Program-made: the position numbers and the translations under genes
Assembly: GCA_003510435.1 (NCBI GenBank)
Contig: DOMK01000006.1
Location: forward strand, 1 to 57,239
Length of the DNA: 57,239 nt
Direction: 5' to 3'
Origin: Candidatus Magasanikiibacteriota bacterium
GTDB lineage: Bacteria > Patescibacteriota > Patescibacteriia > Magasanikbacterales > UBA922
The notes under the pieces: model-generated
Told to the model about the DNA's origin: nothing
What the model saw: the letters and a program-made list of their open reading frames with translations, nothing else
Database searches by the model: none
Part shown: positions 1 to 57,239 of the stretch, in pieces
Layout of the letters: every line of letters starts with the position of its first letter
How positions within the stretch are numbered: position 1 is the first letter of the stretch

Positions 1-27
1 CACCCCTTCGGGGATTCGGGATTGGGT
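1..27. repeat. Family-A element, right-arm fragment at the window edge
   Basis: caCCCCttcGGGGattcgggatt matches the right-arm hairpin+ggattcggaatt motif. Confidence 0.5.
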
Positions 28-1088
28 GAAAGCACCATTATATTATCAGCATGCATCACTTGCACGCCTCTTTGTTTTTTAAAATCATTTTTTTGTAATT
101 CAACCGAAGACAAATCTACCACCCCAATCGCAATACTTTCTTTATTTTCATTTAACAACTCAACCAAATCACCATTTTCAAAACTGCCAAAAATATTTTT
201 TATTCCTACTGCGAGTAAACTGGTACCTTTTTGTAGAGCTAACACGGCTCCATTATCTACCATGATACTCGCAGCTGAAGTTTTCGCTGATAAAATCCAA
301 CGATCGCGATTTTTCAAAACCTGACAGCTTTTATGCGTTAAAAATTTTGTACCAATTTTATTACCAGCCAAAGCCAATTCTAAATTACCAGATTTTAAAC
401 CACTAATTATTTGTGTCTCTATACACACAGCTCGACATAATCTGGCCACTTTTAATTTTGAAATCATTCCGCCCGTACCATGAGTAGAAATATCTGATCG
501 ACAAAATTTCATCAACTCCGCATTTACATCTTCAATTTCATTTAACAAAGACTTTTTATCACCAACTTTTCCATCTTGATATAGTCCATCAATACTGCTG
601 ACGATTAATAATTTTTTGGCTGATAAAGCCACGGCCAATGCACCTGCCAAACTGTCATTATCACCAAAACCCCAATCAGTCCCATTGACAAGAAAGTCAT
701 TTTCATTAACCACTAAAATAAAATCTGGATGGGTTAAAAAATTTTCAATCTTGGTTTGTAAAGATAAAAACTCGCGACGTTTAACTAAATGAGGACGAGA
801 CAAAAGTAATTCCGCAATTTGAAAATTATATTTTTTCCCAGCCTCACGAAAATATTGCATCAAAATTGGCTGACCAATTCCCGCAGCCAAAGCTTTTTCT
901 AGACCAGGATTATTGGTTTCTTTTCTACCCAAAGCCACTGACCCAGAAGCAATAACAATAAACTTCTCCCCCATTTTGGTACGAGATAATATTGTACCAA
1001 AAAATTCTTCAAGCAAATCTTTTCTGACTGCTTGATTATTATCAATAATTACGTTTGTACCAATTTTTATGATTGTTAGGTTTTCCAT
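1..1088 (-). CDS. proB: Glutamate 5-kinase (ProB), partial; 3' end runs off the window start
   Basis: Minus-strand translation from ATG (cat at 1086-1088) reads MENLTIIKIGTNVIIDNNQAV...VIASGSVALGR...SIDGLYQD... and a PUA-like C-terminal part (AVGIKNIFGSFENGDLVEL). Missing from the ORF track because no stop lies inside the window. Lies directly downstream of proA. Confidence 0.7.
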   Translation of the reverse strand, partial: MENLTIIKIGTNVIIDNNQAVRKDLLEEFFGTILSRTKMGEKFIVIASGSVALGRKETNNPGLEKALAAGIGQPILMQYFREAGKKYNFQIAELLLSRPHLVKRREFLSLQTKIENFLTHPDFILVVNENDFLVNGTDWGFGDNDSLAGALAVALSAKKLLIVSSIDGLYQDGKVGDKKSLLNEIEDVNAELMKFCRSDISTHGTGGMISKLKVARLCRAVCIETQIISGLKSGNLELALAGNKIGTKFLTHKSCQVLKNRDRWILSAKTSAASIMVDNGAVLALQKGTSLLAVGIKNIFGSFENGDLVELLNENKESIAIGVVDLSSVELQKNDFKKQRGVQVMHADNIMVLSPNPESPKG

Positions 1089-1104
1089 ACGACAATTCAA
1101 CAAC

Positions 1105-1188
1105 TTCTGTTTAACTCTGTTAGTTCTGTTTATTCTGTTGTAAAATTTAACAACAGAAATAACGGAATTGAACAGAAAAAACAGAATT
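1105..1188. repeat. TCTGTT/AACAGA palindromic element in the proA-proB intergenic region
   Basis: …ttctgtttattctgttgtaaaatttaacaacagaaataacggaattgaacagaa…; 45-bp core nearly identical to 10383-10427. Confidence 0.65.
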
Positions 1189-1215
1189 TACAATATTATA
1201 TTTTATCTTTTCATA

Positions 1216-2454
1216 CTATTTACGTATTTGCCCAGACCCCATCACCACATACTTAGTCACAGTCAAATCTTTTATTCCCATTGGTCCACGCATATGAATG
1301 GATGAAGTACTAATACCAAGCTCTGCACCCAAACCAAATTCTCCCCCATCAACCAAACGGTTGGATGCATTATGTAAGACCGAGGCACTATTGACTGAAC
1401 GCAAAAATTCATTCGCTTTGTCTTTATTTTTGGTAATAATAGAATCAGTCAGGTGTGAACTATGAATTTCTATATGTTGTAAAGCTTCAGTAAAAGAACC
1501 AACAATTTTGATCGCGATAATTAAATCTAAATATTCTTCATCCCAGTCTTCTTCGGTTGCCAAAATACAATTTTCATTATAACGACAAACCATCGCATCC
1601 CCTCTTACTTCTACATTCTTAGCAAATAATTCTTTTAACAAATCTGGTAAGATTTTATCAGCCATATCTTTATGAATTAAAACTTTTTCAATTGTATTAC
1701 AAGTGGAAGGATTAGACGTCTTGGCATTGATAACAAGTTCAATGGCCATTTTTTTATCAGCTTCAGAATCAATGTACATATGACAAAGTCCGCGTTCATG
1801 AGCAATCACGGGCACACGTGCGTTATCTTTTATACTGTTGATTAATTTGGCTCGTCCGCGAGGTACAACCAAATCAACATACTTATCTTGTTTTACTACT
1901 TCAGCCAGAGCTTCATAACTTCTGTCTTCCAATTGTTGTACACAATTTTTGTCCATACCAGAAGTTTCCAAGGCTTGTTGAATAAATTTTAGTAAAACTG
2001 TGTTAGAATTATTTGCTTCTTTGCCACCACGCACGATTAGAGCATTACCAGATTTTACACACAGTCCAGCCGCGTCTATAATAACATTTGGTCGAGATTC
2101 ATACACAAACACAATCACACCAATTGGTACGTGCATTTTGGCAACTTTCATACCATTTGGTCGTTTCTTTTTTTCTTCTATTATTCCAATTGGATCTTCA
2201 TATCCAGCAATTTCTTTTAAACCTTTGGCCATGCCTTTTAAAATTTCTGATGTTAGAGTCAGGCGCTTTTCCATGGCTTTGGTTAAACCTTCTGCTAATA
2301 ATAAATCTTTTTGATTCTCTGATAAAATTTCTTCTTCATTGACCAATAACAAATCAGCCAAAGTCTTTAAAAATTGATTTTTTTGTTTAGTCTCTACTAC
2401 CCGTAATTGATTCGAGGCTTTTTTTGCAAATTGTAATTGTTCAATGGTTGTCAT
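1216..2454 (-). CDS. proA: Gamma-glutamyl phosphate reductase
   Basis: Full-length ~412 aa match to the ProA aldehyde-dehydrogenase-fold pattern (…VIAHERGLCHMYID…, C-terminal …ASNRLVDGGEFGLGAELGISTSSIHMRGPMG…). The ORF-track start at 2460 is TTG; the first ATG is 2454. Confidence 0.85.
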   Translation of the reverse strand: MTTIEQLQFAKKASNQLRVVETKQKNQFLKTLADLLLVNEEEILSENQKDLLLAEGLTKAMEKRLTLTSEILKGMAKGLKEIAGYEDPIGIIEEKKKRPNGMKVAKMHVPIGVIVFVYESRPNVIIDAAGLCVKSGNALIVRGGKEANNSNTVLLKFIQQALETSGMDKNCVQQLEDRSYEALAEVVKQDKYVDLVVPRGRAKLINSIKDNARVPVIAHERGLCHMYIDSEADKKMAIELVINAKTSNPSTCNTIEKVLIHKDMADKILPDLLKELFAKNVEVRGDAMVCRYNENCILATEEDWDEEYLDLIIAIKIVGSFTEALQHIEIHSSHLTDSIITKNKDKANEFLRSVNSASVLHNASNRLVDGGEFGLGAELGISTSSIHMRGPMGIKDLTVTKYVVMGSGQIRK

Positions 2455-2466
2455 AAACAAATATAT

Positions 2467-2600
2467 TTCGATCCGCCCAGGGCGGAGAGAAATCCCTTTT
2501 TAAAACATTGATCAGTGCCTTATATCAGTTCCTATTTTAATACATTTTTGAACTCTTGAAAAGGGATTCCTCACCCCGACCTTGTCGGGGATTCGGAATT
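2467..2600. repeat. Family-A GC-rich palindromic element, complete copy (~135 bp)
   Basis: Left arm cgatCCGCCCagGGCGGagagaaatccctttt (2467-2500). Right arm aaaagggattcctcaCCCCGACcttGTCGGGGattcggaatt (2561-2600). Arms are mutual inverted repeats, each with its own hairpin. Confidence 0.8.
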
Positions 2601-2777
2601 GATTAAAAAAATAAAGCGACACCTTTTTAGATGCCGCCATTTTTGATACTTTAAGCAAGTACTACTTTAGGCAGCACTGCATGGAGGGAAAATTGTATTA
2701 ATATTATTCATACAAATATATACTACCAAACAGACAGAGAAAAGTCAAATTAAATCACTAGTTATATGTGAACAACA

Positions 2778-2813
2778 AAGGGATCCTTCGACTCGCTTCG
2801 CTCGCTCAGGATT
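2778..2813. repeat. Family-A related element (cctgagcgagcgaagcgagtcgaaggatccctt core)
   Basis: Reverse complement reads aatcctgagcgagcgaagcgagtcgaaggatcccttt. Shares its core with the copies at 3676-3768 and 34004-34060. Confidence 0.6.
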
Positions 2814-2817
2814 AAAA

Positions 2818-3666
2818 TTAAATACCCTTAAATACTGGTACACCATTATTTGGATTAGTTGGCACGTAAATTGTGCCTTGACGATCTTTCAGACTATTGA
2901 TATATAAATATTGTAAATATCTTTCAGTCAAACTCTGATTAATAAGTTGCTGGGAATCACGTTGACCAGTCGCTTCAATCACTTTTCTCTCTGCTTCTTT
3001 TTTCTCAGTCTGCAATAAGAAATCATAACGTTGTGATTCTTGTTCTGATTGGAGTTTTAATTGGATACTTTGGGCTAAGTCAGCGGGCAACTGGACATGG
3101 CGAAGTAGTGCATCTTCGATTTCAATACCCCGGGGTAATAACTGAGCTTGTAAATCAGCAAAAATCTTTTGCGCGGCTTCTTGGCGTTTTTCCGAATAAA
3201 TATCTTTGGCCTCATACTGAGCAATCACTTCTCTAATCACACTTCTGATTTGCGGACGAATGACAATCTCATCATAAGTCAGACCAATATCCCGATAGAC
3301 ATCAGACGCTTTTTCTTGGACCAAGTGATAAAGTACAGTAATATCCAAGTCAACGCTTAGACCTTCTTTGGTTAGAGCTGTAATCGCATCGGCTGAAGCT
3401 TTCTTCCCCTCACCTTGAGCGACACTCATAGTATATTCCTGTGTCCGGACATTCATCTTGGTCACTTTTACCAAAGGATTTTTTAGATGAAAACCAGAGG
3501 CAAATTCTTCATCACGCACTTTGCCAAAAAAAGTTTGTACGCCGGTTTCACCTGCGCCAATCACTACCCAAAACGAACTGGCAAAACTCAAAATTAAAAG
3601 AACTACCACGGCTGATACAATCCACCAGCCAAACTTTCTCCTTTTCATAGGATTAATTGTTTCCAT
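2818..3666 (-). CDS. SPFH/band-7 domain membrane protein (HflC/HflK-like)
   Basis: N-terminal TM segment (KFGWWIVSAVVVLLILSF) followed by an SPFH-like body. The ORF-track N-terminal extension (to 3942) is in-frame read-through of a repeat element. The real start is probably ATG 3666 (METINP...) or 3648. Confidence 0.65.
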   Translation of the reverse strand: METINPMKRRKFGWWIVSAVVVLLILSFASSFWVVIGAGETGVQTFFGKVRDEEFASGFHLKNPLVKVTKMNVRTQEYTMSVAQGEGKKASADAITALTKEGLSVDLDITVLYHLVQEKASDVYRDIGLTYDEIVIRPQIRSVIREVIAQYEAKDIYSEKRQEAAQKIFADLQAQLLPRGIEIEDALLRHVQLPADLAQSIQLKLQSEQESQRYDFLLQTEKKEAERKVIEATGQRDSQQLINQSLTERYLQYLYINSLKDRQGTIYVPTNPNNGVPVFKGI

Positions 3667-3675
3667 AGTTTTTTT

Positions 3676-3768
3676 GTCATTCCGAAAGAGCGAAGCGAAT
3701 GAGGTCGAAGATCCTCCGAGGAGGGAATCCCTTTCCTCTGCCTCAGACGTTCTCGCTGTCACGGAAGA
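3676..3768. repeat. Family-A variant element upstream of the SPFH gene
   Basis: gtcattccgaaagagcgaagcgaatgaggtcgaagatcctccgaggagggaatccctttcctc…; shares gtcatyc…gagcgaagcga…gtcgaaggatcc and gagggaatcccttt motifs with other copies. Confidence 0.65.
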
Positions 3769-3954
3769 ATTAAGATTAAATAATTTATTAATAAAATTTT
3801 GTAAATTAAAATCTATTCCATTCTTTTTTAACTGCCAGTACAACAAAGCCAGACCAACTAAAATTAAAAAACCAGTTCTACTTAACAAACCAAGTAAGAG
3901 AACAACTGCTGGAAAAATGTAATCTTTGTATTTTTCTTGCATAATATTTTGTAA

Positions 3955-4041
3955 ATAGAACTCAAATTACCAGAATGACAAAAATTAACCAAAATAAATA
4001 TTTACGAAAATTTGGGGTGATTTGGGAAATTTGAGTTCTAT
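3955..4041. repeat. ~85-bp long palindrome (ATAGAACTCAAATTACC…GGTRATTTGGGAAATTTGAGTTCTAT) abutting the murA stop
   Basis: Arms atagaactcaaattacc… and …gggaaatttgagttctat are reverse complements. Second copy at 16331-16414. Confidence 0.7.
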
Positions 4042-5342
4042 CAATCAATCTTATTAATCTTTGCGCCAACTTTTTGTAGACGTTCTGCCAGATTTTCATA
4101 ACCGCGTTCAATCGTATACGAATTACGCAAGACTGATCGTCCTTTGGCGGCCAACATAGTTATAAAAACTGTCATTGCTGGACGAATGGCTGAAGGGGAC
4201 ATTAATTCATTAGCATAAAATTTTGTCGGGCCTTCTACAAATACCCTATGGGGATCAAGTAGAGTAATCTTAGCTCCTAACTTTTGCAGTTCCAAATAAT
4301 AAACAGCACGATTTTCATAAACCCAATCATGAACTAAAGTCCTGCCTTTGGCACAAGCCAAAATTGGTACAAAAAATGGCAGATTATCAATATTTAAACC
4401 TGGAAATGGACGTCCATAAATTTTATCTGGTAATGCTATTAACTTTGAAGGAATAAATTTTACATCCACCAAATCAAATTTACCATTAGCTGATTTGCGC
4501 TTTTTTGATAATTCAAATTTTTGTCCCATCACACTTAATTTTTCTAATTCTAATTCCAAAAATTCTAAAGGACAATTTTTAACTTTCAAACTAGATTTAG
4601 TAACAATTGCTAGAGCAAAAAAAGTCATAGCTTCAATCGGATCTGGCATAATATTATAACTTTTTACAGATTTCAAAGATTTCACACCTGTAATTTCCAA
4701 AGTAGTAGAACCAATACCCTTAATTTTAGCACCAGCCTTAACCAAAAAATAACACAGATCTTGTACCATGTAATTTGATGAAGCAAATTTTAGAATACTT
4801 TTACCAGGTGACAAAACTGCGGCCATTATAGCATTTTCGGTCGGTGTGTCACCTGACTCATACATGACGATCTGTGATGATTTCAACGGTGAATTATTTA
4901 CTTGATAATATTTAAACTTTGACTCAACTTTCACACCAAATTTTTCCAATGCAAACAAATGAGGTTTTATAGTCCTTTCACCAAGACGACAACCACCAGA
5001 CTTATAAATCTTATATTCTTTGACTCTACCAGCTAAAGCACCGAGCAATAATAATGAGGAACGAGTTATTTCAGTAGCATGTTTATTAATATCAGCCATT
5101 TTTAATTCCTTTGAACTATTTAATAAAAGTGTGTGTTCATTTATCCAGCGTAATTCTACACCAATACTTTTCAATATTTCTAAAATTCTAAATACTTCTT
5201 CAATTCTAGGGAGATCTTTCAATATTACTTCTCCCTTAACCATCAAGGAAGCACATAATATAGACACAGCAGAATTTTTTGCTGTATTGACAGATAATTC
5301 ACCGCTTAATTTTTTTCCACCCTGAATAATAAATTTAGCCAT
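4041..5342 (-). CDS. murA: UDP-N-acetylglucosamine 1-carboxyvinyltransferase
   Basis: MAKFIIQGGKKLSGEL... N-terminus and a MurA-like body throughout; catalytic-loop Cys context (…KSGGCRLGERTIKPH…). Start trimmed to ATG 5342 (track start 5417 lies upstream). Confidence 0.9.
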   Translation of the reverse strand: MAKFIIQGGKKLSGELSVNTAKNSAVSILCASLMVKGEVILKDLPRIEEVFRILEILKSIGVELRWINEHTLLLNSSKELKMADINKHATEITRSSLLLLGALAGRVKEYKIYKSGGCRLGERTIKPHLFALEKFGVKVESKFKYYQVNNSPLKSSQIVMYESGDTPTENAIMAAVLSPGKSILKFASSNYMVQDLCYFLVKAGAKIKGIGSTTLEITGVKSLKSVKSYNIMPDPIEAMTFFALAIVTKSSLKVKNCPLEFLELELEKLSVMGQKFELSKKRKSANGKFDLVDVKFIPSKLIALPDKIYGRPFPGLNIDNLPFFVPILACAKGRTLVHDWVYENRAVYYLELQKLGAKITLLDPHRVFVEGPTKFYANELMSPSAIRPAMTVFITMLAAKGRSVLRNSYTIERGYENLAERLQKVGAKINKID

Positions 5343-5436
5343 ATAAACATTGATTTTATTAGTTTTATATTGTATATTGTAGCTTAGATAGGATAAATAA
5401 TCAAATTCTTGGCTCAAACTATGTAAGCTATATATT

Positions 5437-5482
5437 CCCCGCCTGCAATCCCGATTTTATCGGGACTTGCATTGCGGGCAGG
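5437..5482. repeat. Nested GC hairpin element between divergent murA and the PEGA-protein gene
   Basis: ccgCCTGCAATCCCGAttttATCGGGacttgcATTGCgGGCAGG. Confidence 0.5.
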
Positions 5483-5510
5483 CTTAATCCTTACTCCTTA
5501 TTCCTTTATA

Positions 5511-6830
5511 ATGACTTACCCCCAAACCAAAATCACCCGTAATATTAGACTCACTATAATGATTTCTTTAATAATCACCTTTTTTATTATTTCTCCAATA
5601 ATCATTATGTATACCGCTGGGTATCGCTATGATTTTAGTAAACATGAAATAAAGCAGACAGGGGTTTTGAGTATTGATGCTTTGCCAAAAGATTTAACTG
5701 TTTATCTTAATAACGTAAAAATAGATAAAAAAATTCCCGTTTGGCTACCCAATCGCGCGCCAGGCAACTATGAAGTTAAACTAACAAAAGATGGTTACCA
5801 AGACTGGGTAAAAAATATTGACATTGCCAGTAAAAAAACGAGCTATATCAAAGAAATTACTTTATTCAAAAAAAGTTTACCCACACCAATCCTGGCAGAT
5901 TTACAAAAAACGATTGCTAATTTTTATTCTTCTTTTGATGGCCAATATATTATTCTTACAACCAAAGAAAATAATATATTTGAAATTTATTTGTACGAAA
6001 CAAACACCGAAACTTTATCTTCACTTTCTAGAATAAAAACAGAAACTGAACCAATTGTTAGTTGGTCGCCTTTTAATAATTATTTTTTAATTCAAACCAC
6101 TGAAAAACAAAAAGATATCATTCAAATTTTTGACGCCACTAATCAAAATATTACAAAAACTTACACATACGATAAATCTGTAATATACCAATGGACAAAG
6201 AACACTTCTGTCCCGTCAATTTATTTGCAAAATAATGGACAGATAATTCTGGCAACCACTGACAGTGAAAAATTACTAACAAATATTGATAGTAGCATTC
6301 AAGCCTGGTATGTGCAAGATGAAAATAATGTCTGGCTATACAAGAATAACACTCTTAAAAATGGCCTATCTGAATACCATCTAGAAAGCACAATAAAAAA
6401 TATTATTGATATTAATAATAACCGACTAATTTACAAAACTGATACTGATATAAAAGTAATAAAATTTTTTGATAACAAAATTCAAGAAATTAATTCTATT
6501 CCTACCCAACAAATCATTTATAATTCACAAACCGGAGAATGGATTACTTGGTCATGGTGGGAATTATGGACAATATATAATAATGGTGATACTAAGCTAC
6601 TCAATCGCACTGGAGAAAAAATGGTAATAATCAATCCCCTAGATCAGTATGGACTATTGTTAATTGCAAATGAAAATAAAATTACTGGCTTTAATCCTGG
6701 CTATTATCTTAGTCATGAATTATTTAATAATGGACAAATTTTAAAAACTGCGGTTGATATCAATACTAGAAAAATTTATTTCTGGGGCAAAGTGGCGGAT
6801 AAGACTGGGGTGTTTGAATTGGAATACTAA
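5511..6830 (+). CDS. Hypothetical membrane-anchored protein with a PEGA-like domain
   Basis: N-terminal TM helix; a PEGA-like segment (LTVYLNNVKIDKKIPVWLPNRAPGNYEVKLTKDGYQDW); long beta-rich C-terminal region. The track start at 5472 is TTG inside a hairpin; the first ATG is 5511. Confidence 0.4.
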   Translation: MTYPQTKITRNIRLTIMISLIITFFIISPIIIMYTAGYRYDFSKHEIKQTGVLSIDALPKDLTVYLNNVKIDKKIPVWLPNRAPGNYEVKLTKDGYQDWVKNIDIASKKTSYIKEITLFKKSLPTPILADLQKTIANFYSSFDGQYIILTTKENNIFEIYLYETNTETLSSLSRIKTETEPIVSWSPFNNYFLIQTTEKQKDIIQIFDATNQNITKTYTYDKSVIYQWTKNTSVPSIYLQNNGQIILATTDSEKLLTNIDSSIQAWYVQDENNVWLYKNNTLKNGLSEYHLESTIKNIIDINNNRLIYKTDTDIKVIKFFDNKIQEINSIPTQQIIYNSQTGEWITWSWWELWTIYNNGDTKLLNRTGEKMVIINPLDQYGLLLIANENKITGFNPGYYLSHELFNNGQILKTAVDINTRKIYFWGKVADKTGVFELEY

Positions 6831-6871
6831 AACACTCAATCACCTAAGCACTTTAGCACCTGAGCACCAAA

Positions 6872-6897
6872 ACACCTAAACAAAGGGTGTTTTTTTA
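6872..6897 (+). terminator. Rho-independent terminator (ACACC-loop-GGTGT + T-run)
   Basis: aaaACACCtaaacaaagGGTGTttttttt after gene 5511..6830. Confidence 0.5.
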
Positions 6898-6926
6898 TTA
6901 GTGTAAATTAGTGTGTAAGATTAGTG
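6897..6926 (+). promoter_or_regulatory. ATTAGTG x3 direct-repeat array abutting the TTGACA -35 of the GC-island gene
   Basis: attagtg (6897-6903), attagtg (6907-6913), attagtg (6920-6926); spacing 10 and 13 nt. TTGACA at 6931-6936. Confidence 0.6.
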
Positions 6927-6993
6927 TTCATTGACAAAATAATATTTTTTTGCTAATGTAATTTTGTAACCATCATAACGCCCTGGAGGGCAC

Positions 6994-7413
6994 ATGCTCG
7001 ACGTGAACGAATTCCTGTCGTGGTTCGAGGCGGGTCGCTTCAACAGCGTGCTCGCGTTCAAGGACGCGGGCATCGTGGGTAAGAGGGTTGAACAGGTGGC
7101 CCAGGCCATCAAAGCCATCCATGACGTCAACGGGACAACGTTCATGGAAATCATCAGCAACCTCGCTAGTCGGTTCTACGACATGGACGAAAGTGTCCCC
7201 GCCGACTCCGGCCTCGTCGGCGAAGGTGCCGTGGCCATAGCCGCGGCGTTCTCTACACTGTTCAACATGACAGACTTCCCCACCCTGGGAAAGCTCACTG
7301 GCATGCTCTGCGTGTTCGAGGAGGTACTCGAGCACGACTTCAAGCCGAGCGAACCCGGCTACTTGGCCGTAAAGACGGCCGTCGATCATCTGCGTGGACT
7401 TCTCTCCGCCTAG
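6994..7413 (+). CDS. Hypothetical acidic protein (139 aa) encoded in a ~62% GC island
   Basis: ATG preceded by SD ctGGAGGg (6983-6990). TTGACA (6931-6936)-N17-TAATGT (6954-6959) promoter-like signal upstream. Hairpin terminator downstream. Coding strand chosen over the overlapping antisense ORF 6973..7494 because of the RBS/promoter and protein-like composition. Confidence 0.5.
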   Translation: MLDVNEFLSWFEAGRFNSVLAFKDAGIVGKRVEQVAQAIKAIHDVNGTTFMEIISNLASRFYDMDESVPADSGLVGEGAVAIAAAFSTLFNMTDFPTLGKLTGMLCVFEEVLEHDFKPSEPGYLAVKTAVDHLRGLLSA

Positions 7414-7485
7414 CCCTCGCTCCGCTTCAGGAGCAACGTCCCAGGGCGAAGGTGGATTTCGATTCTGTACGTTCTTTTCTCGACT

Positions 7486-7557
7486 AAAAAACACCCGCGC
7501 CCGACTTAGTTCCGATTCATATCGAGATTAAGTTGGAGGATTTACGGGTGTTTTTTT
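7486..7557. terminator. Long hairpin terminator-like structure after the GC-island gene
   Basis: AAAAAACACCCG…(47-nt structured loop)…CGGGTGTTTTTTT. Confidence 0.5.
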
Positions 7558-7572
7558 ATTTCAATTAATATT

Positions 7573-8028
7573 TTATTTTAGTAAAGCCATTTCCACAGCT
7601 GTCATACCCCATTCATAACCACTGTTTAATTTCCCTGAGGAACGTTCTACTGCCTGTTCTTCATTTAGGCAAGTAAGTATACCAAAAATGACAGGAATGC
7701 CAGTGTCTAAATTTAATCGCATAATTCCCTGGGTAACTGCTTCGGCAATATATTCAAAATGCATAGTTCCACCTTTTATAAGAGAACCTAAACAAACCAC
7801 AGCGTCTACTTTTTTATTATCAATCAATTTTTTGGCTGCCAAAGGAATTTCATAAGCTCCGGGAACACTTAACTCATAAATATTTTTTTCTAAAACTCCA
7901 CACTCAGCCAAAGCTTTCCGGCAATTTTCTACCAAAGGATCAGTAATAAAACTATTCCACCGGCTCCGGGCAATGCCAATTTTTAATTTACTACCGTCAC
8001 TTATTTTAAATTCAATGCCTTTTTTCAT
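7573..8028 (-). CDS. ribH: 6,7-dimethyl-8-ribityllumazine synthase
   Basis: 151 aa, typical lumazine synthase length and motifs (…GAYEIPLAAKKL…VVCLGSLIKGGT…). Confidence 0.9.
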   Translation of the reverse strand: MKKGIEFKISDGSKLKIGIARSRWNSFITDPLVENCRKALAECGVLEKNIYELSVPGAYEIPLAAKKLIDNKKVDAVVCLGSLIKGGTMHFEYIAEAVTQGIMRLNLDTGIPVIFGILTCLNEEQAVERSSGKLNSGYEWGMTAVEMALLK

Positions 8029-8032
8029 ATAA

Positions 8033-8626
8033 TTATATTTTATTTTTTACCAAATTTTCTAAATACTTTAACATCATATCAAATTCGATATTCACTTCGT
8101 CCCCTATTTGCAAAATACCAAGCGTGGTTTCTAACAAAGTATATTGAATAAGTGAAACTGTAAAAATATTTTTATTTGTCCGGGCGATTGTTAAACTCAC
8201 ACCATCAACTGCCACTGAACCCTCAGCAACTAAATATTTTTTATATTCATCATCTACTTCTATACTAACCAATTTATCTTCACCTTCATTTTTAATATCA
8301 ACTACTTTGCCAACCGTATTGACATGACCATAAACAAAATGTCCGCCCAATTCATCACCCACATGTAAAGAACTTTCTAAATTAATTTTACTGCCTGGCT
8401 TTTTATTTCTAAAAATAGTTTTACGTAATGTCTCGGGCATTAATTCAAATACCAAATCATCATTGATTTTTTCCGCCACAGTCAAACACACTCCACTTAT
8501 GCAAACGCTAGAACCAAGTTCAGCTTCATTGTAAATTTTTGGACAGGAAACAAAAAACCGCAAACTGTCATTTTCTTGCTTAATATCCTCAATGATTCCA
8601 ATTGATTTTATTATACCAGTAAACAT
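8033..8626 (-). CDS. ribE: Riboflavin synthase alpha subunit
   Basis: MFTGIIKSIG... N-terminus, two lumazine-binding repeats, 197 aa. Confidence 0.85.
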   Translation of the reverse strand: MFTGIIKSIGIIEDIKQENDSLRFFVSCPKIYNEAELGSSVCISGVCLTVAEKINDDLVFELMPETLRKTIFRNKKPGSKINLESSLHVGDELGGHFVYGHVNTVGKVVDIKNEGEDKLVSIEVDDEYKKYLVAEGSVAVDGVSLTIARTNKNIFTVSLIQYTLLETTLGILQIGDEVNIEFDMMLKYLENLVKNKI

Positions 8627-8630
8627 AGGT

Positions 8631-9737
8631 TTAATTACTTACTCGCCCTCTTATTTTCATATTATCATTTATTAATTTATAGTCAAGGCTAACCAAATTA
8701 AGGCTATCAGAAACCAGATTAATACCTTCTCCCCCAACCACTGTCTTGGCTTCACGTCCGCCAATAATTTTGGGCGCTAAATAAAAAATTATTTCATCTA
8801 TAACATTGCCATTTTTTTTGTGAGCATCTACAAAGGTGCCATGAACTCCGCCTCCACCTTCAACAAATATTTTTTGTATTCCTTGCTTAGAAAAAAAATC
8901 CAACAACTGTTTTATATCAACCTTTTTCTTGCCAAAAGATTTATATTTTATATTTGCTTTGGCAAAAACTTCTTGTCTCATTTTTGTCGCCAAATTAGTA
9001 CAAACCACAAAAATATTTTTATCGCGATAAACTTTGGCTTTCACATTAGTAGAAAGTTCAGCATCTAAAATTATTCGTAATAATTTTTTATTTTTATATT
9101 TGCCATGTGGAGCCAATTCTGGATCGTCCGCCTTTACAGTTCCAGAACCAACCAAGACTGCATCACAGAGACTTCTTTCTATTCTCGCATCTTGCCTCGC
9201 TTTTTCATTAGTAATCCATTTGGAATCACCAGTCTTGGTGGCAATTTTACCATCCAAACTTATGGCGGCTTTCAAAACCACATAGGGCCAGCCTACACTT
9301 GCCCATTTTAAAAATGGCTGATTTATTTTTTTAATTTCCAAAACAAGTCTTTTATCTTTACACATTTCTACTGCCACACCATTTTTACGCAAATAAATTA
9401 TTCCTTTGCCATTTACTTTTACAAAAGGATCCTTCATTCCCACATAAACTTTTTTAATTCCAGATCTGACTATCAAATCTACACATGGTGGAGTCTGTCC
9501 ATAATGGCAACAGGGTTCCAACGTTATATACAACTCACAATTTTTTAGTAAATTTTTATTTTTTATTTTTTTAATAGCCAACACTTCAGCGTGATCTTTT
9601 CCAGTATGTTTATGCCAACCAATAGCAACAATCTTGCCTTGTCTTACCAAAACAGCACCCACAGCTGGATTAGGTGAAGTAAAGCCTAAACCTTTTTTGG
9701 CTTCTTCTAGAGCTAATTGCATGAATTCAATATTCAT
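8631..9737 (-). CDS. ribD: Bifunctional diaminohydroxyphosphoribosylaminopyrimidine deaminase / 5-amino-6-(5-phosphoribosylamino)uracil reductase
   Basis: CMP/dCMP deaminase zinc motif (HAEVLAI…LEPCCHYGQTPPC) followed by a RibD C-terminal reductase domain. Confidence 0.9.
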   Translation of the reverse strand: MNIEFMQLALEEAKKGLGFTSPNPAVGAVLVRQGKIVAIGWHKHTGKDHAEVLAIKKIKNKNLLKNCELYITLEPCCHYGQTPPCVDLIVRSGIKKVYVGMKDPFVKVNGKGIIYLRKNGVAVEMCKDKRLVLEIKKINQPFLKWASVGWPYVVLKAAISLDGKIATKTGDSKWITNEKARQDARIERSLCDAVLVGSGTVKADDPELAPHGKYKNKKLLRIILDAELSTNVKAKVYRDKNIFVVCTNLATKMRQEVFAKANIKYKSFGKKKVDIKQLLDFFSKQGIQKIFVEGGGGVHGTFVDAHKKNGNVIDEIIFYLAPKIIGGREAKTVVGGEGINLVSDSLNLVSLDYKLINDNMKIRGRVSN

Positions 9738-9740
9738 AAA

Positions 9741-10343
9741 TCAAACCTGGCGAAGTAAATGCCCCATTTTATCTTTTTTGGTTTTTAAATATTTTTTATC
9801 TTGGCCATTTTTTGGTTTTATTTCAATTGAAACCCTAGCTTCAATTTCAATCCCGCATTTTTTAAGTTCTTTTATTTTATCTGGATTATTTGTGAGTAAT
9901 TTTATTTTATTTATACCCAAATCATCTAAAATCAAACAAGCAACTTTATAGTCTCTTTTGTCCGAAGCAAAACCTAATTTTACATTAGCCTCTACAGTAT
10001 CCAAACCCTGTTCTTGCAAATGATACGCTTTTATTTTATTACCCAAACCAATTCCTCTACCTTCCTGACGTAGATATATAATGACACCGCCAACTTTGCC
10101 AATTTTTTTCATGGCCAAATCTAGTTGTTGTTTACAATCACATTTTTGTGAATGAAAAACTTCGCTCGTAATACATTCGCTATGCACCCGAACTAACACA
10201 GATTTATTAGTACTAAAATTTTTTCCCGATAATAAAACAACATGCTCACTGCCGTTGTTATCTTTATAAATTATAATATCAAACTGGCCATATTTTGTTG
10301 GTAGTATGCTTTTGGCTATTTTTTTTATCTTGTATTTCTTCAT
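9741..10343 (-). CDS. ribA: GTP cyclohydrolase II
   Basis: …VRVHSECITSEVFHSQKCDCKQQ…YLRQEGRGIGL… GCH-II signature. 200 aa, so no DHBP-synthase domain. Confidence 0.85.
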   Translation of the reverse strand: MKKYKIKKIAKSILPTKYGQFDIIIYKDNNGSEHVVLLSGKNFSTNKSVLVRVHSECITSEVFHSQKCDCKQQLDLAMKKIGKVGGVIIYLRQEGRGIGLGNKIKAYHLQEQGLDTVEANVKLGFASDKRDYKVACLILDDLGINKIKLLTNNPDKIKELKKCGIEIEARVSIEIKPKNGQDKKYLKTKKDKMGHLLRQV

Positions 10344-10364
10344 AATTAATTTGAATTTTATAAA

Positions 10365-10428
10365 TTCTGTTTCATTCCGTTATTTCTGTTTATTCTGTTG
10401 TAAATTAACAACGGAAAGAACAGAATTA
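10365..10428. repeat. Second copy of the TCTGTT/AACAGA element upstream of ribA
   Basis: ttctgtttcattccgttatttctgtttattctgttgtaaattaacaacggaaagaacagaatt. Confidence 0.65.
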
Positions 10429-10481
10429 AACACCTGCCTGCGCAGGCAGGGAGAAAAACAAAAAAAGCTTATCAGAGACAG

Positions 10482-11573
10482 CTAAATCTCAATAATCGTC
10501 TTATCACCAATAATCATTTTATGACCCTCAGCTTCTTGTCCGGGTTTTTTTATCACACTTACACCCTTACCAAGAATACTATCAGTAATTTTTATATCAG
10601 CGTCCACCACACTATTCTCTAGCATAATAGAATCTTTCATCTTACAATTTCTTAATTCCCCACCAGAACCAATAGTCACATTCGGACCAATTTCACAATT
10701 TTCCAAAATACAATTCTCAGCAATCATAACTGGACCAATAATTTTTACCCCAGCTTTTATTTGCGAGCCAATCCCCACATGAACTTTGCCAGAAATATCG
10801 GCCGACTTATCTATACTGCCGTGATTAGGAAATTCACTGGCTTCCATTCTTTCCAAAAGAAGTCTGTTGGCTAATAACAAATCATTGGCTTGGCCAGTAT
10901 CTTTCCACCAACCAGTAACTTCCCTGTATCCAACTTTAAAATTATTTTTTAAAAAATGTGAATGAATTGATGATATTTCATATTCACCCCGCGCACTTTT
11001 CTCAATTTTTTCAAAAGCATTGAAAAAAACTTTTGGACCATAGAGATAAATCCCTGTCACCGCAAAATCATTGGGCGGATTTTGTGGTTTTTCTACCACA
11101 TCAATCAATTTTCCCGCTTCATCAAAATATGGCACACCAAACCGATTTGGATCTGGTACTTTTGACAAGGCCAACATACAGTCAAAATTATTTTTGTTAA
11201 ATTCATCAGTCATCTCCTTGATACTACCCAATATAATATTATCTGATAAATAAAATATAAAAGGATCATCACCAATAAATTTCTTGGCTTCATTTACTAC
11301 ATGGGCAATTCCCTGTGGTCCACCAGTTTGTTCAAAAAAAGTAATCTTGACTCCCCAGTGTCCCCCATCACCCACATATTTTTGCAATTCAGTTTCACCC
11401 GGATTTGTATTAATAAAAATTTCTTCCACACCTGCTTCTACCACTTTTTCTATAGCATGAAAAATCATTGGCTTATTGGCCAAGGGTATCAAGTGTTTAT
11501 TGATAAGTGAAGTGATCGGACGCAAACGAGTTGCATGCCCACCACCTGTTAATATTGCTTTTTTAATTCTCAT
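10482..11573 (-). CDS. Sugar-phosphate nucleotidyltransferase (glucose-1-phosphate thymidylyl/uridylyltransferase-like) with C-terminal left-handed beta-helix
   Basis: N-terminal GGxGTRL motif (LTGGGHATRLRPIT) and a hexapeptide-repeat C-terminus. Sits inside a dTDP-sugar/glycan cluster. Confidence 0.7.
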   Translation of the reverse strand: MRIKKAILTGGGHATRLRPITSLINKHLIPLANKPMIFHAIEKVVEAGVEEIFINTNPGETELQKYVGDGGHWGVKITFFEQTGGPQGIAHVVNEAKKFIGDDPFIFYLSDNIILGSIKEMTDEFNKNNFDCMLALSKVPDPNRFGVPYFDEAGKLIDVVEKPQNPPNDFAVTGIYLYGPKVFFNAFEKIEKSARGEYEISSIHSHFLKNNFKVGYREVTGWWKDTGQANDLLLANRLLLERMEASEFPNHGSIDKSADISGKVHVGIGSQIKAGVKIIGPVMIAENCILENCEIGPNVTIGSGGELRNCKMKDSIMLENSVVDADIKITDSILGKGVSVIKKPGQEAEGHKMIIGDKTIIEI

Positions 11574-11617
11574 ATAACATTGATTCCACTGATTCTAAAA
11601 ATGATTTCACTGATTAC
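11574..11617 (-). repeat. 38-bp AATCAGTGRAATC-N8-AATCAGTGGAATCAATG element, copy 1, ending 4 nt before the nucleotidyltransferase start
   Basis: Minus strand: gtAATCAGTGAAATCatttttagAATCAGTGGAATCAATGttat-ATG. Confidence 0.7.
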
Positions 11618-11618
11618 T

Positions 11619-11999
11619 TTAAAAATTCTTATAATTAGCAAATCTTTTGACTTCTAGACTTGAATTACAAAAATTTATTAATAAACCTACTTCTAATTTA
11701 CTAGCTTTTAAATATGATATTGTTTGAGTTTGAAATAACTTAGGCATTTCTCCTGATACGGCTTTTAATTCTACCACTACTTTACTATTCACAACTAAAT
11801 CCAACTGAAATGTGCCTACCCACATATTTTGATATTTAATATCAAACTGTTTTTCACTTTCTACACCTAAACCTTCATTTTCTAAAGCCACAATCATTGC
11901 TTTGTGATAGATTCTTTCTTGAAAACCTGGACCAATTTCACGATGTATTCTCATGGCTACACCAATTATTTGTCTAGTTAATTCACTTTCTTTATACAT
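11619..11999 (-). CDS. GxxExxY family protein (PD-(D/E)XK nuclease superfamily)
   Basis: 126 aa; G-x-x-E-x-x-Y signature (IGVAMRIHREIGPGFQERIYHKAM). Flanked on both sides by inverted copies of a 38-bp repeat. Confidence 0.75.
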   Translation of the reverse strand: MYKESELTRQIIGVAMRIHREIGPGFQERIYHKAMIVALENEGLGVESEKQFDIKYQNMWVGTFQLDLVVNSKVVVELKAVSGEMPKLFQTQTISYLKASKLEVGLLINFCNSSLEVKRFANYKNF

Positions 12000-12028
12000 A
12001 GATCTGTGAAATAAAATTAAACAACCAC

Positions 12029-12066
12029 AATCAGTGAAATCTCAAATTAAATCAGTGAAATCAATG
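12029..12066 (+). repeat. 38-bp AATCAGTGAAATC element, copy 2, inverted relative to copy 1; the pair brackets GxxExxY gene 1
   Basis: AATCAGTGAAATCtcaaattaAATCAGTGAAATCAATG. A degenerate unit gatctgtgaaat lies at 12001-12012. Confidence 0.7.
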
Positions 12067-12068
12067 TC

Positions 12069-13166
12069 TTACCACCAAATCAAAAACTTAACAATAACAA
12101 AATACACTTTCATCACCGGATTCCCTACATAAATCACCAAAGGATTTTCTACAGACTTTTCTTGAAAATATATTCCGGCCACAGCATTTTTTAATAATTC
12201 ACGATCAGTAATTTTTTTAATTTTAAAAATATTTTTTCTTTTCTTCAACCACAATTGCCAACTACTTAGTTTTAACCAATACTGATAAACTTTTATTCGT
12301 TCTTTCCACCAGCCACCTTTGAAAGCAAATAACCACAAACCGATTTCTAAAACCAAAGCAATTGGCAAGAGTAATAATAAAGTTGGAATGCGGAAAAACA
12401 TTAGCATTACCCCATAACGATTGCGTTCCATCCAATAAAACTTGGTAATACTCCGGCTAAATTGATACTTGTGATAAAAAATTGAATCTTTTACTACAAC
12501 CGACCTAAAACCAGCTACTCGCAAACGAAATGAATACTCCAAATCTTCATGATACAAGAAAAAATCTTGATCCCACAAACCAAATTCTTTTAATAAGTCT
12601 GCTCGCATCATAAGCGCGGCTCCACTCGCATAACCAACATCACTCACGGCTGGCAAATTTAAATTTTGATGTTTTACTCTATAATCACCACAAAAACCAA
12701 AACCTAAATATTGAAAAGCATTACCCGCACTATTTACCAAATCTGTTTCTGGATGCAATAGTATTAGAGACTGTGCCACACCAATAGTCTTGTCTTTTTC
12801 CATTTGTTCTACCAATGGTTCAAGACAATTAGAGGCCATAAAACCATCATTATTGTGAAAAAACACATAATCAAAGCCATTATCTAGCGCCCATTTTATG
12901 CCTTCATTATTTCCCCCAGCAAAACCCAGGTTGTCTTTTTGGGGAAGCAGTGTCACGTGAGGAATAATCAAACCAGACATGGGCATAACATTTTCTTCTA
13001 TATAGCGGACTGAACTGCCATACTCTGGGTGCGGATTATCCACAATCACAAACTCCACTCTATCTCTGGGATAAGTTAATTTTTTCAAAGACGAAACCAC
13101 GTCGTCTATGTATGGTTCACAATGAAAGGAAAGATATATAATAGCAATGCGAGGATAAGAATTCAT
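12069..13166 (-). CDS. Glycosyltransferase family 2
   Basis: GT2 fold motifs (…VIVDNPHPEYG…, DxD-type …FHNNDGF…), C-terminal TM helices. The track start 13205 is TTG; ATG at 13166 used. Confidence 0.7.
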   Translation of the reverse strand: MNSYPRIAIIYLSFHCEPYIDDVVSSLKKLTYPRDRVEFVIVDNPHPEYGSSVRYIEENVMPMSGLIIPHVTLLPQKDNLGFAGGNNEGIKWALDNGFDYVFFHNNDGFMASNCLEPLVEQMEKDKTIGVAQSLILLHPETDLVNSAGNAFQYLGFGFCGDYRVKHQNLNLPAVSDVGYASGAALMMRADLLKEFGLWDQDFFLYHEDLEYSFRLRVAGFRSVVVKDSIFYHKYQFSRSITKFYWMERNRYGVMLMFFRIPTLLLLLPIALVLEIGLWLFAFKGGWWKERIKVYQYWLKLSSWQLWLKKRKNIFKIKKITDRELLKNAVAGIYFQEKSVENPLVIYVGNPVMKVYFVIVKFLIWW

Positions 13167-13214
13167 AATAAAAAAATTTTCAATTTTACAATTTACAATT
13201 TTCAAAATGTTTGA

Positions 13215-13249
13215 TATTAGAAATTAGGTTAATTAGAAATTAGAAATTT
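13215..13249. repeat. TTAGAAATTAGGTKAATTAGAAATTAGAAATT element, copy 1
   Basis: tattagaaattaggttaattagaaattagaaattt; near-identical copy at 50037-50071. Confidence 0.6.
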
Positions 13250-13299
13250 AAAAAACTTTGCACCTAATATAAACCTTAATTATAATTTGAACTAGAATT

Positions 13300-14139
13300 T
13301 CATTTTCTAGCTCTATAGTATTTATGGTTCCCCTGCCACTTCCACAAAAACTGCCACCAACTCTTGGCATGAATTCTGGCCAATCTATTCTTAAACAAAG
13401 CTTTAAACAGTCCTGGCACTTTGGCCGACTCCCGAGCATGCACATGTCTTATAATAATATCATGAACATAATAAACTGGCCAGCCCGCTTCCCACATCCG
13501 CCGACACCAATCACAATCTTCCAAATACATAAAATATCTTTCTTCATCAAACCAACCTACTTCTTCTACCACTTCTTTGCGCACAATCATAGCTGCTCCC
13601 AAGACCCAGTCTACTGGCCTGGTCTCATTATGATCAAAATCTTTCATTTCTAGCTTGTCAGCATGGCGCTTGATCCATTTATATTTTCGATCAAAATTAA
13701 TATGCTTCAGTGGTTTAATTAAAATTGATGGTAAATCAAACCGATAACAAGAATATTGTAGAGTTCCATCCATATTTAACAACTTTGGACCAATACAACC
13801 AATCTTTCTATGATCATCCATGTATTTTATTAATCGTTCAATTGTTTTAGAATTCTCTGGAATAATAGTATCGCGATTGAGAGCAAAATAATATCTCGCT
13901 TCGGTCGCTTTAAAACCCTTATTATTACCTTTACCAAAACCAATATTACCACCACAATCTATATACTTAACTCCAGAAGGTAAAGCTTCCTTAATTCCAT
14001 CTTTGTTTTCCGAATTATCAGCTACAGTAATTTGGACATCATATGGACAATCTTTAATATCAGCCAAAACAGAATCAACGGCACGTAAAATGTCGTCTTT
14101 CATTAGATAATTTAAAAATACTATATTGATATCCTTCAT
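13300..14139 (-). CDS. Glycosyltransferase family 2
   Basis: …QITVADNSENKDG…, LNRDT, ED…motifs of GT2. An ATTAGTG triple repeat abuts the start codon. Confidence 0.75.
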   Translation of the reverse strand: MKDINIVFLNYLMKDDILRAVDSVLADIKDCPYDVQITVADNSENKDGIKEALPSGVKYIDCGGNIGFGKGNNKGFKATEARYYFALNRDTIIPENSKTIERLIKYMDDHRKIGCIGPKLLNMDGTLQYSCYRFDLPSILIKPLKHINFDRKYKWIKRHADKLEMKDFDHNETRPVDWVLGAAMIVRKEVVEEVGWFDEERYFMYLEDCDWCRRMWEAGWPVYYVHDIIIRHVHARESAKVPGLFKALFKNRLARIHAKSWWQFLWKWQGNHKYYRARK

Positions 14140-14143
14140 AAAC

Positions 14144-14173
14144 CACTAATCTTTTACACTAATTCACACTAAT
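14144..14173 (-). promoter_or_regulatory. ATTAGTG x3 direct-repeat array ending 4 nt before the GT2 start codon (14139)
   Basis: cactaat units at 14144-14150, 14157-14163, 14167-14173 (minus-strand ATTAGTG). Confidence 0.6.
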
Positions 14174-14180
14174 AATTAAT

Positions 14181-14654
14181 TTATAAATGCCAATTTTTAT
14201 CTTGATATTTTTCTTTTTTAAATAATTTTTCAATTTCTTCTTTAATTAACATAATATCTTCTTTGTTCAAAGGTTCAAAATCATCATAAAAACCAGTTGA
14301 TCTGTCTGGTAAATAAACTGATTCTGGCCAAGGCTGTTTAAGAGCATTTTTAGCTCTACCTAAAACATGATAATGTAAAAAAGATTTTTTACCTTCCTTG
14401 GCTGCCCAATTCCCCATGTCCTGATAATTTATTTTTATCACTGGTATTCCTTGTTTATTCATAACTGTCTCCATAGCTTCTCCAACCATTATTGTCAAAC
14501 GCATCAACTCAATTGCCCCCCCTGGATCTAATTTTGTTCGGTCAGTAATTTCTTCATTTTTTATTCTTATCCTAATATGCCCACCATCATTTCTTGAAAC
14601 AAAGGGTTTTTCATGGGATTCAACTATAAAATTTTTTGTTTCGTATATTAACAT
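14181..14654 (-). CDS. HIT-superfamily-like protein (hypothetical)
   Basis: Weak HIT-like His cluster (…KSFLHYHVLGR…). Assignment tentative. Confidence 0.3.
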   Translation of the reverse strand: MLIYETKNFIVESHEKPFVSRNDGGHIRIRIKNEEITDRTKLDPGGAIELMRLTIMVGEAMETVMNKQGIPVIKINYQDMGNWAAKEGKKSFLHYHVLGRAKNALKQPWPESVYLPDRSTGFYDDFEPLNKEDIMLIKEEIEKLFKKEKYQDKNWHL

Positions 14655-14662
14655 AATGACTT

Positions 14663-14962
14663 TTATTTTTTAGAGTGATCTTTTATAATTAAAACTAAAT
14701 AATAAATCATGGAGTAAACCGCGACAGATAAAAATATTATACACACACCAATAAAAATATACCAATTTATAACATTATCAAAGGCTGTCCGCATATAAAA
14801 ACTCATCAGTAAAAAAAATGAAAAAAATACTGACATAAAAAGCATTCCAACAAATCCACGCACTTTGTTTTTATTTACTTTTTCTTTCAGTTCTTGTTTA
14901 TGCTCGCGATTATATTTTATTCCCTGATTAATTGTTTCAAAAAAATTTTCTATAAAGGTCAT
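14663..14962 (-). CDS. Small hypothetical membrane protein (2 predicted TM helices)
   Basis: ORF with ATG and hydrophobic stretches. No family recognised. Confidence 0.35.
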   Translation of the reverse strand: MTFIENFFETINQGIKYNREHKQELKEKVNKNKVRGFVGMLFMSVFFSFFLLMSFYMRTAFDNVINWYIFIGVCIIFLSVAVYSMIYYLVLIIKDHSKK

Positions 14963-14970
14963 ACTAATTT

Positions 14971-15192
14971 TTATTTATTAGGTGTCCTAGAAAGTATTGG
15001 CTCATCTGATTCACTCTCAATATCAGTATTTAACAAACTATCAATAATACCATCAGCCGACTTAGCTTGCTCCAGATGAACTTCAATATCTTCACCTGAC
15101 AAATGATCTGTCATACGATTCAATCTTTCATTAATATCATTATCAACAATAGTAACACCTCTTTCAATTTTTAATCCCCTATTGCTATTCAT
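14971..15192 (-). CDS. Small acidic hypothetical protein
   Basis: ORF with ATG, tightly packed between neighbours. No family recognised. Confidence 0.3.
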   Translation of the reverse strand: MNSNRGLKIERGVTIVDNDINERLNRMTDHLSGEDIEVHLEQAKSADGIIDSLLNTDIESESDEPILSRTPNK

Positions 15193-15242
15193 AATTTCTT
15201 AATTCAATATTTGTCATATGTTACATGCTATATGATACATGA

Positions 15243-16319
15243 CTAAATCCACCACCGTCTCATCTCTCTCCAACTCACCTTTCTCATTTCTTTAATCTTC
15301 AATCTTTTAATCTTTAAGTCTTTACGATTTTTCCAAATCTCCCCCAACCCTTTCAACACACTTCTATCAAAAATTAAAAAATACACAAACTTCTTTAATT
15401 CATACCATTTTATCCATAGCAAGTCAAGAAGGTAATTTTGCCAATATTCATTTTTATACAGTGTCATTAAATGATTTTTGTAACTATGATACTTCACCCA
15501 CGATGACTGCTTTTTCTTATTAGCCATAGCTACCATGTCCCCTTTTTTCTCCAACCCCTCGGCCGATCTGTCATGATAGGCAACCGTATCAAGCAAAACA
15601 AAGGCTTTATACCCAGCAATCCGTAAACGATAGGCCAAATCCACATCTTCTTTATACAAAAAATATAATTCATCAAACAAACCAACTTTATCAATCACAT
15701 TTTTGCGAAGCATAGGAAAAGCACCAGACACTCCAAAGACTTCCATCGCTTCATCAACTGTATGATGAGACAATTCTAATTTAGATTTTTTATCATCCCA
15801 ATCTTTGCCGGTATATTTTTCTATCACCCTCCTATTTCGCAAAACTTTTAAACCGAGCGTGTCAATTTTATTACTAAAACTCTGTTCTAATCTTTCAGTG
15901 AAATCTTTTTTTAAATCAGTGAAATCAATGTTCCAACGCATAAGTCTTGGACTAACGACTGCTACGTCATCATGACTATCCATAAACTGTACTAATTTCT
16001 CCAAACAATCCGGCATCAAATACATATCTTGGTTAAGCAATAAGACATATTCATTTTCTCCTTGTTCCTTATTCCTTATTCCTTCAAACAATTTATTATG
16101 ACCGCCTGAAAAACCAAGATTTTCCTTTCCTTCAATCAATTCACACTCAATCGGCATACTCTTAATCTCAATCTTAATCTTTTCTACTGTATCATCTGTT
16201 GACCCATTATCCAAAATTACTAATTTAAAATCACGAAAAGTCTGCTTTCTTAACGAATCAAAAAGATACTCTATATATTTAGAGCCATTCCAGGTGACTA
16301 GGTGTATATTTAATTTCAT
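15243..16319 (-). CDS. Glycosyltransferase family 2 (rhamnosyltransferase-like)
   Basis: …LVILDNGSTDDT…, NQDMYL, ED motifs. The track start 16331 is TTG; ATG 16319 (MKLNIHLVTWNGS) used. Contains an in-frame copy of the 38-bp AATCAGTGRAATC element (IDFTDLKKDFTE). Confidence 0.75.
   Translation of the reverse strand: MKLNIHLVTWNGSKYIEYLFDSLRKQTFRDFKLVILDNGSTDDTVEKIKIEIKSMPIECELIEGKENLGFSGGHNKLFEGIRNKEQGENEYVLLLNQDMYLMPDCLEKLVQFMDSHDDVAVVSPRLMRWNIDFTDLKKDFTERLEQSFSNKIDTLGLKVLRNRRVIEKYTGKDWDDKKSKLELSHHTVDEAMEVFGVSGAFPMLRKNVIDKVGLFDELYFLYKEDVDLAYRLRIAGYKAFVLLDTVAYHDRSAEGLEKKGDMVAMANKKKQSSWVKYHSYKNHLMTLYKNEYWQNYLLDLLWIKWYELKKFVYFLIFDRSVLKGLGEIWKNRKDLKIKRLKIKEMRKVSWREMRRWWI
15893..15930 (+). repeat. 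38-bp AATCAGTGAAATC element, copy 3, in frame inside the GT2 gene 15243..16319
   Basis: tttcagtgaaatctttttttaaatcagtgaaatcaatg; encodes IDFTDLKKDFTE on the minus strand. Confidence 0.7.
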
Positions 16320-16330
16320 AAAACTATCCA

Positions 16331-16414
16331 ATAGAACTCAAATTACCAAAATTACCAAAATCCACTAAAATAAATTTGCGAAAATTTAGGTAATTTAGGA
16401 AATTTGTGTTCTAT
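16331..16414. repeat. Second copy of the ATAGAACTCAAATTACC long palindrome, between two GT2 genes
   Basis: atagaactcaaattaccaaaattacc…ggtaatttaggaaatttgtgttctat. Confidence 0.7.
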
Positions 16415-16433
16415 TTTTAAAAAAATATTTATT

Positions 16434-17279
16434 TTAAACAAACAAATCAACTAAAAACGCTAACAAAATTCCTACTGGTCTAAAAATAGCAATCCAAATC
16501 CATTTGGACATTGGTTCCCATTTTTTAAAATATGTTAACATGGATTTGCTAAAATTTTTCTGTTTCCAATAACTTTTTCTTTTTTTAAAACTCTGACCTA
16601 CATAATCTATACAAGTAATAATCGGAGTGTACATTACTTTATATCCAGCTTTAGAACACTCTCGACAAGTATCAACATCTTCAAACCAAATAAAATATCT
16701 TGGATCAAATGCCCAACCCAATTTTTTATAAACTTCCCGACGCATCAACAAAAAAGATCCGCGCACACTATCTACCGTCTGTTCTTTCTCTGGATCAAAA
16801 TCTTTCATCAAATAATTATCCAAAATCATTGGTATAAAATGTGGAACTTTCAAAAGTAATAAAACTTGTTCCCAGACTTTAGGAAATCTTCGTGGTTTAG
16901 CCTCTTCATTAAACTGGCCAAACTGATCAACTAATTTACAACTCGCAATCCCAACATCAGGATGATTTTTCATCCACTCTATCATTTTATCAAGACTGCC
17001 CGGTTCAATTTCATTATCAGCATTTAAAAATAATAAAAATTCCCCTTGGGAAATTTCAGAACCTTTATTATTACCTTGGGCAAAACCCAAATTTTCTAAA
17101 TTTTTTATTAGTTTAACTGAAGAATATTTTTCCACTAGTTCGACAGTTTTATCTGTAGAAGCATTGTCTACTACAATTTGTTCATAAGTAATATCTTTAC
17201 AACCCAAAACCACAGATTTAATTTGTTTCTCAATAAAATCTTGTGAATTCCATGTGACGGTAATAACTGATAGATCCAT
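16434..17279 (-). CDS. Glycosyltransferase family 2
   Basis: MDLSVITVTWNS…VVDNASTDKT…LNADNE… GT2 motifs. The track start 17315 is TTG; ATG 17279 used. Confidence 0.75.
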   Translation of the reverse strand: MDLSVITVTWNSQDFIEKQIKSVVLGCKDITYEQIVVDNASTDKTVELVEKYSSVKLIKNLENLGFAQGNNKGSEISQGEFLLFLNADNEIEPGSLDKMIEWMKNHPDVGIASCKLVDQFGQFNEEAKPRRFPKVWEQVLLLLKVPHFIPMILDNYLMKDFDPEKEQTVDSVRGSFLLMRREVYKKLGWAFDPRYFIWFEDVDTCRECSKAGYKVMYTPIITCIDYVGQSFKKRKSYWKQKNFSKSMLTYFKKWEPMSKWIWIAIFRPVGILLAFLVDLFV

Positions 17280-17286
17280 AAATTGA

Positions 17287-18177
17287 CTAACTAAAATTTC
17301 TGGGATTCTCAACAAAGAATGAAAGTAATTCTCTAATAATCTCTTTTGTTTTTTCTATTTCCCTACCATCCATTATCATCTTTATACTATTTTCGTAAAT
17401 ACTTTCATCTTCATGTTTATGTCTCCGAACTGTACAACGGCTAACATGAGAGAACAAATTATTCGGTTCTTCTTTTTTGCCACCAGATACTGTAGGACAT
17501 TCTGACTCAAAATGACTAACCATATCACAATTTTTTTTCTTCCTTGTCCTGTCTGAAAAATATTCCAAAGCAAATATATTATCAGGATTATCTTGGCCCA
17601 CTGAATGCTCTATACTTATTTGCACAGATCCCTCACCAACACGATGGCTACTTTGTCTAAATTTAACATGCACTTCCACAATCGTTGGTTTGGAGAGCTG
17701 ATTCACTATATTAGACAGAGTTGGATCAAATATTTCAGATAACAATTTTTCTATGTCGGCGCCTGTCGGCCAGCAATCCATACTGATTGTCTTATTAAGA
17801 TCACATTTTTTTGACCTTTCGAATTTCCTAACAATAATATCAAAATCACCAACTTTATATCTAGCTACATTATTTTCATCCTCCATTAAATCCTGCAAAC
17901 CATCAAATTTATCTAATAACCTATAATACAAGTCCCTAATATTATTATAATCACCAGCTACGGCCACTAATTTATTAGCCTGATTTTCAAAATCTACTGA
18001 TAAATTCTGTATATAAGTATATAATTCAGTCACCATTTCACTCAGCTTCAATACTTCCTGATCATGTTTCCATATCTTATTTTTACACCAAGCCATAATA
18101 TCAGCCAATTCTTTGATTGTCTCTCTAACTTCTTGTGGCATCTCTCGTAAAAATTGTTCTGATACTCTTTCTGGCAT
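17287..18177 (-). CDS. Hypothetical protein (296 aa)
   Basis: Intact ORF with ATG, packed in an operon between a cupin gene and a GT2 gene. No recognisable family. Confidence 0.4.
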   Translation of the reverse strand: MPERVSEQFLREMPQEVRETIKELADIMAWCKNKIWKHDQEVLKLSEMVTELYTYIQNLSVDFENQANKLVAVAGDYNNIRDLYYRLLDKFDGLQDLMEDENNVARYKVGDFDIIVRKFERSKKCDLNKTISMDCWPTGADIEKLLSEIFDPTLSNIVNQLSKPTIVEVHVKFRQSSHRVGEGSVQISIEHSVGQDNPDNIFALEYFSDRTRKKKNCDMVSHFESECPTVSGGKKEEPNNLFSHVSRCTVRRHKHEDESIYENSIKMIMDGREIEKTKEIIRELLSFFVENPRNFS

Positions 18178-18185
18178 ATAAAATA

Positions 18186-18527
18186 CTATATTCTATTATA
18201 ATCATCTTCTATTCGCACAATATCATCTTCACCAAAATATTCCCCAGTTTGAATTTCTATAAAAATCAAATCTTCATTTTCCTGATTAGCGACACGATGT
18301 TTACTCTCCACAGATATATCAATATATTCGCCTTTTTTTACAATAATATCTTTATCATCTAAAGTCACAGTAGCCTCGCCTGAAACAACAAACCAATGTT
18401 CACTCCGTTTATAATGCATTTGGTAACTCAATCTGTGTTCAGGCTTAACCAAAATTTCCTTAACTTTGTAAGTTGGAGTATCAACTAAAACTTTATATTG
18501 TCCCCATGGGCGTTGTTCTGTTTCCAT
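18186..18527 (-). CDS. Cupin-2 domain protein (mannose-6-phosphate isomerase type II C-terminal-like)
   Basis: 113 aa cupin pattern (…YQMHYKRSEHWFVVSGEATVTLD…GEYIDISVESKHRV…). Confidence 0.6.
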   Translation of the reverse strand: METEQRPWGQYKVLVDTPTYKVKEILVKPEHRLSYQMHYKRSEHWFVVSGEATVTLDDKDIIVKKGEYIDISVESKHRVANQENEDLIFIEIQTGEYFGEDDIVRIEDDYNRI

Positions 18528-18528
18528 A

Positions 18529-19764
18529 TTAATTTTGGGTTAATTGTTCAGCCACCGATTCTCTAGTATACTCTTTATATTTATCAGCTTGTCTTTCTGA
18601 CAATCTGTCTCTTTTTATCTTAGTTGACGATTGTGTTTTCTTAAATACTAATTCTTTATCCACAATTCTTCGCCTAATTGACAAAGGCTCTCCACTGCCA
18701 TCCAAAATTTCTGACATTTGAATTCCTAATTCTTGAATCCAAAATGGATATTGACCTGAATGATCCAAACCACCACCATCAAAAGAAGTTGAATAAAAAA
18801 TCCCAGCGTTTAATAAACCTTGCCTGACTTCTTTTTTGTAAGTTTTTCTACCTAAATCAGTAAATTTTTGAAATTTTTTTCCGAGATCATCTTGTTGGCG
18901 TTCAAATCTATCATATCCAGAATCTTCATGTTCAATTTCATCATGATTTAAACTAATTTTATCTTCGGTGTTAGTCGGCCCACCAGAATAAGCCACTAGA
19001 GCTAAACCTAAATCACCAAATCTATCTCTTAACTTTCCTAAATATTTTATACCGGCATCAATACATTTTTCCACATCAAATCTTTCATCAACTTTAGAAT
19101 CAAATTTGTCTTTATCAGTTTCTTCTTCTACATCTTTATCAACTTTTAATCCAACTGCCCTAGCTGTGCCAGGAACTAATTGTAATATTCCTCGCGCACT
19201 CGGCTTAACATCTGAACGAGCAAAAGGATTACCACCACTTTCAGCCGCTACTATACCATAAATAATTTGCAAAGGAATATTATATTTTTCTGCCACTTGT
19301 TTACAGGCAATCTGGACTTTGATCCTATATTCTTCATTTTCAATTAAATATGACAAATAGCCCATCAACTCTGCTTCTTTATTAAATTTCTTAAATTTAC
19401 TTTCATATACTTTTCTTGTCTCCTGAGAGGTAACTCTAGCCCATTCAAATTTAATTACATCCTGAACTTCTCGTGGTAAATCTTTTATCCGTTCCATTAG
19501 TTCTATTTCTAAATAACCTCTAGTACTTATTTCTTTTTTTTCAACCACATCTCTTTCATCAGTATCAGATCCTACACCATCCGGAGTAGCAGACACCACA
19601 TCATCAACATTGTTATCTTCGCGACCTAAACCTGGTACTGGTTTACGAAGCAATTCACCTTCAATATCAGGAAATTGTTTTATAATATCACAACCAGAAG
19701 CAGCTAAAACAGCCATACTAACTAAAGCTTCTCTCCTTGATATTCCTCTTCTTCCTTCACTCAT
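18529..19764 (-). CDS. Exported lytic transglycosylase (SLT) domain protein
   Basis: Tat/Sec-like N-terminus (MSEGRRGISRREALVSMAVLAASGC). SLT catalytic region (…IIYGIVAAESGGNPFARSDVKPSARGILQLVPGTA…). Confidence 0.65.
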   Translation of the reverse strand: MSEGRRGISRREALVSMAVLAASGCDIIKQFPDIEGELLRKPVPGLGREDNNVDDVVSATPDGVGSDTDERDVVEKKEISTRGYLEIELMERIKDLPREVQDVIKFEWARVTSQETRKVYESKFKKFNKEAELMGYLSYLIENEEYRIKVQIACKQVAEKYNIPLQIIYGIVAAESGGNPFARSDVKPSARGILQLVPGTARAVGLKVDKDVEEETDKDKFDSKVDERFDVEKCIDAGIKYLGKLRDRFGDLGLALVAYSGGPTNTEDKISLNHDEIEHEDSGYDRFERQQDDLGKKFQKFTDLGRKTYKKEVRQGLLNAGIFYSTSFDGGGLDHSGQYPFWIQELGIQMSEILDGSGEPLSIRRRIVDKELVFKKTQSSTKIKRDRLSERQADKYKEYTRESVAEQLTQN

Positions 19765-19768
19765 AAAA

Positions 19769-20641
19769 TTAACAAGTTAAAATTTTATCACTAGACTCGC
19801 CGCGTTTTTTCAATTCAGCATATTTTGTCATTGTGTCTCTCATGGCTTCATGGACTTCGCGCATATTGATACCAATCTTAGCAAGATTTTCTGAAGCCAA
19901 AAAATTATTTGATCTACCTTTGGTGGCGAGGCCTTGCTTGACCAAATCATCATTTGTAATCCATTCATTTTTGTGATTTGGATCTACCATTTCTTCATAT
20001 AGAGCCACAATCTCACGATGTTTCAATGTTCCAGGATTGGTGACATGAAAAATTCCACTGGCTTTTTTCTCCATCAGTTGATAAAAGACATTTACCATAT
20101 CATCCACAATGGTCACACTATTTTCCACATCAATTACTTTCGGAAAAGTGGACAGTTTATCAATCATATTATTAGTTGAAGGAATATAATCAATTGGCAT
20201 ACGAATTCGGCCAATCCCCACATTTGGTAAAGTAGACAAAACTAAATCCGTTGCCCACTTGGTGCGAGAATATGTCACCTCCGTTGGATTACCCATATCA
20301 TTTTCACGCCATTTCTTGTCTTGGTGTGGAGAATCGCCATAAAAAATACAACCAGAACCAATATGAAGCAAATAAACATTTCTTTCCTGGCACGCTTCGG
20401 CAATTGTAATTGGTAATTTCGTATTACCAAGAATAGTTTCCAGTTGATGTGTCTCACACCAATCTACATTTGGCTTGCCTCGAACACCAGCAGCATTAAG
20501 AACTACGTCTGGTTTATGTTCGTCTAATAATTTCAAAACATCTTCTTTGGAGTTAATTCTATCTGTAGAAATTACAGATTCAACCCAAGCATCGTGGCAT
20601 CGATGACCAATATATCCTCCGCCGATTATTAATATAAGCAT
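19769..20641 (-). CDS. NAD(P)-dependent sugar epimerase/reductase (dTDP-4-dehydrorhamnose reductase RmlD-like)
   Basis: N-terminal Rossmann GxxGxxG (ILIIGGGYIGHR), SDR-like body. Adjacent to rfbB. Confidence 0.6.
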   Translation of the reverse strand: MLILIIGGGYIGHRCHDAWVESVISTDRINSKEDVLKLLDEHKPDVVLNAAGVRGKPNVDWCETHQLETILGNTKLPITIAEACQERNVYLLHIGSGCIFYGDSPHQDKKWRENDMGNPTEVTYSRTKWATDLVLSTLPNVGIGRIRMPIDYIPSTNNMIDKLSTFPKVIDVENSVTIVDDMVNVFYQLMEKKASGIFHVTNPGTLKHREIVALYEEMVDPNHKNEWITNDDLVKQGLATKGRSNNFLASENLAKIGINMREVHEAMRDTMTKYAELKKRGESSDKILTC

Positions 20642-20755
20642 ATAATATTATTTTTGGGTTAGGGTAAAGAAGCCGGAATATTTCCAAACAAATCTGGCTT
20701 CCTAGCCCTAACCCAAAACCATTTTATTAAGTAAGTTAATATTTAATTTAAAAAA

Positions 20756-21763
20756 TCAATTTTTTCTATACTGCTTTTGATAATACGCCTGATATTCCCC
20801 ACTCTTACAATGTTCTACCCAATCCCAATTATTCAAATACCACTCAACGGTTTGTTTCAATCCTGTTTCAAAATCCACTAACGGTTCCCAACCTAATTCT
20901 CTTGTCGCTTTGGAATAATCAATAGAATAACGACGATCATGACCTGGTCGATCTTTTACATACTCTATAAAACTTTCATCTTTATTCATCAGACTAATTA
21001 ATTTCTTGGTCAGTTCTATATTTGGAATCTCACTATTTTTTCCACCCAGACAATATGTTTCACCGATCTTACCTTTTTGAATAATAAAATCTACTCCCCG
21101 ATTATGATCATCCACATGGATCCAATCTCGCACTTGCAAACCATCACCATAGACTGGAAGTTTTTTATTTTCTTTTAAATTGGAAATAAATAATGGAATA
21201 AGCTTTTCGGGAAATTGATATGGACCATAATTATTAGAACAATTGGAAATTGTAATGGGTAAATTGTGCGTTGTGTAATATGCCCGCACTAACAAATCTG
21301 AAGAAGCTTTACTGGCAGCATACGGACTCCTAGGCGCGTACGGGGTATTTTCATTAAAAGATAAATCATCTGGACCAAGATGACCATACACTTCATCAGT
21401 TGACACATGATGAAAACGTTTATTATATTCTCGAGCTGCTTCAAGTAATACTTGTGTACCTAAAACATTGGTCCGAACAAATGCACTAGAATCAAGAATG
21501 GACCTATCTACATGGCTCTCAGCTGCGAAATGTACTATCAAATCAACACCACTAACTAAACTAAAAACTAAATCACGATCACAAATATCCCCTTTAACAA
21601 ATTTATAATTTGGATTATCAACTACATCTTTCAAACTTTCCAAATTTCCGGCGTAAGTAAGCAAATCAAAATTAGTAATCTCATCTTCAGGATGAGTCTT
21701 TAGCCAATAATGAATAAAATTTGAGCCGATAAACCCCGCACCACCTGTTATTAATAATTTCAT
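20756..21763 (-). CDS. rfbB: dTDP-glucose 4,6-dehydratase
   Basis: MKLLITGGAGFIGSNF… plus YxxxK context (YAASKASSD). 335 aa. Confidence 0.9.
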   Translation of the reverse strand: MKLLITGGAGFIGSNFIHYWLKTHPEDEITNFDLLTYAGNLESLKDVVDNPNYKFVKGDICDRDLVFSLVSGVDLIVHFAAESHVDRSILDSSAFVRTNVLGTQVLLEAAREYNKRFHHVSTDEVYGHLGPDDLSFNENTPYAPRSPYAASKASSDLLVRAYYTTHNLPITISNCSNNYGPYQFPEKLIPLFISNLKENKKLPVYGDGLQVRDWIHVDDHNRGVDFIIQKGKIGETYCLGGKNSEIPNIELTKKLISLMNKDESFIEYVKDRPGHDRRYSIDYSKATRELGWEPLVDFETGLKQTVEWYLNNWDWVEHCKSGEYQAYYQKQYRKN

Positions 21764-21766
21764 AAT

Positions 21767-22201
21767 TTATTTATGTAAATATTCTTTTACAAACTTATCA
21801 AAAATTCTTCTATGATGAAAACACATTTGTTTTGGCACATCTTCCAGTTTAAACCATTTTCTATCTTTTATTTCAAAGACTTTCCACTGTTCTATACTGC
21901 CACCTTTAATCTCAACCACATAAAACAAAACCAGAGCCGCATGCCTTAGGTCTTGTTCTGGATCAGAATGAACGGTAAACAATTCTTTAGTTGCCACATC
22001 TAAACCGGTTTCTTCTTTTACTTCGCGTACCAAACATTCTTCAATCGTTTCACCAACTTTCATATGTCCACCTGACATCATCCACATATCTTTGTACGGT
22101 TCCACATTTCTCTGTACCAGCAAAATTTCTGTCTTGTCTTGATTTAAAATAAAACCTACAGCCGATGGTCTTACATATTCAGATTGTTTTGTATATTTCA
22201 T
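21767..22201 (-). CDS. NUDIX hydrolase
   Basis: NUDIX box GGHMKVGETIEECLVREVKEETGL. Confidence 0.75.
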   Translation of the reverse strand: MKYTKQSEYVRPSAVGFILNQDKTEILLVQRNVEPYKDMWMMSGGHMKVGETIEECLVREVKEETGLDVATKELFTVHSDPEQDLRHAALVLFYVVEIKGGSIEQWKVFEIKDRKWFKLEDVPKQMCFHHRRIFDKFVKEYLHK

Positions 22202-22206
22202 ATAAA

Positions 22207-22593
22207 TTATTTCTTTAAAATCTCAAATGGATAATCATCACCAGAACGCAACGGCCTATCAGAAAATACAATTACTCTCGCCAATTCTTTTCCACAATTT
22301 TTACTAGCTATAGCAATAAAAGGTGGCAAACTAACCACGCTACTACCAACTTTCAATTCCATTTCTTTTGTTTCTTTAGTATTTACTTGAACAAATTTAA
22401 ATTTTACTTTTCCCGCTTCTACCATATACATAGAATTAGTTTCTTTGTGATAATAATTGCCAGTAATAACTCCTTCTTCCATCTCGACACGTGAAATGTA
22501 AACTTTTCCCACCTTGACAAATTCTAAAATTCTACCGGCTTTACTAGTATCTTTACAAAAATTATATTTTGTAATAAATTCATTTTTTGGCAT
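22207..22593 (-). CDS. WxcM/FdtA-like cupin (sugar 3,4-ketoisomerase-like), tentative
   Basis: Small cupin-like ORF inside a dTDP-sugar cluster. Start ambiguous: ATG 22632 would overlap the upstream gene by 35 nt; ATG 22593 does not. Confidence 0.35.
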   Translation of the reverse strand: MPKNEFITKYNFCKDTSKAGRILEFVKVGKVYISRVEMEEGVITGNYYHKETNSMYMVEAGKVKFKFVQVNTKETKEMELKVGSSVVSLPPFIAIASKNCGKELARVIVFSDRPLRSGDDYPFEILKK

Positions 22594-22597
22594 ATTT

Positions 22598-23521
22598 TTA
22601 TTTTTTGTTTTCCAACCAATTTTTAATATCATTTAAAGTACATTGATTGTGATAAGCAATATTAGCCGGCAAATTATCTAATGAAAAATATTGAAAATCA
22701 TCCATTTCTATATTTTTTTTAAAATCTTGACTAAGTAATTTTACAAAATAAAAAGAAATTACATCAGCTGCCTTAGGGCTGTGCCCCTTATCAGAATACA
22801 CATGAAAAAGATCGCCCACTATACATTTTACTCCCAACTCTTCCAAAATTTCGCGTTGACAACACTCAACAATACTTTCTTCGACATACATATGTCCGCC
22901 AGGAAAATCCCAATCACCCACAAACGGTTTTTGTGAACGCCTGGCTAATAAAATTTCATTCTTATCATTAAAAATAATCGCATTAGTTGCAAACCTCACA
23001 AACAAATTTTGTTGAGCATAAACATATTCTTTACCCAAATATTCACTAAAATAACTTCGGCTCGCTGAAATTAATTTTTTTTCTGACTGCTTTTTTAAAT
23101 ATAATAAAATAATATCATTATGATCAAAAATTAATTTTTCTCTCAAGGTCTGTTCCGGTAAAACCCAACGAAAATCATCGGCCTCATTATTTTTCTGCCA
23201 AAAACCGCCAATCACTCTTACTTCATAAATTATTGACACTACATAAAAACGACTATCTACTGGCGTTGAACTCTTGCCTTTTGCTTTTATATCAATCAAA
23301 TTTAAAATCTCCACTTCATAACCAGTCTCTTCCCTAACTTCTCTTTTAATAGTAGACTCAACATTATCATCATTCACTTCAATCCGTCCACCCAATATCC
23401 CCCAACCACCCTGATATGGCTCCACTGTTCTGTGTGTTAATAAAATTTCACCCTTGTCATTGGTCACTATTACTTGGACACAGGGTACAACATGGTCATT
23501 TTGTTCTGTATAATTGAACAT
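22598..23521 (-). CDS. Tandem NUDIX-domain hydrolase
   Basis: Two NUDIX boxes (GGRIEVNDDNVESTIKREVREETGYEV and GGHMYVEESIVECCQREILEELGVK). Confidence 0.7.
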   Translation of the reverse strand: MFNYTEQNDHVVPCVQVIVTNDKGEILLTHRTVEPYQGGWGILGGRIEVNDDNVESTIKREVREETGYEVEILNLIDIKAKGKSSTPVDSRFYVVSIIYEVRVIGGFWQKNNEADDFRWVLPEQTLREKLIFDHNDIILLYLKKQSEKKLISASRSYFSEYLGKEYVYAQQNLFVRFATNAIIFNDKNEILLARRSQKPFVGDWDFPGGHMYVEESIVECCQREILEELGVKCIVGDLFHVYSDKGHSPKAADVISFYFVKLLSQDFKKNIEMDDFQYFSLDNLPANIAYHNQCTLNDIKNWLENKK

Positions 23522-23526
23522 AAAAA

Positions 23527-24069
23527 TTATTCATTGTGTAAAAAATAATGATGCACTAGTGCCCAAGTCGCCAAAGTTTGTCCACACCAAATTTCATTTT
23601 TCCTTACCATCTGATCTACTTCATCTGGTCGACGGTACAAAACTTCTATATCTTCAAACTCTTCTAAAGCCTGGGCTTTTTGTTCAGTGGTGTAAGCCAA
23701 AAAAATATGACCTCTATCTTTTAATAAACCATTTGAACCTTCAATTATACCCAATTTTACATAATCATCTGCAATCCAGCCAGTTTCTTCTAATAATTCT
23801 TTTTTGGCCGCTTCTATTGGTTCCATACCCTCAGGAATTCCCCCACCAGGAAATTCTATACTCTGTTTGTCTTCCAAATAACGATGTTGCAAAGTTAAAA
23901 CCAACCGCCCGTCTGACATAACTGGCACAACCATTACCATACCACTAGTTTCTCCATAATAATAATTTCCTTGTTTACCATCTGGCATTTCAAAAACATC
24001 GTGTTTATAAGTCCACCACGGATTTGAATGAATTGTTTCTTCAGATATTTTCTTTGGGTGTTTGTTCAT
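23527..24069 (-). CDS. NUDIX hydrolase (ADP-ribose pyrophosphatase-like)
   Basis: NUDIX box (FPGGGIPEGMEPIEAAKKELLEETGW). The track N-terminal extension to 24171 is read-through of a repeat element; first ATG after the element is 24069 (MNKHPKK...). Confidence 0.7.
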   Translation of the reverse strand: MNKHPKKISEETIHSNPWWTYKHDVFEMPDGKQGNYYYGETSGMVMVVPVMSDGRLVLTLQHRYLEDKQSIEFPGGGIPEGMEPIEAAKKELLEETGWIADDYVKLGIIEGSNGLLKDRGHIFLAYTTEQKAQALEEFEDIEVLYRRPDEVDQMVRKNEIWCGQTLATWALVHHYFLHNE

Positions 24070-24080
24070 ATTTTTTCGTA

Positions 24081-24203
24081 ATCCCGATCCGCCCAGGACG
24101 GAGAGGGATCCCTTTTCAATGCATTTGTCGATGCAAAAATGCGTTTTATCTTTATTCTTTTTTCCGTGCAATAGAAAGGGATTCCTCGCTACGCTCGGAA
24201 TTT
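24081..24203. repeat. Family-A element, complete copy
   Basis: Left arm cccgatCCGCCCaggaCGGagagggatccctttt. Internal palindrome GCATTTgtcgatgcAAAAATGC. Right arm aaagggattcctcgctacgctcggaattt. Overlaps the last 5 codons and stop of the HIT gene. Confidence 0.8.
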
Positions 24204-24593
24204 GTCTGCCAAACTTTTTACATCAAAACTCTCTAATTTCTTAATAATAGAATGTACACTCCCCCCGCCATCACCTTCGTAACGTGGAAAAATATGCCAA
24301 TGCACGTGCGGAACTACTTGGCCAGCGACTGATTTATCATTAATTCCAATATTAAAACCATCTGGATTTAAAACACTCTGTAATTTGGCTTGAGTATTTT
24401 TCAACGCCGTAGCCATATTTTGCCAATCCACTTCTGACATTTCTGATAAATTTGAAAAATGTTTTTTCGGAATTACCACCGTATGGCCTTTGGCATGCGG
24501 AAAAATATCTAAAAACGCCAAAACAAAATCATCTTCATATACAGTATAATTTGGTATGACTTTATTAATTATTTTACAAAACAAGCAGTCCAT
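24189..24593 (-). CDS. HIT family hydrolase
   Basis: HxHxHxx motif (VVPHVHWHIFPR). The last 5 codons and the stop lie inside a repeat element. Confidence 0.8.
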   Translation of the reverse strand: MDCLFCKIINKVIPNYTVYEDDFVLAFLDIFPHAKGHTVVIPKKHFSNLSEMSEVDWQNMATALKNTQAKLQSVLNPDGFNIGINDKSVAGQVVPHVHWHIFPRYEGDGGGSVHSIIKKLESFDVKSLADKFRA

Positions 24594-24663
24594 ATAAAAT
24601 TTTCAATTTATTTTTTATCACTGATTACTGTCTACTGATGACTGACTACTTTACTATATTAAC

Positions 24664-27063
24664 TTATTTTTTGTCCTTTTTCAACCCCACGTTAGATTGA
24701 CCAAAGTCAATCCCCTCTTGCCAGACAAACATCCCCCCAACCAGCTCTGGTTCTGATTTAAAAATCTGGTTTACTTTATCAAGATTACTACCTACAAATA
24801 ACTCACTTTTTTGTACAAACCAACATTTGTCAGCCTGGGTAAGGTCTTTCATGGTAATCAAGCTAGATACATCTGGATTAACAGTAAATTTGTCTAATAA
24901 TTCAACTCTTTCTTTTTGACCAAATTGATAATCTATAGGAAAGCCACCACCAACAATTCCACCAGATGACAATGCTTCTAGTGGCAACAAAATCCAAGTA
25001 TCTGCAAGAACACAAGGTTTAAGATCAGAAGATCGGAAGATCAAAAGATCATCACTAAATAATTGATCTTTTGATCTTTTGATCTTTTGGTCCTTTCCAT
25101 CCACCAATGAATCTACACTGCTAATATTACTCATTATATACTCTGCCACCCCATATTCATCAACACTAACCACCCGTATATCTGGTCCGGAAGCATAAGT
25201 GAAAGTAGTGAACCAACTAATACTTACAATAAACAACAAAACACCAATTTTACTCAAAATATTATTTTTATTTATGTTACACGTGATTAATGATAAGTGA
25301 TAAGTGATATACATTAAACCTTTAATCAATAAAATCAAAATCAACACTGCCAACACCCCATCTAACCGTCTAGTAAAAAGTTTATCTCCCTCCAAAACAA
25401 ACCAACCAATAATATAACCACCAAGGACAGTATAGAACAACAAATTAATGATCTTTGATCTTTGATCTTTGATCTTTGACATTTCAAAAACCCCGAACAT
25501 TATCAAACACCATACAATCACCATTGCCAATATTAACCACCACCGCCAAGTATTAAAAATACTACTAACAAAAGCTAAGTCTGGCGTATGATTAAATAAA
25601 AAATTTCCACTCAAAATATCATGGGGACGAATCATACTGGCATAAAACCAACCACTAAACTGGCCAATAAGCTGTTTAAAATTCTGCCACCAAGGAATTT
25701 GATCAGGAATAAAACTAACTTTGTTAATAATTTCTATAATTGGGATAATAAAAACACTGACCAGAGCAACTATTCCTAATAAAATTCTTCTAAACAAATT
25801 ATATGGGTTACCTATATTATTTGATAAGTGATAAGTGATAAGTGATAATATAATCACAAGCCAAATCAAAATAAAATACAACGAATAACTCCAAAGCATT
25901 AAAATACTAAAAAATATTACTAAATATTTCTGATACTTATTGCCATCGCGCAAATATTGTAACCACAACATGAGAGTAAACAAAAAGAAAAGCAAACCAA
26001 AACTAACTGGCAACGTGAGACTACCCAGTGCTTGAAGAGAAAATGGTAAAAATGATAACCAAGCTAGTAATAACCCCCTACGCCTTGTACCAAACAAAAT
26101 CCAACCCAACTTAAACATTATAAATGGAAAAACAATTGACCATAAAATTGGCATTAGCCATTTATTTACAGTGATTAAATTTGTCTGCAAAGTCTGAGCC
26201 AAAACCACACTACTACCCCACATCGCGCCATAAGAATATTTTTGTGGATTAAAAAAAACTTCAGGTAAATCAACTTTGGACACTTCGATCCAATTGGCTT
26301 CTGGACCAACTAAAACTGGCAAAACTGAATCTCCAGATAATAATTGTTCTTCTACCGCAATATGACGCCACACATCTCCACCCCAAGGCATTTGGTGCGA
26401 CATGGGCAAATATAGATGAAGTAAAATTGACTGTAACAAAAAAATCAATAAAATAACTTTGGTTTTATATTTGCTAAACAAAAATATTCCAGACAAAATT
26501 GTTAAAATAAAAAATACTAATAAATAGTATTGATTAATTGTTTGCCAAGGTAAATTTAAAACACTGGTACTTTCTGAACTGTACAATAAATAAAATCCGA
26601 CTAAGCACAGAACAAAATAAGCCAAAATCCAGAGAAAATGTCCAGTAAACAAAATAAAATCTTTATCAGTCTCCGCTTCTAGATTTTCTCGATTATTAGC
26701 CTTTTTTCTTTCAAAATACCAAGCCTGTAATAAACTAACTATAGCCACCGTTAGATAAAGAGCAAAGATAAATAAAATATCTAATTTATAAACCATTACA
26801 AAAATTGAACTGACTAGACTAAGTAAACTAAAAACCACAAACCAAGAAAAAACTGACGTTAACCAAGTTTTTTTCTTCAAACTAAATACTCGTTTTAAAC
26901 TATCTTGCCACCACTGTCCCACAATAATTAGATAAGACAAAAACAAAAACCAGCCTAAGTAGGTATAGTGCCAGCTGGTCAAATTAAAATACAACAAAAA
27001 CAGATTTACCAACAAAAAAAACAAATAAGTCTGTTTTTTGATAAAAGATTGGATTTTTAACAT
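24664..27063 (-). CDS. Large polytopic membrane protein (GT-C/PMT-like glycosyltransferase candidate)
   Basis: ~15+ predicted TM helices followed by a ~200-aa soluble C-terminal domain. The track start 27084 is TTG; ATG 27063 used. Contains in-frame AAAAGATC/GATCTTT and GATAAGT short tandem repeats. Confidence 0.4.
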   Translation of the reverse strand: MLKIQSFIKKQTYLFFLLVNLFLLYFNLTSWHYTYLGWFLFLSYLIIVGQWWQDSLKRVFSLKKKTWLTSVFSWFVVFSLLSLVSSIFVMVYKLDILFIFALYLTVAIVSLLQAWYFERKKANNRENLEAETDKDFILFTGHFLWILAYFVLCLVGFYLLYSSESTSVLNLPWQTINQYYLLVFFILTILSGIFLFSKYKTKVILLIFLLQSILLHLYLPMSHQMPWGGDVWRHIAVEEQLLSGDSVLPVLVGPEANWIEVSKVDLPEVFFNPQKYSYGAMWGSSVVLAQTLQTNLITVNKWLMPILWSIVFPFIMFKLGWILFGTRRRGLLLAWLSFLPFSLQALGSLTLPVSFGLLFFLFTLMLWLQYLRDGNKYQKYLVIFFSILMLWSYSLYFILIWLVIILSLITYHLSNNIGNPYNLFRRILLGIVALVSVFIIPIIEIINKVSFIPDQIPWWQNFKQLIGQFSGWFYASMIRPHDILSGNFLFNHTPDLAFVSSIFNTWRWWLILAMVIVWCLIMFGVFEMSKIKDQRSKIINLLFYTVLGGYIIGWFVLEGDKLFTRRLDGVLAVLILILLIKGLMYITYHLSLITCNINKNNILSKIGVLLFIVSISWFTTFTYASGPDIRVVSVDEYGVAEYIMSNISSVDSLVDGKDQKIKRSKDQLFSDDLLIFRSSDLKPCVLADTWILLPLEALSSGGIVGGGFPIDYQFGQKERVELLDKFTVNPDVSSLITMKDLTQADKCWFVQKSELFVGSNLDKVNQIFKSEPELVGGMFVWQEGIDFGQSNVGLKKDKK
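25021..25098. repeat. Inverted arrays of AAAAGATC / GATCTTTT octamers inside the membrane-protein gene
   Basis: aagatcagaagatcggaagatcaaaagatc…gatcttttgatcttttgatcttttggtcctttcc. Confidence 0.75.
25450..25477. repeat. Heptanucleotide SSR (GATCTTT)x4 inside the membrane-protein gene
   Basis: gatctttgatctttgatctttgatcttt. Confidence 0.8.
25823..25847. repeat. Heptanucleotide SSR (GATAAGT)x3-4 inside the membrane-protein gene; second short copy at 25291-25309
   Basis: gataagtgataagtgataagtgata. Confidence 0.75.
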
Positions 27064-27086
27064 AATTCTTGCTACAATACTCAAAT

Positions 27087-29225
27087 ATGAAACTAATACT
27101 GTCTACAGGCAAGTATACCATTCTTGGGGTCATTATTTCAACCCTAGTTTTGTTATCGCTGTGGAAGCTCACAAACCCAGCCTGGTGTACTGGTTTTTAC
27201 CTCCTCTATCTCTTATTTTTTGGCTATTACCTAGGCCAGTTTTTTTTAAACAAAGAAAAACGGATTTGGCAGATATTTTGGGGTACTTTGGGTTTAGTAG
27301 GAACAATGACGATCATCTTGTCTATTATCTATTGGTTTTATCAGATTAACAGAGAGGTGATTACGTTTGTCTTGATTCTAATGCCCATTTTGATTTCTTT
27401 GCAACCAGCGCCGGAAGAAGATATTTTTTCTGGCGTAGAAACCAAAATTGATTTGGAATCTTATGCTTATATAAAATCATACTTATCTACCAAACTTTTG
27501 GCTGGAGTAATTTTGTTTGGACAACTCCTACTATTTGCTACGCTCTATGATAGAGAATATTCTGATACGATTATTTCTCCTTGGACTTTATTAGGCAATA
27601 ACTTTTTTATTGGCTTTTTTATTGTTAGCTTAATGTTATTATGGGTTTTACAAAAATCAAAACACATTCCCACTAATTTATTATTAATTACTACCCACAC
27701 AGGTTTAATTTTAAGCGTAGTTTTATTAATATTTAAATACGGCTTTGGTTTTGATCCTCATATTCACGAAGCAACGGAAAAATGGATTAGCCAAAACGGC
27801 TTTATTTTACCAAAACAACCATACTATATTGGCCAATATGTACTCGTAGTAATGAATAATGCCATTACTCATGTTTCTATTTTTACTCTAGATAAAATTT
27901 TAGTACCGGTAAGTGCTTTTCTCACCATGCCATTAGCCCTATACTTTGGTCTATCACGCAATGATTTTAAATACAAAATTTTCCCCGCTCTCGCTCTAGT
28001 ACCACTAATTCCTCTAACTTTTTTTATTGTCACCACTCCAAATAATTTTGCCCTACTCATGACCTTGCTCGTAAGTGCTTGGATTTGGTATGAAAATAAA
28101 TTTAGTTATTACAAAACAAATTTTTTAGGAATAATTTTGACTCTAACGGCCTGTGCTGTTCACGCCATGATTGGTTTGCCTTTATTAATTATTTATCTTG
28201 GTTCAATCTTATTCAAAAAATCTAATCATTCATTTAAACTAATCTTTTATCCAATTTATATTATTATTTTAAGCTTGATTGTCCCCCTAGCTCTGTATGC
28301 CAATTCTATTTTGAACAAAGGTTCAATTATTTTCCAAAATACTTTCACCCATATTTCTGATTTTCTAGTCATCTTTGCTCGCCCACACTATATCATGATT
28401 GACCGCGGACCAAATTTATTAAAACTACTCTACTATTACCGCGATGCTCTTTTACCAATCATGCTAATAATTTTATTAGCGGGAATTATTATTGCTATAA
28501 AAAAATATCACACAAAAATCACTGGCTTTTTTATTGCCACAGCTCTGGGTTTAATTATCTCGGCTTTCTTTATTATCACCACCATTCAATTCAAAGATGT
28601 AATTTCTTATGATCAAAAATTGTATGGTCAGAGATTATTAGACATGGCCTTAATTATTCTCTTGCCATTTTTTGTTTTGGCTTTACGGGAAGTTTTTATG
28701 TTAATAAAAAGCCAAGCTGGCAAACAAGTACTGGCGAGTTTGTTTTTCTCTGGTTTGCTTCTTGTGTCTTGGTTTTTCACTTATCCGACACGTGATAATA
28801 TTTCTCTCTATACTGGACAAAATATGCGCTCGGCTGATGTCCAGACTGTTCACTTTATTGCGAATAGAAACAATAATAAAACTGACTATATAGTTTTGTC
28901 TAATCAAATTATTGGCGTCACAGCCCTGCGTGAATTTGGCTTTGGACATTATATTAAGACTCCAGCTGGTGAACAATACTTTTATTCTATTCCCACTGGC
29001 GGACCATTATATCAATATTTCCGCAAAATAGTTTATGAAGAACCAAAACGAGAATGGATGGAACAAGCTATGAAATTTGCCGGCGTCAAAAAAGCTTATT
29101 TTGTTCATACCAATTATTGGGCACCCGCTGCTGAAATTCGCGACAAAGCAAAATTAGAAGCTGATGAGTGGTGGGAGTTGGTTGATGGAAGGGTTTGGGT
29201 TTTTGAATATGTATCGAAAGAATAA
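27087..29225 (+). CDS. Large polytopic membrane protein (GT-C-like candidate), divergent from the previous gene
   Basis: Many TM helices plus a C-terminal soluble domain. The track start 27069 is TTG; ATG 27087 used. Confidence 0.4.
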   Translation: MKLILSTGKYTILGVIISTLVLLSLWKLTNPAWCTGFYLLYLLFFGYYLGQFFLNKEKRIWQIFWGTLGLVGTMTIILSIIYWFYQINREVITFVLILMPILISLQPAPEEDIFSGVETKIDLESYAYIKSYLSTKLLAGVILFGQLLLFATLYDREYSDTIISPWTLLGNNFFIGFFIVSLMLLWVLQKSKHIPTNLLLITTHTGLILSVVLLIFKYGFGFDPHIHEATEKWISQNGFILPKQPYYIGQYVLVVMNNAITHVSIFTLDKILVPVSAFLTMPLALYFGLSRNDFKYKIFPALALVPLIPLTFFIVTTPNNFALLMTLLVSAWIWYENKFSYYKTNFLGIILTLTACAVHAMIGLPLLIIYLGSILFKKSNHSFKLIFYPIYIIILSLIVPLALYANSILNKGSIIFQNTFTHISDFLVIFARPHYIMIDRGPNLLKLLYYYRDALLPIMLIILLAGIIIAIKKYHTKITGFFIATALGLIISAFFIITTIQFKDVISYDQKLYGQRLLDMALIILLPFFVLALREVFMLIKSQAGKQVLASLFFSGLLLVSWFFTYPTRDNISLYTGQNMRSADVQTVHFIANRNNNKTDYIVLSNQIIGVTALREFGFGHYIKTPAGEQYFYSIPTGGPLYQYFRKIVYEEPKREWMEQAMKFAGVKKAYFVHTNYWAPAAEIRDKAKLEADEWWELVDGRVWVFEYVSKE

Positions 29226-29290
29226 GGAGTAAAGAATAAGGAGTAAGCCTGCCTGTCCAAACAAGGAATAATTTTGAATCTAAACAAATT

Positions 29291-30742
29291 ATGAAACTAG
29301 ATAATTTGGAAACATACGAGCGAGTATATAGCAGTCATTGGTTTTTGACTTCTTATAACGGAATCGGTTTTGTTTTTGATTTTCCCAAAATCGGCGGGGG
29401 GAATTTCATCAGCCAAATCATCTATAAAATGGAAAACCAAATGTGTGGATATATATTTGATAGAGAAGAATTTGAAAAAGCAGCCAATTTTACTGCAAAT
29501 AAATTAATCAACGATCTCAAATGGAGAGAGAAAACCTATCAAAAAATAAATTACTATACTAAACATTATTTTGAAGCGGGAGAAAAATTAAGAAAATCAA
29601 ATTTATCTTTATTATCTGATAAAAAAATTATCCAAATAATTAGAAAAATAATAAATTTCCAACATTATCATCAAGTGTACAGTGTTTTAGCCAATGGCAT
29701 AGTGTTAGATGGTCGCAATCACTTGTCAAACAAAATTAGGGAAGAATTAAAACGGGGTTTAAAATATCCCAAAAATTTTGAAAATTATTGGGTTTTACTG
29801 AGTCAAACAACAAAAATGAGCTTGAGACAACGCAAAGATTATGATATGGCTCTATTAGCAAAAAAAACTTCAAAACTTTCTAAATCTATTGTTGAAACTC
29901 ACCTAAAAAAATTGCACATTAAATACTGCTGGCTTGATTACAATAATATGGGGCCGGTAGCTTCCCTAAATAAATTTGAGCAAGAACTTAAAGAAGTTGT
30001 GCAAAATAAAAAAAATTTACTTATTCCAAATCAATTATTAATACTTAAAGAAAAACAAAAAAAACTTATCCGTAAATTAAAACTTGGTAACAAATTAAAA
30101 TTTTTAGTTACTTTGGCTCAAGGTGTTATTTGGCAAAAAGGATACCGCAAAGATGTACAATACCACGGATTTTATTGCTATGAAAATTTATTTCGAGAAT
30201 TGGCGAGAAGAAAAAAAGTTTTAGATTGGCAAACATTAAGTTTTCTTTTCCCTTGGGAGGTTGAAAAATATATTAAATCAAATTATCCATCTATTTTTGA
30301 ACTGAAACAAAGACGAAAATTTTCAATTTTTACAGTCACCAAGTTAGGGTTAAACATTTTATCGGGGAAAAAAGCAAAAACATTTGCTAAAAAAATTGAA
30401 TCATCTGAAGATTATTCCGATATAAAAGAAGTGAAAGGACAATGTGCCTATGTTGGAAAAGTACGTGGAAAAGTTAAGATTATTCAAATTCCGGCTGATA
30501 TGAAAAAAATGAACCAGGGTGATATTCTTATTTCCCAAGCAACTAGTCCAGATCTATTATTCGCAATGAAAAAAGCCTCGGCAATAGTCACAAACACTGG
30601 CGGTTTAATTTGCCACGCCGCTATTACTGCTCGTGAATTAAAAATTCCATGCATAGTCGGAACAGGCAACGCCACACTTATTTTCAAAGATGGTGATATG
30701 GTCGAGGTAGATGCTAACAAAGGAATAATTAATAAACTATGA
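29291..30742 (+). CDS. PEP-utilising-enzyme mobile (swivelling phosphohistidine) domain protein
   Basis: C-terminal ~90 aa match the PEP-utilising mobile domain (GDILISQATSPDLLFAMKKASAIVTNTGGLICHAAITARELKIPCIVG). The N-terminal ~390 aa are unassigned. Confidence 0.6.
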   Translation: MKLDNLETYERVYSSHWFLTSYNGIGFVFDFPKIGGGNFISQIIYKMENQMCGYIFDREEFEKAANFTANKLINDLKWREKTYQKINYYTKHYFEAGEKLRKSNLSLLSDKKIIQIIRKIINFQHYHQVYSVLANGIVLDGRNHLSNKIREELKRGLKYPKNFENYWVLLSQTTKMSLRQRKDYDMALLAKKTSKLSKSIVETHLKKLHIKYCWLDYNNMGPVASLNKFEQELKEVVQNKKNLLIPNQLLILKEKQKKLIRKLKLGNKLKFLVTLAQGVIWQKGYRKDVQYHGFYCYENLFRELARRKKVLDWQTLSFLFPWEVEKYIKSNYPSIFELKQRRKFSIFTVTKLGLNILSGKKAKTFAKKIESSEDYSDIKEVKGQCAYVGKVRGKVKIIQIPADMKKMNQGDILISQATSPDLLFAMKKASAIVTNTGGLICHAAITARELKIPCIVGTGNATLIFKDGDMVEVDANKGIINKL

Positions 30743-31395
30743 ATAAAAAAATCTACACCGAAGCATTAAGCTTGTCAATTAGAAAACTATCTAAAATTAT
30801 AAAATCGGGACATCTTCGAGGACTTGAATCAATTATCCAAGAAAATCTTTGTACTACACTAAACAAATATAATTATAATGTGGTTCGTGAAAAACCTTTG
30901 AGTGAATTAGGTGGAAAAAATCTCTGGGACAACTCTGGGAATCCAAGAATTGATATTGTCCTAGACAACAACCACGCAATTGAGCTAAAAGTTATTCGCC
31001 TTCCAAATAAAGATCACACTAGCCCTAATCAAAGACTCTACGACATTGGACAAATTTCATCTGATTATTGGAGACTTAAACAGGCAAAAGCAGTAACAAA
31101 AGCCGAGCTTGGTATCCTACTTTGTGGACCACTAGTAATGGACTTACAAACTCCAACTTCTATTGTACGAGAATTCCACAATAGAATGTTCCTTGATTTT
31201 ACTATCAGTAAAAAATATGGGGAACTTCATAAAGAACTAAAAGAACCATCATCATCAATGTATGAACAACGCAAATTACAACTTATCGCAATTAAAGAAA
31301 TGGGATTTGATAAACCATTTATCAAACTTCCAAACGAATGGTTTGTTGTAGTTAAGGAAGGATTTGCTTATGTATCAATACCAATTAACAAATAA
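30739..31395 (+). CDS. PD-(D/E)XK-like nuclease-fold protein (hypothetical)
   Basis: E…(RIDIVLDNNHAIELKV) arrangement consistent with an E-D-ExK motif. Start overlaps the upstream stop by 4 nt (ATGA), implying translational coupling. Confidence 0.4.
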   Translation: MNKKIYTEALSLSIRKLSKIIKSGHLRGLESIIQENLCTTLNKYNYNVVREKPLSELGGKNLWDNSGNPRIDIVLDNNHAIELKVIRLPNKDHTSPNQRLYDIGQISSDYWRLKQAKAVTKAELGILLCGPLVMDLQTPTSIVREFHNRMFLDFTISKKYGELHKELKEPSSSMYEQRKLQLIAIKEMGFDKPFIKLPNEWFVVVKEGFAYVSIPINK

Positions 31396-31402
31396 ATAAA
31401 CT

Positions 31403-33208
31403 ATGAAAAATAAAATCATTCTTATTACTTTACTAATTTTGGCAATTATAATAATTACCACAACTATTTTATTGCAAAAAAATAATAAAGCTAATGAAAT
31501 TATTAAAAATAATGTTGAATCCCCTATTACAAAAAATTCTGACTGGCAAACATATGCAAATAAAGATTATGGTTTTGAAATAAAATATCCAGCCGATTGG
31601 ACAGTAAAATATGATGGACAAAATGTTTCGTTTTCACCAAAAGATAAAGAGACAACGGAAATTAGTATTTTTATTCCAACTCCTGGATTTTTCAATTGCC
31701 CAGCCACTGGAGAAGGTGGAAAGACTGTCCCTTATGGAAGCGCTATATGTATTGATGGTCAAACCAATGCCCTAGTGACAGATCAAACATCCACTATCAT
31801 ACCAAACATACAGGAAACCATGCTCAGTGGAAAAACTACTCAATTCTGTCCCCCACCACAAAGACAGGACAAGGAAATTTTCTTTTGTGAAGGAACTATG
31901 TATTTACGCTTTTACACCACCAACGAACAAGAAGAAATATTTAATATCATGCTGTCTACACTTAGTTTTAATACCCAATTATCAAATACCACATCAACAA
32001 AGACAGTAAACTATACCACTAGCTATCTGCCAAAAGATTGGATTATTGAAGATAATATTTTTTATAGTCCAATAACATATGGATCAAGAGAAGGTGGAGT
32101 ATATAGTCTGTATATAAATATTAATAGTGAATTCTCCAGTATAAATGATTATGTAAAAAATAAACCAGCTTGCATAAAAGATAAAAAAGACTTATTAATA
32201 AATAATTATCCAGCCATAAATTTTATTAATGAATGCTATGCCCTCAAACCAAAAATAACCATGGTGCAAATTGATAATAATTTGGTTGAAGCTTTTAGTT
32301 ATTCTTCATCTGATGAATCAGTTGAAATTGAAAAAATTCTAGGCTCATTAAAAATTACACCTACTGACGATATTACCAATGTTGAATGGCAAACCTATAA
32401 AAATACAGATTATGCGTTTGAAATTAGTATTCCTAAAACATGGAGTGTAATACCACAGGATAGTAATTTCTGGCTTAATCCTGATGTCCCTGGACCTCGT
32501 GATTCTTTCTATGCACCAATTAATCTGATAGTAAGAGAAAACAATGATAATTTATCAATTAAAGATTGGTTTTTAAAAACCTGGCCACAGGAAAAAAAAG
32601 GCGCTGATAATCTTACCCCACTAATAATAAATAATAGTGAAGAAGCAAAAAAGCGTCCACTAGATATGGGATCAAATGATAAAATATATACCTATTTTAT
32701 AAAGAAAGATAATAAAATTTTTGAATTTGGTTTGATGGATGCACAAGAAGATATAACTAATGCCAATGAAATGATGAGAGCAATTGTAAATTCATTTAAA
32801 TTTTTATCAGATACAACCAGCACCACTCCTGATGATAAAGGTAGTATTGAAGTGGTTGGTGGTTATAGTTATTATCTTACAACAGATGTTTCGGTGGCAC
32901 CTTACAAAATTACTGCTTTAAACAAAGTTTGTTTTGAACCAGCCCAATTGGAAACAATAAATCGTGGTAATATGTTTTGTTTCAAAAACACAGACCAAGC
33001 CTTAAATATTTTGAATATTAAAAACATTGATAATACTTGTAAAAAATATTGGGGTACAGCCAAAATTAAAATAAAAAATTTTACCAACAAAAATTTAACT
33101 TTTTCTAAAGGTGATCCTTGTGTTGATAGAGGCGATTGTGAATTTAATGAAGCGGAATTAGTTGGGGTAGTTGAAACTTATGAAGATAGTCCTCAGTGTG
33201 AAAAATAA
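31403..33208 (+). CDS. Exported/membrane-anchored repeat protein (hypothetical)
   Basis: N-terminal TM/signal anchor. Two copies of an internal ~40-aa repeat (WQTYANKDYGFEIKYPADWTV / VEWQTYKNTDYAFEISIPKTWSV). Cys-rich C-terminus. Confidence 0.4.
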   Translation: MKNKIILITLLILAIIIITTTILLQKNNKANEIIKNNVESPITKNSDWQTYANKDYGFEIKYPADWTVKYDGQNVSFSPKDKETTEISIFIPTPGFFNCPATGEGGKTVPYGSAICIDGQTNALVTDQTSTIIPNIQETMLSGKTTQFCPPPQRQDKEIFFCEGTMYLRFYTTNEQEEIFNIMLSTLSFNTQLSNTTSTKTVNYTTSYLPKDWIIEDNIFYSPITYGSREGGVYSLYININSEFSSINDYVKNKPACIKDKKDLLINNYPAINFINECYALKPKITMVQIDNNLVEAFSYSSSDESVEIEKILGSLKITPTDDITNVEWQTYKNTDYAFEISIPKTWSVIPQDSNFWLNPDVPGPRDSFYAPINLIVRENNDNLSIKDWFLKTWPQEKKGADNLTPLIINNSEEAKKRPLDMGSNDKIYTYFIKKDNKIFEFGLMDAQEDITNANEMMRAIVNSFKFLSDTTSTTPDDKGSIEVVGGYSYYLTTDVSVAPYKITALNKVCFEPAQLETINRGNMFCFKNTDQALNILNIKNIDNTCKKYWGTAKIKIKNFTNKNLTFSKGDPCVDRGDCEFNEAELVGVVETYEDSPQCEK

Positions 33209-33361
33209 AACTAGAAGCTAGTGAATAATGAAATTTAATGTATGGAATAATTGGTTATATAAATATTTGCTAAAATATAAATTTTTTGTTAAGATAAACA
33301 CATACTAACAATATTTTCAAGACTGGTAACAATCCAGTAATAATATTTAATAATTCAAAAT

Positions 33362-33607
33362 ATGCCAAATGATGACACAACAACAGCAAATCAGGAATTT
33401 CAGAGACGTCTTCAACAAGAAGCCAAAAGATTTAGTGAGTCAAGTCATGGTTGTCTAGAAGACACAGTTGATTATCTACTAGCCTGGGCTAGAGAAAATT
33501 CGCCTACCCAAGAATATGATGAACTAGTCCTAAGATCTGTAGCAGAGAATATATGCGAAGATTTACAAATACCACGGAGATTAGAGATAACGGGAGGAAG
33601 AAGATAA
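33362..33607 (+). CDS. Small acidic hypothetical protein (81 aa)
   Basis: ATG ORF with a TTGCTA-N17-TAAGAT promoter-like signal upstream and an ACACC-loop-GGTGT+T-run terminator at 33623-33645. Confidence 0.35.
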   Translation: MPNDDTTTANQEFQRRLQQEAKRFSESSHGCLEDTVDYLLAWARENSPTQEYDELVLRSVAENICEDLQIPRRLEITGGRR

Positions 33608-33620
33608 AAAAATTAAACAA

Positions 33621-33645
33621 AAAACACCCTCACCGGTGTTTTTTT
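33621..33645 (+). terminator. Rho-independent terminator (ACACC-loop-GGTGT + T-run)
   Basis: aaaACACCctcaccGGTGTttttttt. Confidence 0.6.
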
Positions 33646-33679
33646 GTTTAAATGTTTATGTGTTTAAATATACTATGTC

Positions 33680-34873
33680 TTAAATCATACGCCTTACAGC
33701 TTCACTCAACTCATCAACATTCCCCGCCTCCACCAATTCCACATTTTTAATTCCACCAAAAATTTCCTTTACACCACCAGTATCAGAAGCAATCACACGC
33801 AAACCATGATGCAAGGCTTCGTGAATAACAGTTGGATTATTTTCTATACAAATAGACGGAAAAATTAAAACATCACATTCATTGTAAATTTCTTCTAACT
33901 TTTCTCCTTCTAGTCGACCGTGAACAATTACATTATTTTTATCTTTTGCCCATTCTTTCACTTCTTGATGCAAAATGCCATCACCCACGATATGCAATAT
34001 TACGTCATCCTGAGCGGAATGAGGAGCGGTAGCGACGAGTGCAGTCGAAGGATCCCCTTGTAAGTGAATCAAATCTGGGGATTCCTGACCCACTTCGTCG
34101 TGGGATTCGGAATTAACTTGATCCCAAGCCTGCATCAAAACACGGACACCTTTATGCTCCACCAAACTACCAACAAATAAAAATTTGATATTTGAATCTG
34201 AAATCACTTTCGGGTTATGGGTTATGCCTGCCTGCCGATGAGGCAGGGGTTTGGGATTTTCCAATACATAATTACTATACACAAAAAAATTTCTTTTTCT
34301 ATAAAACTCCCACAAAAACTTAGTCGGAGATATTACCTCATCCACATTTCTAAATTTTCTTTTCATTATCCACGAATATATTTTTTGCGCCAAATTATCT
34401 TTTTCATGATTCCACACCAACACCCCAGATGACTCAACTAACTGTACATCATGAATATAATGTCTCCAGTTAATTCCTAATTCTTTATTCCTTATTCCTA
34501 AACAATATCCTATTCCCATCAGATTGTGTGTTTCTACTAAATCTGGTTTTTCACTTTTCAAAATATTGTGAATAATCCGCCCGCTCCAACCATTAAAAAT
34601 ATCAATAAAATGCCAAATTAATTTCAAAACAAAATTATGTTTGGACAAATTTTTATAAGAAAAAATATTTGGTACCCAAAAACGATAAATATTTATACCA
34701 TCTTCAAAACTCTTTACTGGACACCAAGAACCCCAACCTGACCATGGTCGCCAAGTGATTACCACTACATCATTACCACCGTCAACCAATTCTCTAGCTC
34801 GCCTTTCTACCACTCTCTCGGCTCCACCCACAGCATAGGGTTTGTATAAATTGTTTATTAAAACGACTTTCAT
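33680..34873 (-). CDS. Glycosyltransferase family 4 carrying an in-frame repeat-element insertion
   Basis: GT4 C-terminal motifs (…IHEALHHGLRVIASDTGG…). A 37-aa segment (NSESHDEVGQESPDLIHLQGDPSTALVATAPHSAQDD) is encoded by a GC-rich repeat element at 34004-34115. Confidence 0.7.
   Translation of the reverse strand: MKVVLINNLYKPYAVGGAERVVERRARELVDGGNDVVVITWRPWSGWGSWCPVKSFEDGINIYRFWVPNIFSYKNLSKHNFVLKLIWHFIDIFNGWSGRIIHNILKSEKPDLVETHNLMGIGYCLGIRNKELGINWRHYIHDVQLVESSGVLVWNHEKDNLAQKIYSWIMKRKFRNVDEVISPTKFLWEFYRKRNFFVYSNYVLENPKPLPHRQAGITHNPKVISDSNIKFLFVGSLVEHKGVRVLMQAWDQVNSESHDEVGQESPDLIHLQGDPSTALVATAPHSAQDDVILHIVGDGILHQEVKEWAKDKNNVIVHGRLEGEKLEEIYNECDVLIFPSICIENNPTVIHEALHHGLRVIASDTGGVKEIFGGIKNVELVEAGNVDELSEAVRRMI
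34004..34115. repeat. Family-A element inserted in frame (111 bp) in the GT4 gene
   Basis: gtcatcctgagcggaatgaggagcggtagcgacgagtgcagtcgaaggatcccc…ggggattcctgacCCACttcgtcGTGGgattcggaatt. No stop codons in the gene's frame. Confidence 0.8.
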
Positions 34874-34880
34874 TTTTCAC

Positions 34881-34937
34881 AATCCCGAATCCACCGTAGT
34901 CCGCCAGCTGGCGGACGAAGGTGGAGAGGGATCCCTT
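34881..34937. repeat. Family-A left-arm solo copy directly upstream of the GT4 start
   Basis: aatcccgaatCCACCgtagtCCGCCagctgGCGGacgaaGGTGGagagggatccctt. Confidence 0.65.
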
Positions 34938-35180
34938 GTTATATATTTAAACTACGCTTTAGATTATACCTTTACACAACACTTTTTTCAAATTTATACC
35001 CCGAAGCCTTGGCGAAGGGGTACAAAAAATCCCAATTTGCACTAACCTCCTCAGTTTATCTCCAATACTTGGAAACAAACTGAGCGGTGCAAACTGGGAT
35101 GATCTTGTCCCCTTAAATTTGTCCGCTCCTAAAGATCCCAATGGGATTGCCCTCCTTGACAGTGAAAAGTCAGGGGTCTC

Positions 35181-35360
35181 TCACATTTCGTGACCGAGAG
35201 AATCTCTGGCCACGCGAGTCTGAAGGCTGTCCGCCTTCTTCTGCTTCGCGGCCTTGATCTCGGCCGCCCTTGCCTGTTTTGCCCTCTGCCGAGCCGAGGA
35301 GGGGGATTTGTACTTCCCATATCCCACCACGCCCGACTTCTTAGCCCCCTTCATACCCAT
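35181..35360 (-). CDS. Small Lys/Ala-rich basic ORF (~59 aa) in a high-GC island; could instead be a structured RNA
   Basis: ATG 35360 preceded by GGGGTG. GC ~58% in an AT-rich genome. TTGACA on the same strand ~55 nt upstream. The track start 35432 is GTG. Confidence 0.25.
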   Translation of the reverse strand: MGMKGAKKSGVVGYGKYKSPSSARQRAKQARAAEIKAAKQKKADSLQTRVARDSLGHEM

Positions 35361-35511
35361 AGACACCCCTGTGAGAAAATTCACAACAATATTCAACCAT
35401 AAAACTATCTCTCTTGTCAACAATTTCCCCACATTTCACCCACATATCACTATTTTTAACAGTTGATAAAAAACAGCAAATAGGCTAATATACTCATTAC
35501 CAAACAAAGAT

Positions 35512-35544
35512 ATCCGTAAATCCGGATTATCAGTAAATCAGTAG
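35512..35544 (+). promoter_or_regulatory. Conserved upstream motif ATCCGGATTATCWGTAAATCAGTAG ending 2 nt before the dnaB ATG
   Basis: atccgtaaATCCGGATtatcagtaaatcagtag-ct-ATG. 24/25 identical to the motif upstream of gene 44504..44860. Confidence 0.55.
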
Positions 35545-35546
35545 CT

Positions 35547-36980
35547 ATGCCTGATATCACCGAACTAGAAAAAATTCCCCCACAAAACCTAGAAGCCGAG
35601 ATGTCTCTTCTCGGTTCTATTTTGCTTGATAAAGATGCCATGCTGAAAATTGCGGACATGATTGACACGGATGATTTTTATAAAAATGCGCATGCGGATA
35701 TTTTTTCTGTCATGTCTGAATTGTATAATAAAAATGAACCAGTAGATGTCCTGACTCTGGGTAATAGGTTGGAAGAAATAAATAAATTAGAAAAAGTTGG
35801 CGGACGAACTTATTTGATTGCCCTATCCAATGCTGTCCCGACTGCTTCGCATATAGAACAATACGCGAAAATCATTCGCAGAAAATCTACTCTACGCAAA
35901 CTCCTACATGCTTCACATGAAATCACTCGTCTTGGTTATCAAGAAGAAACTGAGAGTGTGGAAGATTTGTTAGATGAAGCTCAACAACATCTCTATGGCG
36001 TTACGCAAAAACATCTCAAACAAACTTTTTCTCCGATTCGAGAAGTTTTGAATAATGCTTTTGAACGCATTGACGAACTCCATCGCGAAAAGGGCAAACT
36101 CCGCGGTCTGCCAACCGGCTTTACTCAACTAGATAATCTTTTGGCTGGTTTGCAAAAATCTGATTTGATTATCTTGGCCGCTCGTCCTTCGGTTGGTAAA
36201 ACTTCCCTGGCTCTAGATATTGCCCGTAATGTGGCTGTCCGGGGCAAAGCTTCAGTTGGAATTTTTTCTTTGGAAATGAGCAAAGAACAACTTGTGGACA
36301 GAATGCTCTGTGCTGAAGCTGGAGTTGATCTTTGGAAAATGCGGACTGGCAATCTATCTGATCGTCCTGACAGTCAAGATTTTCCGCGCATTGGCCATGC
36401 CATGGGTGTTTTATCAGAAGCCAAGATCTATATTGATGACCAACCGGGCAATAATGTCATGCAAATCCGCACCAAAGCCAGACGTTTGCAAGCTGAACAT
36501 GGATTAGATTTGATTGTGATTGACTATTTGCAACTGATGGAATCACATAATCCAAAAAGAAACAGTGATAACCGTGTGCAAGAAGTCGCTGAGATGTCGA
36601 GAAATTTAAAAGGCATTGCTCGTGAACTCAATATTCCGGTTTTAGCCTTATCACAATTGTCCCGTGGTGTAGAAGCGCGTAAACCAGCTATTCCAAAATT
36701 ATCCGACTTGCGTGAATCTGGTTCTATTGAGCAAGATGCGGATGTGGTTATGTTTATTTATCGCAAAATGGCTGACAGAAATTATCGGGAAGAAGATATA
36801 CCGCCTGATGAAAGACAGATCGCCGAAATTTATATATCCAAACACAGAAATGGTCCGACTGGTATGATGAAAATGTTCTTTAAAGCGGAAAATGCTAGTT
36901 TCAAAAATCTTGATACTGATTTTGTGGCCGCTCCTCCCCCACCACCAACAAAAGCAATACCTAATATACCAAAATTTTAA
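35547..36980 (+). CDS. dnaB: Replicative DNA helicase
   Basis: Full DnaB N- and C-domains; Walker A (ARPSVGKTSLAL), Walker B (LIVIDYLQLM). Confidence 0.95.
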   Translation: MPDITELEKIPPQNLEAEMSLLGSILLDKDAMLKIADMIDTDDFYKNAHADIFSVMSELYNKNEPVDVLTLGNRLEEINKLEKVGGRTYLIALSNAVPTASHIEQYAKIIRRKSTLRKLLHASHEITRLGYQEETESVEDLLDEAQQHLYGVTQKHLKQTFSPIREVLNNAFERIDELHREKGKLRGLPTGFTQLDNLLAGLQKSDLIILAARPSVGKTSLALDIARNVAVRGKASVGIFSLEMSKEQLVDRMLCAEAGVDLWKMRTGNLSDRPDSQDFPRIGHAMGVLSEAKIYIDDQPGNNVMQIRTKARRLQAEHGLDLIVIDYLQLMESHNPKRNSDNRVQEVAEMSRNLKGIARELNIPVLALSQLSRGVEARKPAIPKLSDLRESGSIEQDADVVMFIYRKMADRNYREEDIPPDERQIAEIYISKHRNGPTGMMKMFFKAENASFKNLDTDFVAAPPPPPTKAIPNIPKF

Positions 36981-36989
36981 TTATTCAAA

Positions 36990-37112
36990 ATACTAATATA
37001 CAAATTTTACAAATTATACTAATGCTATACTAATACACTTTGTCACTGCACATTTGTATAGCATTTGTATTATTAGTATTAATTTGTATATTAGTATCAT
37101 AACTATTAGTAT
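36990..37112. promoter_or_regulatory. Dyad-symmetric array of TACTAATA / TATTAGTA units ending at the ybaB ATG
   Basis: …tatactaatgctatactaata…gtattattagtattaatttgtatattagtatcataactattagtat-ATG. Three direct ATTAGTA units, the last touching the start codon. Confidence 0.45.
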
Positions 37113-37409
37113 ATGTTCAACAAACTAAAACAATTCAAAGACATGCGCAATCAAGCCAAAGATTTACAAAGCAAATTGGCTGATGAATCTGTCACAACCA
37201 GTTCCAGCGGTGTCTCATTGACTATGGATGGTAATTTAATTTTGAAAGATTTAAATATTCCTGATGATTTATTATCTCCAGACAAAAAAAATAAATTAAT
37301 CAGTGCTATCAAAGATGCTCATAGCGATGCCATGAAAAAAATCCAACGTATCATGGCCATGAAAATGAAAGAAATGGGTGGCTTGCCAAATATACCAGGA
37401 CTTTCTTAA
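37113..37409 (+). CDS. ybaB: YbaB/EbfC nucleoid-associated protein
   Basis: 98 aa; typical YbaB length and pattern. ybaB-recR neighbourhood is conserved. Confidence 0.8.
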   Translation: MFNKLKQFKDMRNQAKDLQSKLADESVTTSSSGVSLTMDGNLILKDLNIPDDLLSPDKKNKLISAIKDAHSDAMKKIQRIMAMKMKEMGGLPNIPGLS

Positions 37410-37413
37410 AAAA

Positions 37414-37434
37414 TTCCTCCCCTATCAGGGGAGG
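37414..37434 (+). terminator. GC hairpin after ybaB
   Basis: TTCCTCCCCtatcaGGGGAGGtt. Confidence 0.45.
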
Positions 37435-37534
37435 TTAGGAGGGGTCTTTAGTGTAAATAATTATTGTAATAAAACTCCACCATTCTAAAATATTTAATAA
37501 AGACTAAACCAATAAAATTTACTATTAAGTTCAT

Positions 37535-38179
37535 ATGGATGAACAAAAACAAGGCTACAAACCTCCACCACCACCAGAAAATCAATCAACACCAGAAGAA
37601 ACCAAAACCCCAATTGATTTCACTAGTTTGGATTTGTGGGAATTATCTCAAACTTCTAAAAAAACAAAAGAACCAGACCCAGAAGATGAAACTGCTAGAT
37701 TTGAAAATAGTAAAATTGTAAATATAAAAGGATATGATTTTACTATCGTCTTTACGCTAGAAACTATTGATTTTAATGAAAGCATAAACTTTGACACTAT
37801 AAGTATATCCATAAATAAAGATGACAAAAAAATGATTGTGGCAGAGCTAGAAATAGAAAAAGTTGGGGAACAATATAAATCCTTTGTATATATTGAGGGT
37901 AATAATAATGACACTAATGGAGGAGATACTAATAAACAACAAAATGAATTAAAAGGCCAAGCCAGGATACTTTACGAAAAAGTATTAGATTTTTTACAAC
38001 ACTACGCCGATGCCAATGGACACCAGCTCTGCGACATAGTAAAAAATATTTCTTCTTTAACAGAAGAAAGGTGGCAGGAAATCTTTGCACCAATACTCAA
38101 ACCCAAAGGTTATGAGGCATTAAATGGACAAGGTAATGAAAGATACAAAAAAATTTATTACCCATCTCCAAAAAAATAA
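37535..38179 (+). CDS. Hypothetical Pro/acidic-rich protein
   Basis: ATG ORF between ybaB and recR. No family recognised. Confidence 0.4.
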   Translation: MDEQKQGYKPPPPPENQSTPEETKTPIDFTSLDLWELSQTSKKTKEPDPEDETARFENSKIVNIKGYDFTIVFTLETIDFNESINFDTISISINKDDKKMIVAELEIEKVGEQYKSFVYIEGNNNDTNGGDTNKQQNELKGQARILYEKVLDFLQHYADANGHQLCDIVKNISSLTEERWQEIFAPILKPKGYEALNGQGNERYKKIYYPSPKK

Positions 38180-38267
38180 TAAATAATTTGGCATTTGGTA
38201 TTGATTTGAAATTGGAAATTTTAATTTTGATATTTTAAATCATCTATAAGCGATATAATCTAAATTT

Positions 38268-38310
38268 AAAGGGATCCCTCATCCCGACTGGGTCGGGAAT
38301 TCGGGATTTG
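38268..38310. repeat. Family-A right-arm solo copy directly upstream of recR
   Basis: aaagggatccctcatCCCGACtggGTCGGGaattcgggatttgg. Confidence 0.7.
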
Positions 38311-38316
38311 GCGAGT

Positions 38317-38901
38317 ATGTTCTCCAAATCAATCCAACAACTCATCACAGCTTTTTCTAAGCTCCCAAGTGTTGGCGAACGTACAGCCGAACGCTATGTC
38401 TTTTATTTATTAAAATCTGGAAAAAAAGATGCTGGGGAAATTACTCTGGCCTTAAAAAATTTAATTGACACTGTTAAAAGTTGTGAAATCTGCTGGGACT
38501 TTTCTGATTCATCACCTTGTACAATTTGTTCTGATAAAAAACGTGATACCAAAACAATTTGCGTAGTGGCTGAACCACAAGATATTCAAGCCATAGAAAA
38601 AACTGATGAATATAATGGCCTCTATCATGTTCTACGCGGAGTAATAAAAGCTGATGATGACGAACTAAATAATTTAAAAATAAAAGAACTAATTACTCGT
38701 GCCAAAACAGCTACTGAAATTATCTTTGCTTTGAATCCTGACCTGAATGGCGAAAACACCACTATGTATTTGATTGATAAATTAAAAACTATTAATCCAA
38801 AATTAAAACTTACTCGCCTCGCCCGCGGTCTACCTATGGGAAGTGATCTCCAATATGCCGATGAAATTACTCTTGGTAGCGCGATAAAGAATAGAAAATA
38901 A
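38317..38901 (+). CDS. recR: Recombination protein RecR
   Basis: HhH (LPSVGERTAERY), C4 zinc finger (CEICWDFSDSSPCTIC), Toprim. The track start 38308 is TTG inside a repeat; ATG 38317 used. Confidence 0.9.
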   Translation: MFSKSIQQLITAFSKLPSVGERTAERYVFYLLKSGKKDAGEITLALKNLIDTVKSCEICWDFSDSSPCTICSDKKRDTKTICVVAEPQDIQAIEKTDEYNGLYHVLRGVIKADDDELNNLKIKELITRAKTATEIIFALNPDLNGENTTMYLIDKLKTINPKLKLTRLARGLPMGSDLQYADEITLGSAIKNRK

Positions 38902-38928
38902 AAAATCTTGAAACATGTCTTGGTATAT

Positions 38929-39204
38929 ATGAAAAAAGTAATCATCATTATTTTTATTGGTCTATTTGCCCTGGCCTTCACGGCACCCTGGCTTTGGATC
39001 AATAACGGAGAAAATATTAAGGAAAATAATTTTTTTCGAGGAAATGACAACGAAAATTTTAAAAAATCTAAAAACACCTGCGACTGTGATGGATCATGCT
39101 TAAACATTAAATGGTTACCATTTGGTGCAAAAGTAGATGCTTGTGCCAATGATTATTATTATATTTCATTCTGGGGACAAAGATTCTACATGGATGGTAA
39201 ATAA
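38929..39204 (+). CDS. Small Cys-rich exported protein (hypothetical)
   Basis: Signal-anchor then CDCDGSC…C motif. Terminator at 39223-39246. The track start 38908 is TTG; ATG 38929 used. Confidence 0.35.
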   Translation: MKKVIIIIFIGLFALAFTAPWLWINNGENIKENNFFRGNDNENFKKSKNTCDCDGSCLNIKWLPFGAKVDACANDYYYISFWGQRFYMDGK

Positions 39205-39220
39205 AATCTATATATTTAAA

Positions 39221-39246
39221 AAACACCAATCACAGGTGTTTTTTTG
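39221..39246 (+). terminator. Rho-independent terminator (ACACC-loop-GGTGT + T-run)
   Basis: aaaaACACCaatcacaGGTGTttttttt. Confidence 0.6.
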
Positions 39247-39269
39247 TTTTATTGTTTACATAATTTTTT

Positions 39270-39715
39270 ATTTGCAGGCGGAGTGTGCCTAAAAAGACAA
39301 AATTCTCCTCCGCCTACAAAAGGCCGGAGCGTCTAGCCGTCCCCCTTGTGGGAACTACTCTCGGGGGTGGGAGGGCACCCTTAAGAGAGACGGCTAGACG
39401 TCGGCCACAAGCGGCCAAGATGTTCGTTAGGTGGACGAACACCTTACAAAGCCAATCTTGCAAAACCAAGGAGGGAGGCTTACAAGACAGACTTCGGCGC
39501 CAAAAAGGCTCAGACCGCGCCATTGTTAGAGCCCCAGCCTACACCCCTGCACGATTCCGTGCTAAAAGTGTAATCACCACGTCCTCGGCACCCCAAGAAA
39601 ACCCTTTTCCGGGAGGTCGCGATGACGAACACCGCCTTGCCACCGTGCTGGCAGGTGGGTGTATCAAACCGGGGCCGAACCAAAAAGTACGGAACAAATA
39701 TAATTTATAATTATA
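39270..39715 (+). ncRNA. GC-rich structured RNA candidate (~440 nt); RNase P RNA is the leading guess, strand uncertain
   Basis: ~55% GC island with nested long stems (GGCCGgAGCGTCTAGCCGTC…GACGGCTAGACGtCGGCC; GTTCGTtaggtggACGAAC; CCACCgtgctggcagGTGGG). AAAAGGCCGGAGCG resembles the RNase P CR-I/P4 5' strand. The ORF 39285..39710 through it is implausible protein (Arg/Pro/Gly-rich, no RBS). Confidence 0.35.
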
Positions 39716-39746
39716 TCTGATTCCCTGCTTTTTATTTTTACAAAAA

Positions 39747-39769
39747 TAAATCCGCTAAAACAGCGGATT
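39747..39769. terminator. Bidirectional hairpin terminator between the structured RNA (+) and rplU (-)
   Basis: AAATCCGCTaaaacAGCGGATTT flanked by A/T runs on both sides. Confidence 0.6.
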
Positions 39770-39778
39770 TATTAAATT

Positions 39779-40091
39779 TTATTTTACTTCTTTTACTTTT
39801 ACTCTCGTAAAATGCTGTTTATGACCTTGAACTTTTTTATATCTAATTTTATTTTTAAATTTCACCACTCTAATTTTTTTGCTTCTACCTTGCTTTTCTA
39901 CGGTGGCAGAAATTTCTACTCCAGCCAAATATGGTGTGCCGATTTTTACATCTTTACCATCTTCACTAGCGAGTAATAAAATTTTATCAAAGACTACATC
40001 TTTTCCTTCTTCTACTTCTAGTTTTTCAATTTTTAAGGTGTCACCAGTTTTTATTAAATACTGTTTTCCACCTGTTTCAATGACTGCAAAC
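39779..40091 (-). CDS. rplU: 50S ribosomal protein L21
   Basis: MFAVIETGGKQY… canonical L21 N-terminus. The track extension to 40162 is read-through of a repeat element. Confidence 0.85.
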
Positions 40092-40098
40092 ATATATC

Positions 40099-40137
40099 TT
40101 GTCATTCCGATCCGCCCAGGGCGGAGAGGAATCCCTT
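40099..40137. repeat. Family-A left-arm solo copy directly upstream of rplU
   Basis: gtcattccgatCCGCCCagGGCGGagaggaatcccttt. Confidence 0.7.
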
Positions 40138-40248
40138 TCTTATGGGATATAAATGCTCTCACCGTGAACGATCTTAATTTAAATTAATGTAATATATAAT
40201 GTAAACATTACGCAAATATTCTACCAAATAAGCCAAAATAAGTCAAGT

Positions 40249-40716
40249 TTACTCCTCCACAAGGCCAATTTTATCGCCAATTTTAAGATCATTTTTCTCT
40301 GCCCAGCCAGCTGACAATTCCAAAACTAAATTGGCTGGCTTGCGCGAATAATAACGTTTTAATTGAGCTTCTGATGATTCTGGCTCTATTTGTACATTGG
40401 GGGCAATATCCACGACCACTCCATTATCAAACCAGACAATATCAATGGGAAACTTCATGTCGCGCATCACAAAAGTGTACTTATCAGCGGTATAATAAGG
40501 AAAAGCCATACCATCATACTCCCCCAAATCCTTACGTCCACCCAAACCCTTATATTGTTGGTAAATAGTTTTTGCTACCAAGACATTTATTTCCTGTCCT
40601 TTTAATTCTAACTTGGTACTAGAAAAATGTCTTTGGTAAAGTTTCAGTCCAATGCCAAAAATAACAATCACTATCAAAACATACCATTGCCATTTTTTTG
40701 CTTTTTTTTCTGCCAT
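40249..40716 (-). CDS. DUF192 domain protein
   Basis: N-terminal TM and a DUF192-like core (…GMAFPY…FVMRDMKFPIDIVWFDNGVVVDI…). Confidence 0.55.
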   Translation of the reverse strand: MAEKKAKKWQWYVLIVIVIFGIGLKLYQRHFSSTKLELKGQEINVLVAKTIYQQYKGLGGRKDLGEYDGMAFPYYTADKYTFVMRDMKFPIDIVWFDNGVVVDIAPNVQIEPESSEAQLKRYYSRKPANLVLELSAGWAEKNDLKIGDKIGLVEE

Positions 40717-40719
40717 ATA

Positions 40720-41745
40720 TTAATTCTTTTTTGAAAACCAAATACCCAAGAGCATCATTAAAACAAATAAAAATACCAGGGCAATTAATTTTTGTTGGCT
40801 CTGTAAAAACAAAGTAGTTATACCAAACAAAAATGAAATTGCATAAAACAACCACACGGTTTGCTTTTGACTTAGTCCACTCTGTAATAATCTAAAATGC
40901 AAATGTTCTGAATCACCTTTATAAATTGGTCGACCATTTTTTATGCGCAAAATAATTACCCGCACAATATCCAAAAGTGGCACCGCCATAACTAATAGAG
41001 CGGTGGCAATTTTACTTCCAGAAATAATTGCTAGGCTACCCAGCATAAAACCAGTAAACAAACTTCCCCCTTCACCTAAAAATATTTTTGCTGGATGCCA
41101 ATTCCAAACTAAAAATCCTAAACAAGAACCAGCTAACAAAATTGCGAGCAAAGCAACATCAGGTTGAAACCACAACGTCTGCAAACTTAAGAAAAAAATT
41201 ACTAATGCACCAATAGCAACGATACCAGAGACCAATCCATCAAGTCCATCTAATAATTTGGTTGTAAACATCATACCCATTAACCAAAAAAACACTAACA
41301 GATTGGTCAAAATCATATAATCACCGACCTGCCAGATACTCATGTTGAATACCCCACCAAATGGATTGGTAATTATAGTGGGTCCAATCTTGAACAAAAC
41401 CACAATCAAAGCTGCTAAAATTGGAAACCAAATTTGTTGTTTAGCTTTTAATTTATATTTATCATCCAAAAAACCACCGATCATTAATACTAAACCGCCC
41501 AAAAACAAAGCCCAGAGATGATATAATTCTATATTGTTATTAAAATTTGCTCGCAGTAAAAAAACTAAAATAAAAAAACTAAGAAATATTGCCAAGCCTC
41601 CACCTAGAGGAATATTTTTTTTATGAATTTTTCTCTCTTCAGTCCGTGCTTTATCTACAATCGAAAATTGCAACATCAAAAATCTTACTCCTACGACTAA
41701 TATGGCGGTAATAAAAAATGCGGAAAAAAAATATAGAAAATACAT
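40720..41745 (-). CDS. Polyprenyl-phosphate N-acetylhexosamine-1-phosphate transferase (WecA/MraY family, GT4 superfamily)
   Basis: Multi-TM protein with HKKNIPLGGGLAIF and DGLDGL motifs. The track start 41763 is TTG; ATG 41745 used. Confidence 0.7.
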   Translation of the reverse strand: MYFLYFFSAFFITAILVVGVRFLMLQFSIVDKARTEERKIHKKNIPLGGGLAIFLSFFILVFLLRANFNNNIELYHLWALFLGGLVLMIGGFLDDKYKLKAKQQIWFPILAALIVVLFKIGPTIITNPFGGVFNMSIWQVGDYMILTNLLVFFWLMGMMFTTKLLDGLDGLVSGIVAIGALVIFFLSLQTLWFQPDVALLAILLAGSCLGFLVWNWHPAKIFLGEGGSLFTGFMLGSLAIISGSKIATALLVMAVPLLDIVRVIILRIKNGRPIYKGDSEHLHFRLLQSGLSQKQTVWLFYAISFLFGITTLFLQSQQKLIALVFLFVLMMLLGIWFSKKN

Positions 41746-41746
41746 A

Positions 41747-44500
41747 CTACTCTGACCTTTCAATACTTATCTCCCCCCCTTTACCTAAAATTACAATATC
41801 ACGTCTTTGTAATTTATTAGCCAAAATTAAATCTGCTAATTTATTTTCTACCATGTCTTGGATCGCCCGTCGCATTGGTCGAGCGCCAAACTCTGGATCA
41901 AAGCCAACTTGAGCCAAAGCATCCAAAGCCAAATCTTCTACGCGCAATTCTACTCCCCGCGTTTCCAAATCCTTAGCCACTCGTTTTAACATCAAACTAG
42001 CTATTTGTTTAGTTTCTTCACGATTAAGTGGTTTGAATAAAACAATTCCATCAAAACGATTGAGAAATTCTGGTCGATAGTATTGTTTTAGTTCGTGGTG
42101 CAATAATTGTTGACGGATACTTTCTAATGATACACCTTGAACAACTTGATCTTGAACAAAATTAGTTCCCGCATTGGATGTGGCAATAATAATCGTGTTA
42201 GTAAAATCAATTACCCGCCCCGTACTATCTGTCAGCCGACCATCATCAAACACTTGCAAGAACAAAGTTAAAACATCTGGATCAGCTTTTTCTAATTCAT
42301 CAAGCAAGACCAAAGAAAATGGTTTTTGGCGCACGGCTTCTGTCAAAAGACCACTACCTTGCACACCAGTTTGACCAATCAAGCGATACACCCCAGTTTT
42401 GTCTTGAAATTCACTCATATCAATTCTGATCATATTTTTCTCCCCACCAAAATAAACTTCAGCAATAGTTTTGGCTAGTTCAGTTTTACCCACGCCAGTT
42501 GGCCCCAAAAATAAAAAATTGGCAATGGGTTTTTTTTGCGAACGAATTTCTACTCTAGCGCGACGCAGAGCATTGGCTACTAATTTTACGGCTTCGTCCT
42601 GACCAACTACATTCTTATGCATTTCTTCTTCCAAACGCATTAATTTGACTGATTCATCTTCGGCAATACTTGTCACTGGTACACCAGTCTTTTGCGCCAC
42701 GACCGCAGCCACATCTTCGGCTGACACCAAATGACTACCACCATGAGTACTCTTGGCATAACTAGCTGACTCAGACATAACAGCAATCGCGCTGGCTGGC
42801 AAATTTTGATCATGCAAATATTTTTGCGCTAGCTTGACTGACTTTTCCAAAGCATCATAAGAAAAAAATACATCATGCTTATATTCTACTTGACCTACTT
42901 TTGATTCCAACACCTGAATGGTTTGATTCTCTGTCATTTCTTTTATATCAACTCGTGCCAAAACTGTACCTAATTCAGTATTCACAATTTCATGATTATA
43001 ATTTTCTGTAGTAGAAGTTGCAAAAGTTAAAAATTTTCCTGGTCCCAAATATTCTGACAAAGCTTCGGACATATCCACACCCTCTCCGCCAGTCTCAGTC
43101 ACCCCAACCAAATCATGAATATTTTTTATAAACAAAATAATATTTTTTGCCCGTCCCACTTCGTGCATAATTCTAATCAATCTTTCCTGCGCTCCGCTCA
43201 CAGTTGTACCAGCGAGCAAAGTAGAAGTGGACAATTGCACCAAACGTTTATCTTGCAATCTTTCTGGCACATTATCTTCTATCATTCTCTGGGCAATACC
43301 CTCAATTATACTCATCTTGCCAACACCATGTTGACCAACTAAAATCACACTCTGTCGACCGCCTTCAATAATGCGGAATATCTCTTCAATTTCTTCGTCT
43401 CTAGATACACAGGGTGATAGATAACCATACTTCGCCGCCATTGTAATATCTTGACTAAAAGTATTTAGATAAGGAGTGGCGACAGCGGTCATGGCTCTGT
43501 CCAAACCATACTTACTTCTTCTGGCACCTGCTTTTTGTAATTTTTGATATTGTCGGCGCAAACGTTCACGAATTCTTAACCACTCAATCGCATTACTTAA
43601 TTTATCTTTATCAACTTTAAAATCGTAAAGCATTTCTTGGATCATTTCCGATTGACGAACAGTGGCAACCAAAAGTTCAGTTACATTGACATATTCTTGT
43701 CTTTTTTCATAAGCTATCTGATAAGATTGAAATAAAATTTGTTCTAAATCATCTGACAAAATTGGAAAAGTTTTTGCTTTGGTTTTATTAAACAAATTAA
43801 ACAATTGGGTTTGCAAACCCTTGACTGAAATGCCAAGACGTAAAAAAACTGTGCTAATTTTTGATGACGATAACAAAGCATAAAATAAATGTAGGACATT
43901 TACTTCTTCTCCACCATATTTATTTGCTAGCCAATAAGCTTCTTCTAGAATTTGTCTTGCTTCACTAGTAAAAGTATCAGCAATATCTTTCTTTTTCTTT
44001 TTTGATAATTTAATAACCTCTAACCAAGTTTGAATTATTTGACCATTAACAAATTCTGGATTGTCTTTTTTATTATAATCATTCAATTCCACTGTTTCCT
44101 GAATTCTTTGCAAAACAATTAAACGATAAAATAAATAAGACCAAGCAATTAAACCAAACCAAAAAATAGATAAATGAATATTATTCTGCAACCAAAAATC
44201 AACTGTCAAAACATCTTGCCACCAATTATATTGATAAACAAAAAATAAAAATAATCCCCAAAAACCCAAACCAAACACCAAAGCACCCATAATTCTAAAT
44301 TTTTCCAAAAATCTCTCGGCTTTGTGAATCGCAATATGATAATGAGTCAAAGGCTCACCCCAATACAAAAACTTTTCTCTAATCATACTACCCATGCTCA
44401 TGCCTTTGCATTCTCGACATTTCATAAACTTAATATAACCAGAACCATTGCAAGTGTGGCAGACAGTAATATTAATTGGTTCGTTTTTGGTAAATAACAT
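41747..44500 (-). CDS. Clp/Hsp100 AAA+ chaperone (ClpC-like) with N-terminal zinc ribbon and two TM helices
   Basis: CxxC…CxxC at N-terminus, two hydrophobic helices, Clp-N repeats, two AAA+ modules (GQHGVGKMS; GPTGVGKTE). Confidence 0.8.
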   Translation of the reverse strand: MLFTKNEPINITVCHTCNGSGYIKFMKCRECKGMSMGSMIREKFLYWGEPLTHYHIAIHKAERFLEKFRIMGALVFGLGFWGLFLFFVYQYNWWQDVLTVDFWLQNNIHLSIFWFGLIAWSYLFYRLIVLQRIQETVELNDYNKKDNPEFVNGQIIQTWLEVIKLSKKKKKDIADTFTSEARQILEEAYWLANKYGGEEVNVLHLFYALLSSSKISTVFLRLGISVKGLQTQLFNLFNKTKAKTFPILSDDLEQILFQSYQIAYEKRQEYVNVTELLVATVRQSEMIQEMLYDFKVDKDKLSNAIEWLRIRERLRRQYQKLQKAGARRSKYGLDRAMTAVATPYLNTFSQDITMAAKYGYLSPCVSRDEEIEEIFRIIEGGRQSVILVGQHGVGKMSIIEGIAQRMIEDNVPERLQDKRLVQLSTSTLLAGTTVSGAQERLIRIMHEVGRAKNIILFIKNIHDLVGVTETGGEGVDMSEALSEYLGPGKFLTFATSTTENYNHEIVNTELGTVLARVDIKEMTENQTIQVLESKVGQVEYKHDVFFSYDALEKSVKLAQKYLHDQNLPASAIAVMSESASYAKSTHGGSHLVSAEDVAAVVAQKTGVPVTSIAEDESVKLMRLEEEMHKNVVGQDEAVKLVANALRRARVEIRSQKKPIANFLFLGPTGVGKTELAKTIAEVYFGGEKNMIRIDMSEFQDKTGVYRLIGQTGVQGSGLLTEAVRQKPFSLVLLDELEKADPDVLTLFLQVFDDGRLTDSTGRVIDFTNTIIIATSNAGTNFVQDQVVQGVSLESIRQQLLHHELKQYYRPEFLNRFDGIVLFKPLNREETKQIASLMLKRVAKDLETRGVELRVEDLALDALAQVGFDPEFGARPMRRAIQDMVENKLADLILANKLQRRDIVILGKGGEISIERSE

Positions 44501-44503
44501 AAA

Positions 44504-44860
44504 TTATAATCCCAAAGAAATCAATAACATATAAACTATAAAAATTGGAAATGCTAACCACAATCCAAACAAAACCAATACCACCAAAAACCAAATAAAT
44601 AATCCAATTGACCGACCAATCACATTAATAAACCGCATAAAAATACTCATGAGTCTGCCTTGCCAATCAGTTTGTCCATACATGGGAACAAACATATTTT
44701 TCAACCAAAGACCCGGTGCCATAAACATATTGGCATCTTGCATCAGACCATAACAAAATTTTAGGGCTTGCTTCACTCCACCAGTAAACCACCAGATAGG
44801 AAAATAAACCAAATCAAAAACAAACTCTAGAGCCATGCGTTGTAAAACTAAAATCCACAT
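44504..44860 (-). CDS. Small hypothetical membrane protein
   Basis: ATG ORF with ~3 TM helices. Preceded by a conserved upstream motif shared with dnaB. Confidence 0.4.
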   Translation of the reverse strand: MWILVLQRMALEFVFDLVYFPIWWFTGGVKQALKFCYGLMQDANMFMAPGLWLKNMFVPMYGQTDWQGRLMSIFMRFINVIGRSIGLFIWFLVVLVLFGLWLAFPIFIVYMLLISLGL

Positions 44861-44865
44861 AAGAC

Positions 44866-44938
44866 TACTGATTTACAGATAATCCGGATCAACTGATATT
44901 TTTATCCGTAGATTCGAATTATCAGGATATCTGTAGAT
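44866..44938 (-). promoter_or_regulatory. Same motif (with a second degenerate copy) ending 5 nt before the ATG of gene 44504..44860
   Basis: Minus strand: …gatatcctgataattcgaatctacggataaaaatatcagttgATCCGGATtatctgtaaatcagtag-tctt-ATG. Confidence 0.55.
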
Positions 44939-44961
44939 TATTATACCACAAACTAAAAAAA

Positions 44962-44980
44962 ACTCCCAGATTTTGGGAGT
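44962..44980 (-). terminator. Hairpin + T-run (on minus strand) after ftsL
   Basis: aaaaaaaACTCCCAgattttGGGAGT. Confidence 0.5.
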
Positions 44981-45000
44981 ATTAGTGATTAAGTGTTTAA

Positions 45001-45040
45001 GTGGTCAGGTGGTCAGGTGGTCAGGTGGTCAGGTGGTCAG
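45001..45040. repeat. Octanucleotide tandem repeat (GTGGTCAG)x5 just downstream of the ftsL stop
   Basis: gtggtcaggtggtcaggtggtcaggtggtcaggtggtcag; preceded by attagtgattaagtgtttaagtgg. Confidence 0.8.
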
Positions 45041-45045
45041 GTGGT

Positions 45046-45387
45046 TTACCTCATCGCCACCGCTGTACCAACCAAAGTCGCATATTCTACATTGTCAGCC
45101 ATTACCAAGCTTGTACCCTGCAATCTAGATTGAATACTTTTCATTGATCTGTTAGTAGCAATTTCAAATTCCAACCTTTGATTATCTTGTTCTAGAATCT
45201 GAATCTGTTTCTCCAAATCTCTCATTTCATAACCAGTGGTAGAGGCTGAACTAGTCTGGACTACATACATTATGCCAAAAACTCCGATTAATGCTAAAAG
45301 CGTCATCCGAAAACTAGTACTAAGTAGCCAATGTCTAACAGCCATTTTTTCTTCTCGCATGGTTTTGTAATCATTGAAATAGTTCAT
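45046..45387 (-). CDS. Cell division protein FtsL-like (single-TM, coiled coil)
   Basis: Position immediately downstream of rsmH. TM followed by a coiled-coil segment (DLEKQIQILEQDNQRLEFEI). Confidence 0.5.
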   Translation of the reverse strand: MNYFNDYKTMREEKMAVRHWLLSTSFRMTLLALIGVFGIMYVVQTSSASTTGYEMRDLEKQIQILEQDNQRLEFEIATNRSMKSIQSRLQGTSLVMADNVEYATLVGTAVAMR

Positions 45388-45413
45388 AAAATATAATAAT
45401 ATAAATAATTTGT

Positions 45414-46343
45414 TTAAAGTTTTTCTATTACCCGCAGTTTGGCTGATCTGGCTCTTGGATTATTCTTATATTCCTCTTCTGTACAAACTACTGGTTTTTT
45501 ATTTATTAATTTAATTGTTTTGTTCTCTTGACTTTTAAAATAATGTTTTACAATTCTATCTTCTAAAGAATGAAAAGTTATTACTGCCAACCTACCACCT
45601 CGGTGTAAAACCTCAATCGCTTGTGGTAAAACATCCTCTATTACCCCAAACTCATTATTAACAGCTATGCGTAAGGCTTGAAATGTCTTTGTAGCTGGGT
45701 GTAATCCTCCAACCCAAGGAATTTCTTTATCTGTTTTTAATTTTGTTCTGTATACTTTTAAAATTATTTCTACCAAATCTCCGACAGTTTTTATATTTTT
45801 TTCTTTTCTTATTTCCACTATCATCTTAGCAATTTCTTTACTCAACTTTTCTTCACCATATTCTCTAAATATTTTTTCTAACTCTTGTCCATCTAAACTA
45901 TTTATCAAATCTGATACATTTGGATTTTGTAAATTGAAAATTGTAAATTGAAAATTACTCCCATATCTCATGTCCAGAAGTTCATCTGTCTTTTCGAAAC
46001 TAAATCCTCTACCTCGTTCTTCAAACTGTGGTGTTGACCAACCAAAATCCATTAGTATTCCATTGATTGGATTAAACTTATTTTCCTCTACAATCGTTTT
46101 TAAATTAATAAAGTTATTACGGACAAATATTACCTGTGCATCAAATTTATATAAATATTGTTTGGCTCTTAAGATTGCTTCTGGATCAGCATCAATTCCT
46201 AATAATTTTCCTGTGGTCCCAATCTGTTCTAAAATCTTTTCACTGTGTCCCGCGTCACCCAAGGTACAATCAATGACGTGCATCCCAGACTGGAGTTGTA
46301 AACCTTCTATAACTTCATTAAGCAGTACGGGAATATGACGCAT
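45414..46343 (-). CDS. rsmH: 16S rRNA (cytosine1402-N4)-methyltransferase
   Basis: MRHIPVLLNEV… and SAM motif (DCTLGDAGHS). Contains an in-frame AATTGAAAATTG-type repeat (SNFQFTIFNLQN). Confidence 0.9.
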   Translation of the reverse strand: MRHIPVLLNEVIEGLQLQSGMHVIDCTLGDAGHSEKILEQIGTTGKLLGIDADPEAILRAKQYLYKFDAQVIFVRNNFINLKTIVEENKFNPINGILMDFGWSTPQFEERGRGFSFEKTDELLDMRYGSNFQFTIFNLQNPNVSDLINSLDGQELEKIFREYGEEKLSKEIAKMIVEIRKEKNIKTVGDLVEIILKVYRTKLKTDKEIPWVGGLHPATKTFQALRIAVNNEFGVIEDVLPQAIEVLHRGGRLAVITFHSLEDRIVKHYFKSQENKTIKLINKKPVVCTEEEYKNNPRARSAKLRVIEKL

Positions 46344-46417
46344 ACTTTAAATTCTCAATTTTCAATAACCAATTTTCAACTATTTGAAAATTGAAAATTC
46401 GTAAATTGAAAATTTAT

Positions 46418-46846
46418 TTAGATTCCTAAATTAAACATTTCTTCAGCAATTTTATTACTATCTTTTTCTGTTTTTACTTTATAATTTTCCCAATTTTTCT
46501 GATCCCAAAGTTCGAGGCGGTTGTATAGACCAGCCACAACTACGTTCTTTTTGAGACCAGCAAAACTGCGAAGATATTCTGGCAACATTATTCTGCCTTG
46601 TTTATCAATATCTACGTCCATAGCACCAGCAAGCATCAACCGAGCAAATGCGCGAGTGTTGGCTTGAGAAAATGGTAAATTGGCTAATTTTTCTGCCAAC
46701 TTTTGCCATTCATTTTTGGTATACAAAAACAAACAGTTATCTAATCCTCTGGTCACAACTGCGCCTTTAATACTTGGACGAAACTTTTTTGGTATAGCCA
46801 ATCGTCCTTTTTCATCTAGATTGTGCTGGTATTCGCCAATAAACAT
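46418..46846 (-). CDS. mraZ: Transcriptional regulator MraZ
   Basis: MFIGEYQHNLDEKGRLAIP… two MraZ repeats. Three ATTAGTG direct repeats end 4 nt before the ATG. Confidence 0.9.
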   Translation of the reverse strand: MFIGEYQHNLDEKGRLAIPKKFRPSIKGAVVTRGLDNCLFLYTKNEWQKLAEKLANLPFSQANTRAFARLMLAGAMDVDIDKQGRIMLPEYLRSFAGLKKNVVVAGLYNRLELWDQKNWENYKVKTEKDSNKIAEEMFNLGI

Positions 46847-46850
46847 AGAT

Positions 46851-46879
46851 CACTAATCTTAACACTAATCGACACTAAT
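46851..46879 (-). promoter_or_regulatory. ATTAGTG x3 direct-repeat array ending 4 nt before the mraZ start codon; candidate MraZ operator
   Basis: cactaat units at 46851-46857, 46863-46869, 46873-46879. Minus strand reads ATTAGTGtcgATTAGTGttaagATTAGTGatct-ATG. Confidence 0.65.
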
Positions 46880-46921
46880 TTTTGATTTAACTTATAGAGG
46901 GACAGGCATTTCCTCCATAAA

Positions 46922-47299
46922 TTAATTTACTAATCTCTTATATCTAATTCCATCAGGTGTGATTAAAATTATTATTCCCAATTTTTTATTAGTAGCTTTT
47001 AAATATGTAAGAACTTGTTTTATATGCATCGGATAAAAATCATCTGCTACTTTTAATTCTACTACAATTTTATTTTCTACCAAAAAATCTAATGAGTAAC
47101 TCCCAACTTTCTTACCTTTATGAGTGACTCTTACTTTGTGTTCACGTTCAAAACTAAAACATTTTTTTGTCAATTCATCAGCATAAGCACGCTGATAAAA
47201 CAATTCGTAATGTCCGTATTTTAAACTGTTATAAACTGCATAAGCACAACCAACCAACTCATAACATTCATCTTTGTAGATTAAATCAACCCCGTTCAT
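46922..47299 (-). CDS. GxxExxY family protein (PD-(D/E)XK nuclease superfamily)
   Basis: 125 aa; GCAYAVYNSLKYGHYELFYQRAY signature. Flanked by inverted ATTAGTG arrays. Confidence 0.75.
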   Translation of the reverse strand: MNGVDLIYKDECYELVGCAYAVYNSLKYGHYELFYQRAYADELTKKCFSFEREHKVRVTHKGKKVGSYSLDFLVENKIVVELKVADDFYPMHIKQVLTYLKATNKKLGIIILITPDGIRYKRLVN

Positions 47300-47309
47300 A
47301 TCTCACCAC

Positions 47310-47392
47310 ATTAGTATAGGTTAGTGCTAAGATTAGTAGCTTCCAAATTATTCACACAATCACATTAGTGCAGATTAGTGTTAAGATTAGTG
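47310..47392 (+). promoter_or_regulatory. Two ATTAGTR x3 arrays upstream of GxxExxY gene 2, oriented towards the downstream + strand
   Basis: attagta/gttagtg/attagta (47310-47338) and attagtg/attagtg/attagtg (47364-47392). Confidence 0.55.
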
Positions 47393-47646
47393 GTATTCCC
47401 CATAAATCCCCACGTACTACCATTATACCCCACTTACACTACCTTTGCAACCCCAAAACCCCACTTATCCACAGCGTAAAGCTCCCTTCGGTCGCTACGT
47501 TGTAGACAGTCCTTCGCCCTCTGGACTACGGACTGTAAACTCTTATTTATTAAAAAAATAAATGACACCTCATTTTATAAATTTTTTGACAGAGTTAATT
47601 TTAAATAGTAATATTAATATATATAATTTTTAATTAAATATTCTAT

Positions 47647-47832
47647 ATGCAAAATGAAAGATGTGCTCGGGTAGTTCCAAGACAAGATGGTAAAAATAAA
47701 AAATGTGCCCATGGATCAGAAATAGGATGCAAAGAATGTCATAGAGCACACCCAGAAATATTAAAAAAAATTGACCCTAAATACAAAAATGAACCACCAA
47801 TTATGAGAGAAAGCGATCCATTTGAAGATTAA
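47647..47832 (+). CDS. Small Cys/His-rich (zinc-ribbon-like) hypothetical protein, 61 aa
   Basis: C-x13-C-x7-C-x2-C-H pattern. ATG start. Hairpin+T-run terminator at 47845-47877. Confidence 0.35.
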   Translation: MQNERCARVVPRQDGKNKKCAHGSEIGCKECHRAHPEILKKIDPKYKNEPPIMRESDPFED

Positions 47833-47844
47833 ATTATATATATC

Positions 47845-47877
47845 AAAAAATCCCCCACTAAACTGGAGGATTTTTTT
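47845..47877 (+). terminator. Rho-independent terminator after the small Cys-rich gene
   Basis: AAAAAATCCCCCActaaacTGGAGGATTTTTTT. Confidence 0.65.
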
Positions 47878-47985
47878 AAAAAAATTGTGTACAAGGAATT
47901 GACATTTAAAAAAAAATACGCTAGTGTATTTATAAGTTCGAAGTCAACCGCCATTCGTCAACCTCAAGAAAAAAAGGAGGGCACC

Positions 47986-48300
47986 ATGCCCGACCCCGCC
48001 GAAGTGACTGCTGTCGCCGTCGTACCCGAGCCGTTCGTGGCTCGTCACCCCGGGATCCTCGACCCCTGCGAATGTGGTGCCCCGCAGACGGTCCGCTCGT
48101 CGACGAGCGTGACCTACAAGTGCGGCCGCATCGACTCGACCGATCCCGCGAAGCAGGCCAGCGTCCCGTGCCCGAACGCGCCCGAGGCCGTCGAGGCCGA
48201 GCCCGTGAGCCTGGACGTCGCCGCCGACGCCCCCGTGCCCGAGCCCGTCGCCGCGCCCGTGGTCGAAGCGCCTGTGGTCGAAGCCGCGCCTGCCGCGTAG
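47986..48300 (+). CDS. Hypothetical protein (104 aa) in a ~68% GC island; Cys cluster then Pro/Ala/Val/Glu-rich tail
   Basis: Perfect SD AAGGAGG (47974-47980) 5 nt before the ATG. TTGACA (47899-47904)-N17-TAGTGT (47922-47927) promoter-like signal. Hairpin terminator at 48505-48532. The track ORF 47887 starts at GTG upstream. Confidence 0.45.
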   Translation: MPDPAEVTAVAVVPEPFVARHPGILDPCECGAPQTVRSSTSVTYKCGRIDSTDPAKQASVPCPNAPEAVEAEPVSLDVAADAPVPEPVAAPVVEAPVVEAAPAA

Positions 48301-48504
48301 CTGAAGGCCGAGGGAATTGGACCGACCGTCCTGCAGGAGGTTGGTCCAACGAGACAAAAATGCAGACGGAGGATACTTGGCGGTTGACTTGTGTCTGCAG
48401 GAATGGGGGGAGACGATGGATCGGGAGGGTCTATCGTCATTCGAGGCCGACAATTGTCTGCCTCCGTTCTTATGAAAATCAAATTTGGTTTTTAGAGGAA
48501 TATA

Positions 48505-48532
48505 AAAAATCTCGATTTAATCGGGATTTTTT
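48505..48532. terminator. Bidirectional hairpin terminator (GC-island gene on +, uvrC on -)
   Basis: AAAAAATCtCGATTtaaTCGgGATTTTTT. Confidence 0.6.
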
Positions 48533-48549
48533 ATTTGTTTAATTTTTGG

Positions 48550-49950
48550 TCAATTTCTTTTCAATTTCCGTAATGATCTCTGATATGTAATCGCAAATCT
48601 ATGAGCTTCATCTCTCACTTGGATTAACAAATTTTGATTTTCTTTTACCCATTCGGTAAATTCTCTTTTTTTATCAGTGGAATCTTTTCCAAAATCAGTG
48701 AAATCAATGTGGAATTCATTCTTTTTTCTATCCGGACCTTTAGCAATTCCCACAACGGGAATTTTAAATTTATTTGTTCTAATAATTTCCACGGCCTTAT
48801 TTACTTGCGAGACTCCCCCATCTACCAAAATTACATCAGGCAATTTCCAAATATCACCACTTTCTACTTTCAACTTTCTACTTTCAACTTGAGGAGCATG
48901 GCGCAGCCTGCGACGAATCACTTCTGCCATACAATCAACGTCACTTTGCCCTATTACAGTTTTTATTTTAAATTTTCTATATTGTGATTTGTTTGGATAA
49001 CCATTTTCAAATACCACCATACTACCAACCATACCAGTTGAACCAAGATTAGAAATATCATAACCTTCTATTCGAAGTTCTGAGTTCTGAGTTCTGAGTT
49101 CTGAGTTCTCCTGTAAAAAACTTTTATTCAACAAAGCAATGTCTTGTATTTTTTGTAAATTTTTTATTTGATCACGCAATCTTCCAGCTTCCTCAAACTC
49201 ATGAATTTTAGAAGACAATTTCATTTTCTTTTCCAAATCACGAATCAAACCTTTTTTATTACCACGCAAAAATTTTACTAATGGATTAATTACTTTCTTT
49301 TTATATTCAGACGAACTTATTTCCCCAGTACACACACCCAAACATTGTCCCATTTGACGATATAGACAAGGCTTACAAAGCTTACCAAGCTCACAAGGCT
49401 TACAATGTGATATATAAAATAATTTTCTTAAAAGTCCCATCATCTCGCGTGTTTTTAATCCTGGATACGGTCCAAAAATATGTTGAAACTGTTGTAATTG
49501 TTCTAGTTGTTGTAAATGTCTTTCACTTACAACATTTTTAACATCTACAACATTTGGAACATTACCAAGCTCATGCGCTCTAATCGTCTTAACTTGAGGG
49601 AAAACATCTTTTGTAATACAAATATAATTCCAACTCTTATCATCTTTCAAATCCACGTTATACTTTGGTTGATATTTTTTAATTGTATTCGCTTCCAAAA
49701 TAATCGCTTCCAAAACCGAATCAGTTTGTTTTATTTTTATATCCACCACCTCGTCGATCATAGCTTCGATAGGTCGCAATCCCCCTCCCTTTTTAAGGGA
49801 GGGCTGGGGTGGGTTCCGAAAATAACTCCTAACCCTGCTCTTCAAACTTGTCGCTTTACCAATATAAATCAACTCTTTCTGTTTATTATAGAAGAGATAA
49901 ATACCTGGTTCGTTGGGAAATGATTTGATTTTTTTTTCTAAATTAGCCAT
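48550..49950 (-). CDS. uvrC: Excinuclease ABC subunit C (short form lacking C-terminal HhH domain)
   Basis: GIY-YIG N-terminus (GIYLFYNKQKELIYIGKATSLKSRVRSYF), Cys-rich region, UvrC endonuclease core (…VRDEAHRFAITYQR…). Only 466 aa. Contains a heptanucleotide SSR and two small in-frame repeat insertions. Confidence 0.85.
   Translation of the reverse strand: MANLEKKIKSFPNEPGIYLFYNKQKELIYIGKATSLKSRVRSYFRNPPQPSLKKGGGLRPIEAMIDEVVDIKIKQTDSVLEAIILEANTIKKYQPKYNVDLKDDKSWNYICITKDVFPQVKTIRAHELGNVPNVVDVKNVVSERHLQQLEQLQQFQHIFGPYPGLKTREMMGLLRKLFYISHCKPCELGKLCKPCLYRQMGQCLGVCTGEISSSEYKKKVINPLVKFLRGNKKGLIRDLEKKMKLSSKIHEFEEAGRLRDQIKNLQKIQDIALLNKSFLQENSELRTQNSELRIEGYDISNLGSTGMVGSMVVFENGYPNKSQYRKFKIKTVIGQSDVDCMAEVIRRRLRHAPQVESRKLKVESGDIWKLPDVILVDGGVSQVNKAVEIIRTNKFKIPVVGIAKGPDRKKNEFHIDFTDFGKDSTDKKREFTEWVKENQNLLIQVRDEAHRFAITYQRSLRKLKRN
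48672..48709 (+). repeat. 38-bp AATCAGTGRAATC element, copy 4, in frame inside uvrC
   Basis: tatcagtggaatcttttccaaaatcagtgaaatcaatg; encodes HIDFTDFGKDSTDK on the minus strand. Confidence 0.7.
49076..49110. repeat. Heptanucleotide SSR (AGTTCTG)x5 inside uvrC (in frame as ELRTQNS repeats)
   Basis: agttctgagttctgagttctgagttctgagttctc. Confidence 0.85.
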
Positions 49951-50036
49951 ATTTAAAATTCCAAAGATGAAATAACAAAATTTAAATTTTTAAATTTGTC
50001 ATTGATTTGACATTGGTAATTTGGCATTTGAAATTT

Positions 50037-50071
50037 ATTAGAAATTAGGTGAATTAGAAATTAGAAATTCA
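50037..50071. repeat. TTAGAAATTAGGTKAATTAGAAATTAGAAATT element, copy 2, overlapping the uvrA stop codon
   Basis: tattagaaattaggtgaattagaaattagaaattca. Confidence 0.6.
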
Positions 50072-52822
50072 CAATATTTTCTTTAAATATTGTCCTGTAT
50101 AACTATACCCAATTTTTGCCACAGTCTCTGGTGTTCCCACACAAACCACTTCTCCCCCTTTATCTCCGCCTTCGGGACCAAGATCAATAATCCAATCCGC
50201 GCATTTTATTACATCTAGATTGTGTTCAATCACCATTACTGTATTACCTTTGGAAACCAATTCTTGTAACACCCCAATTAATTTTTTTACATCTTCATAA
50301 TGCAAACCAGTCGTTGGCTCATCCAACAAAAACAAAGTCTTGGTTGTGCTAGGCTTGGCCAATTCGCGAGATAATTTTATTCGCTGGGCTTCACCACCTG
50401 ACAAAGTCTTGGCCGATTGACCAAGAGTAAGATAATCCAAACCCACTTCATTTAGAACTTTTAGTTTATCATAAATAAAAGGAATGTCTTCAAAAAAACT
50501 TTCGGCTTCTTCAATGGTCATATTCAAAACATCAGAAATATTTTTTTCTTTATAATGAATTTGCAAAGTTTCATTATTAAATCTTTTACCTTTACACACA
50601 TCACACACAATTTCTACACTGGGCAAAAAATGCATTTCAATTTCTAATGTTCCTCTACCCTCACAATTATCACATCTACCTCCCGGACGATTGAAACTAA
50701 ACCGGCCATTTTTGTAACCACGCATTTTGGCTTCGGGGGTGGAGGCATACAAATCGCGAATATGAGTCCAGGTACCAGTATAAGTCGCTGGATTGGAACG
50801 AGGTGATCGACCAATGGCGCTCTGGTCAATCTTAATGATTTTATCAATATATTCTGTATTTAAGACTTGTTTATGATCACCAACTTTTTTCTTTTTTTCT
50901 TCTGGTGCATGACCATGATAGTTTAATCTATTTGATACTGTTCGATATAAAATATCATGCATCAGAGTAGATTTGCCCGAACCAGACACGCCCGTGAGGC
51001 AAACAAATCGACGTAAAGGAATTTCTACATTAATATTTTTCAAATTGTGTTCACTCGCCCCTTTAATTTTTATTTTCGCGGTTGTATTATCCACCTTTCT
51101 TCTCTTTTCTGGTGCTTCAATATTTTTCTCTCGACGCAAATATTGTCCAGTCAAAGATTTTTTTGGATCACCAATTTTTAAACAATTTTTAAGTTCATCC
51201 TGAATGAGTCCAACAGGACGAATGAAGGATCTTTCGGAGCCAACATTTATCAAACTACTAATATTTTTTGTACCGCCATAGACTTTTCCTTCGAAAGATC
51301 CTTCACCCATTCGCTGTTGCTCAGGGTTCAGGATGAACTGTAAAGGTCCAGAATAGACTATCTCCCCACCATGCGTCCCCGCCCCTGGTCCAATATCCAC
51401 AATCCAATCACTAGCTAAAATTGTATCTTCATCATGTTCTACCACAATAATCGTATTACCCACGTCACACAAATTGCGTAAAGTCCGTACCAATTGATCA
51501 TTGTCTTTTTGATGTAAACCAATCGTCGGTTCATCCAACACATACAAAGCACCCACTAATTTTGTCCCCACTTGCGAAGCCAAACGAATGCGTTGGGCTT
51601 CTCCACCAGACAGAGTACCAGCCGTGCGATTGAGAGTCAGATAATGCAACCCAACATCATACATAAACTGCAATCTATTTTCTATTTCACGCAATACAGC
51701 TCCGGCAATTTCCTGTTCTCTCTCGGGCAAATTTAAAATTACCTCAGCAAAAAATTCACGTACCTCACCAATATCCATACTTACTACTTCCCAAATATTT
51801 TTGCCAAAGATCTTTACACTTAATGCATTGGCATTCAATCTTTTGCCCTCACACTTTGGACATACATCCTCACTAAACAAAGACTTGGTACCAAGACCAG
51901 TGCAATAATCACAATAACCATACGGACTGTTAAAACTAAACAATCTAGGTTCAATCTCTGGAAAACTAAAACCATCCTTTGGACAAGAATATTCTGTAGA
52001 AAAAATTTGTTCCCGACTTCGCTGAAGCTTCGTCGGGCAAGCTTCATCATTAGGATAAATCACAGTACAAAGTCCATTGGACAAATCCACGGCTGTTTCT
52101 ACTGCTTCAGCCAAACGCTTTTCTCCGTCACTATTCTGAATTCTAAAATCTGAAATCTGCAATTTGTCAATCACCACTTCAATCGTATGCTTCTTATCTT
52201 TACTAAGTTCAATTCTATTTTTCAAACTCTTCATTTTTCCATCTACTCGCACTTCCAAAAATCCAGAATTATAAACATCATAGAGCATTTGGTAATATTC
52301 CCCTTTTCTACCACGTACAACCGGCGCCAAAATTATCAACTCGTGGTTCGTAGTTCGTAATTTCGTATTTTTCGTAGTTCGTATCTTATTTACTGACTCC
52401 ATTATTCTTTCCTGCATTTGGTCAATCGTCATCTTCTCTATTTTTGTATTACAAAGTGGACAGTGAGGTTCACCAATTCGTGCAAACAAAACTCGTAAAT
52501 AATCATAAATTTCCGTAATCGTAGCTACAGTGGAACGTGGATTGGCACTATGCGCTTTTTGATCAATCGAAATCGCTGGCGACAAACCTTCAATCTCATC
52601 CACATCAGGTTTTTGCATCCCACCCAAAAATTGTCGCGCATAAGCTGACAAAGATTCTATATACCGACGTTGTCCTTCAGCAAAAATGGTATCAAAAGCT
52701 AGGCTCGATTTTCCCGAACCTGATAAACCTGTAAACACAATCATTTTGTTGCGTGGCAATTCAAGAGAAATGTTTTTTAGATTGTGTTCTCTAGCACCAC
52801 GGATTATTATTTTTTCTTGCAT
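50069..52822 (-). CDS. uvrA: Excinuclease ABC subunit A
   Basis: Two ABC ATPase modules ([14 protein letters not shown]; [10 protein letters not shown]), zinc-finger Cys pairs, 917 aa. Confidence 0.95.
52346..52386. repeat. TTCGTA-type short repeats in frame in uvrA (encode [12 protein letters not shown])
   Basis: ggttcgtagttcgtaatttcgtatttttcgtagttcgtatc. Confidence 0.7.
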
Positions 52823-53059
52823 GTAATTAAATGCTTACAAGGCCTACAAAGCTTTAAAGGCTTACGAAACCTGTCAGCTTTTTTAAATACAAAATACCCC
52901 TTTTTTGAGGTTAACTATAAACAACTTAAAATTTAAAGTGCATTACAATTATACCAAACAAGTATGATTTGTCAACCTGTTATAATTTACATCTTATTAT
53001 TTTAAAGCTATAATATTCACAATCAGCACTTTATTCTTTACTCCTTAATCCTTTATTTT

Positions 53060-53764
53060 ATGCGCATCACCTCCTCTGTTTATCTCGCAGTTAATATATT
53101 TGTAGTCTTATTTGGTTTGAGTTGTTTTATTTGGGGTTTTTATTTAGTAAAAGAAGGCTACAGAATAAAAGATACATTTCAAACTGCGACTGGTACTATC
53201 TATAATGTTATTATTAAACATGATTATAGTACAGAAATAGCCAATACCCAAGAATACTTGCAAATTGAATTCCCCTTGTCTAATGGAAAAAAAATTAGAT
53301 TTACCAATGATTATAGTCAAGAAAATAAAAAATATAAAATTGGTGATAATATACCAGTTTATTATAATCCAGAAAAACCAGAAAATGCCTACGTGGCTGA
53401 TTACCGCTTTTTGTTTGTACCCGGAGGAATATTATTATTCCTAGGTGGAGCTTTGATGATTTTTGCTGGACAATTAATTGTAAAATTTTTCTTTCGTAAA
53501 AAAACTATTGATAAATTAAAACAAACTGGCATAAAAATCCAAGCACCATTTATGGAAGCCAAAGAAGATTTTGAAACTACTATCATGGAAAAACATCCAG
53601 TTGTAATTCGCGTGGAAATGGAAGATGGCAGTTCATTATTTAGTGATAAAATCTGGAACTTTAATCCCGAAGCAATCAAACCAGGACACATGATCGATAT
53701 TTACTTTGACCCTATCAACAAAAAAGATTATTATATTGATCTAGAGTTTTTACAAAATAAATAA
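53060..53764 (+). CDS. Hypothetical membrane protein (two TM helices flanking a soluble segment)
   Basis: ATG ORF. Extended -10 TGTTATAAT at ~52978-52986. Terminator hairpin 53781-53813. Confidence 0.4.
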   Translation: MRITSSVYLAVNIFVVLFGLSCFIWGFYLVKEGYRIKDTFQTATGTIYNVIIKHDYSTEIANTQEYLQIEFPLSNGKKIRFTNDYSQENKKYKIGDNIPVYYNPEKPENAYVADYRFLFVPGGILLFLGGALMIFAGQLIVKFFFRKKTIDKLKQTGIKIQAPFMEAKEDFETTIMEKHPVVIRVEMEDGSSLFSDKIWNFNPEAIKPGHMIDIYFDPINKKDYYIDLEFLQNK

Positions 53765-53780
53765 GATTTTACAAGATAAC

Positions 53781-53813
53781 AAAAGACGCCTCGAATACTC
53801 GGGGCGTCTTTTA
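53781..53813 (+). terminator. Rho-independent terminator
   Basis: AAAAGACGCCtcgaatactcgGGGCGTCTTTT. Confidence 0.65.
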
Positions 53814-53864
53814 AATTTACTATCAGTCTAAATCAGTCTGTATAAATCTGTTTAAATCAATGCT

Positions 53865-55043
53865 TTACTTCAAAATATACGCTTTCATTGGCGGGAAGCC
53901 ATTAAAATAAACTGAACAATAAGACAAAGTATAAGCACCTGTAGAAAGAATAAACATCTTGTCCCCTTCTTTCATCCCCTTGGGAAATTTATACTGATAT
54001 TTTTCATACATAATGTCCATACTGTCACAAGTCGGACCAGCTAAAATAACTTTTTCTGTATTACGGTCAGTCTTTTTGGCTTTTTCCCAGAAGATTGGAT
54101 ATTTAATTGATTCATCAATAGTTTCTATTAAACCATTAAATTTACCCGCATCCAAATAAACCCATTTGTTTCTGTCCAAACTTGATTTTCTGGAAATCAT
54201 GACAATCTGGGTCACCATTACACCACAATTACCTACCATAGATCTACCTGGTTCAATCAAAATCTCAGGAAAATCAGTCGGGAAATCCTCTTGTAAAAAT
54301 CTGGTCACATATTTGGTATAGGTTTCCAAAGGATGAGTAGAGTGAACATATCTGGTTGGAAAACCACCACCCAGATTAATCGCTTTCAATTTTATCTTAT
54401 GTTGTTTCAAAGCATCAAATAAATATTTGCAGAAAGAAATTGCATTATCCCATGAACCAATATCACGTTGTTGTGAACCAACATGAAATGACAGGCCATA
54501 AGGAATAATATTCATTTTGCTCGCTTTTAATATCAACTGATAAATCATGTCTGGATGCGCCCCAAATTTTCTGGACAATGGCCAGTCTGCATTACCACCT
54601 TCCAAAATAATTCTAAATAATACTTTTGAACCTGGAGCATGTTTAGCAATTTCTTGTACATCTTCCCAAGAATCTGTGGCATACAGACGAATGCCTTTTT
54701 TATAAGCATAAGCAATATGTTCAACTTTCTTGATTGGATTGCCATAACTAAGACGTTCTGGTGGAATACCCAGGCGCAAACATTGATCTATTTCATAAAT
54801 TGAAGCCACATCAAAATTTGAACCTTTTTTCTCTAATAATTTTACAATCTCATCCATTGGATTGGCTTTGACTGCATAATAAATTTTGGCAAAAGGCATT
54901 AGAGAATGCAAATTGTCATAATTTTCCTCAACCTTCTTTGGATTGACAATTAAAAAAGGCGTTTCCTTGCCTTTAACAAATTCTTTAATTTTTTTGACTT
55001 CTTTGGTAGTTAAATACTTATAGATTGAATTTTTCTCTTTCAT
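53865..55043 (-). CDS. Fold-type III PLP-dependent decarboxylase (diaminopimelate/carboxynorspermidine decarboxylase-like)
   Basis: PLP-lysine context (YAVKANPMDEIVKLL) and Orn/DAP/Arg decarboxylase family-2 layout. 392 aa. Confidence 0.7.
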   Translation of the reverse strand: MKEKNSIYKYLTTKEVKKIKEFVKGKETPFLIVNPKKVEENYDNLHSLMPFAKIYYAVKANPMDEIVKLLEKKGSNFDVASIYEIDQCLRLGIPPERLSYGNPIKKVEHIAYAYKKGIRLYATDSWEDVQEIAKHAPGSKVLFRIILEGGNADWPLSRKFGAHPDMIYQLILKASKMNIIPYGLSFHVGSQQRDIGSWDNAISFCKYLFDALKQHKIKLKAINLGGGFPTRYVHSTHPLETYTKYVTRFLQEDFPTDFPEILIEPGRSMVGNCGVMVTQIVMISRKSSLDRNKWVYLDAGKFNGLIETIDESIKYPIFWEKAKKTDRNTEKVILAGPTCDSMDIMYEKYQYKFPKGMKEGDKMFILSTGAYTLSYCSVYFNGFPPMKAYILK

Positions 55044-55256
55044 AGAAATTTACCCCGCATTTTCAAGATGGCTTGAAGATGTTTTTGACTATTAATATTT
55101 GCCGTCAAGGGGATAAAAAATTAATAATACAATTATAACACCGTCTACGAAAAAATCAATAAAACTGTTGATAACCGTTTATTTGCGACGCAGGTGAGTG
55201 GAAAGCAAATTCGCATTTGATTTCCCGAGCCGAGGAGTAAATACAGGACAGATCCT

Positions 55257-57239
55257 TTACTTCTTCATTTTTCTAAGCTCTTTTAACTCATCTCTAAGTA
55301 TAGCTGCTAGTTCAAACTGCAAATCTTTGGCTGCCTCCCGCATTTTTTCTTCTTTATCTTTAATAATTTCCTCAATTGGCCTGCTATCACCAAGTAAATC
55401 CAATTCAACTGTTTTATTTTTCGTAGTTCGTGTTTTCGTATCTTTCGTATTTCGTATTCCAAATTCTTCCAAAATATTTTTTATGGTTTTTTGTATGGTA
55501 CGCGGAGTAATATTATGTTTTTTATTATATGCCAATTGAATCTTGCGCCGACGATCAGTTTCTTTAATCGCTTTTGCAATTGACTTTGTAATATTGTCAG
55601 CATACATCACAACCTGACCATTGACATTTCTGGCTGCTCGACCAATCGTCTGGATCAAACTAATTTCATTACGCAAAAAGCCTTCTTTGTCTGCATCCAA
55701 AATGGCCACCAGAGATACTTCTGGAATATCCAAGCCTTCACGCAATAAATTGACACCAACAATTACATCAATTTCTCCCCGACGCAATTTGGTAATAATA
55801 TCCACTCGTTCAATTGTTTTGATATCACTATGTAAATATAATGTTTTTATTTTTTTCTCTTTCAAATAATCATTCAAATCTTCAGACATTTTCTTTGTCA
55901 GTGTCGTCACCAAAACCCGCTCTTTATTTTTTATCCGCTCTTCAATTCTAATTATTAAATCTTCTACTTGAGATAAATTTTCCTTTCGTAATTTCGTACC
56001 TTTCGTATTTCGTATCCCTGTTATTGGTCTAATCACCACCTCTGGATCAATCAAACCAGTTGGACGAACTACTTGTTCTACTATCTTGTCACTAGATTTA
56101 ATTTCAAATTCACTTGGTGTAGCTGAAACATAAATCGTCTGATTAACTCTCTTTTCAAATTCTTTAAAATTTAACGGCCGATTATCACGTGCGCTTGGCA
56201 ATCTAAAACCATGTTCTACCAAAGTATCTTTGCGTGATTTGTCTCCGGCATACATTCCACCAATTTGAGGTACTGTGACGTGGGATTCATCTATAACTGT
56301 TAGGTAGTTCATTCCGATCCGCCGATGAGGCGGAGAGGAATCCCTTTTTGAAACAATATCATTTGCATTAAAAATATCTTTATTTAATTTGATTTCCATT
56401 GCATTAGAAAGGGATCTCTCGGCTTCGCCTCGAGATGACGCCAAAAAATAATCCAACAATGTATATGGTGGCTCCCCTGCCATTCGTCCATCAAAATGTC
56501 GAGAATAATTTTCTATACCATTGCAATAGCCAATATTTTTTATCATTTCCAAATCATATTTTACTCTCCGTTTCAAACGTTCGTATTCCAAAACTTTTCC
56601 TTGTTTTTTAAATAATTCTAATTGTGATTTTAATTCTTCTTTGATTGTTTTGAAAGCTCGTTCGCGCATTTCTGGACTAGCCACATAGTGTTTGGCTGGA
56701 AATAGCCACATATCATTGCTTTCTACTTTTACTTTTCTAGTCAATGCATCTAATACCTCTATAATCTCTATACCCTCTCCTATTTCTAATCTATATATTA
56801 CTTCTTCGTTTACTGGCATTACTTCAAACACTTGTCCGCGTAACCGAAAAGTTCCCCGTTTCAAATCAGAATTCGTGCGTTCAAATTGCATAGCAATTAA
56901 TTGCGCCAACAAATCTTCACGATTTAATATTTGCCCTTTTTCCAAATGCAAAACAATTTTTTCATATTCTTCTGGTGAACCAAGACCGTAGATGCAAGAG
57001 ACTGAAGCGACGATAATAACATCTTGACGAGTCAAAAGTGCTTGGGTACAAGCATGACGCAGGCGATCAATCTCTTCATTTATTTGCGCTTCTTTTTCTA
57101 TATAAGTATCACTACCCGGCATGTAAGCCTCAGGTTGATAATAATCATAATATGACACAAAATATTCTACGGCATTCTCAGGAAAAAATTCTCTAAATTC
57201 ATTACACAGTTGCGCAGCCAAAGTTTTATTATGAGCAAT
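55257..57239 (-). CDS. uvrB: Excinuclease ABC subunit B, N-terminus beyond the window end
   Basis: Helicase motifs (DESHVTVPQIGGMYAGD…), C-terminal UVR domain (…AAKDLQFELAAILRDEL…). Carries a 135-bp in-frame repeat-element insertion just before the DESH motif and two TTCGTA-repeat insertions. Confidence 0.9.
   Translation of the reverse strand: MAHNKTLAAQLCNEFREFFPENAVEYFVSYYDYYQPEAYMPGSDTYIEKEAQINEEIDRLRHACTQALLTRQDVIIVASVSCIYGLGSPEEYEKIVLHLEKGQILNREDLLAQLIAMQFERTNSDLKRGTFRLRGQVFEVMPVNEEVIYRLEIGEGIEIIEVLDALTRKVKVESNDMWLFPAKHYVASPEMRERAFKTIKEELKSQLELFKKQGKVLEYERLKRRVKYDLEMIKNIGYCNGIENYSRHFDGRMAGEPPYTLLDYFLASSRGEAERSLSNAMEIKLNKDIFNANDIVSKRDSSPPHRRIGMNYLTVIDESHVTVPQIGGMYAGDKSRKDTLVEHGFRLPSARDNRPLNFKEFEKRVNQTIYVSATPSEFEIKSSDKIVEQVVRPTGLIDPEVVIRPITGIRNTKGTKLRKENLSQVEDLIIRIEERIKNKERVLVTTLTKKMSEDLNDYLKEKKIKTLYLHSDIKTIERVDIITKLRRGEIDVIVGVNLLREGLDIPEVSLVAILDADKEGFLRNEISLIQTIGRAARNVNGQVVMYADNITKSIAKAIKETDRRRKIQLAYNKKHNITPRTIQKTIKNILEEFGIRNTKDTKTRTTKNKTVELDLLGDSRPIEEIIKDKEEKMREAAKDLQFELAAILRDELKELRKMKK
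55419..55458. repeat. TTCGTA-type short repeats in frame in the uvrB C-terminal linker (encode RNTKDTKTRTTKN)
   Basis: tttcgtagttcgtgttttcgtatctttcgtatttcgtatt. Confidence 0.7.
55984..56016. repeat. TTCGTA-type short repeats in frame in uvrB (encode IRNTKGTKLRKEN)
   Basis: tttcgtaatttcgtacctttcgtatttcgtatc. Confidence 0.7.
56309..56443. repeat. Family-A element, complete copy, inserted in frame (135 bp, 45 aa) in uvrB
   Basis: Left arm cattccgatCCGCCgatgagGCGGagaggaatcccttttt. Right arm agaaagggatctctcggcttcgcctcgagatgacgcc. Encodes ASSRGEAERSLSNAMEIKLNKDIFNANDIVSKRDSSPPHRRIGMN between YTLLDYFL and YLTVIDESH. Confidence 0.85.

Follow-up and report, generated by a model that had tools for sequence, protein, structure and literature searches.

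Paired, inverted hairpin repeats resembling Ssn-related motifs in a Candidatus Magasanikiibacteriota genome, with in-frame copies in uvrB, uvrA and a glycosyltransferase gene

Rickettsia palindromic elements (RPEs), as Ogata et al. reportedly described them in 2000, are palindromic elements of 100-150 bp that lie in frame in conserved protein genes. Their inserts are presumed to be translated as extra surface segments, and the host genome is small and AT-rich. A different arrangement is found for neisserial intergenic mosaic elements (NIMEs), which form intergenic arrays and not in-frame genic inserts. The Ssn-related motifs (SRMs), which include the NTS (Neisseria Transformation Sequence) and dRS3 repeats of Neisseria, go together with small GIY-YIG nucleases acting on ssDNA (Nat Commun 2025;16:2388, PMC11893778). 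In Neisseria, NTS repeats modulate transformation, and the nuclease SsnA binds and cuts NTS only as ssDNA, with cleavage depending on the three nucleotides that lie upstream of the palindrome and binding on the C that follows it (PMC11893778). The NTS-ssnA-NTS arrangement has been likened to an insertion sequence (PMC11893778); the effect shown for SsnA itself is restriction of transforming ssDNA only, and not transposition. Rickettsia is among the SRM-rich genera listed in the same paper, so that a link between RPEs and Ssn is hinted at only, and Patescibacteria lie outside its coverage (PMC11893778). Bacterial MITEs (Correia, Nezha, BOX and others) are the subject of a review (PMC10969869).

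Here, a window of 57,239 nucleotides (contig DOMK01000006.1 of assembly GCA_003510435.1; GC content 0.31-0.40) was found to contain 15 hairpin modules and one further module cut by the window start. Ten of the modules, inverted in pairs, make up five composite elements of 112-138 bp. All ten copies listed in a preliminary description of this DNA are present at the coordinates given there, and the total was understated; only four complete copies had been recognized, the fifth being the one in uvrA. The region 3676-3768, previously taken for a solo arm or variant, is a compound or degenerate copy and not a clean arm. The elements and the genes hosting them are as follows:

1-27, minus strand: partial module, cut by the window start (...CACCCCTTCGGGG-ATTCGGGAT), its outer half the same as in modules 2560-2600 and 38268-38310
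2465-2600, no strand: complete intergenic composite of 136 bp, with left module 2465-2499 (plus strand), ~60-nt spacer and right module 2560-2600 (minus strand); DNA fold z = -3.9
2777-2813, minus strand: solo module with ATCCT...AGGAT stem and GCGAAGC apex, 4 nt 3' of the SPFH stop codon
3676-3768, no strand: compound or degenerate copy, long module 3676-3737 (plus strand, beginning GTCATTCC) followed by a 31-nt partial arm
24081-24203, no strand: complete composite of 123 bp between the NUDIX start and the HIT gene
33680-34873, minus strand: host gene, GT4/GT1-family glycosyltransferase, 100% identical to DEB09_01670 from a Candidatus Magasanikbacteria MAG
34004-34115, no strand: composite with short spacer, in frame in the GT4 gene, ~37 aa, protein residues ~254-290
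34881-34938, plus strand: solo module, nested long hairpin, 8 nt upstream of the GT4 start codon; DNA fold z = -5.3
38268-38310, minus strand: solo module abutting the recR start (real start ~38317)
40099-40138, plus strand: solo module (TTGTCATTCCGATCCGCCCAGGGCGGAGAGGAATCCCTT), 5 nt upstream of the real rplU start (MFAVIETGG)
50069-52822, minus strand: host gene uvrA
51197-51334, no strand: complete composite of 138 nt (46 aa), in frame in uvrA, UvrA residues ~497-542
55257-57239, minus strand: host gene uvrB, N-terminus beyond the window end, E = 6e-206 to UvrB chain 9gy7_E
56309-56443, no strand: complete composite of 135 bp (45 aa), in frame in uvrB and flanked there by LLDYF and YLTVIDESH, with left module 56309-56347 (plus strand) and right module 56408-56441 (minus strand)

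Each arm is an imperfect hairpin with the layout (G/T)TC-AT-YYC-GA-[variable GC hairpin]-GA-GRR-AT-C(CCTTT). Covariation of the basal stem is perfect in 13 of 13 aligned modules, the pairs seen in the window being ATTCC/GGAAT, ATCCC/GGGAT, ATCCT/AGGAT, ATCTC/GAGAT and ATTTC/GAAAT, and the modules form hairpins with DNA folding parameters; the earlier proposal of one family of mutually inverted hairpin arms in pairs is borne out. Other genomes show perfectly complementary triplets, with eight different triplet pairs, in 160 of the 195 module candidates that lie outside the full scan pattern. A generic pairing-aware pattern, which demands complementarity, gives 12 matches in the window versus a mean of 0.96 and a maximum of 6 in 200 dinucleotide-preserving shuffles; one of the 12 (12139-12169) is AT-rich noise. 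The window copies are old and are 52-67% identical to one another.

The same module occurs at more than 116 loci in Patescibacteria, Chloroflexota, Acidobacteriota, Gammaproteobacteria MAGs, Bacteroidota and others. The family is not specific to the CPR, and the 'gtcatcctgagcgaagcgaaggatc' motif, mentioned earlier for other bacteria, is indeed widespread among them. In five other genomes (L065, L116, L028, L055 and L093), two inverted modules of exactly this type flank a small gene at a distance of 7-30 nt, which encodes a single-domain GIY-YIG protein of 93-96 aa (~290 nt; mini-element total ~400 bp), a homologue of Neisseria SsnA, matching Pfam PF01541 at E about 1e-16. The protein of the Patescibacteria locus L028 is 45% identical (E = 6e-26) to a 94-aa, SsnA-like GIY-YIG ORF of the gonococcus that has exact NTS repeats around it, and ssn genes adjoin such modules in the CPR genomes L124 and L126. 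Across 118 loci, small GIY-YIG genes are the only ones tightly bracketed by two inverted modules, while the two long-range pairs enclose ordinary genes.

The best explanation of the repeats is that they belong to the SRM class. Shared with SRM/NTS are the 5' GTCAT, a semi-palindromic hairpin of the ATTCC...GGAAT type with a C directly after the palindrome, the oriented, multi-copy occurrence in many phyla and, in other genomes, the placement of the same module on both sides of a 93-96-aa GIY-YIG gene. The window modules differ in a GA/GA internal loop, a much longer and hypervariable apex, a conserved CCCTTT extension by which the two arms pair with each other, and their arrangement in inverted pairs of 112-138 bp. 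The published degenerate SRM pattern has no match in the window, and neither the window nor the 7.8 kb beyond it yielded an ssn or other GIY-YIG gene. With NIME and dRS3 elements (dRS3 per PMC11893778) they have in common short inverted hairpin repeats of the ATTCC(C)...GGGAAT type that bracket segments of 50-150 bp; however, the exact dRS3 motif ATTCCC-N8-GGGAAT has zero matches in the window, and the in-frame genic inserts of the window contrast with the intergenic arrays of NIMEs. Given the SRM-ssn-SRM bracketing elsewhere and the 45% identity to the gonococcal protein, the window copies are best read as gene-less derivatives, and the composites as non-autonomous because a 14-70-nt spacer replaces the gene between the same two ends.

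Two other types of mobile element share part of this architecture. If the composites were classical MITEs, which arise by deletion from a DDE-transposase insertion sequence and move by cut-and-paste, the transposase would bind at TGTCAT...ATGACA, and the terminal inverted repeats, the length of 110-140 bp and the many copies in many genomes would follow; bacterial MITEs are also similar in size, non-autonomous and located at gene boundaries. This reading is nevertheless very unlikely, as a target-site duplication of at least 3 nt is present in 0 of 47 complete elements (direct-repeat flanks of at least 2 nt in 1 of 47), no DDE-transposase parent was found, and no transposase is bracketed by modules among the 118 loci. 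REP/REPIN elements with their RAYT transposases, together with BIMEs, have the same architecture: the hairpin carries a conserved 5' oligonucleotide, the doublets are inverted and separated by a short spacer, target-site duplications are absent, and a small gene lies between its own repeats. This analogy is drawn by the SRM study itself (PMC11893778). Movement of the paired hairpins by a REP-associated Y1/HUH tyrosine transposase or by IS200/IS605-like single-strand 'peel and paste' is still quite unlikely, since the conserved 5' motif is GTCAT instead of GTAG, the gene between modules encodes a GIY-YIG enzyme and not a Y1 transposase, and none of the 40 window ORFs scanned against Pfam matches Y1_Tnp; REPs are, moreover, extragenic by definition.

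Many copies lie exactly at gene boundaries (the starts of rplU, recR, SPFH, NUDIX and GT4 and the stops of HIT and SPFH). The intergenic composite 2465-2600, which has stops in six of six frames, separates the 5' end of an aldehyde dehydrogenase-like gene from the 3' end of the SPFH gene, whose real start (METINPM...) lies 12 nt downstream of the compound copy. Spurious N-terminal ORF extensions result there and at rplU and recR, as had been noted, and likewise in the NUDIX ORF. The right module of 24081-24203 supplies the stop codon of the HIT gene, as first described, together with its last four codons (K-F-R-A) and not five. Such positions, the pairing conserved through compensatory change and the modulation of transformation by NTS repeats in Neisseria would suit hairpins kept by selection for the host as terminators, mRNA stabilizers or signals controlling recombination or transformation, with the genic copies being incidental. 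This reading is unlikely: an intrinsic-terminator scan does not call the modules, an Rfam search returned no family, and four housekeeping ORFs contain the same element, in a position at which a terminator or nuclease site would do harm. Host service would explain persistence, not origin or copy number, and so would fit a mobile element that had been exapted.

The in-frame composites of the window lie in uvrB, GT4 and uvrA, and a fourth one lies in lepA, just beyond the window. In the genic copies, the frame in use is the only open one (one of six frames for the uvrB and the GT4 insert). In comparison with solved structures and 120 homologues, the uvrB insert measures 45 aa, as previously reported, against the solved UvrB structures, but ~40 aa against CPR relatives, which carry a 9-aa linker; AF2 pLDDT is <50 across it. 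Most GT4 orthologues (354-361 aa) are without the insert, whose length of ~37 aa agrees with the earlier figure. The uvrA copy is a junction variant (ATCTTTCG...CGAAAGAT) with the termini TTCAT...ATGAA; in an alignment, a Uhrbacteria UvrA has no insert at this site, where the relative L002 carries a different, NTS-like one (SVIPAKAGI...). These genic segments are insertions, because UvrB, GT4 and UvrA homologues without inserts exist and because the filled uvrB site could be compared in DNA with the empty sites of close relatives; the original claim of in-frame copies in uvrB and GT4 holds. That the extra segments are ancestral, lineage-specific loops or assembly chimeras, resembling the repeat by chance, is extremely improbable and was rejected. 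The 9-aa CPR linker, compared with 2 aa in solved non-CPR structures, is in line with an older loop, yet the genic segments hold both hairpin modules (in uvrB also a spacer alignable with intergenic copies), the sites are empty in close relatives, and contigs from three other sample accessions (ERZ5996431, ERZ909580 and SRR6487867) show 100% identity across the 6.9-13.4 kb that they share with the window, with the uvrB insert included in two of the three. Insertions recur at the uvrB and GT4 sites, which are hot spots in many CPR lineages; this recurrence is absent from the preliminary description.

Taken as a whole, the elements are probably gene-less, MITE-like derivatives of SRM-ssn-SRM units that were spread by an Ssn nuclease acting in trans and kept at tolerated sites. 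The module is a hairpin that can fold in single-stranded DNA; (G/T)TCAT is conserved at its 5' side, the basal stem covaries, the GC-rich apex is hypervariable, and the stem is followed immediately 3' by a C, extended to CCCTTT in this genome. According to this model, solo modules are half-elements. An Ssn-type nuclease, whose presence in this genome is assumed since the ~65 kb examined hold no ssn or GIY-YIG gene, would recognize the hairpin in single-stranded DNA and nick just 5' of it, and replication or repair would then copy the element to a new site without target-site duplication. In this gene-dense CPR genome, the persisting copies would be those at gene boundaries and those that are in frame and stop-free in tolerant loops. 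Many window copies may no longer be substrates, because GTCAT begins only 4 of the 15 complete modules and TTCAT another 3, the other 8 being without (G/T)TCAT.

The resemblance to RPEs proposed at the outset is valid for behavior, not for identity. The window elements are also palindromic, ~100-150 bp long, in frame, presumably translated as extra surface segments and housed in a small AT-rich genome; the host phylum differs, and the closer known relatives are the SRMs (NTS/dRS3-type) with their small GIY-YIG ssDNA nucleases. Judging from the open frames, the inserts are presumably translated as flexible loops of 37-46 aa in UvrB, UvrA, GT4 and LepA. It is this in-frame position in essential genes (uvrA, uvrB and the glycosyltransferase gene) that is unusual for the repeat class and recalls RPEs, and what is new is the presumed translation of composite SRM pairs at recurrent permissive loops across the CPR.

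The repeats in the window are built from one type of oriented hairpin arm, the module, which occurs either alone (solo) or as two inverted modules joined by a spacer (composite). When the arms are aligned in a common orientation, each reads, 5' to 3', as an optional (G/T)TC, the basal stem AT-YYC, GA (at times GAAT or GATC), an apex, GA(G), GRR-AT and CCCTTT. The apex is a GC-rich hairpin that is highly variable in length and sequence (CGCCCAGGGCG, CCCGACnnnGTCGGG, CCCCGAAGGGG or the GCGAAGC type), and the basal stem is complementary in 13 of 13 aligned modules, which use five different stems (ATTCC/GGAAT, ATCCC/GGGAT, ATCCT/AGGAT, ATCTC/GAGAT and ATTTC/GAAAT). When this complementarity is made a condition of the search, the window yields 12 sites, compared to a mean of 0.96 and a maximum of 6 in 200 dinucleotide-preserving shuffles. 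One of these 12 sites, at 12139, was discarded as noise, and candidates at 9423, 36609 and 54686 were likewise dismissed as chance matches. The preliminary description had proposed arms with their own hairpins, and folding with DNA parameters indeed yields hairpins for the window modules; in the fold of the uvrB composite, the CCCTTT of one arm pairs with the AAAGGG of the partner arm, resulting in a three-helix shape. The full count is five composites and four solo modules, in addition to a compound copy (3676-3768) and a module truncated by the window start. All ten copies that had been listed before were found where they had been placed, while a fifth complete copy, located in uvrA, was missing from that list and surfaced once the junction pattern was relaxed to ATCYYT.

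Composites in the window
2465-2600, composite, intergenic
24081-24203, composite, at the HIT/NUDIX boundary
34004-34115, composite, in frame in the GT4 glycosyltransferase gene
51197-51334, composite, inside uvrA
56309-56443, composite, in frame in uvrB

Pairwise identity among these composites is only 52-67%, which indicates that they are old and that many may be inert. A search of the whole window against Rfam at gathering thresholds returned no family matches, the window contains no tRNAs, and a reading of the modules as intrinsic terminators was abandoned because a simple terminator scan does not call them.

Like Rickettsia palindromic elements (RPEs), i.e. palindromes of ~100-150 bp lying in frame within genes, the copies in uvrB (135 nt), uvrA (138 nt) and GT4 (~111 nt) leave the frame in use open, which is one of one open frame among six in uvrB and in GT4 and one of two among six in uvrA. 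The intergenic copy at 2465 carries stop codons in all six frames and the copy at 24081 in three of six. The in-frame inserts proposed for uvrB and GT4 are absent from solved UvrB structures and from GT4 orthologues, respectively. Residues 260-304 of the window UvrB are unmatched in the solved structures, of which 9gy7_E has two residues at this position, and the linker from LLDYF to [IV]IDESH measures 9 aa in 41 of the best 120 UvrB homologues and 8-60 aa in the others; the taxon-named members of this set are CPR or unclassified, save two listed as Kapabacteria. The GT4 protein (DEB09_01670 of a Candidatus Magasanikbacteria MAG) has 397 aa versus 354-361 aa in orthologues with 49-58% identity, which lack the 37-aa segment; a search of solved structures with the GT4 sequence gave no match. 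The uvrA insert adds 46 aa.

Two other explanations of these segments were considered. If they were ancestral loops, relatives should carry them, yet the GT4 orthologues and a Uhrbacteria UvrA are devoid of the respective segment, and the uvrB site is empty (TTT AGA AGT GAT AAG GAT TTT) in a syntenic relative. Another relative (P0002, locus L001) does possess an element of the same family at the same uvrB site, in which the termini, junction and spacer are kept and the apical hairpins are entirely different from those of the window copy. Assembly chimeras are contradicted by contigs of three other sample accessions, for which different assemblers had been used: over the 6.9-13.4 kb that they have in common with the window, the identity is 100%, and the uvrB element is contained in two of these contigs. 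Judged by these sequence comparisons, the uvrB, uvrA and GT4 segments are real insertions rather than loops or artefacts, and they are presumably translated. The suggestion that the uvrB insert forms a surface loop agrees with the AlphaFold model of UvrB in so far as both the insert and a second insertion hot spot have pLDDT values below 50; this model is of medium quality (mean pLDDT 66), so that the low values are compatible with flexible loops and are no proof of surface exposure. At the site of the window element in uvrA, the syntenic relative L002 carries a different, NTS-like module (NTS, Neisseria Transformation Sequence), GTCATCCCCGCGTAGGCGGGGATC, translated as SVIPAKAGI (L002 14390-14413). 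In the same gene of L002, a CCCTT-type composite is situated in frame at another site (13439-13566, aa ~240).

An alignment of 121 UvrB sequences reveals two main internal indel sites, one before DESH with at least 10 extra residues in 35 sequences, and one after P[IV]TG with at least 10 extra residues in 30 sequences. The peptides at these sites correspond to GTCAT...hairpin...ATGAC elements read in several frames (VIASEAKQS...LAMT, VILNEAQRSEES...AQDD and CHSRVGGNPE...GMT), and the same loops are shared by unrelated repeat classes, namely PPLxKGG... and short-word arrays. A similar behaviour is seen for the loop in GT4. Since these loops accumulate repeats of unrelated classes, it is more parsimonious to assume that they tolerate insertions than that the element targets them, even if targeted insertion at the recurrent sites is conceivable. 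In a rough neighbour-joining tree of UvrB, the window protein and P0002, which share the element, fall into sister clades with shorter-linker and empty-site relatives interspersed, a topology that would fit a single old insertion that later decayed as well as repeated insertion. In a further Patescibacteria UvrB (L094 3647-5641), a module-derived in-frame insert (...SASWRTDVMEESLNNKNSRDPSAPLRCGRDDN...) occupies a third site, which belongs to the beta-hairpin/domain 2 region.

Modules are also found at gene boundaries. As initially described, the 24081 copy supplies the last codons (KFRA) and the stop codon of the HIT gene, and the copies at 3676, 38268 and 40099 are located 0-12 nt upstream of the true starts of the SPFH, recR and rplU genes, resulting in spurious ORF extensions. 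The 24081 copy likewise creates a spurious extension on the NUDIX gene, and the 34881 copy lies 8 nt upstream of GT4. Past the right end of the window, locus L119 of the same genome holds three further modules. In lepA, a module is part of an in-frame insert of ~40 aa (HNSEPAGEESLSNAS...); in the RNase J gene, one module produces a spurious N-terminal extension and another overlaps the stop codon.

Further modules at lepA and RNase J (coordinates of L119)
2466-2494, module
5433-5458, module
6814-6868, module

The distribution of the module was surveyed with the pattern ATTCCGA-N(8-38)-GAGGAATCCCTTT in one genome per species, which yielded at least 116 loci. The matches listed comprise Patescibacteria (Magasanik-, Gracili-, Peregrini-, Peri-, Sacchari-, Woese-, Parcu- and Moranii-bacteria) as well as Chloroflexota, Acidobacteriota, Gammaproteobacteria MAGs, Bacteroidota isolates (Brumimicrobium), WOR-3 and Fimbriimonadia. 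Among these listed matches, nearly all modules are preceded by tGTC (tGTCAT start), and in many cases a second, inverted module follows 12-90 nt downstream, generating the arrangement TGTCAT...CCCTTT-spacer-AAAGGG...ATGACA. Stem triplets are perfectly complementary in 160 of 195 candidates outside the full scan pattern, with eight triplet pairs. A scan of viral contigs gave two loci only, and a metagenome scan for the lineage-specific module CCGCCCAGGGCGGAGAGRRATCCCTT gave no matches. In one MAG of an unclassified bacterium (CAXXWT01; L008, L021, L023, L039, L047, L063 and L099), a 143-bp pair of Ssn-related motifs (SRM) is nested in a ~225-bp repeat, which is present in many copies and is itself bounded by a separate inverted repeat (GACTGTCGATAAA...TTTATCGACAGTC).

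A literature search with 11-mers of the termini led to a study of Neisseria hairpin repeats (PMC11893778), while long exact sequence strings found nothing. The NTS, CGTCATTCCCGCGMAVGCGGGAATCYRG, includes dRS3 and has been generalised to the SRM (PMC11893778). Its partner SsnA is a 94-aa single-domain GIY-YIG nuclease that binds and cuts the NTS only as ssDNA, with cleavage depending on the 3 nt upstream of the palindrome and binding on the C after it (PMC11893778). In the window, a C directly follows the palindrome in all modules (...GRRAT-C). With regard to the cleavage motif HGTCWY, four of the 15 complete window modules start with GTCAT (3676, 34004, 40099 and 56441 on the minus strand), three with TTCAT (56309, 51197 and 51334 on the minus strand) and the remaining eight with nAAT or nTAT. 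Genes for Ssn are typically flanked by their own motif in an architecture termed "identical to" that of insertion sequences, a likeness on which the original authors only speculated; the repeats of Neisseria were characterised only in 2025, and Patescibacteria are not mentioned (PMC11893778).

The same arrangement exists for window-type modules. At least five small GIY-YIG genes among the matches listed (L065, L116, L028, L055 and L093) lie between two inverted modules at a distance of 7-30 nt on each side, and in L028 and L055 the right module supplies the C-terminal codons of the gene. All five genes come from MAGs, of which one belongs to Patescibacteria and one to Pseudomonadales, one has in-frame TGA codons in the GIY-YIG gene, and two are unclassified. 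Pfam PF01541 matches the two proteins that were scanned (L065 and L116) with E ~1e-16. In N. gonorrhoeae, a 94-aa GIY-YIG ORF shares 45% identity with the L028 protein (E = 6e-26); this ORF is surrounded by exact NTS repeats and is therefore the SsnA orthologue by length and context. In addition, an ssn gene of Uhrbacteria (L124) lies beside modules of a sister junction type, and one of Parcubacteria (L126) has a complete CCCTT-type composite 20 nt upstream. Among the matches listed (118 loci), GIY-YIG genes are the only genes tightly bracketed by module pairs; the long-range inverted pairs of L027 and L094, 1.7-2.4 kb apart, were rejected as transposase units, as they enclose ordinary genes. 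Neither a motif scan nor tblastn (E up to 1-10) detected a GIY-YIG gene within the window and the next 7.8 kb, and no Ssn-like gene was detected in a phage collection.

Based on these features, the identity of the element is nearer to the Ssn/SRM system (NTS, dRS3) than to any MITE or REP family. The module is a hairpin-forming semi-palindrome in the 20-50-nt range of SRMs, and modules of this type flank single-domain GIY-YIG genes in other genomes. The published SRM pattern HGTCWYN(0-2)YYVSBRHN(0-5)WNVSBRGN(0-2)RNCYNB has no match on either strand of the window because the GA after a 3-nt stem and the long apex violate it, and the dRS3/NIME 20-mer ATTCCC-N8-GGGAAT has no exact match in the window. 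A classical MITE would show target-site duplications and would share its termini with a parent insertion sequence. Among 47 complete elements, target-site duplications of at least 3 nt are absent, and one of the 47 has direct-repeat flanks of at least 2 nt (the T...A flanking complete elements is part of the inverted terminus); no transposase-encoding parent was present among the 118 loci listed. REP/REPIN-RAYT elements are characterised by a flanked Y1/HUH transposase gene and GTAG 5' of the hairpin; here, GTCAT and GIY-YIG are found instead. The comparison with RPEs made in the preliminary description holds for behaviour, for which RPEs are the best analogue, and not for identity, for which Ssn/SRM is the closer known relative. 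Neisseria differs in that only 2% of its NTS repeats are genic, whereas CPR copies are in frame in essential genes. The 112-138-bp composites of the window are thus best understood as the gene-less counterpart of ~400-bp SRM-ssn-SRM units, and the elements would be, or have been, mobile and copied.

Other repeats share the window with these elements. A second, unrelated repeat consisting of 38-nt arrays of ACGAA words is translated in frame (one of the resulting peptides being IRNTKGTKLRKEN), and the array at 55978 coincides with the second UvrB insertion hot spot.

ACGAA-word arrays, in frame (coding strand minus)
52347-52384, minus, uvrA
55420-55457, minus, uvrB
55978-56015, minus, uvrB

Two small PD-(D/E)XK nuclease genes are each bracketed by inverted short-word arrays (regions 11577-12067 and 46851-47392); the arrays are of the TCAGTGAAATC type (79% complementary) and the CACTAATC type (93% complementary), and their words recur at 15895-15931, 48674-48710, 6895-6926 and 14144-14175. 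Such a layout resembles another case of a small nuclease with its own dispersed repeats, parallel to ssn/SRM.

Small PD-(D/E)XK nuclease genes (PF13366 PDDEXK_3 / TIGR04256 GxxExxY)
11619-11999, nuclease gene
46922-47299, nuclease gene

Furthermore, most intergenic regions of the window contain arrays of 6-11-nt words, with an own word per region and often as inverted pairs on either side of genes. Outside the window, a GC-rich intergenic stretch of ~450 nt in this AT-rich genome separates RNase J from uvrB (L119 ~7000-7450), and its sole Rfam match is Phe_leader at 40.5 bits versus a gathering score of 55.

Examples of intergenic word arrays
1094-1206, word array
10345-10404, word array
13169-13259, word array
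25268-25854, word array
45924-46420, word array
50036-50080, word array

The finding is real and larger than first described. Nothing relevant was found in the literature on CPR palindromic elements or MITEs, nor was a link between RPEs and Ssn in the literature searched. In relation to this literature, three aspects are new: the composite form, in which two modules are paired and joined through CCCTTT, together with its connection to gene-bearing units; its presence in CPR; and the fact that it persists in frame within uvrA, uvrB, lepA and a glycosyltransferase gene, in loops that are recurrently occupied across CPR lineages. A much bolder proposal, to which we give rather little credence, is that SRM-ssn-SRM units constitute an unrecognised class of mobile elements driven by a GIY-YIG ssDNA nuclease without target-site duplication, whose gene-less derivatives are the 'RPEs' of CPR, recolonise loops of UvrA, UvrB, LepA and glycosyltransferases and serve as a general source of variation in protein length in CPR; under this proposal, Rickettsia RPEs might be elements of the same kind. 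For practical purposes, the elements affect CPR annotation by extending ORFs spuriously, by producing chimeric C-termini and by making orthologues variable in length, and they break short-read assemblies, while the insert positions in UvrA and UvrB provide natural maps of "permissive loops". With the ~400-bp gene-bearing unit and its 112-138-bp gene-less derivatives, the Ssn/NTS system gains concrete mobile element-like forms, and this class of repeats reaches the CPR, where it resides in frame in essential genes of DNA repair, translation and the cell envelope, at the same sites in different lineages.

What the first reader, a model, noticed from the sequence alone, without database searches (positions are those of the whole stretch)
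6931..7557. High-GC (~62%) single-gene island with its own sigma70-like promoter, SD and terminator in a 33% GC genome
A 139-aa acidic protein (6994..7413) is encoded in a segment whose GC content is about double that of the flanks. It has TTGACA-N17-TAATGT, a ctGGAGGg RBS and a long structured terminator. Two other islands share the same TTGACA-N17-TA(A/G)TGT layout (35100-35440; 47899-48540). Together they look like recently acquired cargo from a high-GC donor. If this organism is an epibiont of Actinobacteria, host-to-symbiont transfer would be a natural explanation. The protein has no family I can recognise. Candidates include immunity, anti-restriction or DNA-mimic functions.
Basis: partly seen in the sequence, partly recalled or inferred. 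Interest (0 to 1): 0.65.

Follow-up and report, generated by a model that had tools for sequence, protein, structure and literature searches.

The report
GC-rich orphan gene cassette in CPR bacterium
A roughly 580-base GC-rich insert in an AT-rich groundwater Magasanikbacteria chromosome carries one orphan gene for a small acidic helical protein; it is not a recent pickup, because a diverged relative holds the same cassette at the same spot with the same high GC, which nothing tested here explains.

Summary
The GC island is real. The ORF at 6994-7413 is 59% GC against 34% for the window (z = 7). Its codon-position GC (0.60/0.38/0.79) shows the + strand 139-aa ORF is the gene. It is 100% identical in seven public assemblies, so it is not a chimera. 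Public gene calls record the antisense shadow ORF instead.

The window is core chromosome of a groundwater Candidatus Magasanikbacteria (CPR). The island is an insert of about 580 bp (about 6978-7560) between the convergent PEGA-protein gene and ribH. It lies downstream of a resident sigma-70-like promoter and supplies its own Shine-Dalgarno site, GC-rich UTRs and a two-tier bidirectional terminator.

"Recently acquired from a high-GC host" is not supported:
- No donor or homologue turned up in any protein or contig collection searched.
- The only relative of the protein sits at the same junctions in a second lineage (native dS 0.7-1.8). That copy has 21% protein identity, the same GC profile and a 97%-identical terminator.
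- Six other relatives have empty sites.
- Synonymous differences between the two copies are mostly G<->C.

Function is unknown; there is no family or fold match. Only one of the two "sister" islands shares the stated promoter layout.

The parts
6931..6959 (+). Resident sigma-70-like promoter: -35 TTGACA (6931-6936), 17-nt spacer, extended -10 TGcTAATGT (6951-6959). The region is 24% GC.
   Evidence: Read; pattern match. The same geometry occurs in L090 (TTGACA-N17-TACTTT preceded by TGa). The empty site of L096 keeps TTGACA-N18-TATTAT, so the promoter belongs to the recipient. The consensus scanner did not call it. Activity is inferred.
6978..6993 (+). Left end of the GC-rich insert and 5' UTR: ACGCCC (6978-6983), conserved in L090, and Shine-Dalgarno GGAGGG (6985-6990) 3 nt before the ATG.
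   Evidence: 5' UTR GC is 0.67 against 0.24 for the promoter. The junction was inferred from comparison with the L096 empty site.
6994..7413 (+). Gene for a 139-aa acidic (pI 4.6), predicted all-helical (six helices) cytoplasmic protein with one known relative. GC1/2/3 = 0.60/0.38/0.79.
   Evidence: The only homologue is P0002 (162 aa) at the syntenic site of L090, with 21% identity, colinear alignment and the same six-helix pattern.
6973..7494 (-). Antisense shadow ORF (173 aa). Public gene callers annotated this instead of the real gene. It is not a gene.
   Evidence: Its codon positions mirror the sense frame (0.79/0.38/0.60 over the region opposite the sense ORF; 0.76/0.40/0.58 over the whole shadow ORF). 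No long antisense ORF exists in L090.
7419..7434 (+). Post-stop hairpin GCTCC-N6-GGAGC. The stem is conserved in L090 and the loop differs.
7435..7483 (+). Remaining 3' UTR, 56% GC, containing a second hairpin (7435-7473). It aligns poorly with L090.
7484..7562 (.). Two-tier bidirectional intrinsic terminator. The outer stem is AAAAAACACCCG / CGGGTGTTTTTT (7486-7497 / 7545-7556), flanked by an A-run and a T-run. The inner stem is a 16-bp imperfect hairpin. It is the right end of the insert and lies 10 nt from the ribH stop codon on the other strand.
   Evidence: (I3). It is about 97% identical to L090 (two differences over the core element; one search gives 96% mean identity over the 84 aligned columns) against about 83% for ribH and about 65% for other intergenic DNA. 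It is single copy: no further match in the window, in 1.3 Mb of relatives or in IMG/VR.
6885..6899 (+). Left copy of the exact 15-nt direct repeat GGGTGTTTTTTTATT (right copy 7546-7560). It is the 3' half of the PEGA-gene terminator.
   Evidence: D6. Its weight is reduced because AAAAAACACC..GGTGTTTTTT terminators recur in the window (seven half-sites) and in the L099 empty site.

Best explanation
Island 1 is a self-contained accessory transcription unit, best compared with a phage 'moron'. It is embedded in the core chromosome of a groundwater Candidatus Magasanikbacteria.

Anatomy:
- A GC-rich segment of about 580 bp (about 6978-7560) was inserted between the convergent PEGA-domain protein gene and ribH.
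- It lies just downstream of a sigma-70-type promoter that was already in that spacer.
- The insert supplies a Shine-Dalgarno site, a 139-codon gene, GC-rich UTRs with hairpins, and a two-tier hairpin terminator. By position, that terminator also ends ribH transcription from the other side.

Product: a small, acidic, all-helical, soluble protein of a family with only two known members.

History:
- The cassette is old or repeatedly exchanged within this clade, not a fresh import. A second lineage, separated by near-saturated synonymous divergence, has it at the same junctions.
- Its distribution is patchy: two of eight lineages carry it.
- The two coding regions diverged almost beyond recognition while keeping GC-rich codons.

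Origin and function:
- The composition, including amino-acid usage, points to an ultimate origin in a GC-rich gene pool that is still unsampled. High-GC Patescibacteria or their mobile elements are as likely as any host.

Shown: the anatomy, the insertion status, the absence of homologues and the persistence of GC. Inferred: promoter activity, the role of the terminator for ribH, the ultimate foreign origin, and the function. My working guess for function is a fast-evolving binding, immunity or anti-defence type protein.
For: - Context is core chromosome: riboflavin operon, EPSP synthase, DnaB, RecR, L21, UvrABC; no integrase, transposase, RT or phage gene. Taxon comes from the relatives' record titles and a source name.
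- Real and coding.
- Insertion: empty sites of 64-110 nt in L096, L097, L098, L099, L101 and L102.
- Resident promoter: kept in L096.
- Second copy at the same junctions, with ACGCCC, the post-stop hairpin and the terminator conserved. The proteins are colinear with the same helix pattern.
- Native dS is 0.74-1.8 between the two lineages.
- GC1/2/3 is 0.60/0.38/0.79 and 0.65/0.38/0.75.
- At 28 identical residues 14 codons differ, 8 of them by third-position G<->C.
- GARP and FYMINK amino-acid fractions lie outside the native range.
- No homologue elsewhere.
- The same design occurs in other cassettes: islands 2 and 4 here and five islands in L027. One L027 cassette encodes a bona fide CDP-alcohol phosphatidyltransferase. 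They occupy intergenic slots that are empty in other relatives.
- Published survey: 83% of detected transfers into groundwater Patescibacteria come from other Patescibacteria (PMC12455944).
Against: - No donor or wider family was found, so a foreign origin rests on composition alone.
- If the cassette was inherited vertically, neutral decay toward the genome's GC3 of about 0.25 should have erased much of the signal at dS above 1. It did not, so an unidentified GC-favouring force or repeated re-acquisition is required.
- The tree nests two empty-site lineages (L096, L097) between the two carriers, with bootstrap 88-92% (67-72% with fewer columns). One origin therefore needs two clean losses.
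- Only two sequences exist, so homology of the proteins (21% identity; pairwise E = 7e-4 over 27 residues) and all rate estimates are weak.
- No expression data exist.
- Function is a guess. The structure models are of low confidence (pLDDT 50 and 65) and have no fold match.
Confidence: 0.5

Rival explanations
1. Recent horizontal transfer of a gene from a high-GC donor, for example an actinobacterial host of the epibiont. The composition has not yet decayed toward the recipient's.
For: GC3 of 0.79 against about 0.25, and GC-type amino-acid usage. The site is empty in six relatives. Island 4 looks like a protein from a very GC-rich genome (73% GC, Ala/Pro/Val/Glu-rich).
Against: - The same cassette type, at the same junctions and with the same GC profile, is present in a lineage separated by dS 0.74-1.8.
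- No homologue exists in any high-GC genome or metagenome protein. The protein collection holds gene calls from assemblies of the same groundwater project.
- The terminator's outer stem is the recipient clade's own recurrent terminator type.
Confidence: 0.1
2. A non-autonomous mobile cassette with conserved ends (5' ACGCCC, post-stop hairpin, 77-nt 3' hairpin element) and a variable GC-rich ORF. It would have been inserted independently into the same target in two lineages by a site-specific or hairpin-directed mechanism supplied in trans. Integron cassettes with attC, or IS200/IS605-type 'peel and paste' elements, are the analogies.
For: - The ends are conserved (about 97% for the 3' element) while the interior has diverged to noise.
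- The nested empty sites are clean; two gains are more parsimonious than one gain plus two losses.
- Flanking genes show no excess similarity between the two carriers.
- Other cassettes also end in two-tier hairpins.
- Small free-standing nuclease genes lie near some cassettes: PDDEXK_3 at 46922-47299 and DUF559 beside an L027 cassette.
Against: - No second copy of the element in the window, in 1.3 Mb of related DNA or in IMG/VR.
- No integrase, transposase or RT in 57 kb.
- No attC core sites (RYYYAAC / GTTRRRY) in the hairpin (read).
- The other cassettes share no end sequences.
- Only one ORF family is attached to these ends.
Confidence: 0.15
3. A vertically inherited resident gene whose GC-richness is actively maintained by selection on the transcript (stability, structure or translation rate), with losses in some lineages. 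The composition would be a functional property rather than a historical trace.
For: - The GC-rich zone coincides with the predicted transcript, from 5' UTR to terminator, in both lineages. The promoter is 24% GC and native intergenic DNA 29%.
- G<->C dominates the synonymous differences.
- The ORF RNA folds better than shuffles: z = -4.1 in the window and -2.2 in L090.
- The junctions are identical in both lineages.
Against: - Amino-acid usage is also GC-shifted, which RNA-level selection on a fast-evolving protein explains less readily.
- There is no precedent known to me for so large a gene-specific shift.
- It needs two losses on the tree.
- A z-score of -2.2 is weak.
- The observations fit equally well a divergence that took place in GC-rich donors.
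Confidence: 0.2
4. Artefact: a chimeric assembly, or a non-coding or antisense feature mistaken for a gene.
For: Public gene callers annotated the opposite strand. GC-rich DNA carries long ORFs in several frames.
Against: The sequence is identical in seven independent assemblies made with three pipelines. Codon periodicity fits only the + frame. The sense ORF, but no long antisense ORF, is kept in L090.
Confidence: 0.03

Closest known systems
Phage 'morons': autonomous promoter-gene-terminator units inserted between conserved genes, often with deviating GC (concept from lambdoid phage comparative genomics; cited from my own knowledge)
   Same: A single gene lies between two conserved genes. 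It is absent from close relatives. It has a promoter upstream and a terminator downstream. Its base composition differs from the surroundings. Several unrelated units are scattered over one genome.
   Different: The host is a cellular CPR chromosome, not a phage. The promoter is resident rather than imported. The GC offset is far larger (59-73% against 34%) and persists across lineages with saturated synonymous divergence.
Integron gene cassettes (promoterless ORF plus 3' attC hairpin, expressed from a resident promoter)
   Same: The imported part lacks a promoter, carries one ORF and ends in a long imperfect hairpin of about 70 nt. It is expressed from a promoter at the insertion site. The 3' element is conserved while the ORF diverges, as with Vibrio VCRs.
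   Different: There is no integrase and no array. No RYYYAAC / GTTRRRY core sites are present. The hairpin has an A-run and a T-run and looks like an intrinsic terminator. It is single copy in all data searched.
Horizontally acquired ORFan genes or genomic islets that decay toward the host's base composition (the Lawrence-Ochman amelioration model; cited from my own knowledge)
   Same: Atypical GC, codon and amino-acid usage; patchy distribution; no homologues.
   Different: The expected decay has not happened across a split with native dS of 0.74-1.8. Synonymous differences between the two copies are mostly G<->C.
Small acidic anti-restriction, DNA-mimic or immunity proteins (Ocr, ArdA, orphan immunity genes)
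   Same: Small, acidic, fast-evolving, a stand-alone gene behind a good promoter.
   Different: There is no sequence, profile or fold similarity to any of them. No partner toxin or defence gene is adjacent. The resemblance is generic only.

Membership tests
Integron gene cassette | attC site with R''/R' core sites (RYYYAAC ... GTTRRRY) flanking an imperfect hairpin | tested here: not met
   The hairpin at 7486-7556 was read on both strands. No RYYYAAC / GTTRRRY pair is present. The stem is flanked by A6 and T7 runs, as in intrinsic terminators.
Integron gene cassette | Integron integrase (IntI) and attI nearby, or an array of cassettes | tested here: not met
   Most ORFs of at least 80 aa were scanned with Pfam, and the public Pfam gene calls cover window about 1-18000. 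No tyrosine recombinase was found. The cassettes are dispersed singly.
Moron-like autonomous transcription unit | A single gene with a promoter upstream and a terminator downstream, inserted between genes that are adjacent in relatives | tested here: met
   Anatomy. Six relatives have PEGA and ribH 64-110 nt apart. Promoter and terminator activity are inferred, not measured.
Moron-like autonomous transcription unit | The carrier is a phage or prophage genome | tested here: not met
   The window is core chromosome with no phage genes. There is no match in phage collections.
Recent horizontal transfer from a high-GC donor | An identifiable homologue in a GC-rich donor lineage | tested here: not met
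   The only hit is P0002 in another AT-rich Magasanikbacteria-type contig. P0001 and the designer-PPR hits are repeat artefacts.
Recent horizontal transfer from a high-GC donor | Presence restricted to one shallow lineage | tested here: not met
   The cassette is present in two lineages with native dS 0.74-1.8.
IS200/IS605-type or MITE-like non-autonomous element | Multiple copies with conserved ends, and a transposase in the genome | tested here: inconclusive
   No second copy in the window, in 1.3 Mb of relatives or in IMG/VR, and no transposase in 57 kb.
Known protein families or defence systems (Pfam, PHROGs, NCBIfam, PADLOC, PDB) | A significant profile or fold match | tested here: not met
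   repeat artefacts only; best Foldseek E = 0.72, on a model of pLDDT 65.

The most novel reading that the evidence does not exclude
High GC may be an actively maintained, functional property of a class of accessory transcription units in AT-rich Magasanikbacteria, not a fading trace of import. One possibility is that the transcript must be unusually stable or structured. A more radical one is that these genes are codon-tuned for translation in a GC-rich partner cell to which the epibiont delivers nucleic acid. The evidence does not exclude this. The GC-rich zone matches the transcript boundaries in two diverged lineages. Synonymous turnover is mostly G<->C. No donor exists in very large databases.
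Probability: 0.12. Interest if true: 0.8.

Novelty: new variant of a known kind. Interest (0 to 1): 0.5.

Why it matters
CPR (Patescibacteria) genomes are small and are thought to be shaped by loss and by gene exchange with neighbours or hosts. Here, small single-gene units with a base composition about 25 to 40 percentage points above the genome sit in otherwise conserved intergenic slots. For one of them, the anomaly has survived a lineage split at which neutral sites are saturated.

If that persistence reflects selection, it is a rare case of gene-specific base composition being functional. If it reflects repeated re-loading from a hidden GC-rich pool, it points to an unsampled partner or mobile element of these bacteria and offers a handle for finding it.

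There is also a practical point. Standard gene callers mis-annotate these islands, taking the antisense strand in island 1 and the wrong frame in island 4. The true proteins are therefore missing from public protein databases, and homology searches cannot find them.

Tried and rejected
Searches that found nothing:
- Rfam (gathering threshold on the window and seven loci; E-value mode on island 3) and ARAGORN on the window. Nothing overlaps any island.
- The 139-aa protein against Pfam, PHROGs, PADLOC and NCBIfam: nothing.
- The same protein against 5.8 billion protein clusters: nothing.
- The same protein against genome, viral and metagenome contigs by tblastn: nothing.
- GenBank phages by blastn and tblastn: nothing.

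Hits rejected as artefacts:
- phmmer against 1.84 billion representatives gave one hit, P0001. It is a 1324-aa all-beta cadherin-like repeat protein whose eight weak repeats add up. One repeat scores 38 bits.
- PDB sequence hits to designer PPR proteins have no single stretch above threshold.

Structure prediction:
- AF2 on the single sequence gave pLDDT 50. The two-sequence alignment gave pLDDT 65. Foldseek against the PDB gave a best E of 0.72. The afdb50 library was unavailable.

Tests of specific ideas:
- Target-site duplication. The exact 15-nt repeat GGGTGTTTTTTTATT flanks island 1, but it overlaps a terminator motif that recurs in the genome. No comparable flanking repeats exist at the other cassettes.
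- Shared sequence among islands or with relatives' islands: none.
- Recombination signal, meaning excess similarity of flanks between the two carriers: none.
- Covariance model of the 77-nt element: no further copies.
- The L022/L023 pair as a second test of GC persistence: the two are too closely related (DnaB dS 0.66) to be informative.
- DGR-type mutagenesis or A-depletion: no template/variable repeat pair and no strand asymmetry.
- Literature: no description of this phenomenon was found. One survey of HGT in groundwater Patescibacteria gives background only.
Full report
**What the window is.** The 57-kb window is 34.4% GC. It encodes ordinary chromosomal genes:
- the riboflavin operon, EPSP synthase, a Band-7 protein and a PEGA-domain surface protein;
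- many glycosyltransferases and sugar-nucleotide enzymes;
- NUDIX and HIT proteins, DnaB, YbaB, RecR, L21, a ClpB-like ATPase, MraZ, RsmH and UvrA/B/C.

No integrase, transposase, reverse transcriptase or phage gene was found. The exact ribH protein occurs on groundwater metagenome contigs (PRJNA292723; JGI 3300009031, a 149-kb contig). One source names it as Candidatus Magasanikbacteria. DnaB relatives are Magasanikbacteria and other Patescibacteria MAGs.

- The ORF 6994-7413 is 59.0% GC. Same-length windows elsewhere have mean 33.7%, sd 3.6% and maximum 46.7% (z = 7.1).
- The + frame has GC1/GC2/GC3 = 0.60/0.38/0.79. This is the signature of a gene from a GC-rich background. The 16 native genes of 98-917 codons have GC3 of 0.22-0.34.
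- Amino-acid usage is shifted too: Gly+Ala+Arg+Pro (GARP) is 0.25 and Phe+Tyr+Met+Ile+Asn+Lys (FYMINK) is 0.25. Native proteins average 0.20 and 0.34, and both values fall outside the native range.
- The 742-nt region is 100% identical in six assemblies from three pipelines, and a seventh matches until its contig ends. Misassembly is excluded.
- Those public assemblies annotate the antisense 173-aa ORF (6973-7494). That ORF is a shadow of the sense frame and is not conserved in the related locus. This is why the exact 139-aa protein is absent from the gene-call index.

The regulatory elements are mostly as described:
- Promoter: TTGACA (6931-6936), 17 nt, TAATGT (6954-6959). The -10 hexamer is weak (3 of 6), and the consensus scanner did not call it. 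It is preceded by TGc, an extended -10.
- Shine-Dalgarno site: GGAGGG at 6985-6990.
- 3' region: 7414-7560 folds at -53 kcal/mol (z = -4.6). It forms two small hairpins and a two-tier terminator with a 12-bp outer stem, AAAAAACACCCG / CGGGTGTTTTTT, around a 16-bp inner hairpin.

The claim about sister islands is only half right. The stated promoter pattern occurs only at 6931 and 47899. The 35100-35440 island is a minus-strand gene with TTGACA-N18-TTGAAT. There is also a fourth, non-coding island at 39254-39707.

**It is an insertion behind a resident promoter.** I fetched eight lineages that share the convergent PEGA|ribH gene pair.
- Six have only 64-110 nt between the two stop codons: L096, L097, L098, L099, L101 and L102.
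- The empty site of L096 still contains TTGACA-N18-TATTAT. It aligns with the promoter region of the window and of L090.
- The AT-rich promoter (24% GC) therefore belongs to the recipient.
- The imported segment begins at about ACGCCC (6978) and runs through the terminator (about 7560). Its UTRs are 56-67% GC, against 29% for native intergenic DNA.

**It is not a recent one-off acquisition.** One metagenome lineage carries a cassette at the same place. This is L090/L091, contig FLOH01000590.1, 36% GC, seen in several aquatic samples.
- It has the same -35 box, the same 17-nt spacer, the extended -10 TGaTACTTT, and the same ACGCCC start.
- It encodes a 162-aa ORF with GC1/2/3 = 0.65/0.38/0.75.
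- It has the same post-stop hairpin, GCTCC-N6-GGAGC.
- Its terminator differs from the window's at 2 positions over the core element, about 97% identity (one search gives 96% mean identity over the 84 aligned columns).
- The two proteins align colinearly at 21% identity. They share a C-terminal motif, E[HN]DF[KQ]P[SD]E.GY, and the same six-helix pattern in independent AF2 runs.
- A profile of the pair finds nothing else among 5.8 billion proteins.

Native genes of the two lineages differ by dS 0.74 (ribH) to 1.8, with 54-87% protein identity for four of the five pairs; the EPSP synthase pair aligns at only 36%. At that divergence a neutrally evolving import should have lost much of its GC3 excess. 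With an equilibrium GC3 near 0.25, my two-state estimate gives roughly 0.5 or less at dS of 1 or more. This is my inference, not a tool result. Both copies remain at 0.75-0.79. At the 28 residues identical in both proteins, 14 codons differ, and 8 of those differ by a third-position G<->C change. The two genes therefore diverged under a regime that favours GC-ending codons. That regime acted either in GC-rich donors or in place.

**One origin or two?** A neighbour-joining tree of ribH plus the PEGA protein (539 columns) gives (((L090-lineage, L096) 88%, L097) 92%, window) 92%. L098, L099, L101 and L102 fall outside. The cassette therefore needs either one gain and two clean losses, or two gains at the same nucleotide position.
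- For a single origin: the junctions are identical, the gene family is found nowhere else, and the terminator's outer stem is the clade's own recurrent terminator type. That motif has seven half-sites in the window and also appears in the L099 empty site.
- For mobility: the nested empty sites are clean; the terminator is far better conserved (about 97%) than ribH (about 83%) or other intergenic DNA (about 65%); and the flanks show no extra similarity between the two carriers.
- Against a multi-copy mobile element: the 77-nt element is single copy in the window, in 1.3 Mb of related DNA and in IMG/VR.

That scan is the most decisive missing test.

**A wider pattern.** The conserved backbone DnaB-YbaB-RecR-L21-DUF192-MraY-like-ClpB-like-...-MraZ is shared by many relatives. 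GC-rich units occupy its intergenic slots sporadically.
- Glycosyltransferase|DnaB slot: the window has island 2, a 59-aa basic protein on the minus strand. L027 has two different GC-rich small genes. L009 and L010 have nothing.
- RecR|L21 slot: the window has island 3. L027 has a different 200-nt GC-rich non-coding piece. L009, L013, L017 and L022 have gaps of about 67-141 nt.
- L027 also has a cassette that splits an operon, next to a DUF559 nuclease gene. Another L027 cassette encodes a genuine CDP-alcohol phosphatidyltransferase (Pfam E = 1.5e-13).
- Islands 1 and 2 and one L027 cassette end in two-tier hairpins between A- and U-runs. Island 4 and the other L027 cassettes end in long GC-rich hairpins followed by a simpler terminator. 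Fold z-scores for these 3' ends range from -4.9 to -8.2, and the four strongest reach -6.3 to -8.2. The native PEGA-gene terminator folds at -10.7 kcal/mol.
- The islands share no sequence with each other. Their GC ranges from 53 to 73%, so they do not come from one donor.

**Function.** The protein is soluble, acidic (pI 4.6) and predicted to be all-helical.
- It has no Pfam, PHROG, NCBIfam or PADLOC match.
- It has no meaningful PDB sequence or fold match.
- The single phmmer hit (P0001) and the designer-PPR hits are repeat-summation artefacts.
- It evolves far faster than four of the five neighbours compared: dN is about 0.94 against 0.09-0.35 (EPSP synthase 0.69). This estimate rests on a very weak alignment.
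- A stand-alone, well-promoted, fast-evolving small acidic protein is compatible with an immunity or anti-defence type binder. That is a guess by analogy, not a result.

**Verdict.** The island is a real single-gene accessory cassette in a native expression frame. The idea that it is foreign-looking cargo holds. The ideas that it arrived recently from a high-GC host, and that three islands share one promoter design, do not hold. The most interesting residue is unexplained: a 25-point GC excess, bounded by the transcript, has persisted (or been renewed) across a deep split, in a gene family seen nowhere else.

I rate it as a new variant of a known kind (a moron-like or horizontally acquired islet), with moderate interest.

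Noticed in passing
window 39254-39707: A fourth GC island (53% GC, z = 5.6) with no codon periodicity. The minus strand folds at -199 kcal/mol (z = -7.9), the plus strand at z = -4.5. It lies immediately 3' of rplU on the same strand. There is no Rfam or tRNA/tmRNA match. It is absent from relatives whose RecR-L21 gap is about 67-141 nt. L027 has an unrelated 200-nt GC-rich non-coding piece in the same slot. It is a candidate large structured RNA of unknown kind.
   Followed up: partly
window 47899-48535: Island 4: TTGACA-N17-TAGTGT, GGAGGG, and a 104-aa ORF (47986-48300; 73% GC, GC3 0.87; acidic, Ala/Pro/Val/Glu-rich with four Cys). These are followed by about 200 nt of structured 3' UTR and the terminator AAAAAATCTCGA..TCGGGATTTTTT. 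Public gene calls record a wrong-frame 156-aa ORF (48072-48542). There is no family or phage match. It is identical in ENA contig k127_289707.
   Followed up: partly
window 35010-35420 (minus strand): Island 2: a 59-aa lysine/arginine-rich protein (35181-35360, pI 10.7) behind TTGACA (35420-35415)-N18-TTGAAT. It ends in a 30-bp two-tier hairpin (-48 kcal/mol, z = -8.2). The promoter block is conserved upstream of DnaB in L027 and L010. It probably served the glycosyltransferase gene before the insertion.
   Followed up: partly
L002 20148-20377 (about 2.1-2.3 kb upstream of the window start on the same contig): Another GC-rich (59%) non-coding stretch. On the strand opposite to that displayed for L002 it carries TTGACA-N17-TAGGAT. 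There is no Rfam match.
   Followed up: no
window 6870-6895, 7486-7556, 33619-33644, 39218-39244: A recurrent bidirectional terminator design, AAAAAACACC-loop-GGTGTTTTTT. There are seven half-sites against 0.65 expected. It is also present in the empty PEGA|ribH site of L099.
   Followed up: partly
window 6833-6882: Four tandem, roughly 8-nt-spaced copies of a CACC/CACT-containing unit lie between the PEGA stop codon and its terminator. Similar ATCACC/AACCAC repeats occupy the same place in L090, L096 and L097.
   Followed up: no
window 11619-11999 and 46922-47299; L027 15469-15924: Small free-standing nuclease-fold genes: PDDEXK_3 twice in the window and DUF559 in L027. Two of the three lie within about 0.6 kb of a GC-rich cassette. 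A link to cassette insertion is possible but was not tested.
   Followed up: no
window 47586-47832: A normal-GC small gene (61 aa, Cys/His-rich, basic) behind a good TTGACA-N17-TAATAT promoter, just upstream of island 4. It has a weak PADLOC hit to 'E1-E2' (E = 2.8e-4).
   Followed up: no
window 24664-27084 (minus) and 27069-29225 (plus): Two divergent large ORFs (806 and 718 aa) with no Pfam match at E <= 1e-5.
   Followed up: no
L027 2560-3400, 8934-9277, 9409-9790, 14960-15440: The closest DnaB relative (41% GC) carries four GC-rich (62-69% peak) protein-coding cassettes within 21 kb, each with a TTGAC(A/C) promoter and its own terminator. They encode a CDP-alcohol phosphatidyltransferase, two small basic or zinc-ribbon proteins and a 91-aa membrane protein.
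   Followed up: partly

What the first reader, a model, noticed from the sequence alone, without database searches (positions are those of the whole stretch)
11574..12066. GxxExxY nuclease-family gene bracketed by inverted copies of a 38-bp element: compact selfish-cassette candidate
GxxExxY gene 1 (11619..11999) is flanked by AATCAGTGRAATC-N8-AATCAGTGAAATCAATG at 11574-11617 (minus orientation) and 12029-12066 (plus orientation). That is a ~490-bp TIR-gene-TIR unit inserted between a nucleotidyltransferase gene and a GT2 gene. GxxExxY gene 2 (46922..47299) is likewise bracketed by inverted ATTAGTG arrays (46851-46879 minus; 47310-47392 plus). GxxExxY proteins belong to the PD-(D/E)XK nuclease superfamily and are known to be sporadically distributed and multi-copy. 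A defined TIR-bounded unit would suggest a homing or transposition mechanism. Solo copies of the 38-bp element occur in frame inside two other genes (15893-15930; 48672-48709), consistent with footprints.
Basis: partly seen in the sequence, partly recalled or inferred. Interest (0 to 1): 0.7.

Follow-up and report, generated by a model that had tools for sequence, protein, structure and literature searches.

The report
Tiny mobile nuclease gene with repeat ends
A 126-residue nuclease gene of unknown function (GxxExxY family) sits with its inverted repeat ends as a 495-base insertion between two tightly packed sugar-pathway genes; related genomes lack it, and GxxExxY genes from many unrelated bacteria carry similar inverted repeat ends, so this large orphan family looks like the core of a very small mobile DNA element.

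Summary
Two GxxExxY (TIGR04256/PF13366) genes are the only 2 of 49 genes in the window with significantly inverted flanks (z 11.8 and 12.4). Cassette 1 (11574-12068) is a 495-nt insertion. In four relatives the GT2 stop and the rmlA start are 1-3 nt apart, and one relative has a GIY-YIG gene with its own inverted flanks at that junction. Close homologues (91%, 84%) lie at other junctions, and homology begins and ends exactly at ACATTGATT...AATCAATGT. Cassette 2 is a 485-nt insertion in the mraZ 5' leader with an 8-12-bp target duplication and short terminal inverted repeats. In 74 GxxExxY loci picked by protein alone, 43 have inverted flanks against 0 of 30 control genes. These flanks are arrays of a 7-9-nt box, mostly AATCNGTG, with fixed polarity. 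Gene-less arrays also occur, and two sit in frame in GT2 and uvrC as lineage-specific insertions, not footprints. The protein models as a Cas4/RecB-like nuclease with intact catalytic residues. Best reading: a minimal TIR-bounded selfish cassette, REPtron-like, whose nuclease probably acts on its own boxes. That last step is inferred. I found no description in the searched literature.

The parts
11574..12068 (-). Cassette 1: the whole 495-nt insertion between the GT2 stop codon (12069-12071) and the rmlA start codon (11571-11573)
   Evidence: Orthologous junctions in L007, L008, L011 and L012 have only 1-3 nt between stop and start. L006 has a GIY-YIG gene there instead.
12029..12067 (-). 5' (gene-upstream) terminal inverted repeat of cassette 1. 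On the gene strand it reads ACATTGATTTCACTGATT-N8-GATTTCACTGATT (terminus plus two boxes).
   Evidence: I6. Homology with cassettes at other junctions starts exactly at (G/A)ACATTGATT.
11619..11999 (-). GxxExxY gene 1 (126 aa), a PD-(D/E)XK nuclease with G25xxE28xxY31, D67, E77 and K79
11577..11615 (-). 3' terminal inverted repeat of cassette 1. On the gene strand it reads AATCAGTGAAATC-N8-AATCAGTGGAATCAATGT and ends 3 nt before the rmlA ATG.
   Evidence: The same end (AATCAATGT + T(AT)ATG) occurs in cassettes upstream of rmlA, a GT2 gene and miaA.
46912..47396 (-). Cassette 2: a 485-nt insertion (including one copy of the target duplication) in the mraZ 5' leader. It carries GxxExxY gene 2 and its upstream CACTAAT arrays.
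   Evidence: Global alignment with the orthologous uvrC-mraZ spacer of a ~90% AAI relative (L214) gives a single clean gap between ...GATTTATGGGGA and AAATGCCTGT....
46922..47299 (-). GxxExxY gene 2 (125 aa), 26% identical to gene 1, with catalytic residues conserved
47397..47407 (-). Left copy of the target-site duplication of cassette 2 (ATTTATGGGGA on the gene strand). It is part of the conserved G-rich box next to the mraZ promoter.
   Evidence: The right copy at 46912-46922 reads ATTTATGGAGG: 8 perfect bases, 9/11 overall.
46912..46922 (-). Right copy of the target-site duplication of cassette 2 (ATTTATGGAGG). It overlaps the last base of the stop codon.
47310..47396 (-). Upstream end of cassette 2: terminus (A)TACCACTAATCT, three CACTAAT boxes (47364-47392), then three degenerate boxes (47310-47343)
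46923..46936 (-). Right terminal inverted repeat of cassette 2 (AGATTAGTAAATTA on the gene strand), inside the last codons of the gene. It pairs with TACCACTAATCT at the left end.
   Evidence: Sequence read.
46851..46879 (-). Solo ATTAGTG x3 array ending 4 nt before the mraZ ATG. It lies outside cassette 2, and the relative L214 has only a degenerate version.
15893..15932 (-). Solo arm of the cassette-1 repeat (AACATTGATTTCACTGATT-N8-GATTTCACTGA on the gene strand), in frame in GT2_362, where it encodes NIDFTDLKKDFTE
   Evidence: It lies in an indel-variable loop that is absent from the L008 and L011 orthologues and is occupied by a different palindrome in L020.
48672..48710 (-). Solo arm of the cassette-1 repeat in frame in uvrC. 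It is a 9-aa insertion (HIDFTDFGK) relative to the 78%-identical orthologue.
6897..6926 (+). Solo ATTAGTG x3 array (cassette-2 type box) in an intergenic region
14144..14173 (-). Solo ATTAGTG x3 array ending 4 nt before the start codon of GT2_279

Best explanation
Each of the two loci is a minimal mobile (selfish) DNA cassette of about 0.49 kb. It holds one gene for a small Cas4/RecB-like PD-(D/E)XK nuclease (GxxExxY family) bounded by terminal inverted repeats. These repeats are built from tandem copies of a short box: GATTnCACnGATT/AATCnGTGnAATC plus the terminus ACATTGATT in cassette 1, and the one-base variant CACTAAT/ATTAGTG in cassette 2. The cassettes land in the few bases between a stop codon and the next start codon, or in a 5' leader. 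They are co-oriented with the host operon, carry no evident promoter or terminator, and so are presumably expressed by read-through. The same plan (reverse boxes, then gene, then forward boxes, with fixed polarity) recurs around GxxExxY genes from diverse metagenomes and several phyla. The box sequence changes with the protein lineage. Gene-less box arrays, paired or single, are scattered through the same genomes and can insert in frame into proteins. Shown here: the insertion/absence polymorphism, the relocation of close homologues, the boundaries, the TSD and TIR of cassette 2, the broad association and polarity, and the intact nuclease fold. Inferred: the GxxExxY nuclease recognises its own boxes and makes the cuts that mobilise both the cassette and, in trans, the gene-less arrays. 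This would work like a RAYT with its REPINs, but with a different enzyme. I put the mobile-cassette part at about 0.85 and the claim that the nuclease is the mobilising enzyme at about 0.5.
Against: No biochemical activity is known for any GxxExxY protein; the family is listed as 'Unknown' in PMC3424549. To my knowledge no stand-alone PD-(D/E)XK protein is known to transpose DNA. Cassette 1 shows no clear target-site duplication, whereas cassette 2 has one, so the two may not insert in the same way. No near-identical copies were seen within one genome (the two window genes are 26% identical), so activity is slow or old. Only about 58% of protein-selected loci have clearly inverted flanks, and 21 of 74 also show direct-repeat similarity. 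A GIY-YIG gene has the same architecture with another box. The repeat ends might therefore be served by some shared host or trans-acting factor rather than by each nuclease.
Confidence: 0.6

Rival explanations
1. The cassette is mobile, but GxxExxY is cargo. Some other enzyme encoded elsewhere (a transposase or recombinase acting in trans, or host repair) moves any unit bounded by such box arrays. The nuclease would then serve another purpose, for example defence, toxin-like addiction or DNA repair.
For: A GIY-YIG gene with different boxes has the same architecture at the very same junction. A PF05635 gene also sits in a junction in L213, though with only weakly inverted flanks (z 2.4). The window is littered with other 7-9-nt arrays that are not next to any nuclease gene.
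Against: Box type co-varies with GxxExxY lineage. The polarity of the boxes relative to the gene is kept across phyla. The catalytic residues are invariant. No candidate trans-acting transposase was seen in the 57-kb window.
Confidence: 0.2
2. The inverted arms matter mainly in RNA. In the read-through transcript they pair into a long stem that RNase III cuts. This would release the small gene's mRNA and insulate the host operon, as happens with 23S rRNA intervening sequences that carry an ORF.
For: The cassette-1 transcript folds with the arms as a closing stem of 20 + 14 bp; MFE -118 kcal/mol, z -5.0. There is no promoter or terminator signal above chance inside the cassette. IVS elements are about 430-nt units with terminal inverted repeats around a small ORF and are cut by RNase III (PMC4990558).
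Against: Across eight orthologous cassettes the arm sequence itself is conserved. The variable n positions differ between the two arms without compensation. Cassette 2 has arrays on one side only, with a short TIR. Many loci have one-sided arrays (89 of 115). An RNA stem does not explain the insertion polymorphism. This reading is compatible with the best explanation as a secondary role.
Confidence: 0.1
3. Homing-type spread: the nuclease cuts gene-less box arrays already present at a site, and recombinational repair from a gene-bearing copy pastes the gene in, using the arrays as homology arms.
For: Gene-less tail-to-tail pairs with the cassette polarity exist in many genomes (22 against 4). 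Cassette 1 has no visible TSD. GIY-YIG proteins are classic homing enzymes (my knowledge).
Against: The empty GT2|rmlA junctions have only 1-3 nt and no array. The empty site of cassette 2 has no array, and the filled site has a TSD. The occupied junctions share no common target.
Confidence: 0.07
4. The arrays are ordinary operator sites of a host regulator (for ATTAGTG next to mraZ, the MraZ repressor), and the nuclease genes merely lie between them.
For: ATTAGTG x3 has GTG cores spaced 6-8 nt apart directly before mraZ. Published MraZ sites are three GTG(G/T) boxes spaced by six nucleotides (PMC12957436). Solo arrays often end a few bases before a start codon.
Against: The conserved element upstream of mraZ in three genomes is a TATAAT flanked by GTGGGG boxes about 47405-47470, not the ATTAGTG array. 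The ATTAGTG array is degenerate in L214. The arrays of cassette 1 are part of the inserted DNA and travel with the gene to unrelated junctions. In Mucilaginibacter the mraZ boxes (AGTGG) differ from the AATCAGTG arrays in the same locus.
Confidence: 0.03

Closest known systems
REPtrons: RAYT genes flanked by inverted REP sequences, with dispersed REPINs (PMC3116915, PMC3337134, PMC5581495)
   Same: A single small nuclease/transposase-type gene is bracketed by inverted copies of a short repeat. The same repeat is scattered through intergenic regions as gene-less singlets and inverted doublets. Each gene lineage has its own repeat variant. Copies within a genome are divergent rather than identical.
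   Different: RAYTs are HUH/Y1 single-strand transposases related to IS200/IS605, and REPs are individual hairpins. Here the enzyme is a PD-(D/E)XK Cas4-like nuclease, and the repeats are tandem arrays of non-palindromic 7-13-nt boxes. The gene cassette itself is polymorphic and relocates. One cassette has a TSD. Arrays also insert in frame into genes.
23S rRNA intervening sequences carrying a small ORF (e.g. Coxiella IVS, PMC4990558)
   Same: A roughly 0.43-0.5-kb unit made of terminal inverted repeats around one small ORF of unknown function. It is regarded as selfish, sits inside a transcribed unit, and has arms able to form a long RNA stem.
   Different: IVSs sit in helix 25/45 of 23S rRNA and encode PF05635 four-helix-bundle proteins. 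The cassettes here sit between or before protein-coding genes and encode a PD-(D/E)XK nuclease, and their arms show sequence rather than pairing conservation.
Class II TIR transposons and their MITE derivatives
   Same: Terminal inverted repeats with subterminal repeated binding-site-like boxes, a target-site duplication (cassette 2), presence/absence polymorphism, and gene-less short derivatives.
   Different: There is no DDE, serine or tyrosine transposase. The only ORF is a 125-aa PD-(D/E)XK nuclease. The element is about 0.49 kb, smaller than the insertion sequences I know of (my knowledge). Cassette 1 has no clear TSD.
Free-standing homing endonuclease genes (GIY-YIG, HNH, LAGLIDADG)
   Same: A small selfish nuclease gene with sporadic distribution between conserved genes. 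A GIY-YIG gene occupies the same junction in a relative.
   Different: Homing enzymes re-insert at one long specific target by homologous repair. Here close homologues occupy unrelated junctions, carry their own inverted ends, and in one case have a TSD.
Rickettsia palindromic elements (in-frame insertion of small repeats into genes; my knowledge, not checked in the library)
   Same: Short mobile repeats tolerated in frame inside conserved proteins (sites C and D; also other arrays in uvrC).
   Different: RPEs are 100-150-bp palindromes with no associated gene. Here the inserts are 27-42-nt box arrays identical to the ends of a nuclease cassette.

Membership tests
GxxExxY protein / PDDEXK_3 (TIGR04256, PF13366) | HMM score above the curated cut-off | tested here: met
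   126.5 and 104.4 bits against a cut-off of 35 (TIGR04256); 121.3 and 101.4 bits against 22 (PF13366)
GxxExxY protein / PDDEXK_3 (TIGR04256, PF13366) | N-terminal GxxExxY motif and a D...ExK catalytic core | tested here: met
   G25, E28, Y31, D67, E77 and K79 are invariant in 8 diverse and in 57 related sequences
GxxExxY protein / PDDEXK_3 (TIGR04256, PF13366) | Restriction-endonuclease-like (PD-(D/E)XK) fold | tested here: met
TIR (class II-like) transposable element | Terminal inverted repeats at the exact boundaries of the inserted DNA | tested here: met
   Cassette 1: ACATTGATT...AATCAATGT at the limits of homology in 8 cassettes. Cassette 2: TACCACTAATCT / AGATTAGTAAATTA at the gap edges.
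TIR (class II-like) transposable element | Target-site duplication | tested here: inconclusive
   Cassette 2 has ATTTATGGGGA / ATTTATGGAGG (8 perfect bases, up to 12 with 2 mismatches). Cassette 1 has none recognisable at five junction types.
TIR (class II-like) transposable element | Occupied and empty sites among related genomes, and copies at different loci | tested here: met
TIR (class II-like) transposable element | Element-encoded enzyme that cuts and joins the ends | not testable with these tools
   The only ORF is a PD-(D/E)XK nuclease; activity is unknown
REPtron (RAYT + REP/REPIN) | HUH/Y1 transposase of the IS200/IS605 type | tested here: not met
   Pfam and NCBIfam give only PDDEXK_3/GxxExxY; the fold is Cas4-like
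REPtron (RAYT + REP/REPIN) | Gene flanked by inverted copies of a repeat that is also dispersed as gene-less singlets and doublets | tested here: met
Homing endonuclease gene | Re-insertion at one conserved cognate target sequence | tested here: not met
   Close homologues sit at GT2|rmlA, cupin|GT2, miaB|miaA and PGI|GT2
23S rRNA intervening sequence | Location in helix 25/45 of 23S rRNA; ORF of family PF05635 | tested here: not met
   No rRNA in the window. The flanks are protein-coding genes. The ORF is PF13366.
23S rRNA intervening sequence | Terminal complementary sequences forming an RNase III stem | tested here: inconclusive
   A stem is predicted, but there is no compensatory variation. 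Cleavage is not testable.
MraZ operator (for the ATTAGTG arrays) | Three or more GTG(G/T) boxes about 10 bp apart upstream of mraZ, conserved among relatives | tested here: not met
   The ATTAGTG array is degenerate in L214. The conserved boxes are GTGGGG around a TATAAT about 47405-47470.

The most novel reading that the evidence does not exclude
GxxExxY proteins, a family with thousands of members and no known function, are the enzymes of a previously unrecognised class of minimal autonomous DNA elements (~0.45-0.5 kb) found in several phyla. A lone Cas4-like PD-(D/E)XK nuclease would recognise tandem 7-13-nt boxes that form the element's inverted ends. It would mobilise both itself and large populations of gene-less box arrays, which can even insert in frame into essential proteins. 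GIY-YIG genes (and possibly PF05635 genes) in the same junctions may be parallel versions of the same lifestyle.
Probability: 0.35. Interest if true: 0.85.

Novelty: new variant of a known kind. Interest (0 to 1): 0.74.

Why it matters
GxxExxY/PDDEXK_3 is a very large family: 4,827 cluster representatives at E <= 1e-10 to this one query. It is annotated only by a motif name and listed as function 'Unknown'. Its sporadic, multi-copy distribution has had no explanation. If these genes are the core of about 0.5-kb TIR-bounded cassettes with cognate repeat arrays, several things follow. That distribution would be explained. Genome annotators would get a rule for many 'hypothetical' intergenic repeats in Patescibacteria, Bacteroidota and other phyla. 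It would be a candidate for one of the smallest self-contained mobile DNAs, with an enzyme type not known to act alone in transposition. It would also supply a second, independent example of the RAYT/REPIN type of gene-plus-repeat-population relationship. The box-specific recognition implied by lineage-specific boxes would be directly testable and potentially useful. The in-frame array insertions in uvrC and a glycosyltransferase show that such elements also reshape protein sequences in reduced CPR genomes.

Tried and rejected
(1) Chance or general repeat density. Rejected: motif counts exceed all shuffles. Only the 2 GxxExxY genes of 49 window genes have inverted flanks, and 0 of 30 control genes do in other loci.

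(2) ATTAGTG arrays as MraZ operators. I considered this seriously because gene 2 lies just upstream of mraZ-rsmH and a Mucilaginibacter mraZ has AGTGG x3 upstream. Rejected because the element conserved in L214, L215 and the window is TATAAT plus GTGGGG boxes further upstream, and the ATTAGTG array is degenerate in L214.

(3) RNA stem as the main constraint. The fold supports a stem, but the arms conserve sequence, and the variable positions differ between arms.

(4) Homing into pre-existing arrays. The empty sites have no arrays.

(5) Known RNA families. Rfam gave nothing at gathering score in the window and nothing credible at E <= 1 in the two GC-rich islands. No tRNAs were found.

(6) Sequence search of the PDB with a family profile gave only spurious telomerase hits, so a fold search was needed.

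(7) Literature. Only 3 papers hold 'GxxExxY' and 1 holds 'PDDEXK_3'; none describes flanking repeats. The box sequences appear only as unrelated primers.

(8) The first related-loci scan with 8 diverse proteins failed for lack of a conserved stretch and was repeated with 4.

(9) The viral contig scan found a single locus, so phages are not an obvious reservoir.

(10) Target-site duplication for cassette 1. I tried TA, TAA and ATG models against the empty junctions; none fits all cases.
Full report
**Source and setting.**
The window is AT-rich (about 33% GC). It comes from a Rifle groundwater metagenome contig (PRJNA292723) of a Candidatus Magasanikbacteria (Patescibacteria/CPR) genome. The finding lies in a minus-strand sugar-nucleotide and glycosyltransferase operon. 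The gene order on that strand is: several GT2 genes, GT2_378 (12069-13205), the small ORF (11619-11999), rmlA (10482-11573, TIGR01208 at 336 bits), then riboflavin genes.

**Checking the observation.**
- Both small ORFs are clear members of PF13366/TIGR04256. They keep the GxxExxY motif and the D67/E77/K79 nuclease triad.
- The 13-mer AATCAGTGAAATC occurs 16 times against 3.3 expected. It forms four two-copy sites with 21-nt spacing. Two of them bracket gene 1 in inverted orientation, as 39-nt arms that are 79% complementary.
- ATTAGTG triple arrays occur at four places. Two of them bracket gene 2, as 29-nt arms that are 93% complementary.
- The window is also full of other 7-9-nt tandem arrays. 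For each of 49 genes I aligned the 120-nt upstream flank to the reverse complement of the downstream flank. Only the two GxxExxY genes stand out (z 11.8 and 12.4; next best 2.8).

**Cassette 1 is an insertion.**
- I looked up the genomic context of rmlA orthologues. In L007 (86% identical rmlA) the GT2 stop and the rmlA ATG are 1 nt apart (TAAtATG).
- In L008-L010 (77%) and L011/L012 (76%) they are 3 nt apart. The window has 495 nt at this point.
- In L006 (86%; 93% identical to L007) the same junction holds a 112-aa GIY-YIG gene with its own, different inverted flanks (ATTCCGA / TCGGAAT type, z 6.3).
- Other Magasanikbacteria (L060, L111, L210, L212) carry a 74-77%-identical GxxExxY at GT2|rmlA.
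- On an rmlA tree the occupied, empty and GIY-YIG states are interleaved. The junction has therefore seen repeated precise gains or losses.

**The cassette relocates with its ends.**
- The closest homologue (91%) is in genome MFD12003. Most neighbouring proteins there are 79-93% identical to the window's; SLT, at 27%, is the exception. In that genome the cassette lies between a cupin gene and GT2_294, not at GT2|rmlA.
- The 84% homologue lies between miaB and miaA. A 66%-type copy lies at PGI|GT2 in L008.
- In all of these, similarity to the window starts at (G/A)ACATTGATT and ends at AATCAATGT, followed by T(AT)ATG of whatever gene comes next. In L208 the inverted repeat extends to ATATA(G)ACATTGATT.
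- No target-site duplication can be recognised for this subfamily.

**Cassette 2.**
- Gene 2 lies directly upstream of mraZ-rsmH.
- The orthologous uvrC-mraZ spacer of MFD12003 (L214) lacks it. A global alignment gives a single 485-nt gap between ...GATTTATGGGGA and AAATGCCTGT....
- The inserted DNA begins (A)TACCACTAATCT. It carries three CACTAAT boxes and three degenerate ones, then the gene, and ends AGATTAGTAAATTA inside the last codons. It is followed by ATTTATGGAGG, which repeats the ATTTATGGGGA found at the other edge. This is a short TIR plus a target duplication of 8 perfect bases (up to 12 with 2 mismatches).
- The conserved mraZ promoter and operator look like a TATAAT flanked by GTGGGG boxes at about 47405-47470. 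These are shared by L214 and L215 and agree with published GTG(G/T) MraZ boxes (PMC12957436). Cassette 2 therefore sits in the mraZ leader, co-oriented, right against the last box.

**Generality.**
My own estimate of the chance expectation is about 0.5. The hits include Bacteroidota (many Mucilaginibacter), Firestonebacteria, Omnitrophota, Planctomycetota, Verrucomicrobiota, Gammaproteobacteria, Saccharibacteria and Magasanikbacteria.
- Almost every GxxExxY ORF in those loci abuts the boxes. The arrangement is always reverse boxes upstream and forward boxes downstream.
- To remove the selection bias, I fetched 80 metagenome loci chosen by protein similarity alone. In the 74 usable loci, AATCNG[TC]G is 15-20x enriched in the 120-nt flanks. 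The polarity is strong: 49 reverse against 10 forward upstream, and 42 forward against 14 reverse downstream. Seventeen loci have the cassette polarity on both sides, against 2 with the opposite.
- The upstream flank aligns to the reverse complement of the downstream flank at z>3 in 43 of 74 loci. This compares with 0 of 30 other genes in the same loci (Fisher p 1.7e-7, computed at the stricter z>5 cut, 36/74 vs 0/30).
- The box is not always the same. AATC[ACT]GTG, AATCAGCG, ATCCTGT, TTCGTG, CATTCG, CTCTGC, TTCCGT, TTCTGT and TTTCGT all occur, always as reverse boxes, gene, forward boxes.
- The box class follows the protein's nearest neighbour in 23 of 26 cases. The ATTAGTG of gene 2 is a one-base variant of ATCAGTG.

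**Gene-less arrays.**
- Of the 115 motif-selected loci, 22 have a reverse box within 120 nt upstream of the forward array (the cassette polarity without a gene). Four have the opposite arrangement, and 89 are one-sided.
- In the window, site C (15893-15932) is one arm, starting with the same AACATTGATT terminus. It sits in frame in an indel-variable loop of GT2_362. That loop is absent in L008 and L011 and is replaced in L020 by a different GC palindrome.
- Site D (48672-48710) is a 9-aa in-frame insertion in uvrC relative to the 78%-identical orthologue. The same uvrC has a further 14-aa insertion coinciding with an ACTTTCA array, and two more tandem arrays lie in its coding sequence.
- These are insertions of arrays, not footprints left by the gene cassette.

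**The protein.**

**DNA site or RNA stem?**
- The cassette-1 transcript would fold with the arms as a 20 + 14-bp closing stem (z -5.0). The cassette has no promoter or terminator signal above chance. An IVS-like RNase III role (PMC4990558) is therefore possible.
- Against that, in eight orthologous cassettes both arms keep the sequence CATTGATTnCACnGATT, while the n positions differ between the two arms of one cassette (T/C, C/T plus T/A, G/A, A/T). The pattern fits two copies of a protein-recognised site better than selection for pairing.

**Mechanism.**
- Shown: the units are discrete insertions bounded by inverted ends. They are polymorphic and have moved between junctions. One has a TSD. 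The gene, boxes and polarity are inherited together across phyla. The nuclease site is intact.
- Inferred: the nuclease binds its boxes and cuts at the ends, and the gene-less arrays are mobilised in trans. The closest working analogy is the RAYT/REPIN system (PMC3116915, PMC3337134, PMC5581495), but with an unrelated enzyme and tandem-box ends.
- Membership in the RAYT family fails (there is no HUH/Y1 domain). So does membership in classical homing endonuclease genes (no common target) and in rRNA IVSs (wrong location and wrong ORF family).
- I rate the mobile-cassette claim at about 0.85 and the claim that GxxExxY is the mobilising enzyme at about 0.5.

**Novelty.**
I found no description of repeat-bounded GxxExxY cassettes in the searchable literature. 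I cannot exclude a description in subscription journals or in database curator notes. The kind (a small TIR element with non-autonomous derivatives) is known. The enzyme, the tandem-box ends, the roughly 0.49-kb size and the breadth across phyla are new, so I class it as a new variant of a known kind.

Noticed in passing
window 1105-1188, 10364-10399, 13216-13248, 50037-50069, 25021-25092, 44984-45045, 52341-52383, 55419-55458, 55984-56014: The genome is littered with tandem arrays of other 7-9-nt units (TTCTGTT, ATTAGAA, GATCA-type, GTGGTCAG, TTTCGTA and others). Many are shared between distant intergenic regions, and some form gene-less inverted pairs. TTCTGT and TTTCGT are box types that flank GxxExxY genes in other metagenomes.
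   Followed up: partly
window 48859-48890, 49076-49109, 49366-49405 (inside uvrC 48550-49950): uvrC carries several further tandem arrays in its coding sequence (ACTTTCA, AGTTCTG x4.9, ACAAAGCTT). At least the first coincides with a 14-aa insertion relative to the 78%-identical orthologue in L214.
   Followed up: partly
window 47960-48480: A 65.5% GC island lies in a 33% GC genome, between uvrC and the mraZ promoter. It holds overlapping ORFs on both strands and has no Rfam match. The same spacer in L214 is also GC-rich (54.7%) but is not homologous. It could be foreign DNA, an unknown RNA or a chimeric assembly.
   Followed up: partly
window 6973-7494: A second GC-rich patch (47% GC in 7001-8000) has long ORFs on both strands, no Pfam hit for the plus-strand ORF and no Rfam match. 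An ATTAGTG x3 array and a CACCTAAG array lie just upstream.
   Followed up: partly
window 2469-2518, 24085-24134, 34908-34957, 40108-40157, 56317-56366: A five-copy family of a 50-nt element, CGATCCGCCCAGGGCGGAGAGRRATCCCTTTT (a GC hairpin followed by a conserved tail). It may be a terminator or a REP-like element (D1).
   Followed up: no
L006 4271-4727: A 112-aa GIY-YIG gene with its own inverted flanks (ATTCATTCCGA...AGAGGAATCTTTC / GAAAGATTCCTCT...TCGGAATGAA, z 6.3) occupies exactly the GT2|rmlA junction in a genome whose rmlA is 93% identical to that of the empty L007.
   Followed up: partly
L011 1518-1655: Where L008 has a GxxExxY cassette (PGI|GT2), L011 has a 139-nt gene-less palindrome (GTCATTGCGAG...CGACGAAGCAATC...GATTGCTTCGTCG...CTCGCAATGAC).
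   Followed up: no
L020 about 2003-2060; L214 1845-1890: In the close relative MFD12003, the GT2_358 loop that holds site C in the window carries a perfect GC palindrome (ACCTGCCTGCGCAGGCAGGT) in frame. Its uvrC stop codon lies inside a solo left-arm array, AGACATTGATTTCACAGATT-N8-GATTACACAGATT. The cupin stop codon there is likewise supplied by the cassette terminus (CAT TGA).
   Followed up: partly
window about 47405-47470 (minus strand): The likely mraZ promoter and operator: a TATAAT flanked by GTGGGG boxes, 95% identical in L214 and recognisable in L215. Cassette 2 separates it from mraZ by about 485 nt, so the nuclease gene would be the first gene transcribed from Pmra.
   Followed up: partly
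L213 5796-6164: A PF05635 (23S_rRNA_IVP) gene sits between lysW and a Mur ligase gene in a Magasanikbacteria-like contig, with weakly inverted flanks (z 2.4).
   Followed up: no
window 17287-18177: A 296-aa ORF with no Pfam hit lies between the cupin gene and GT2_293. In MFD12003 that interval holds the GxxExxY cassette instead.
   Followed up: no
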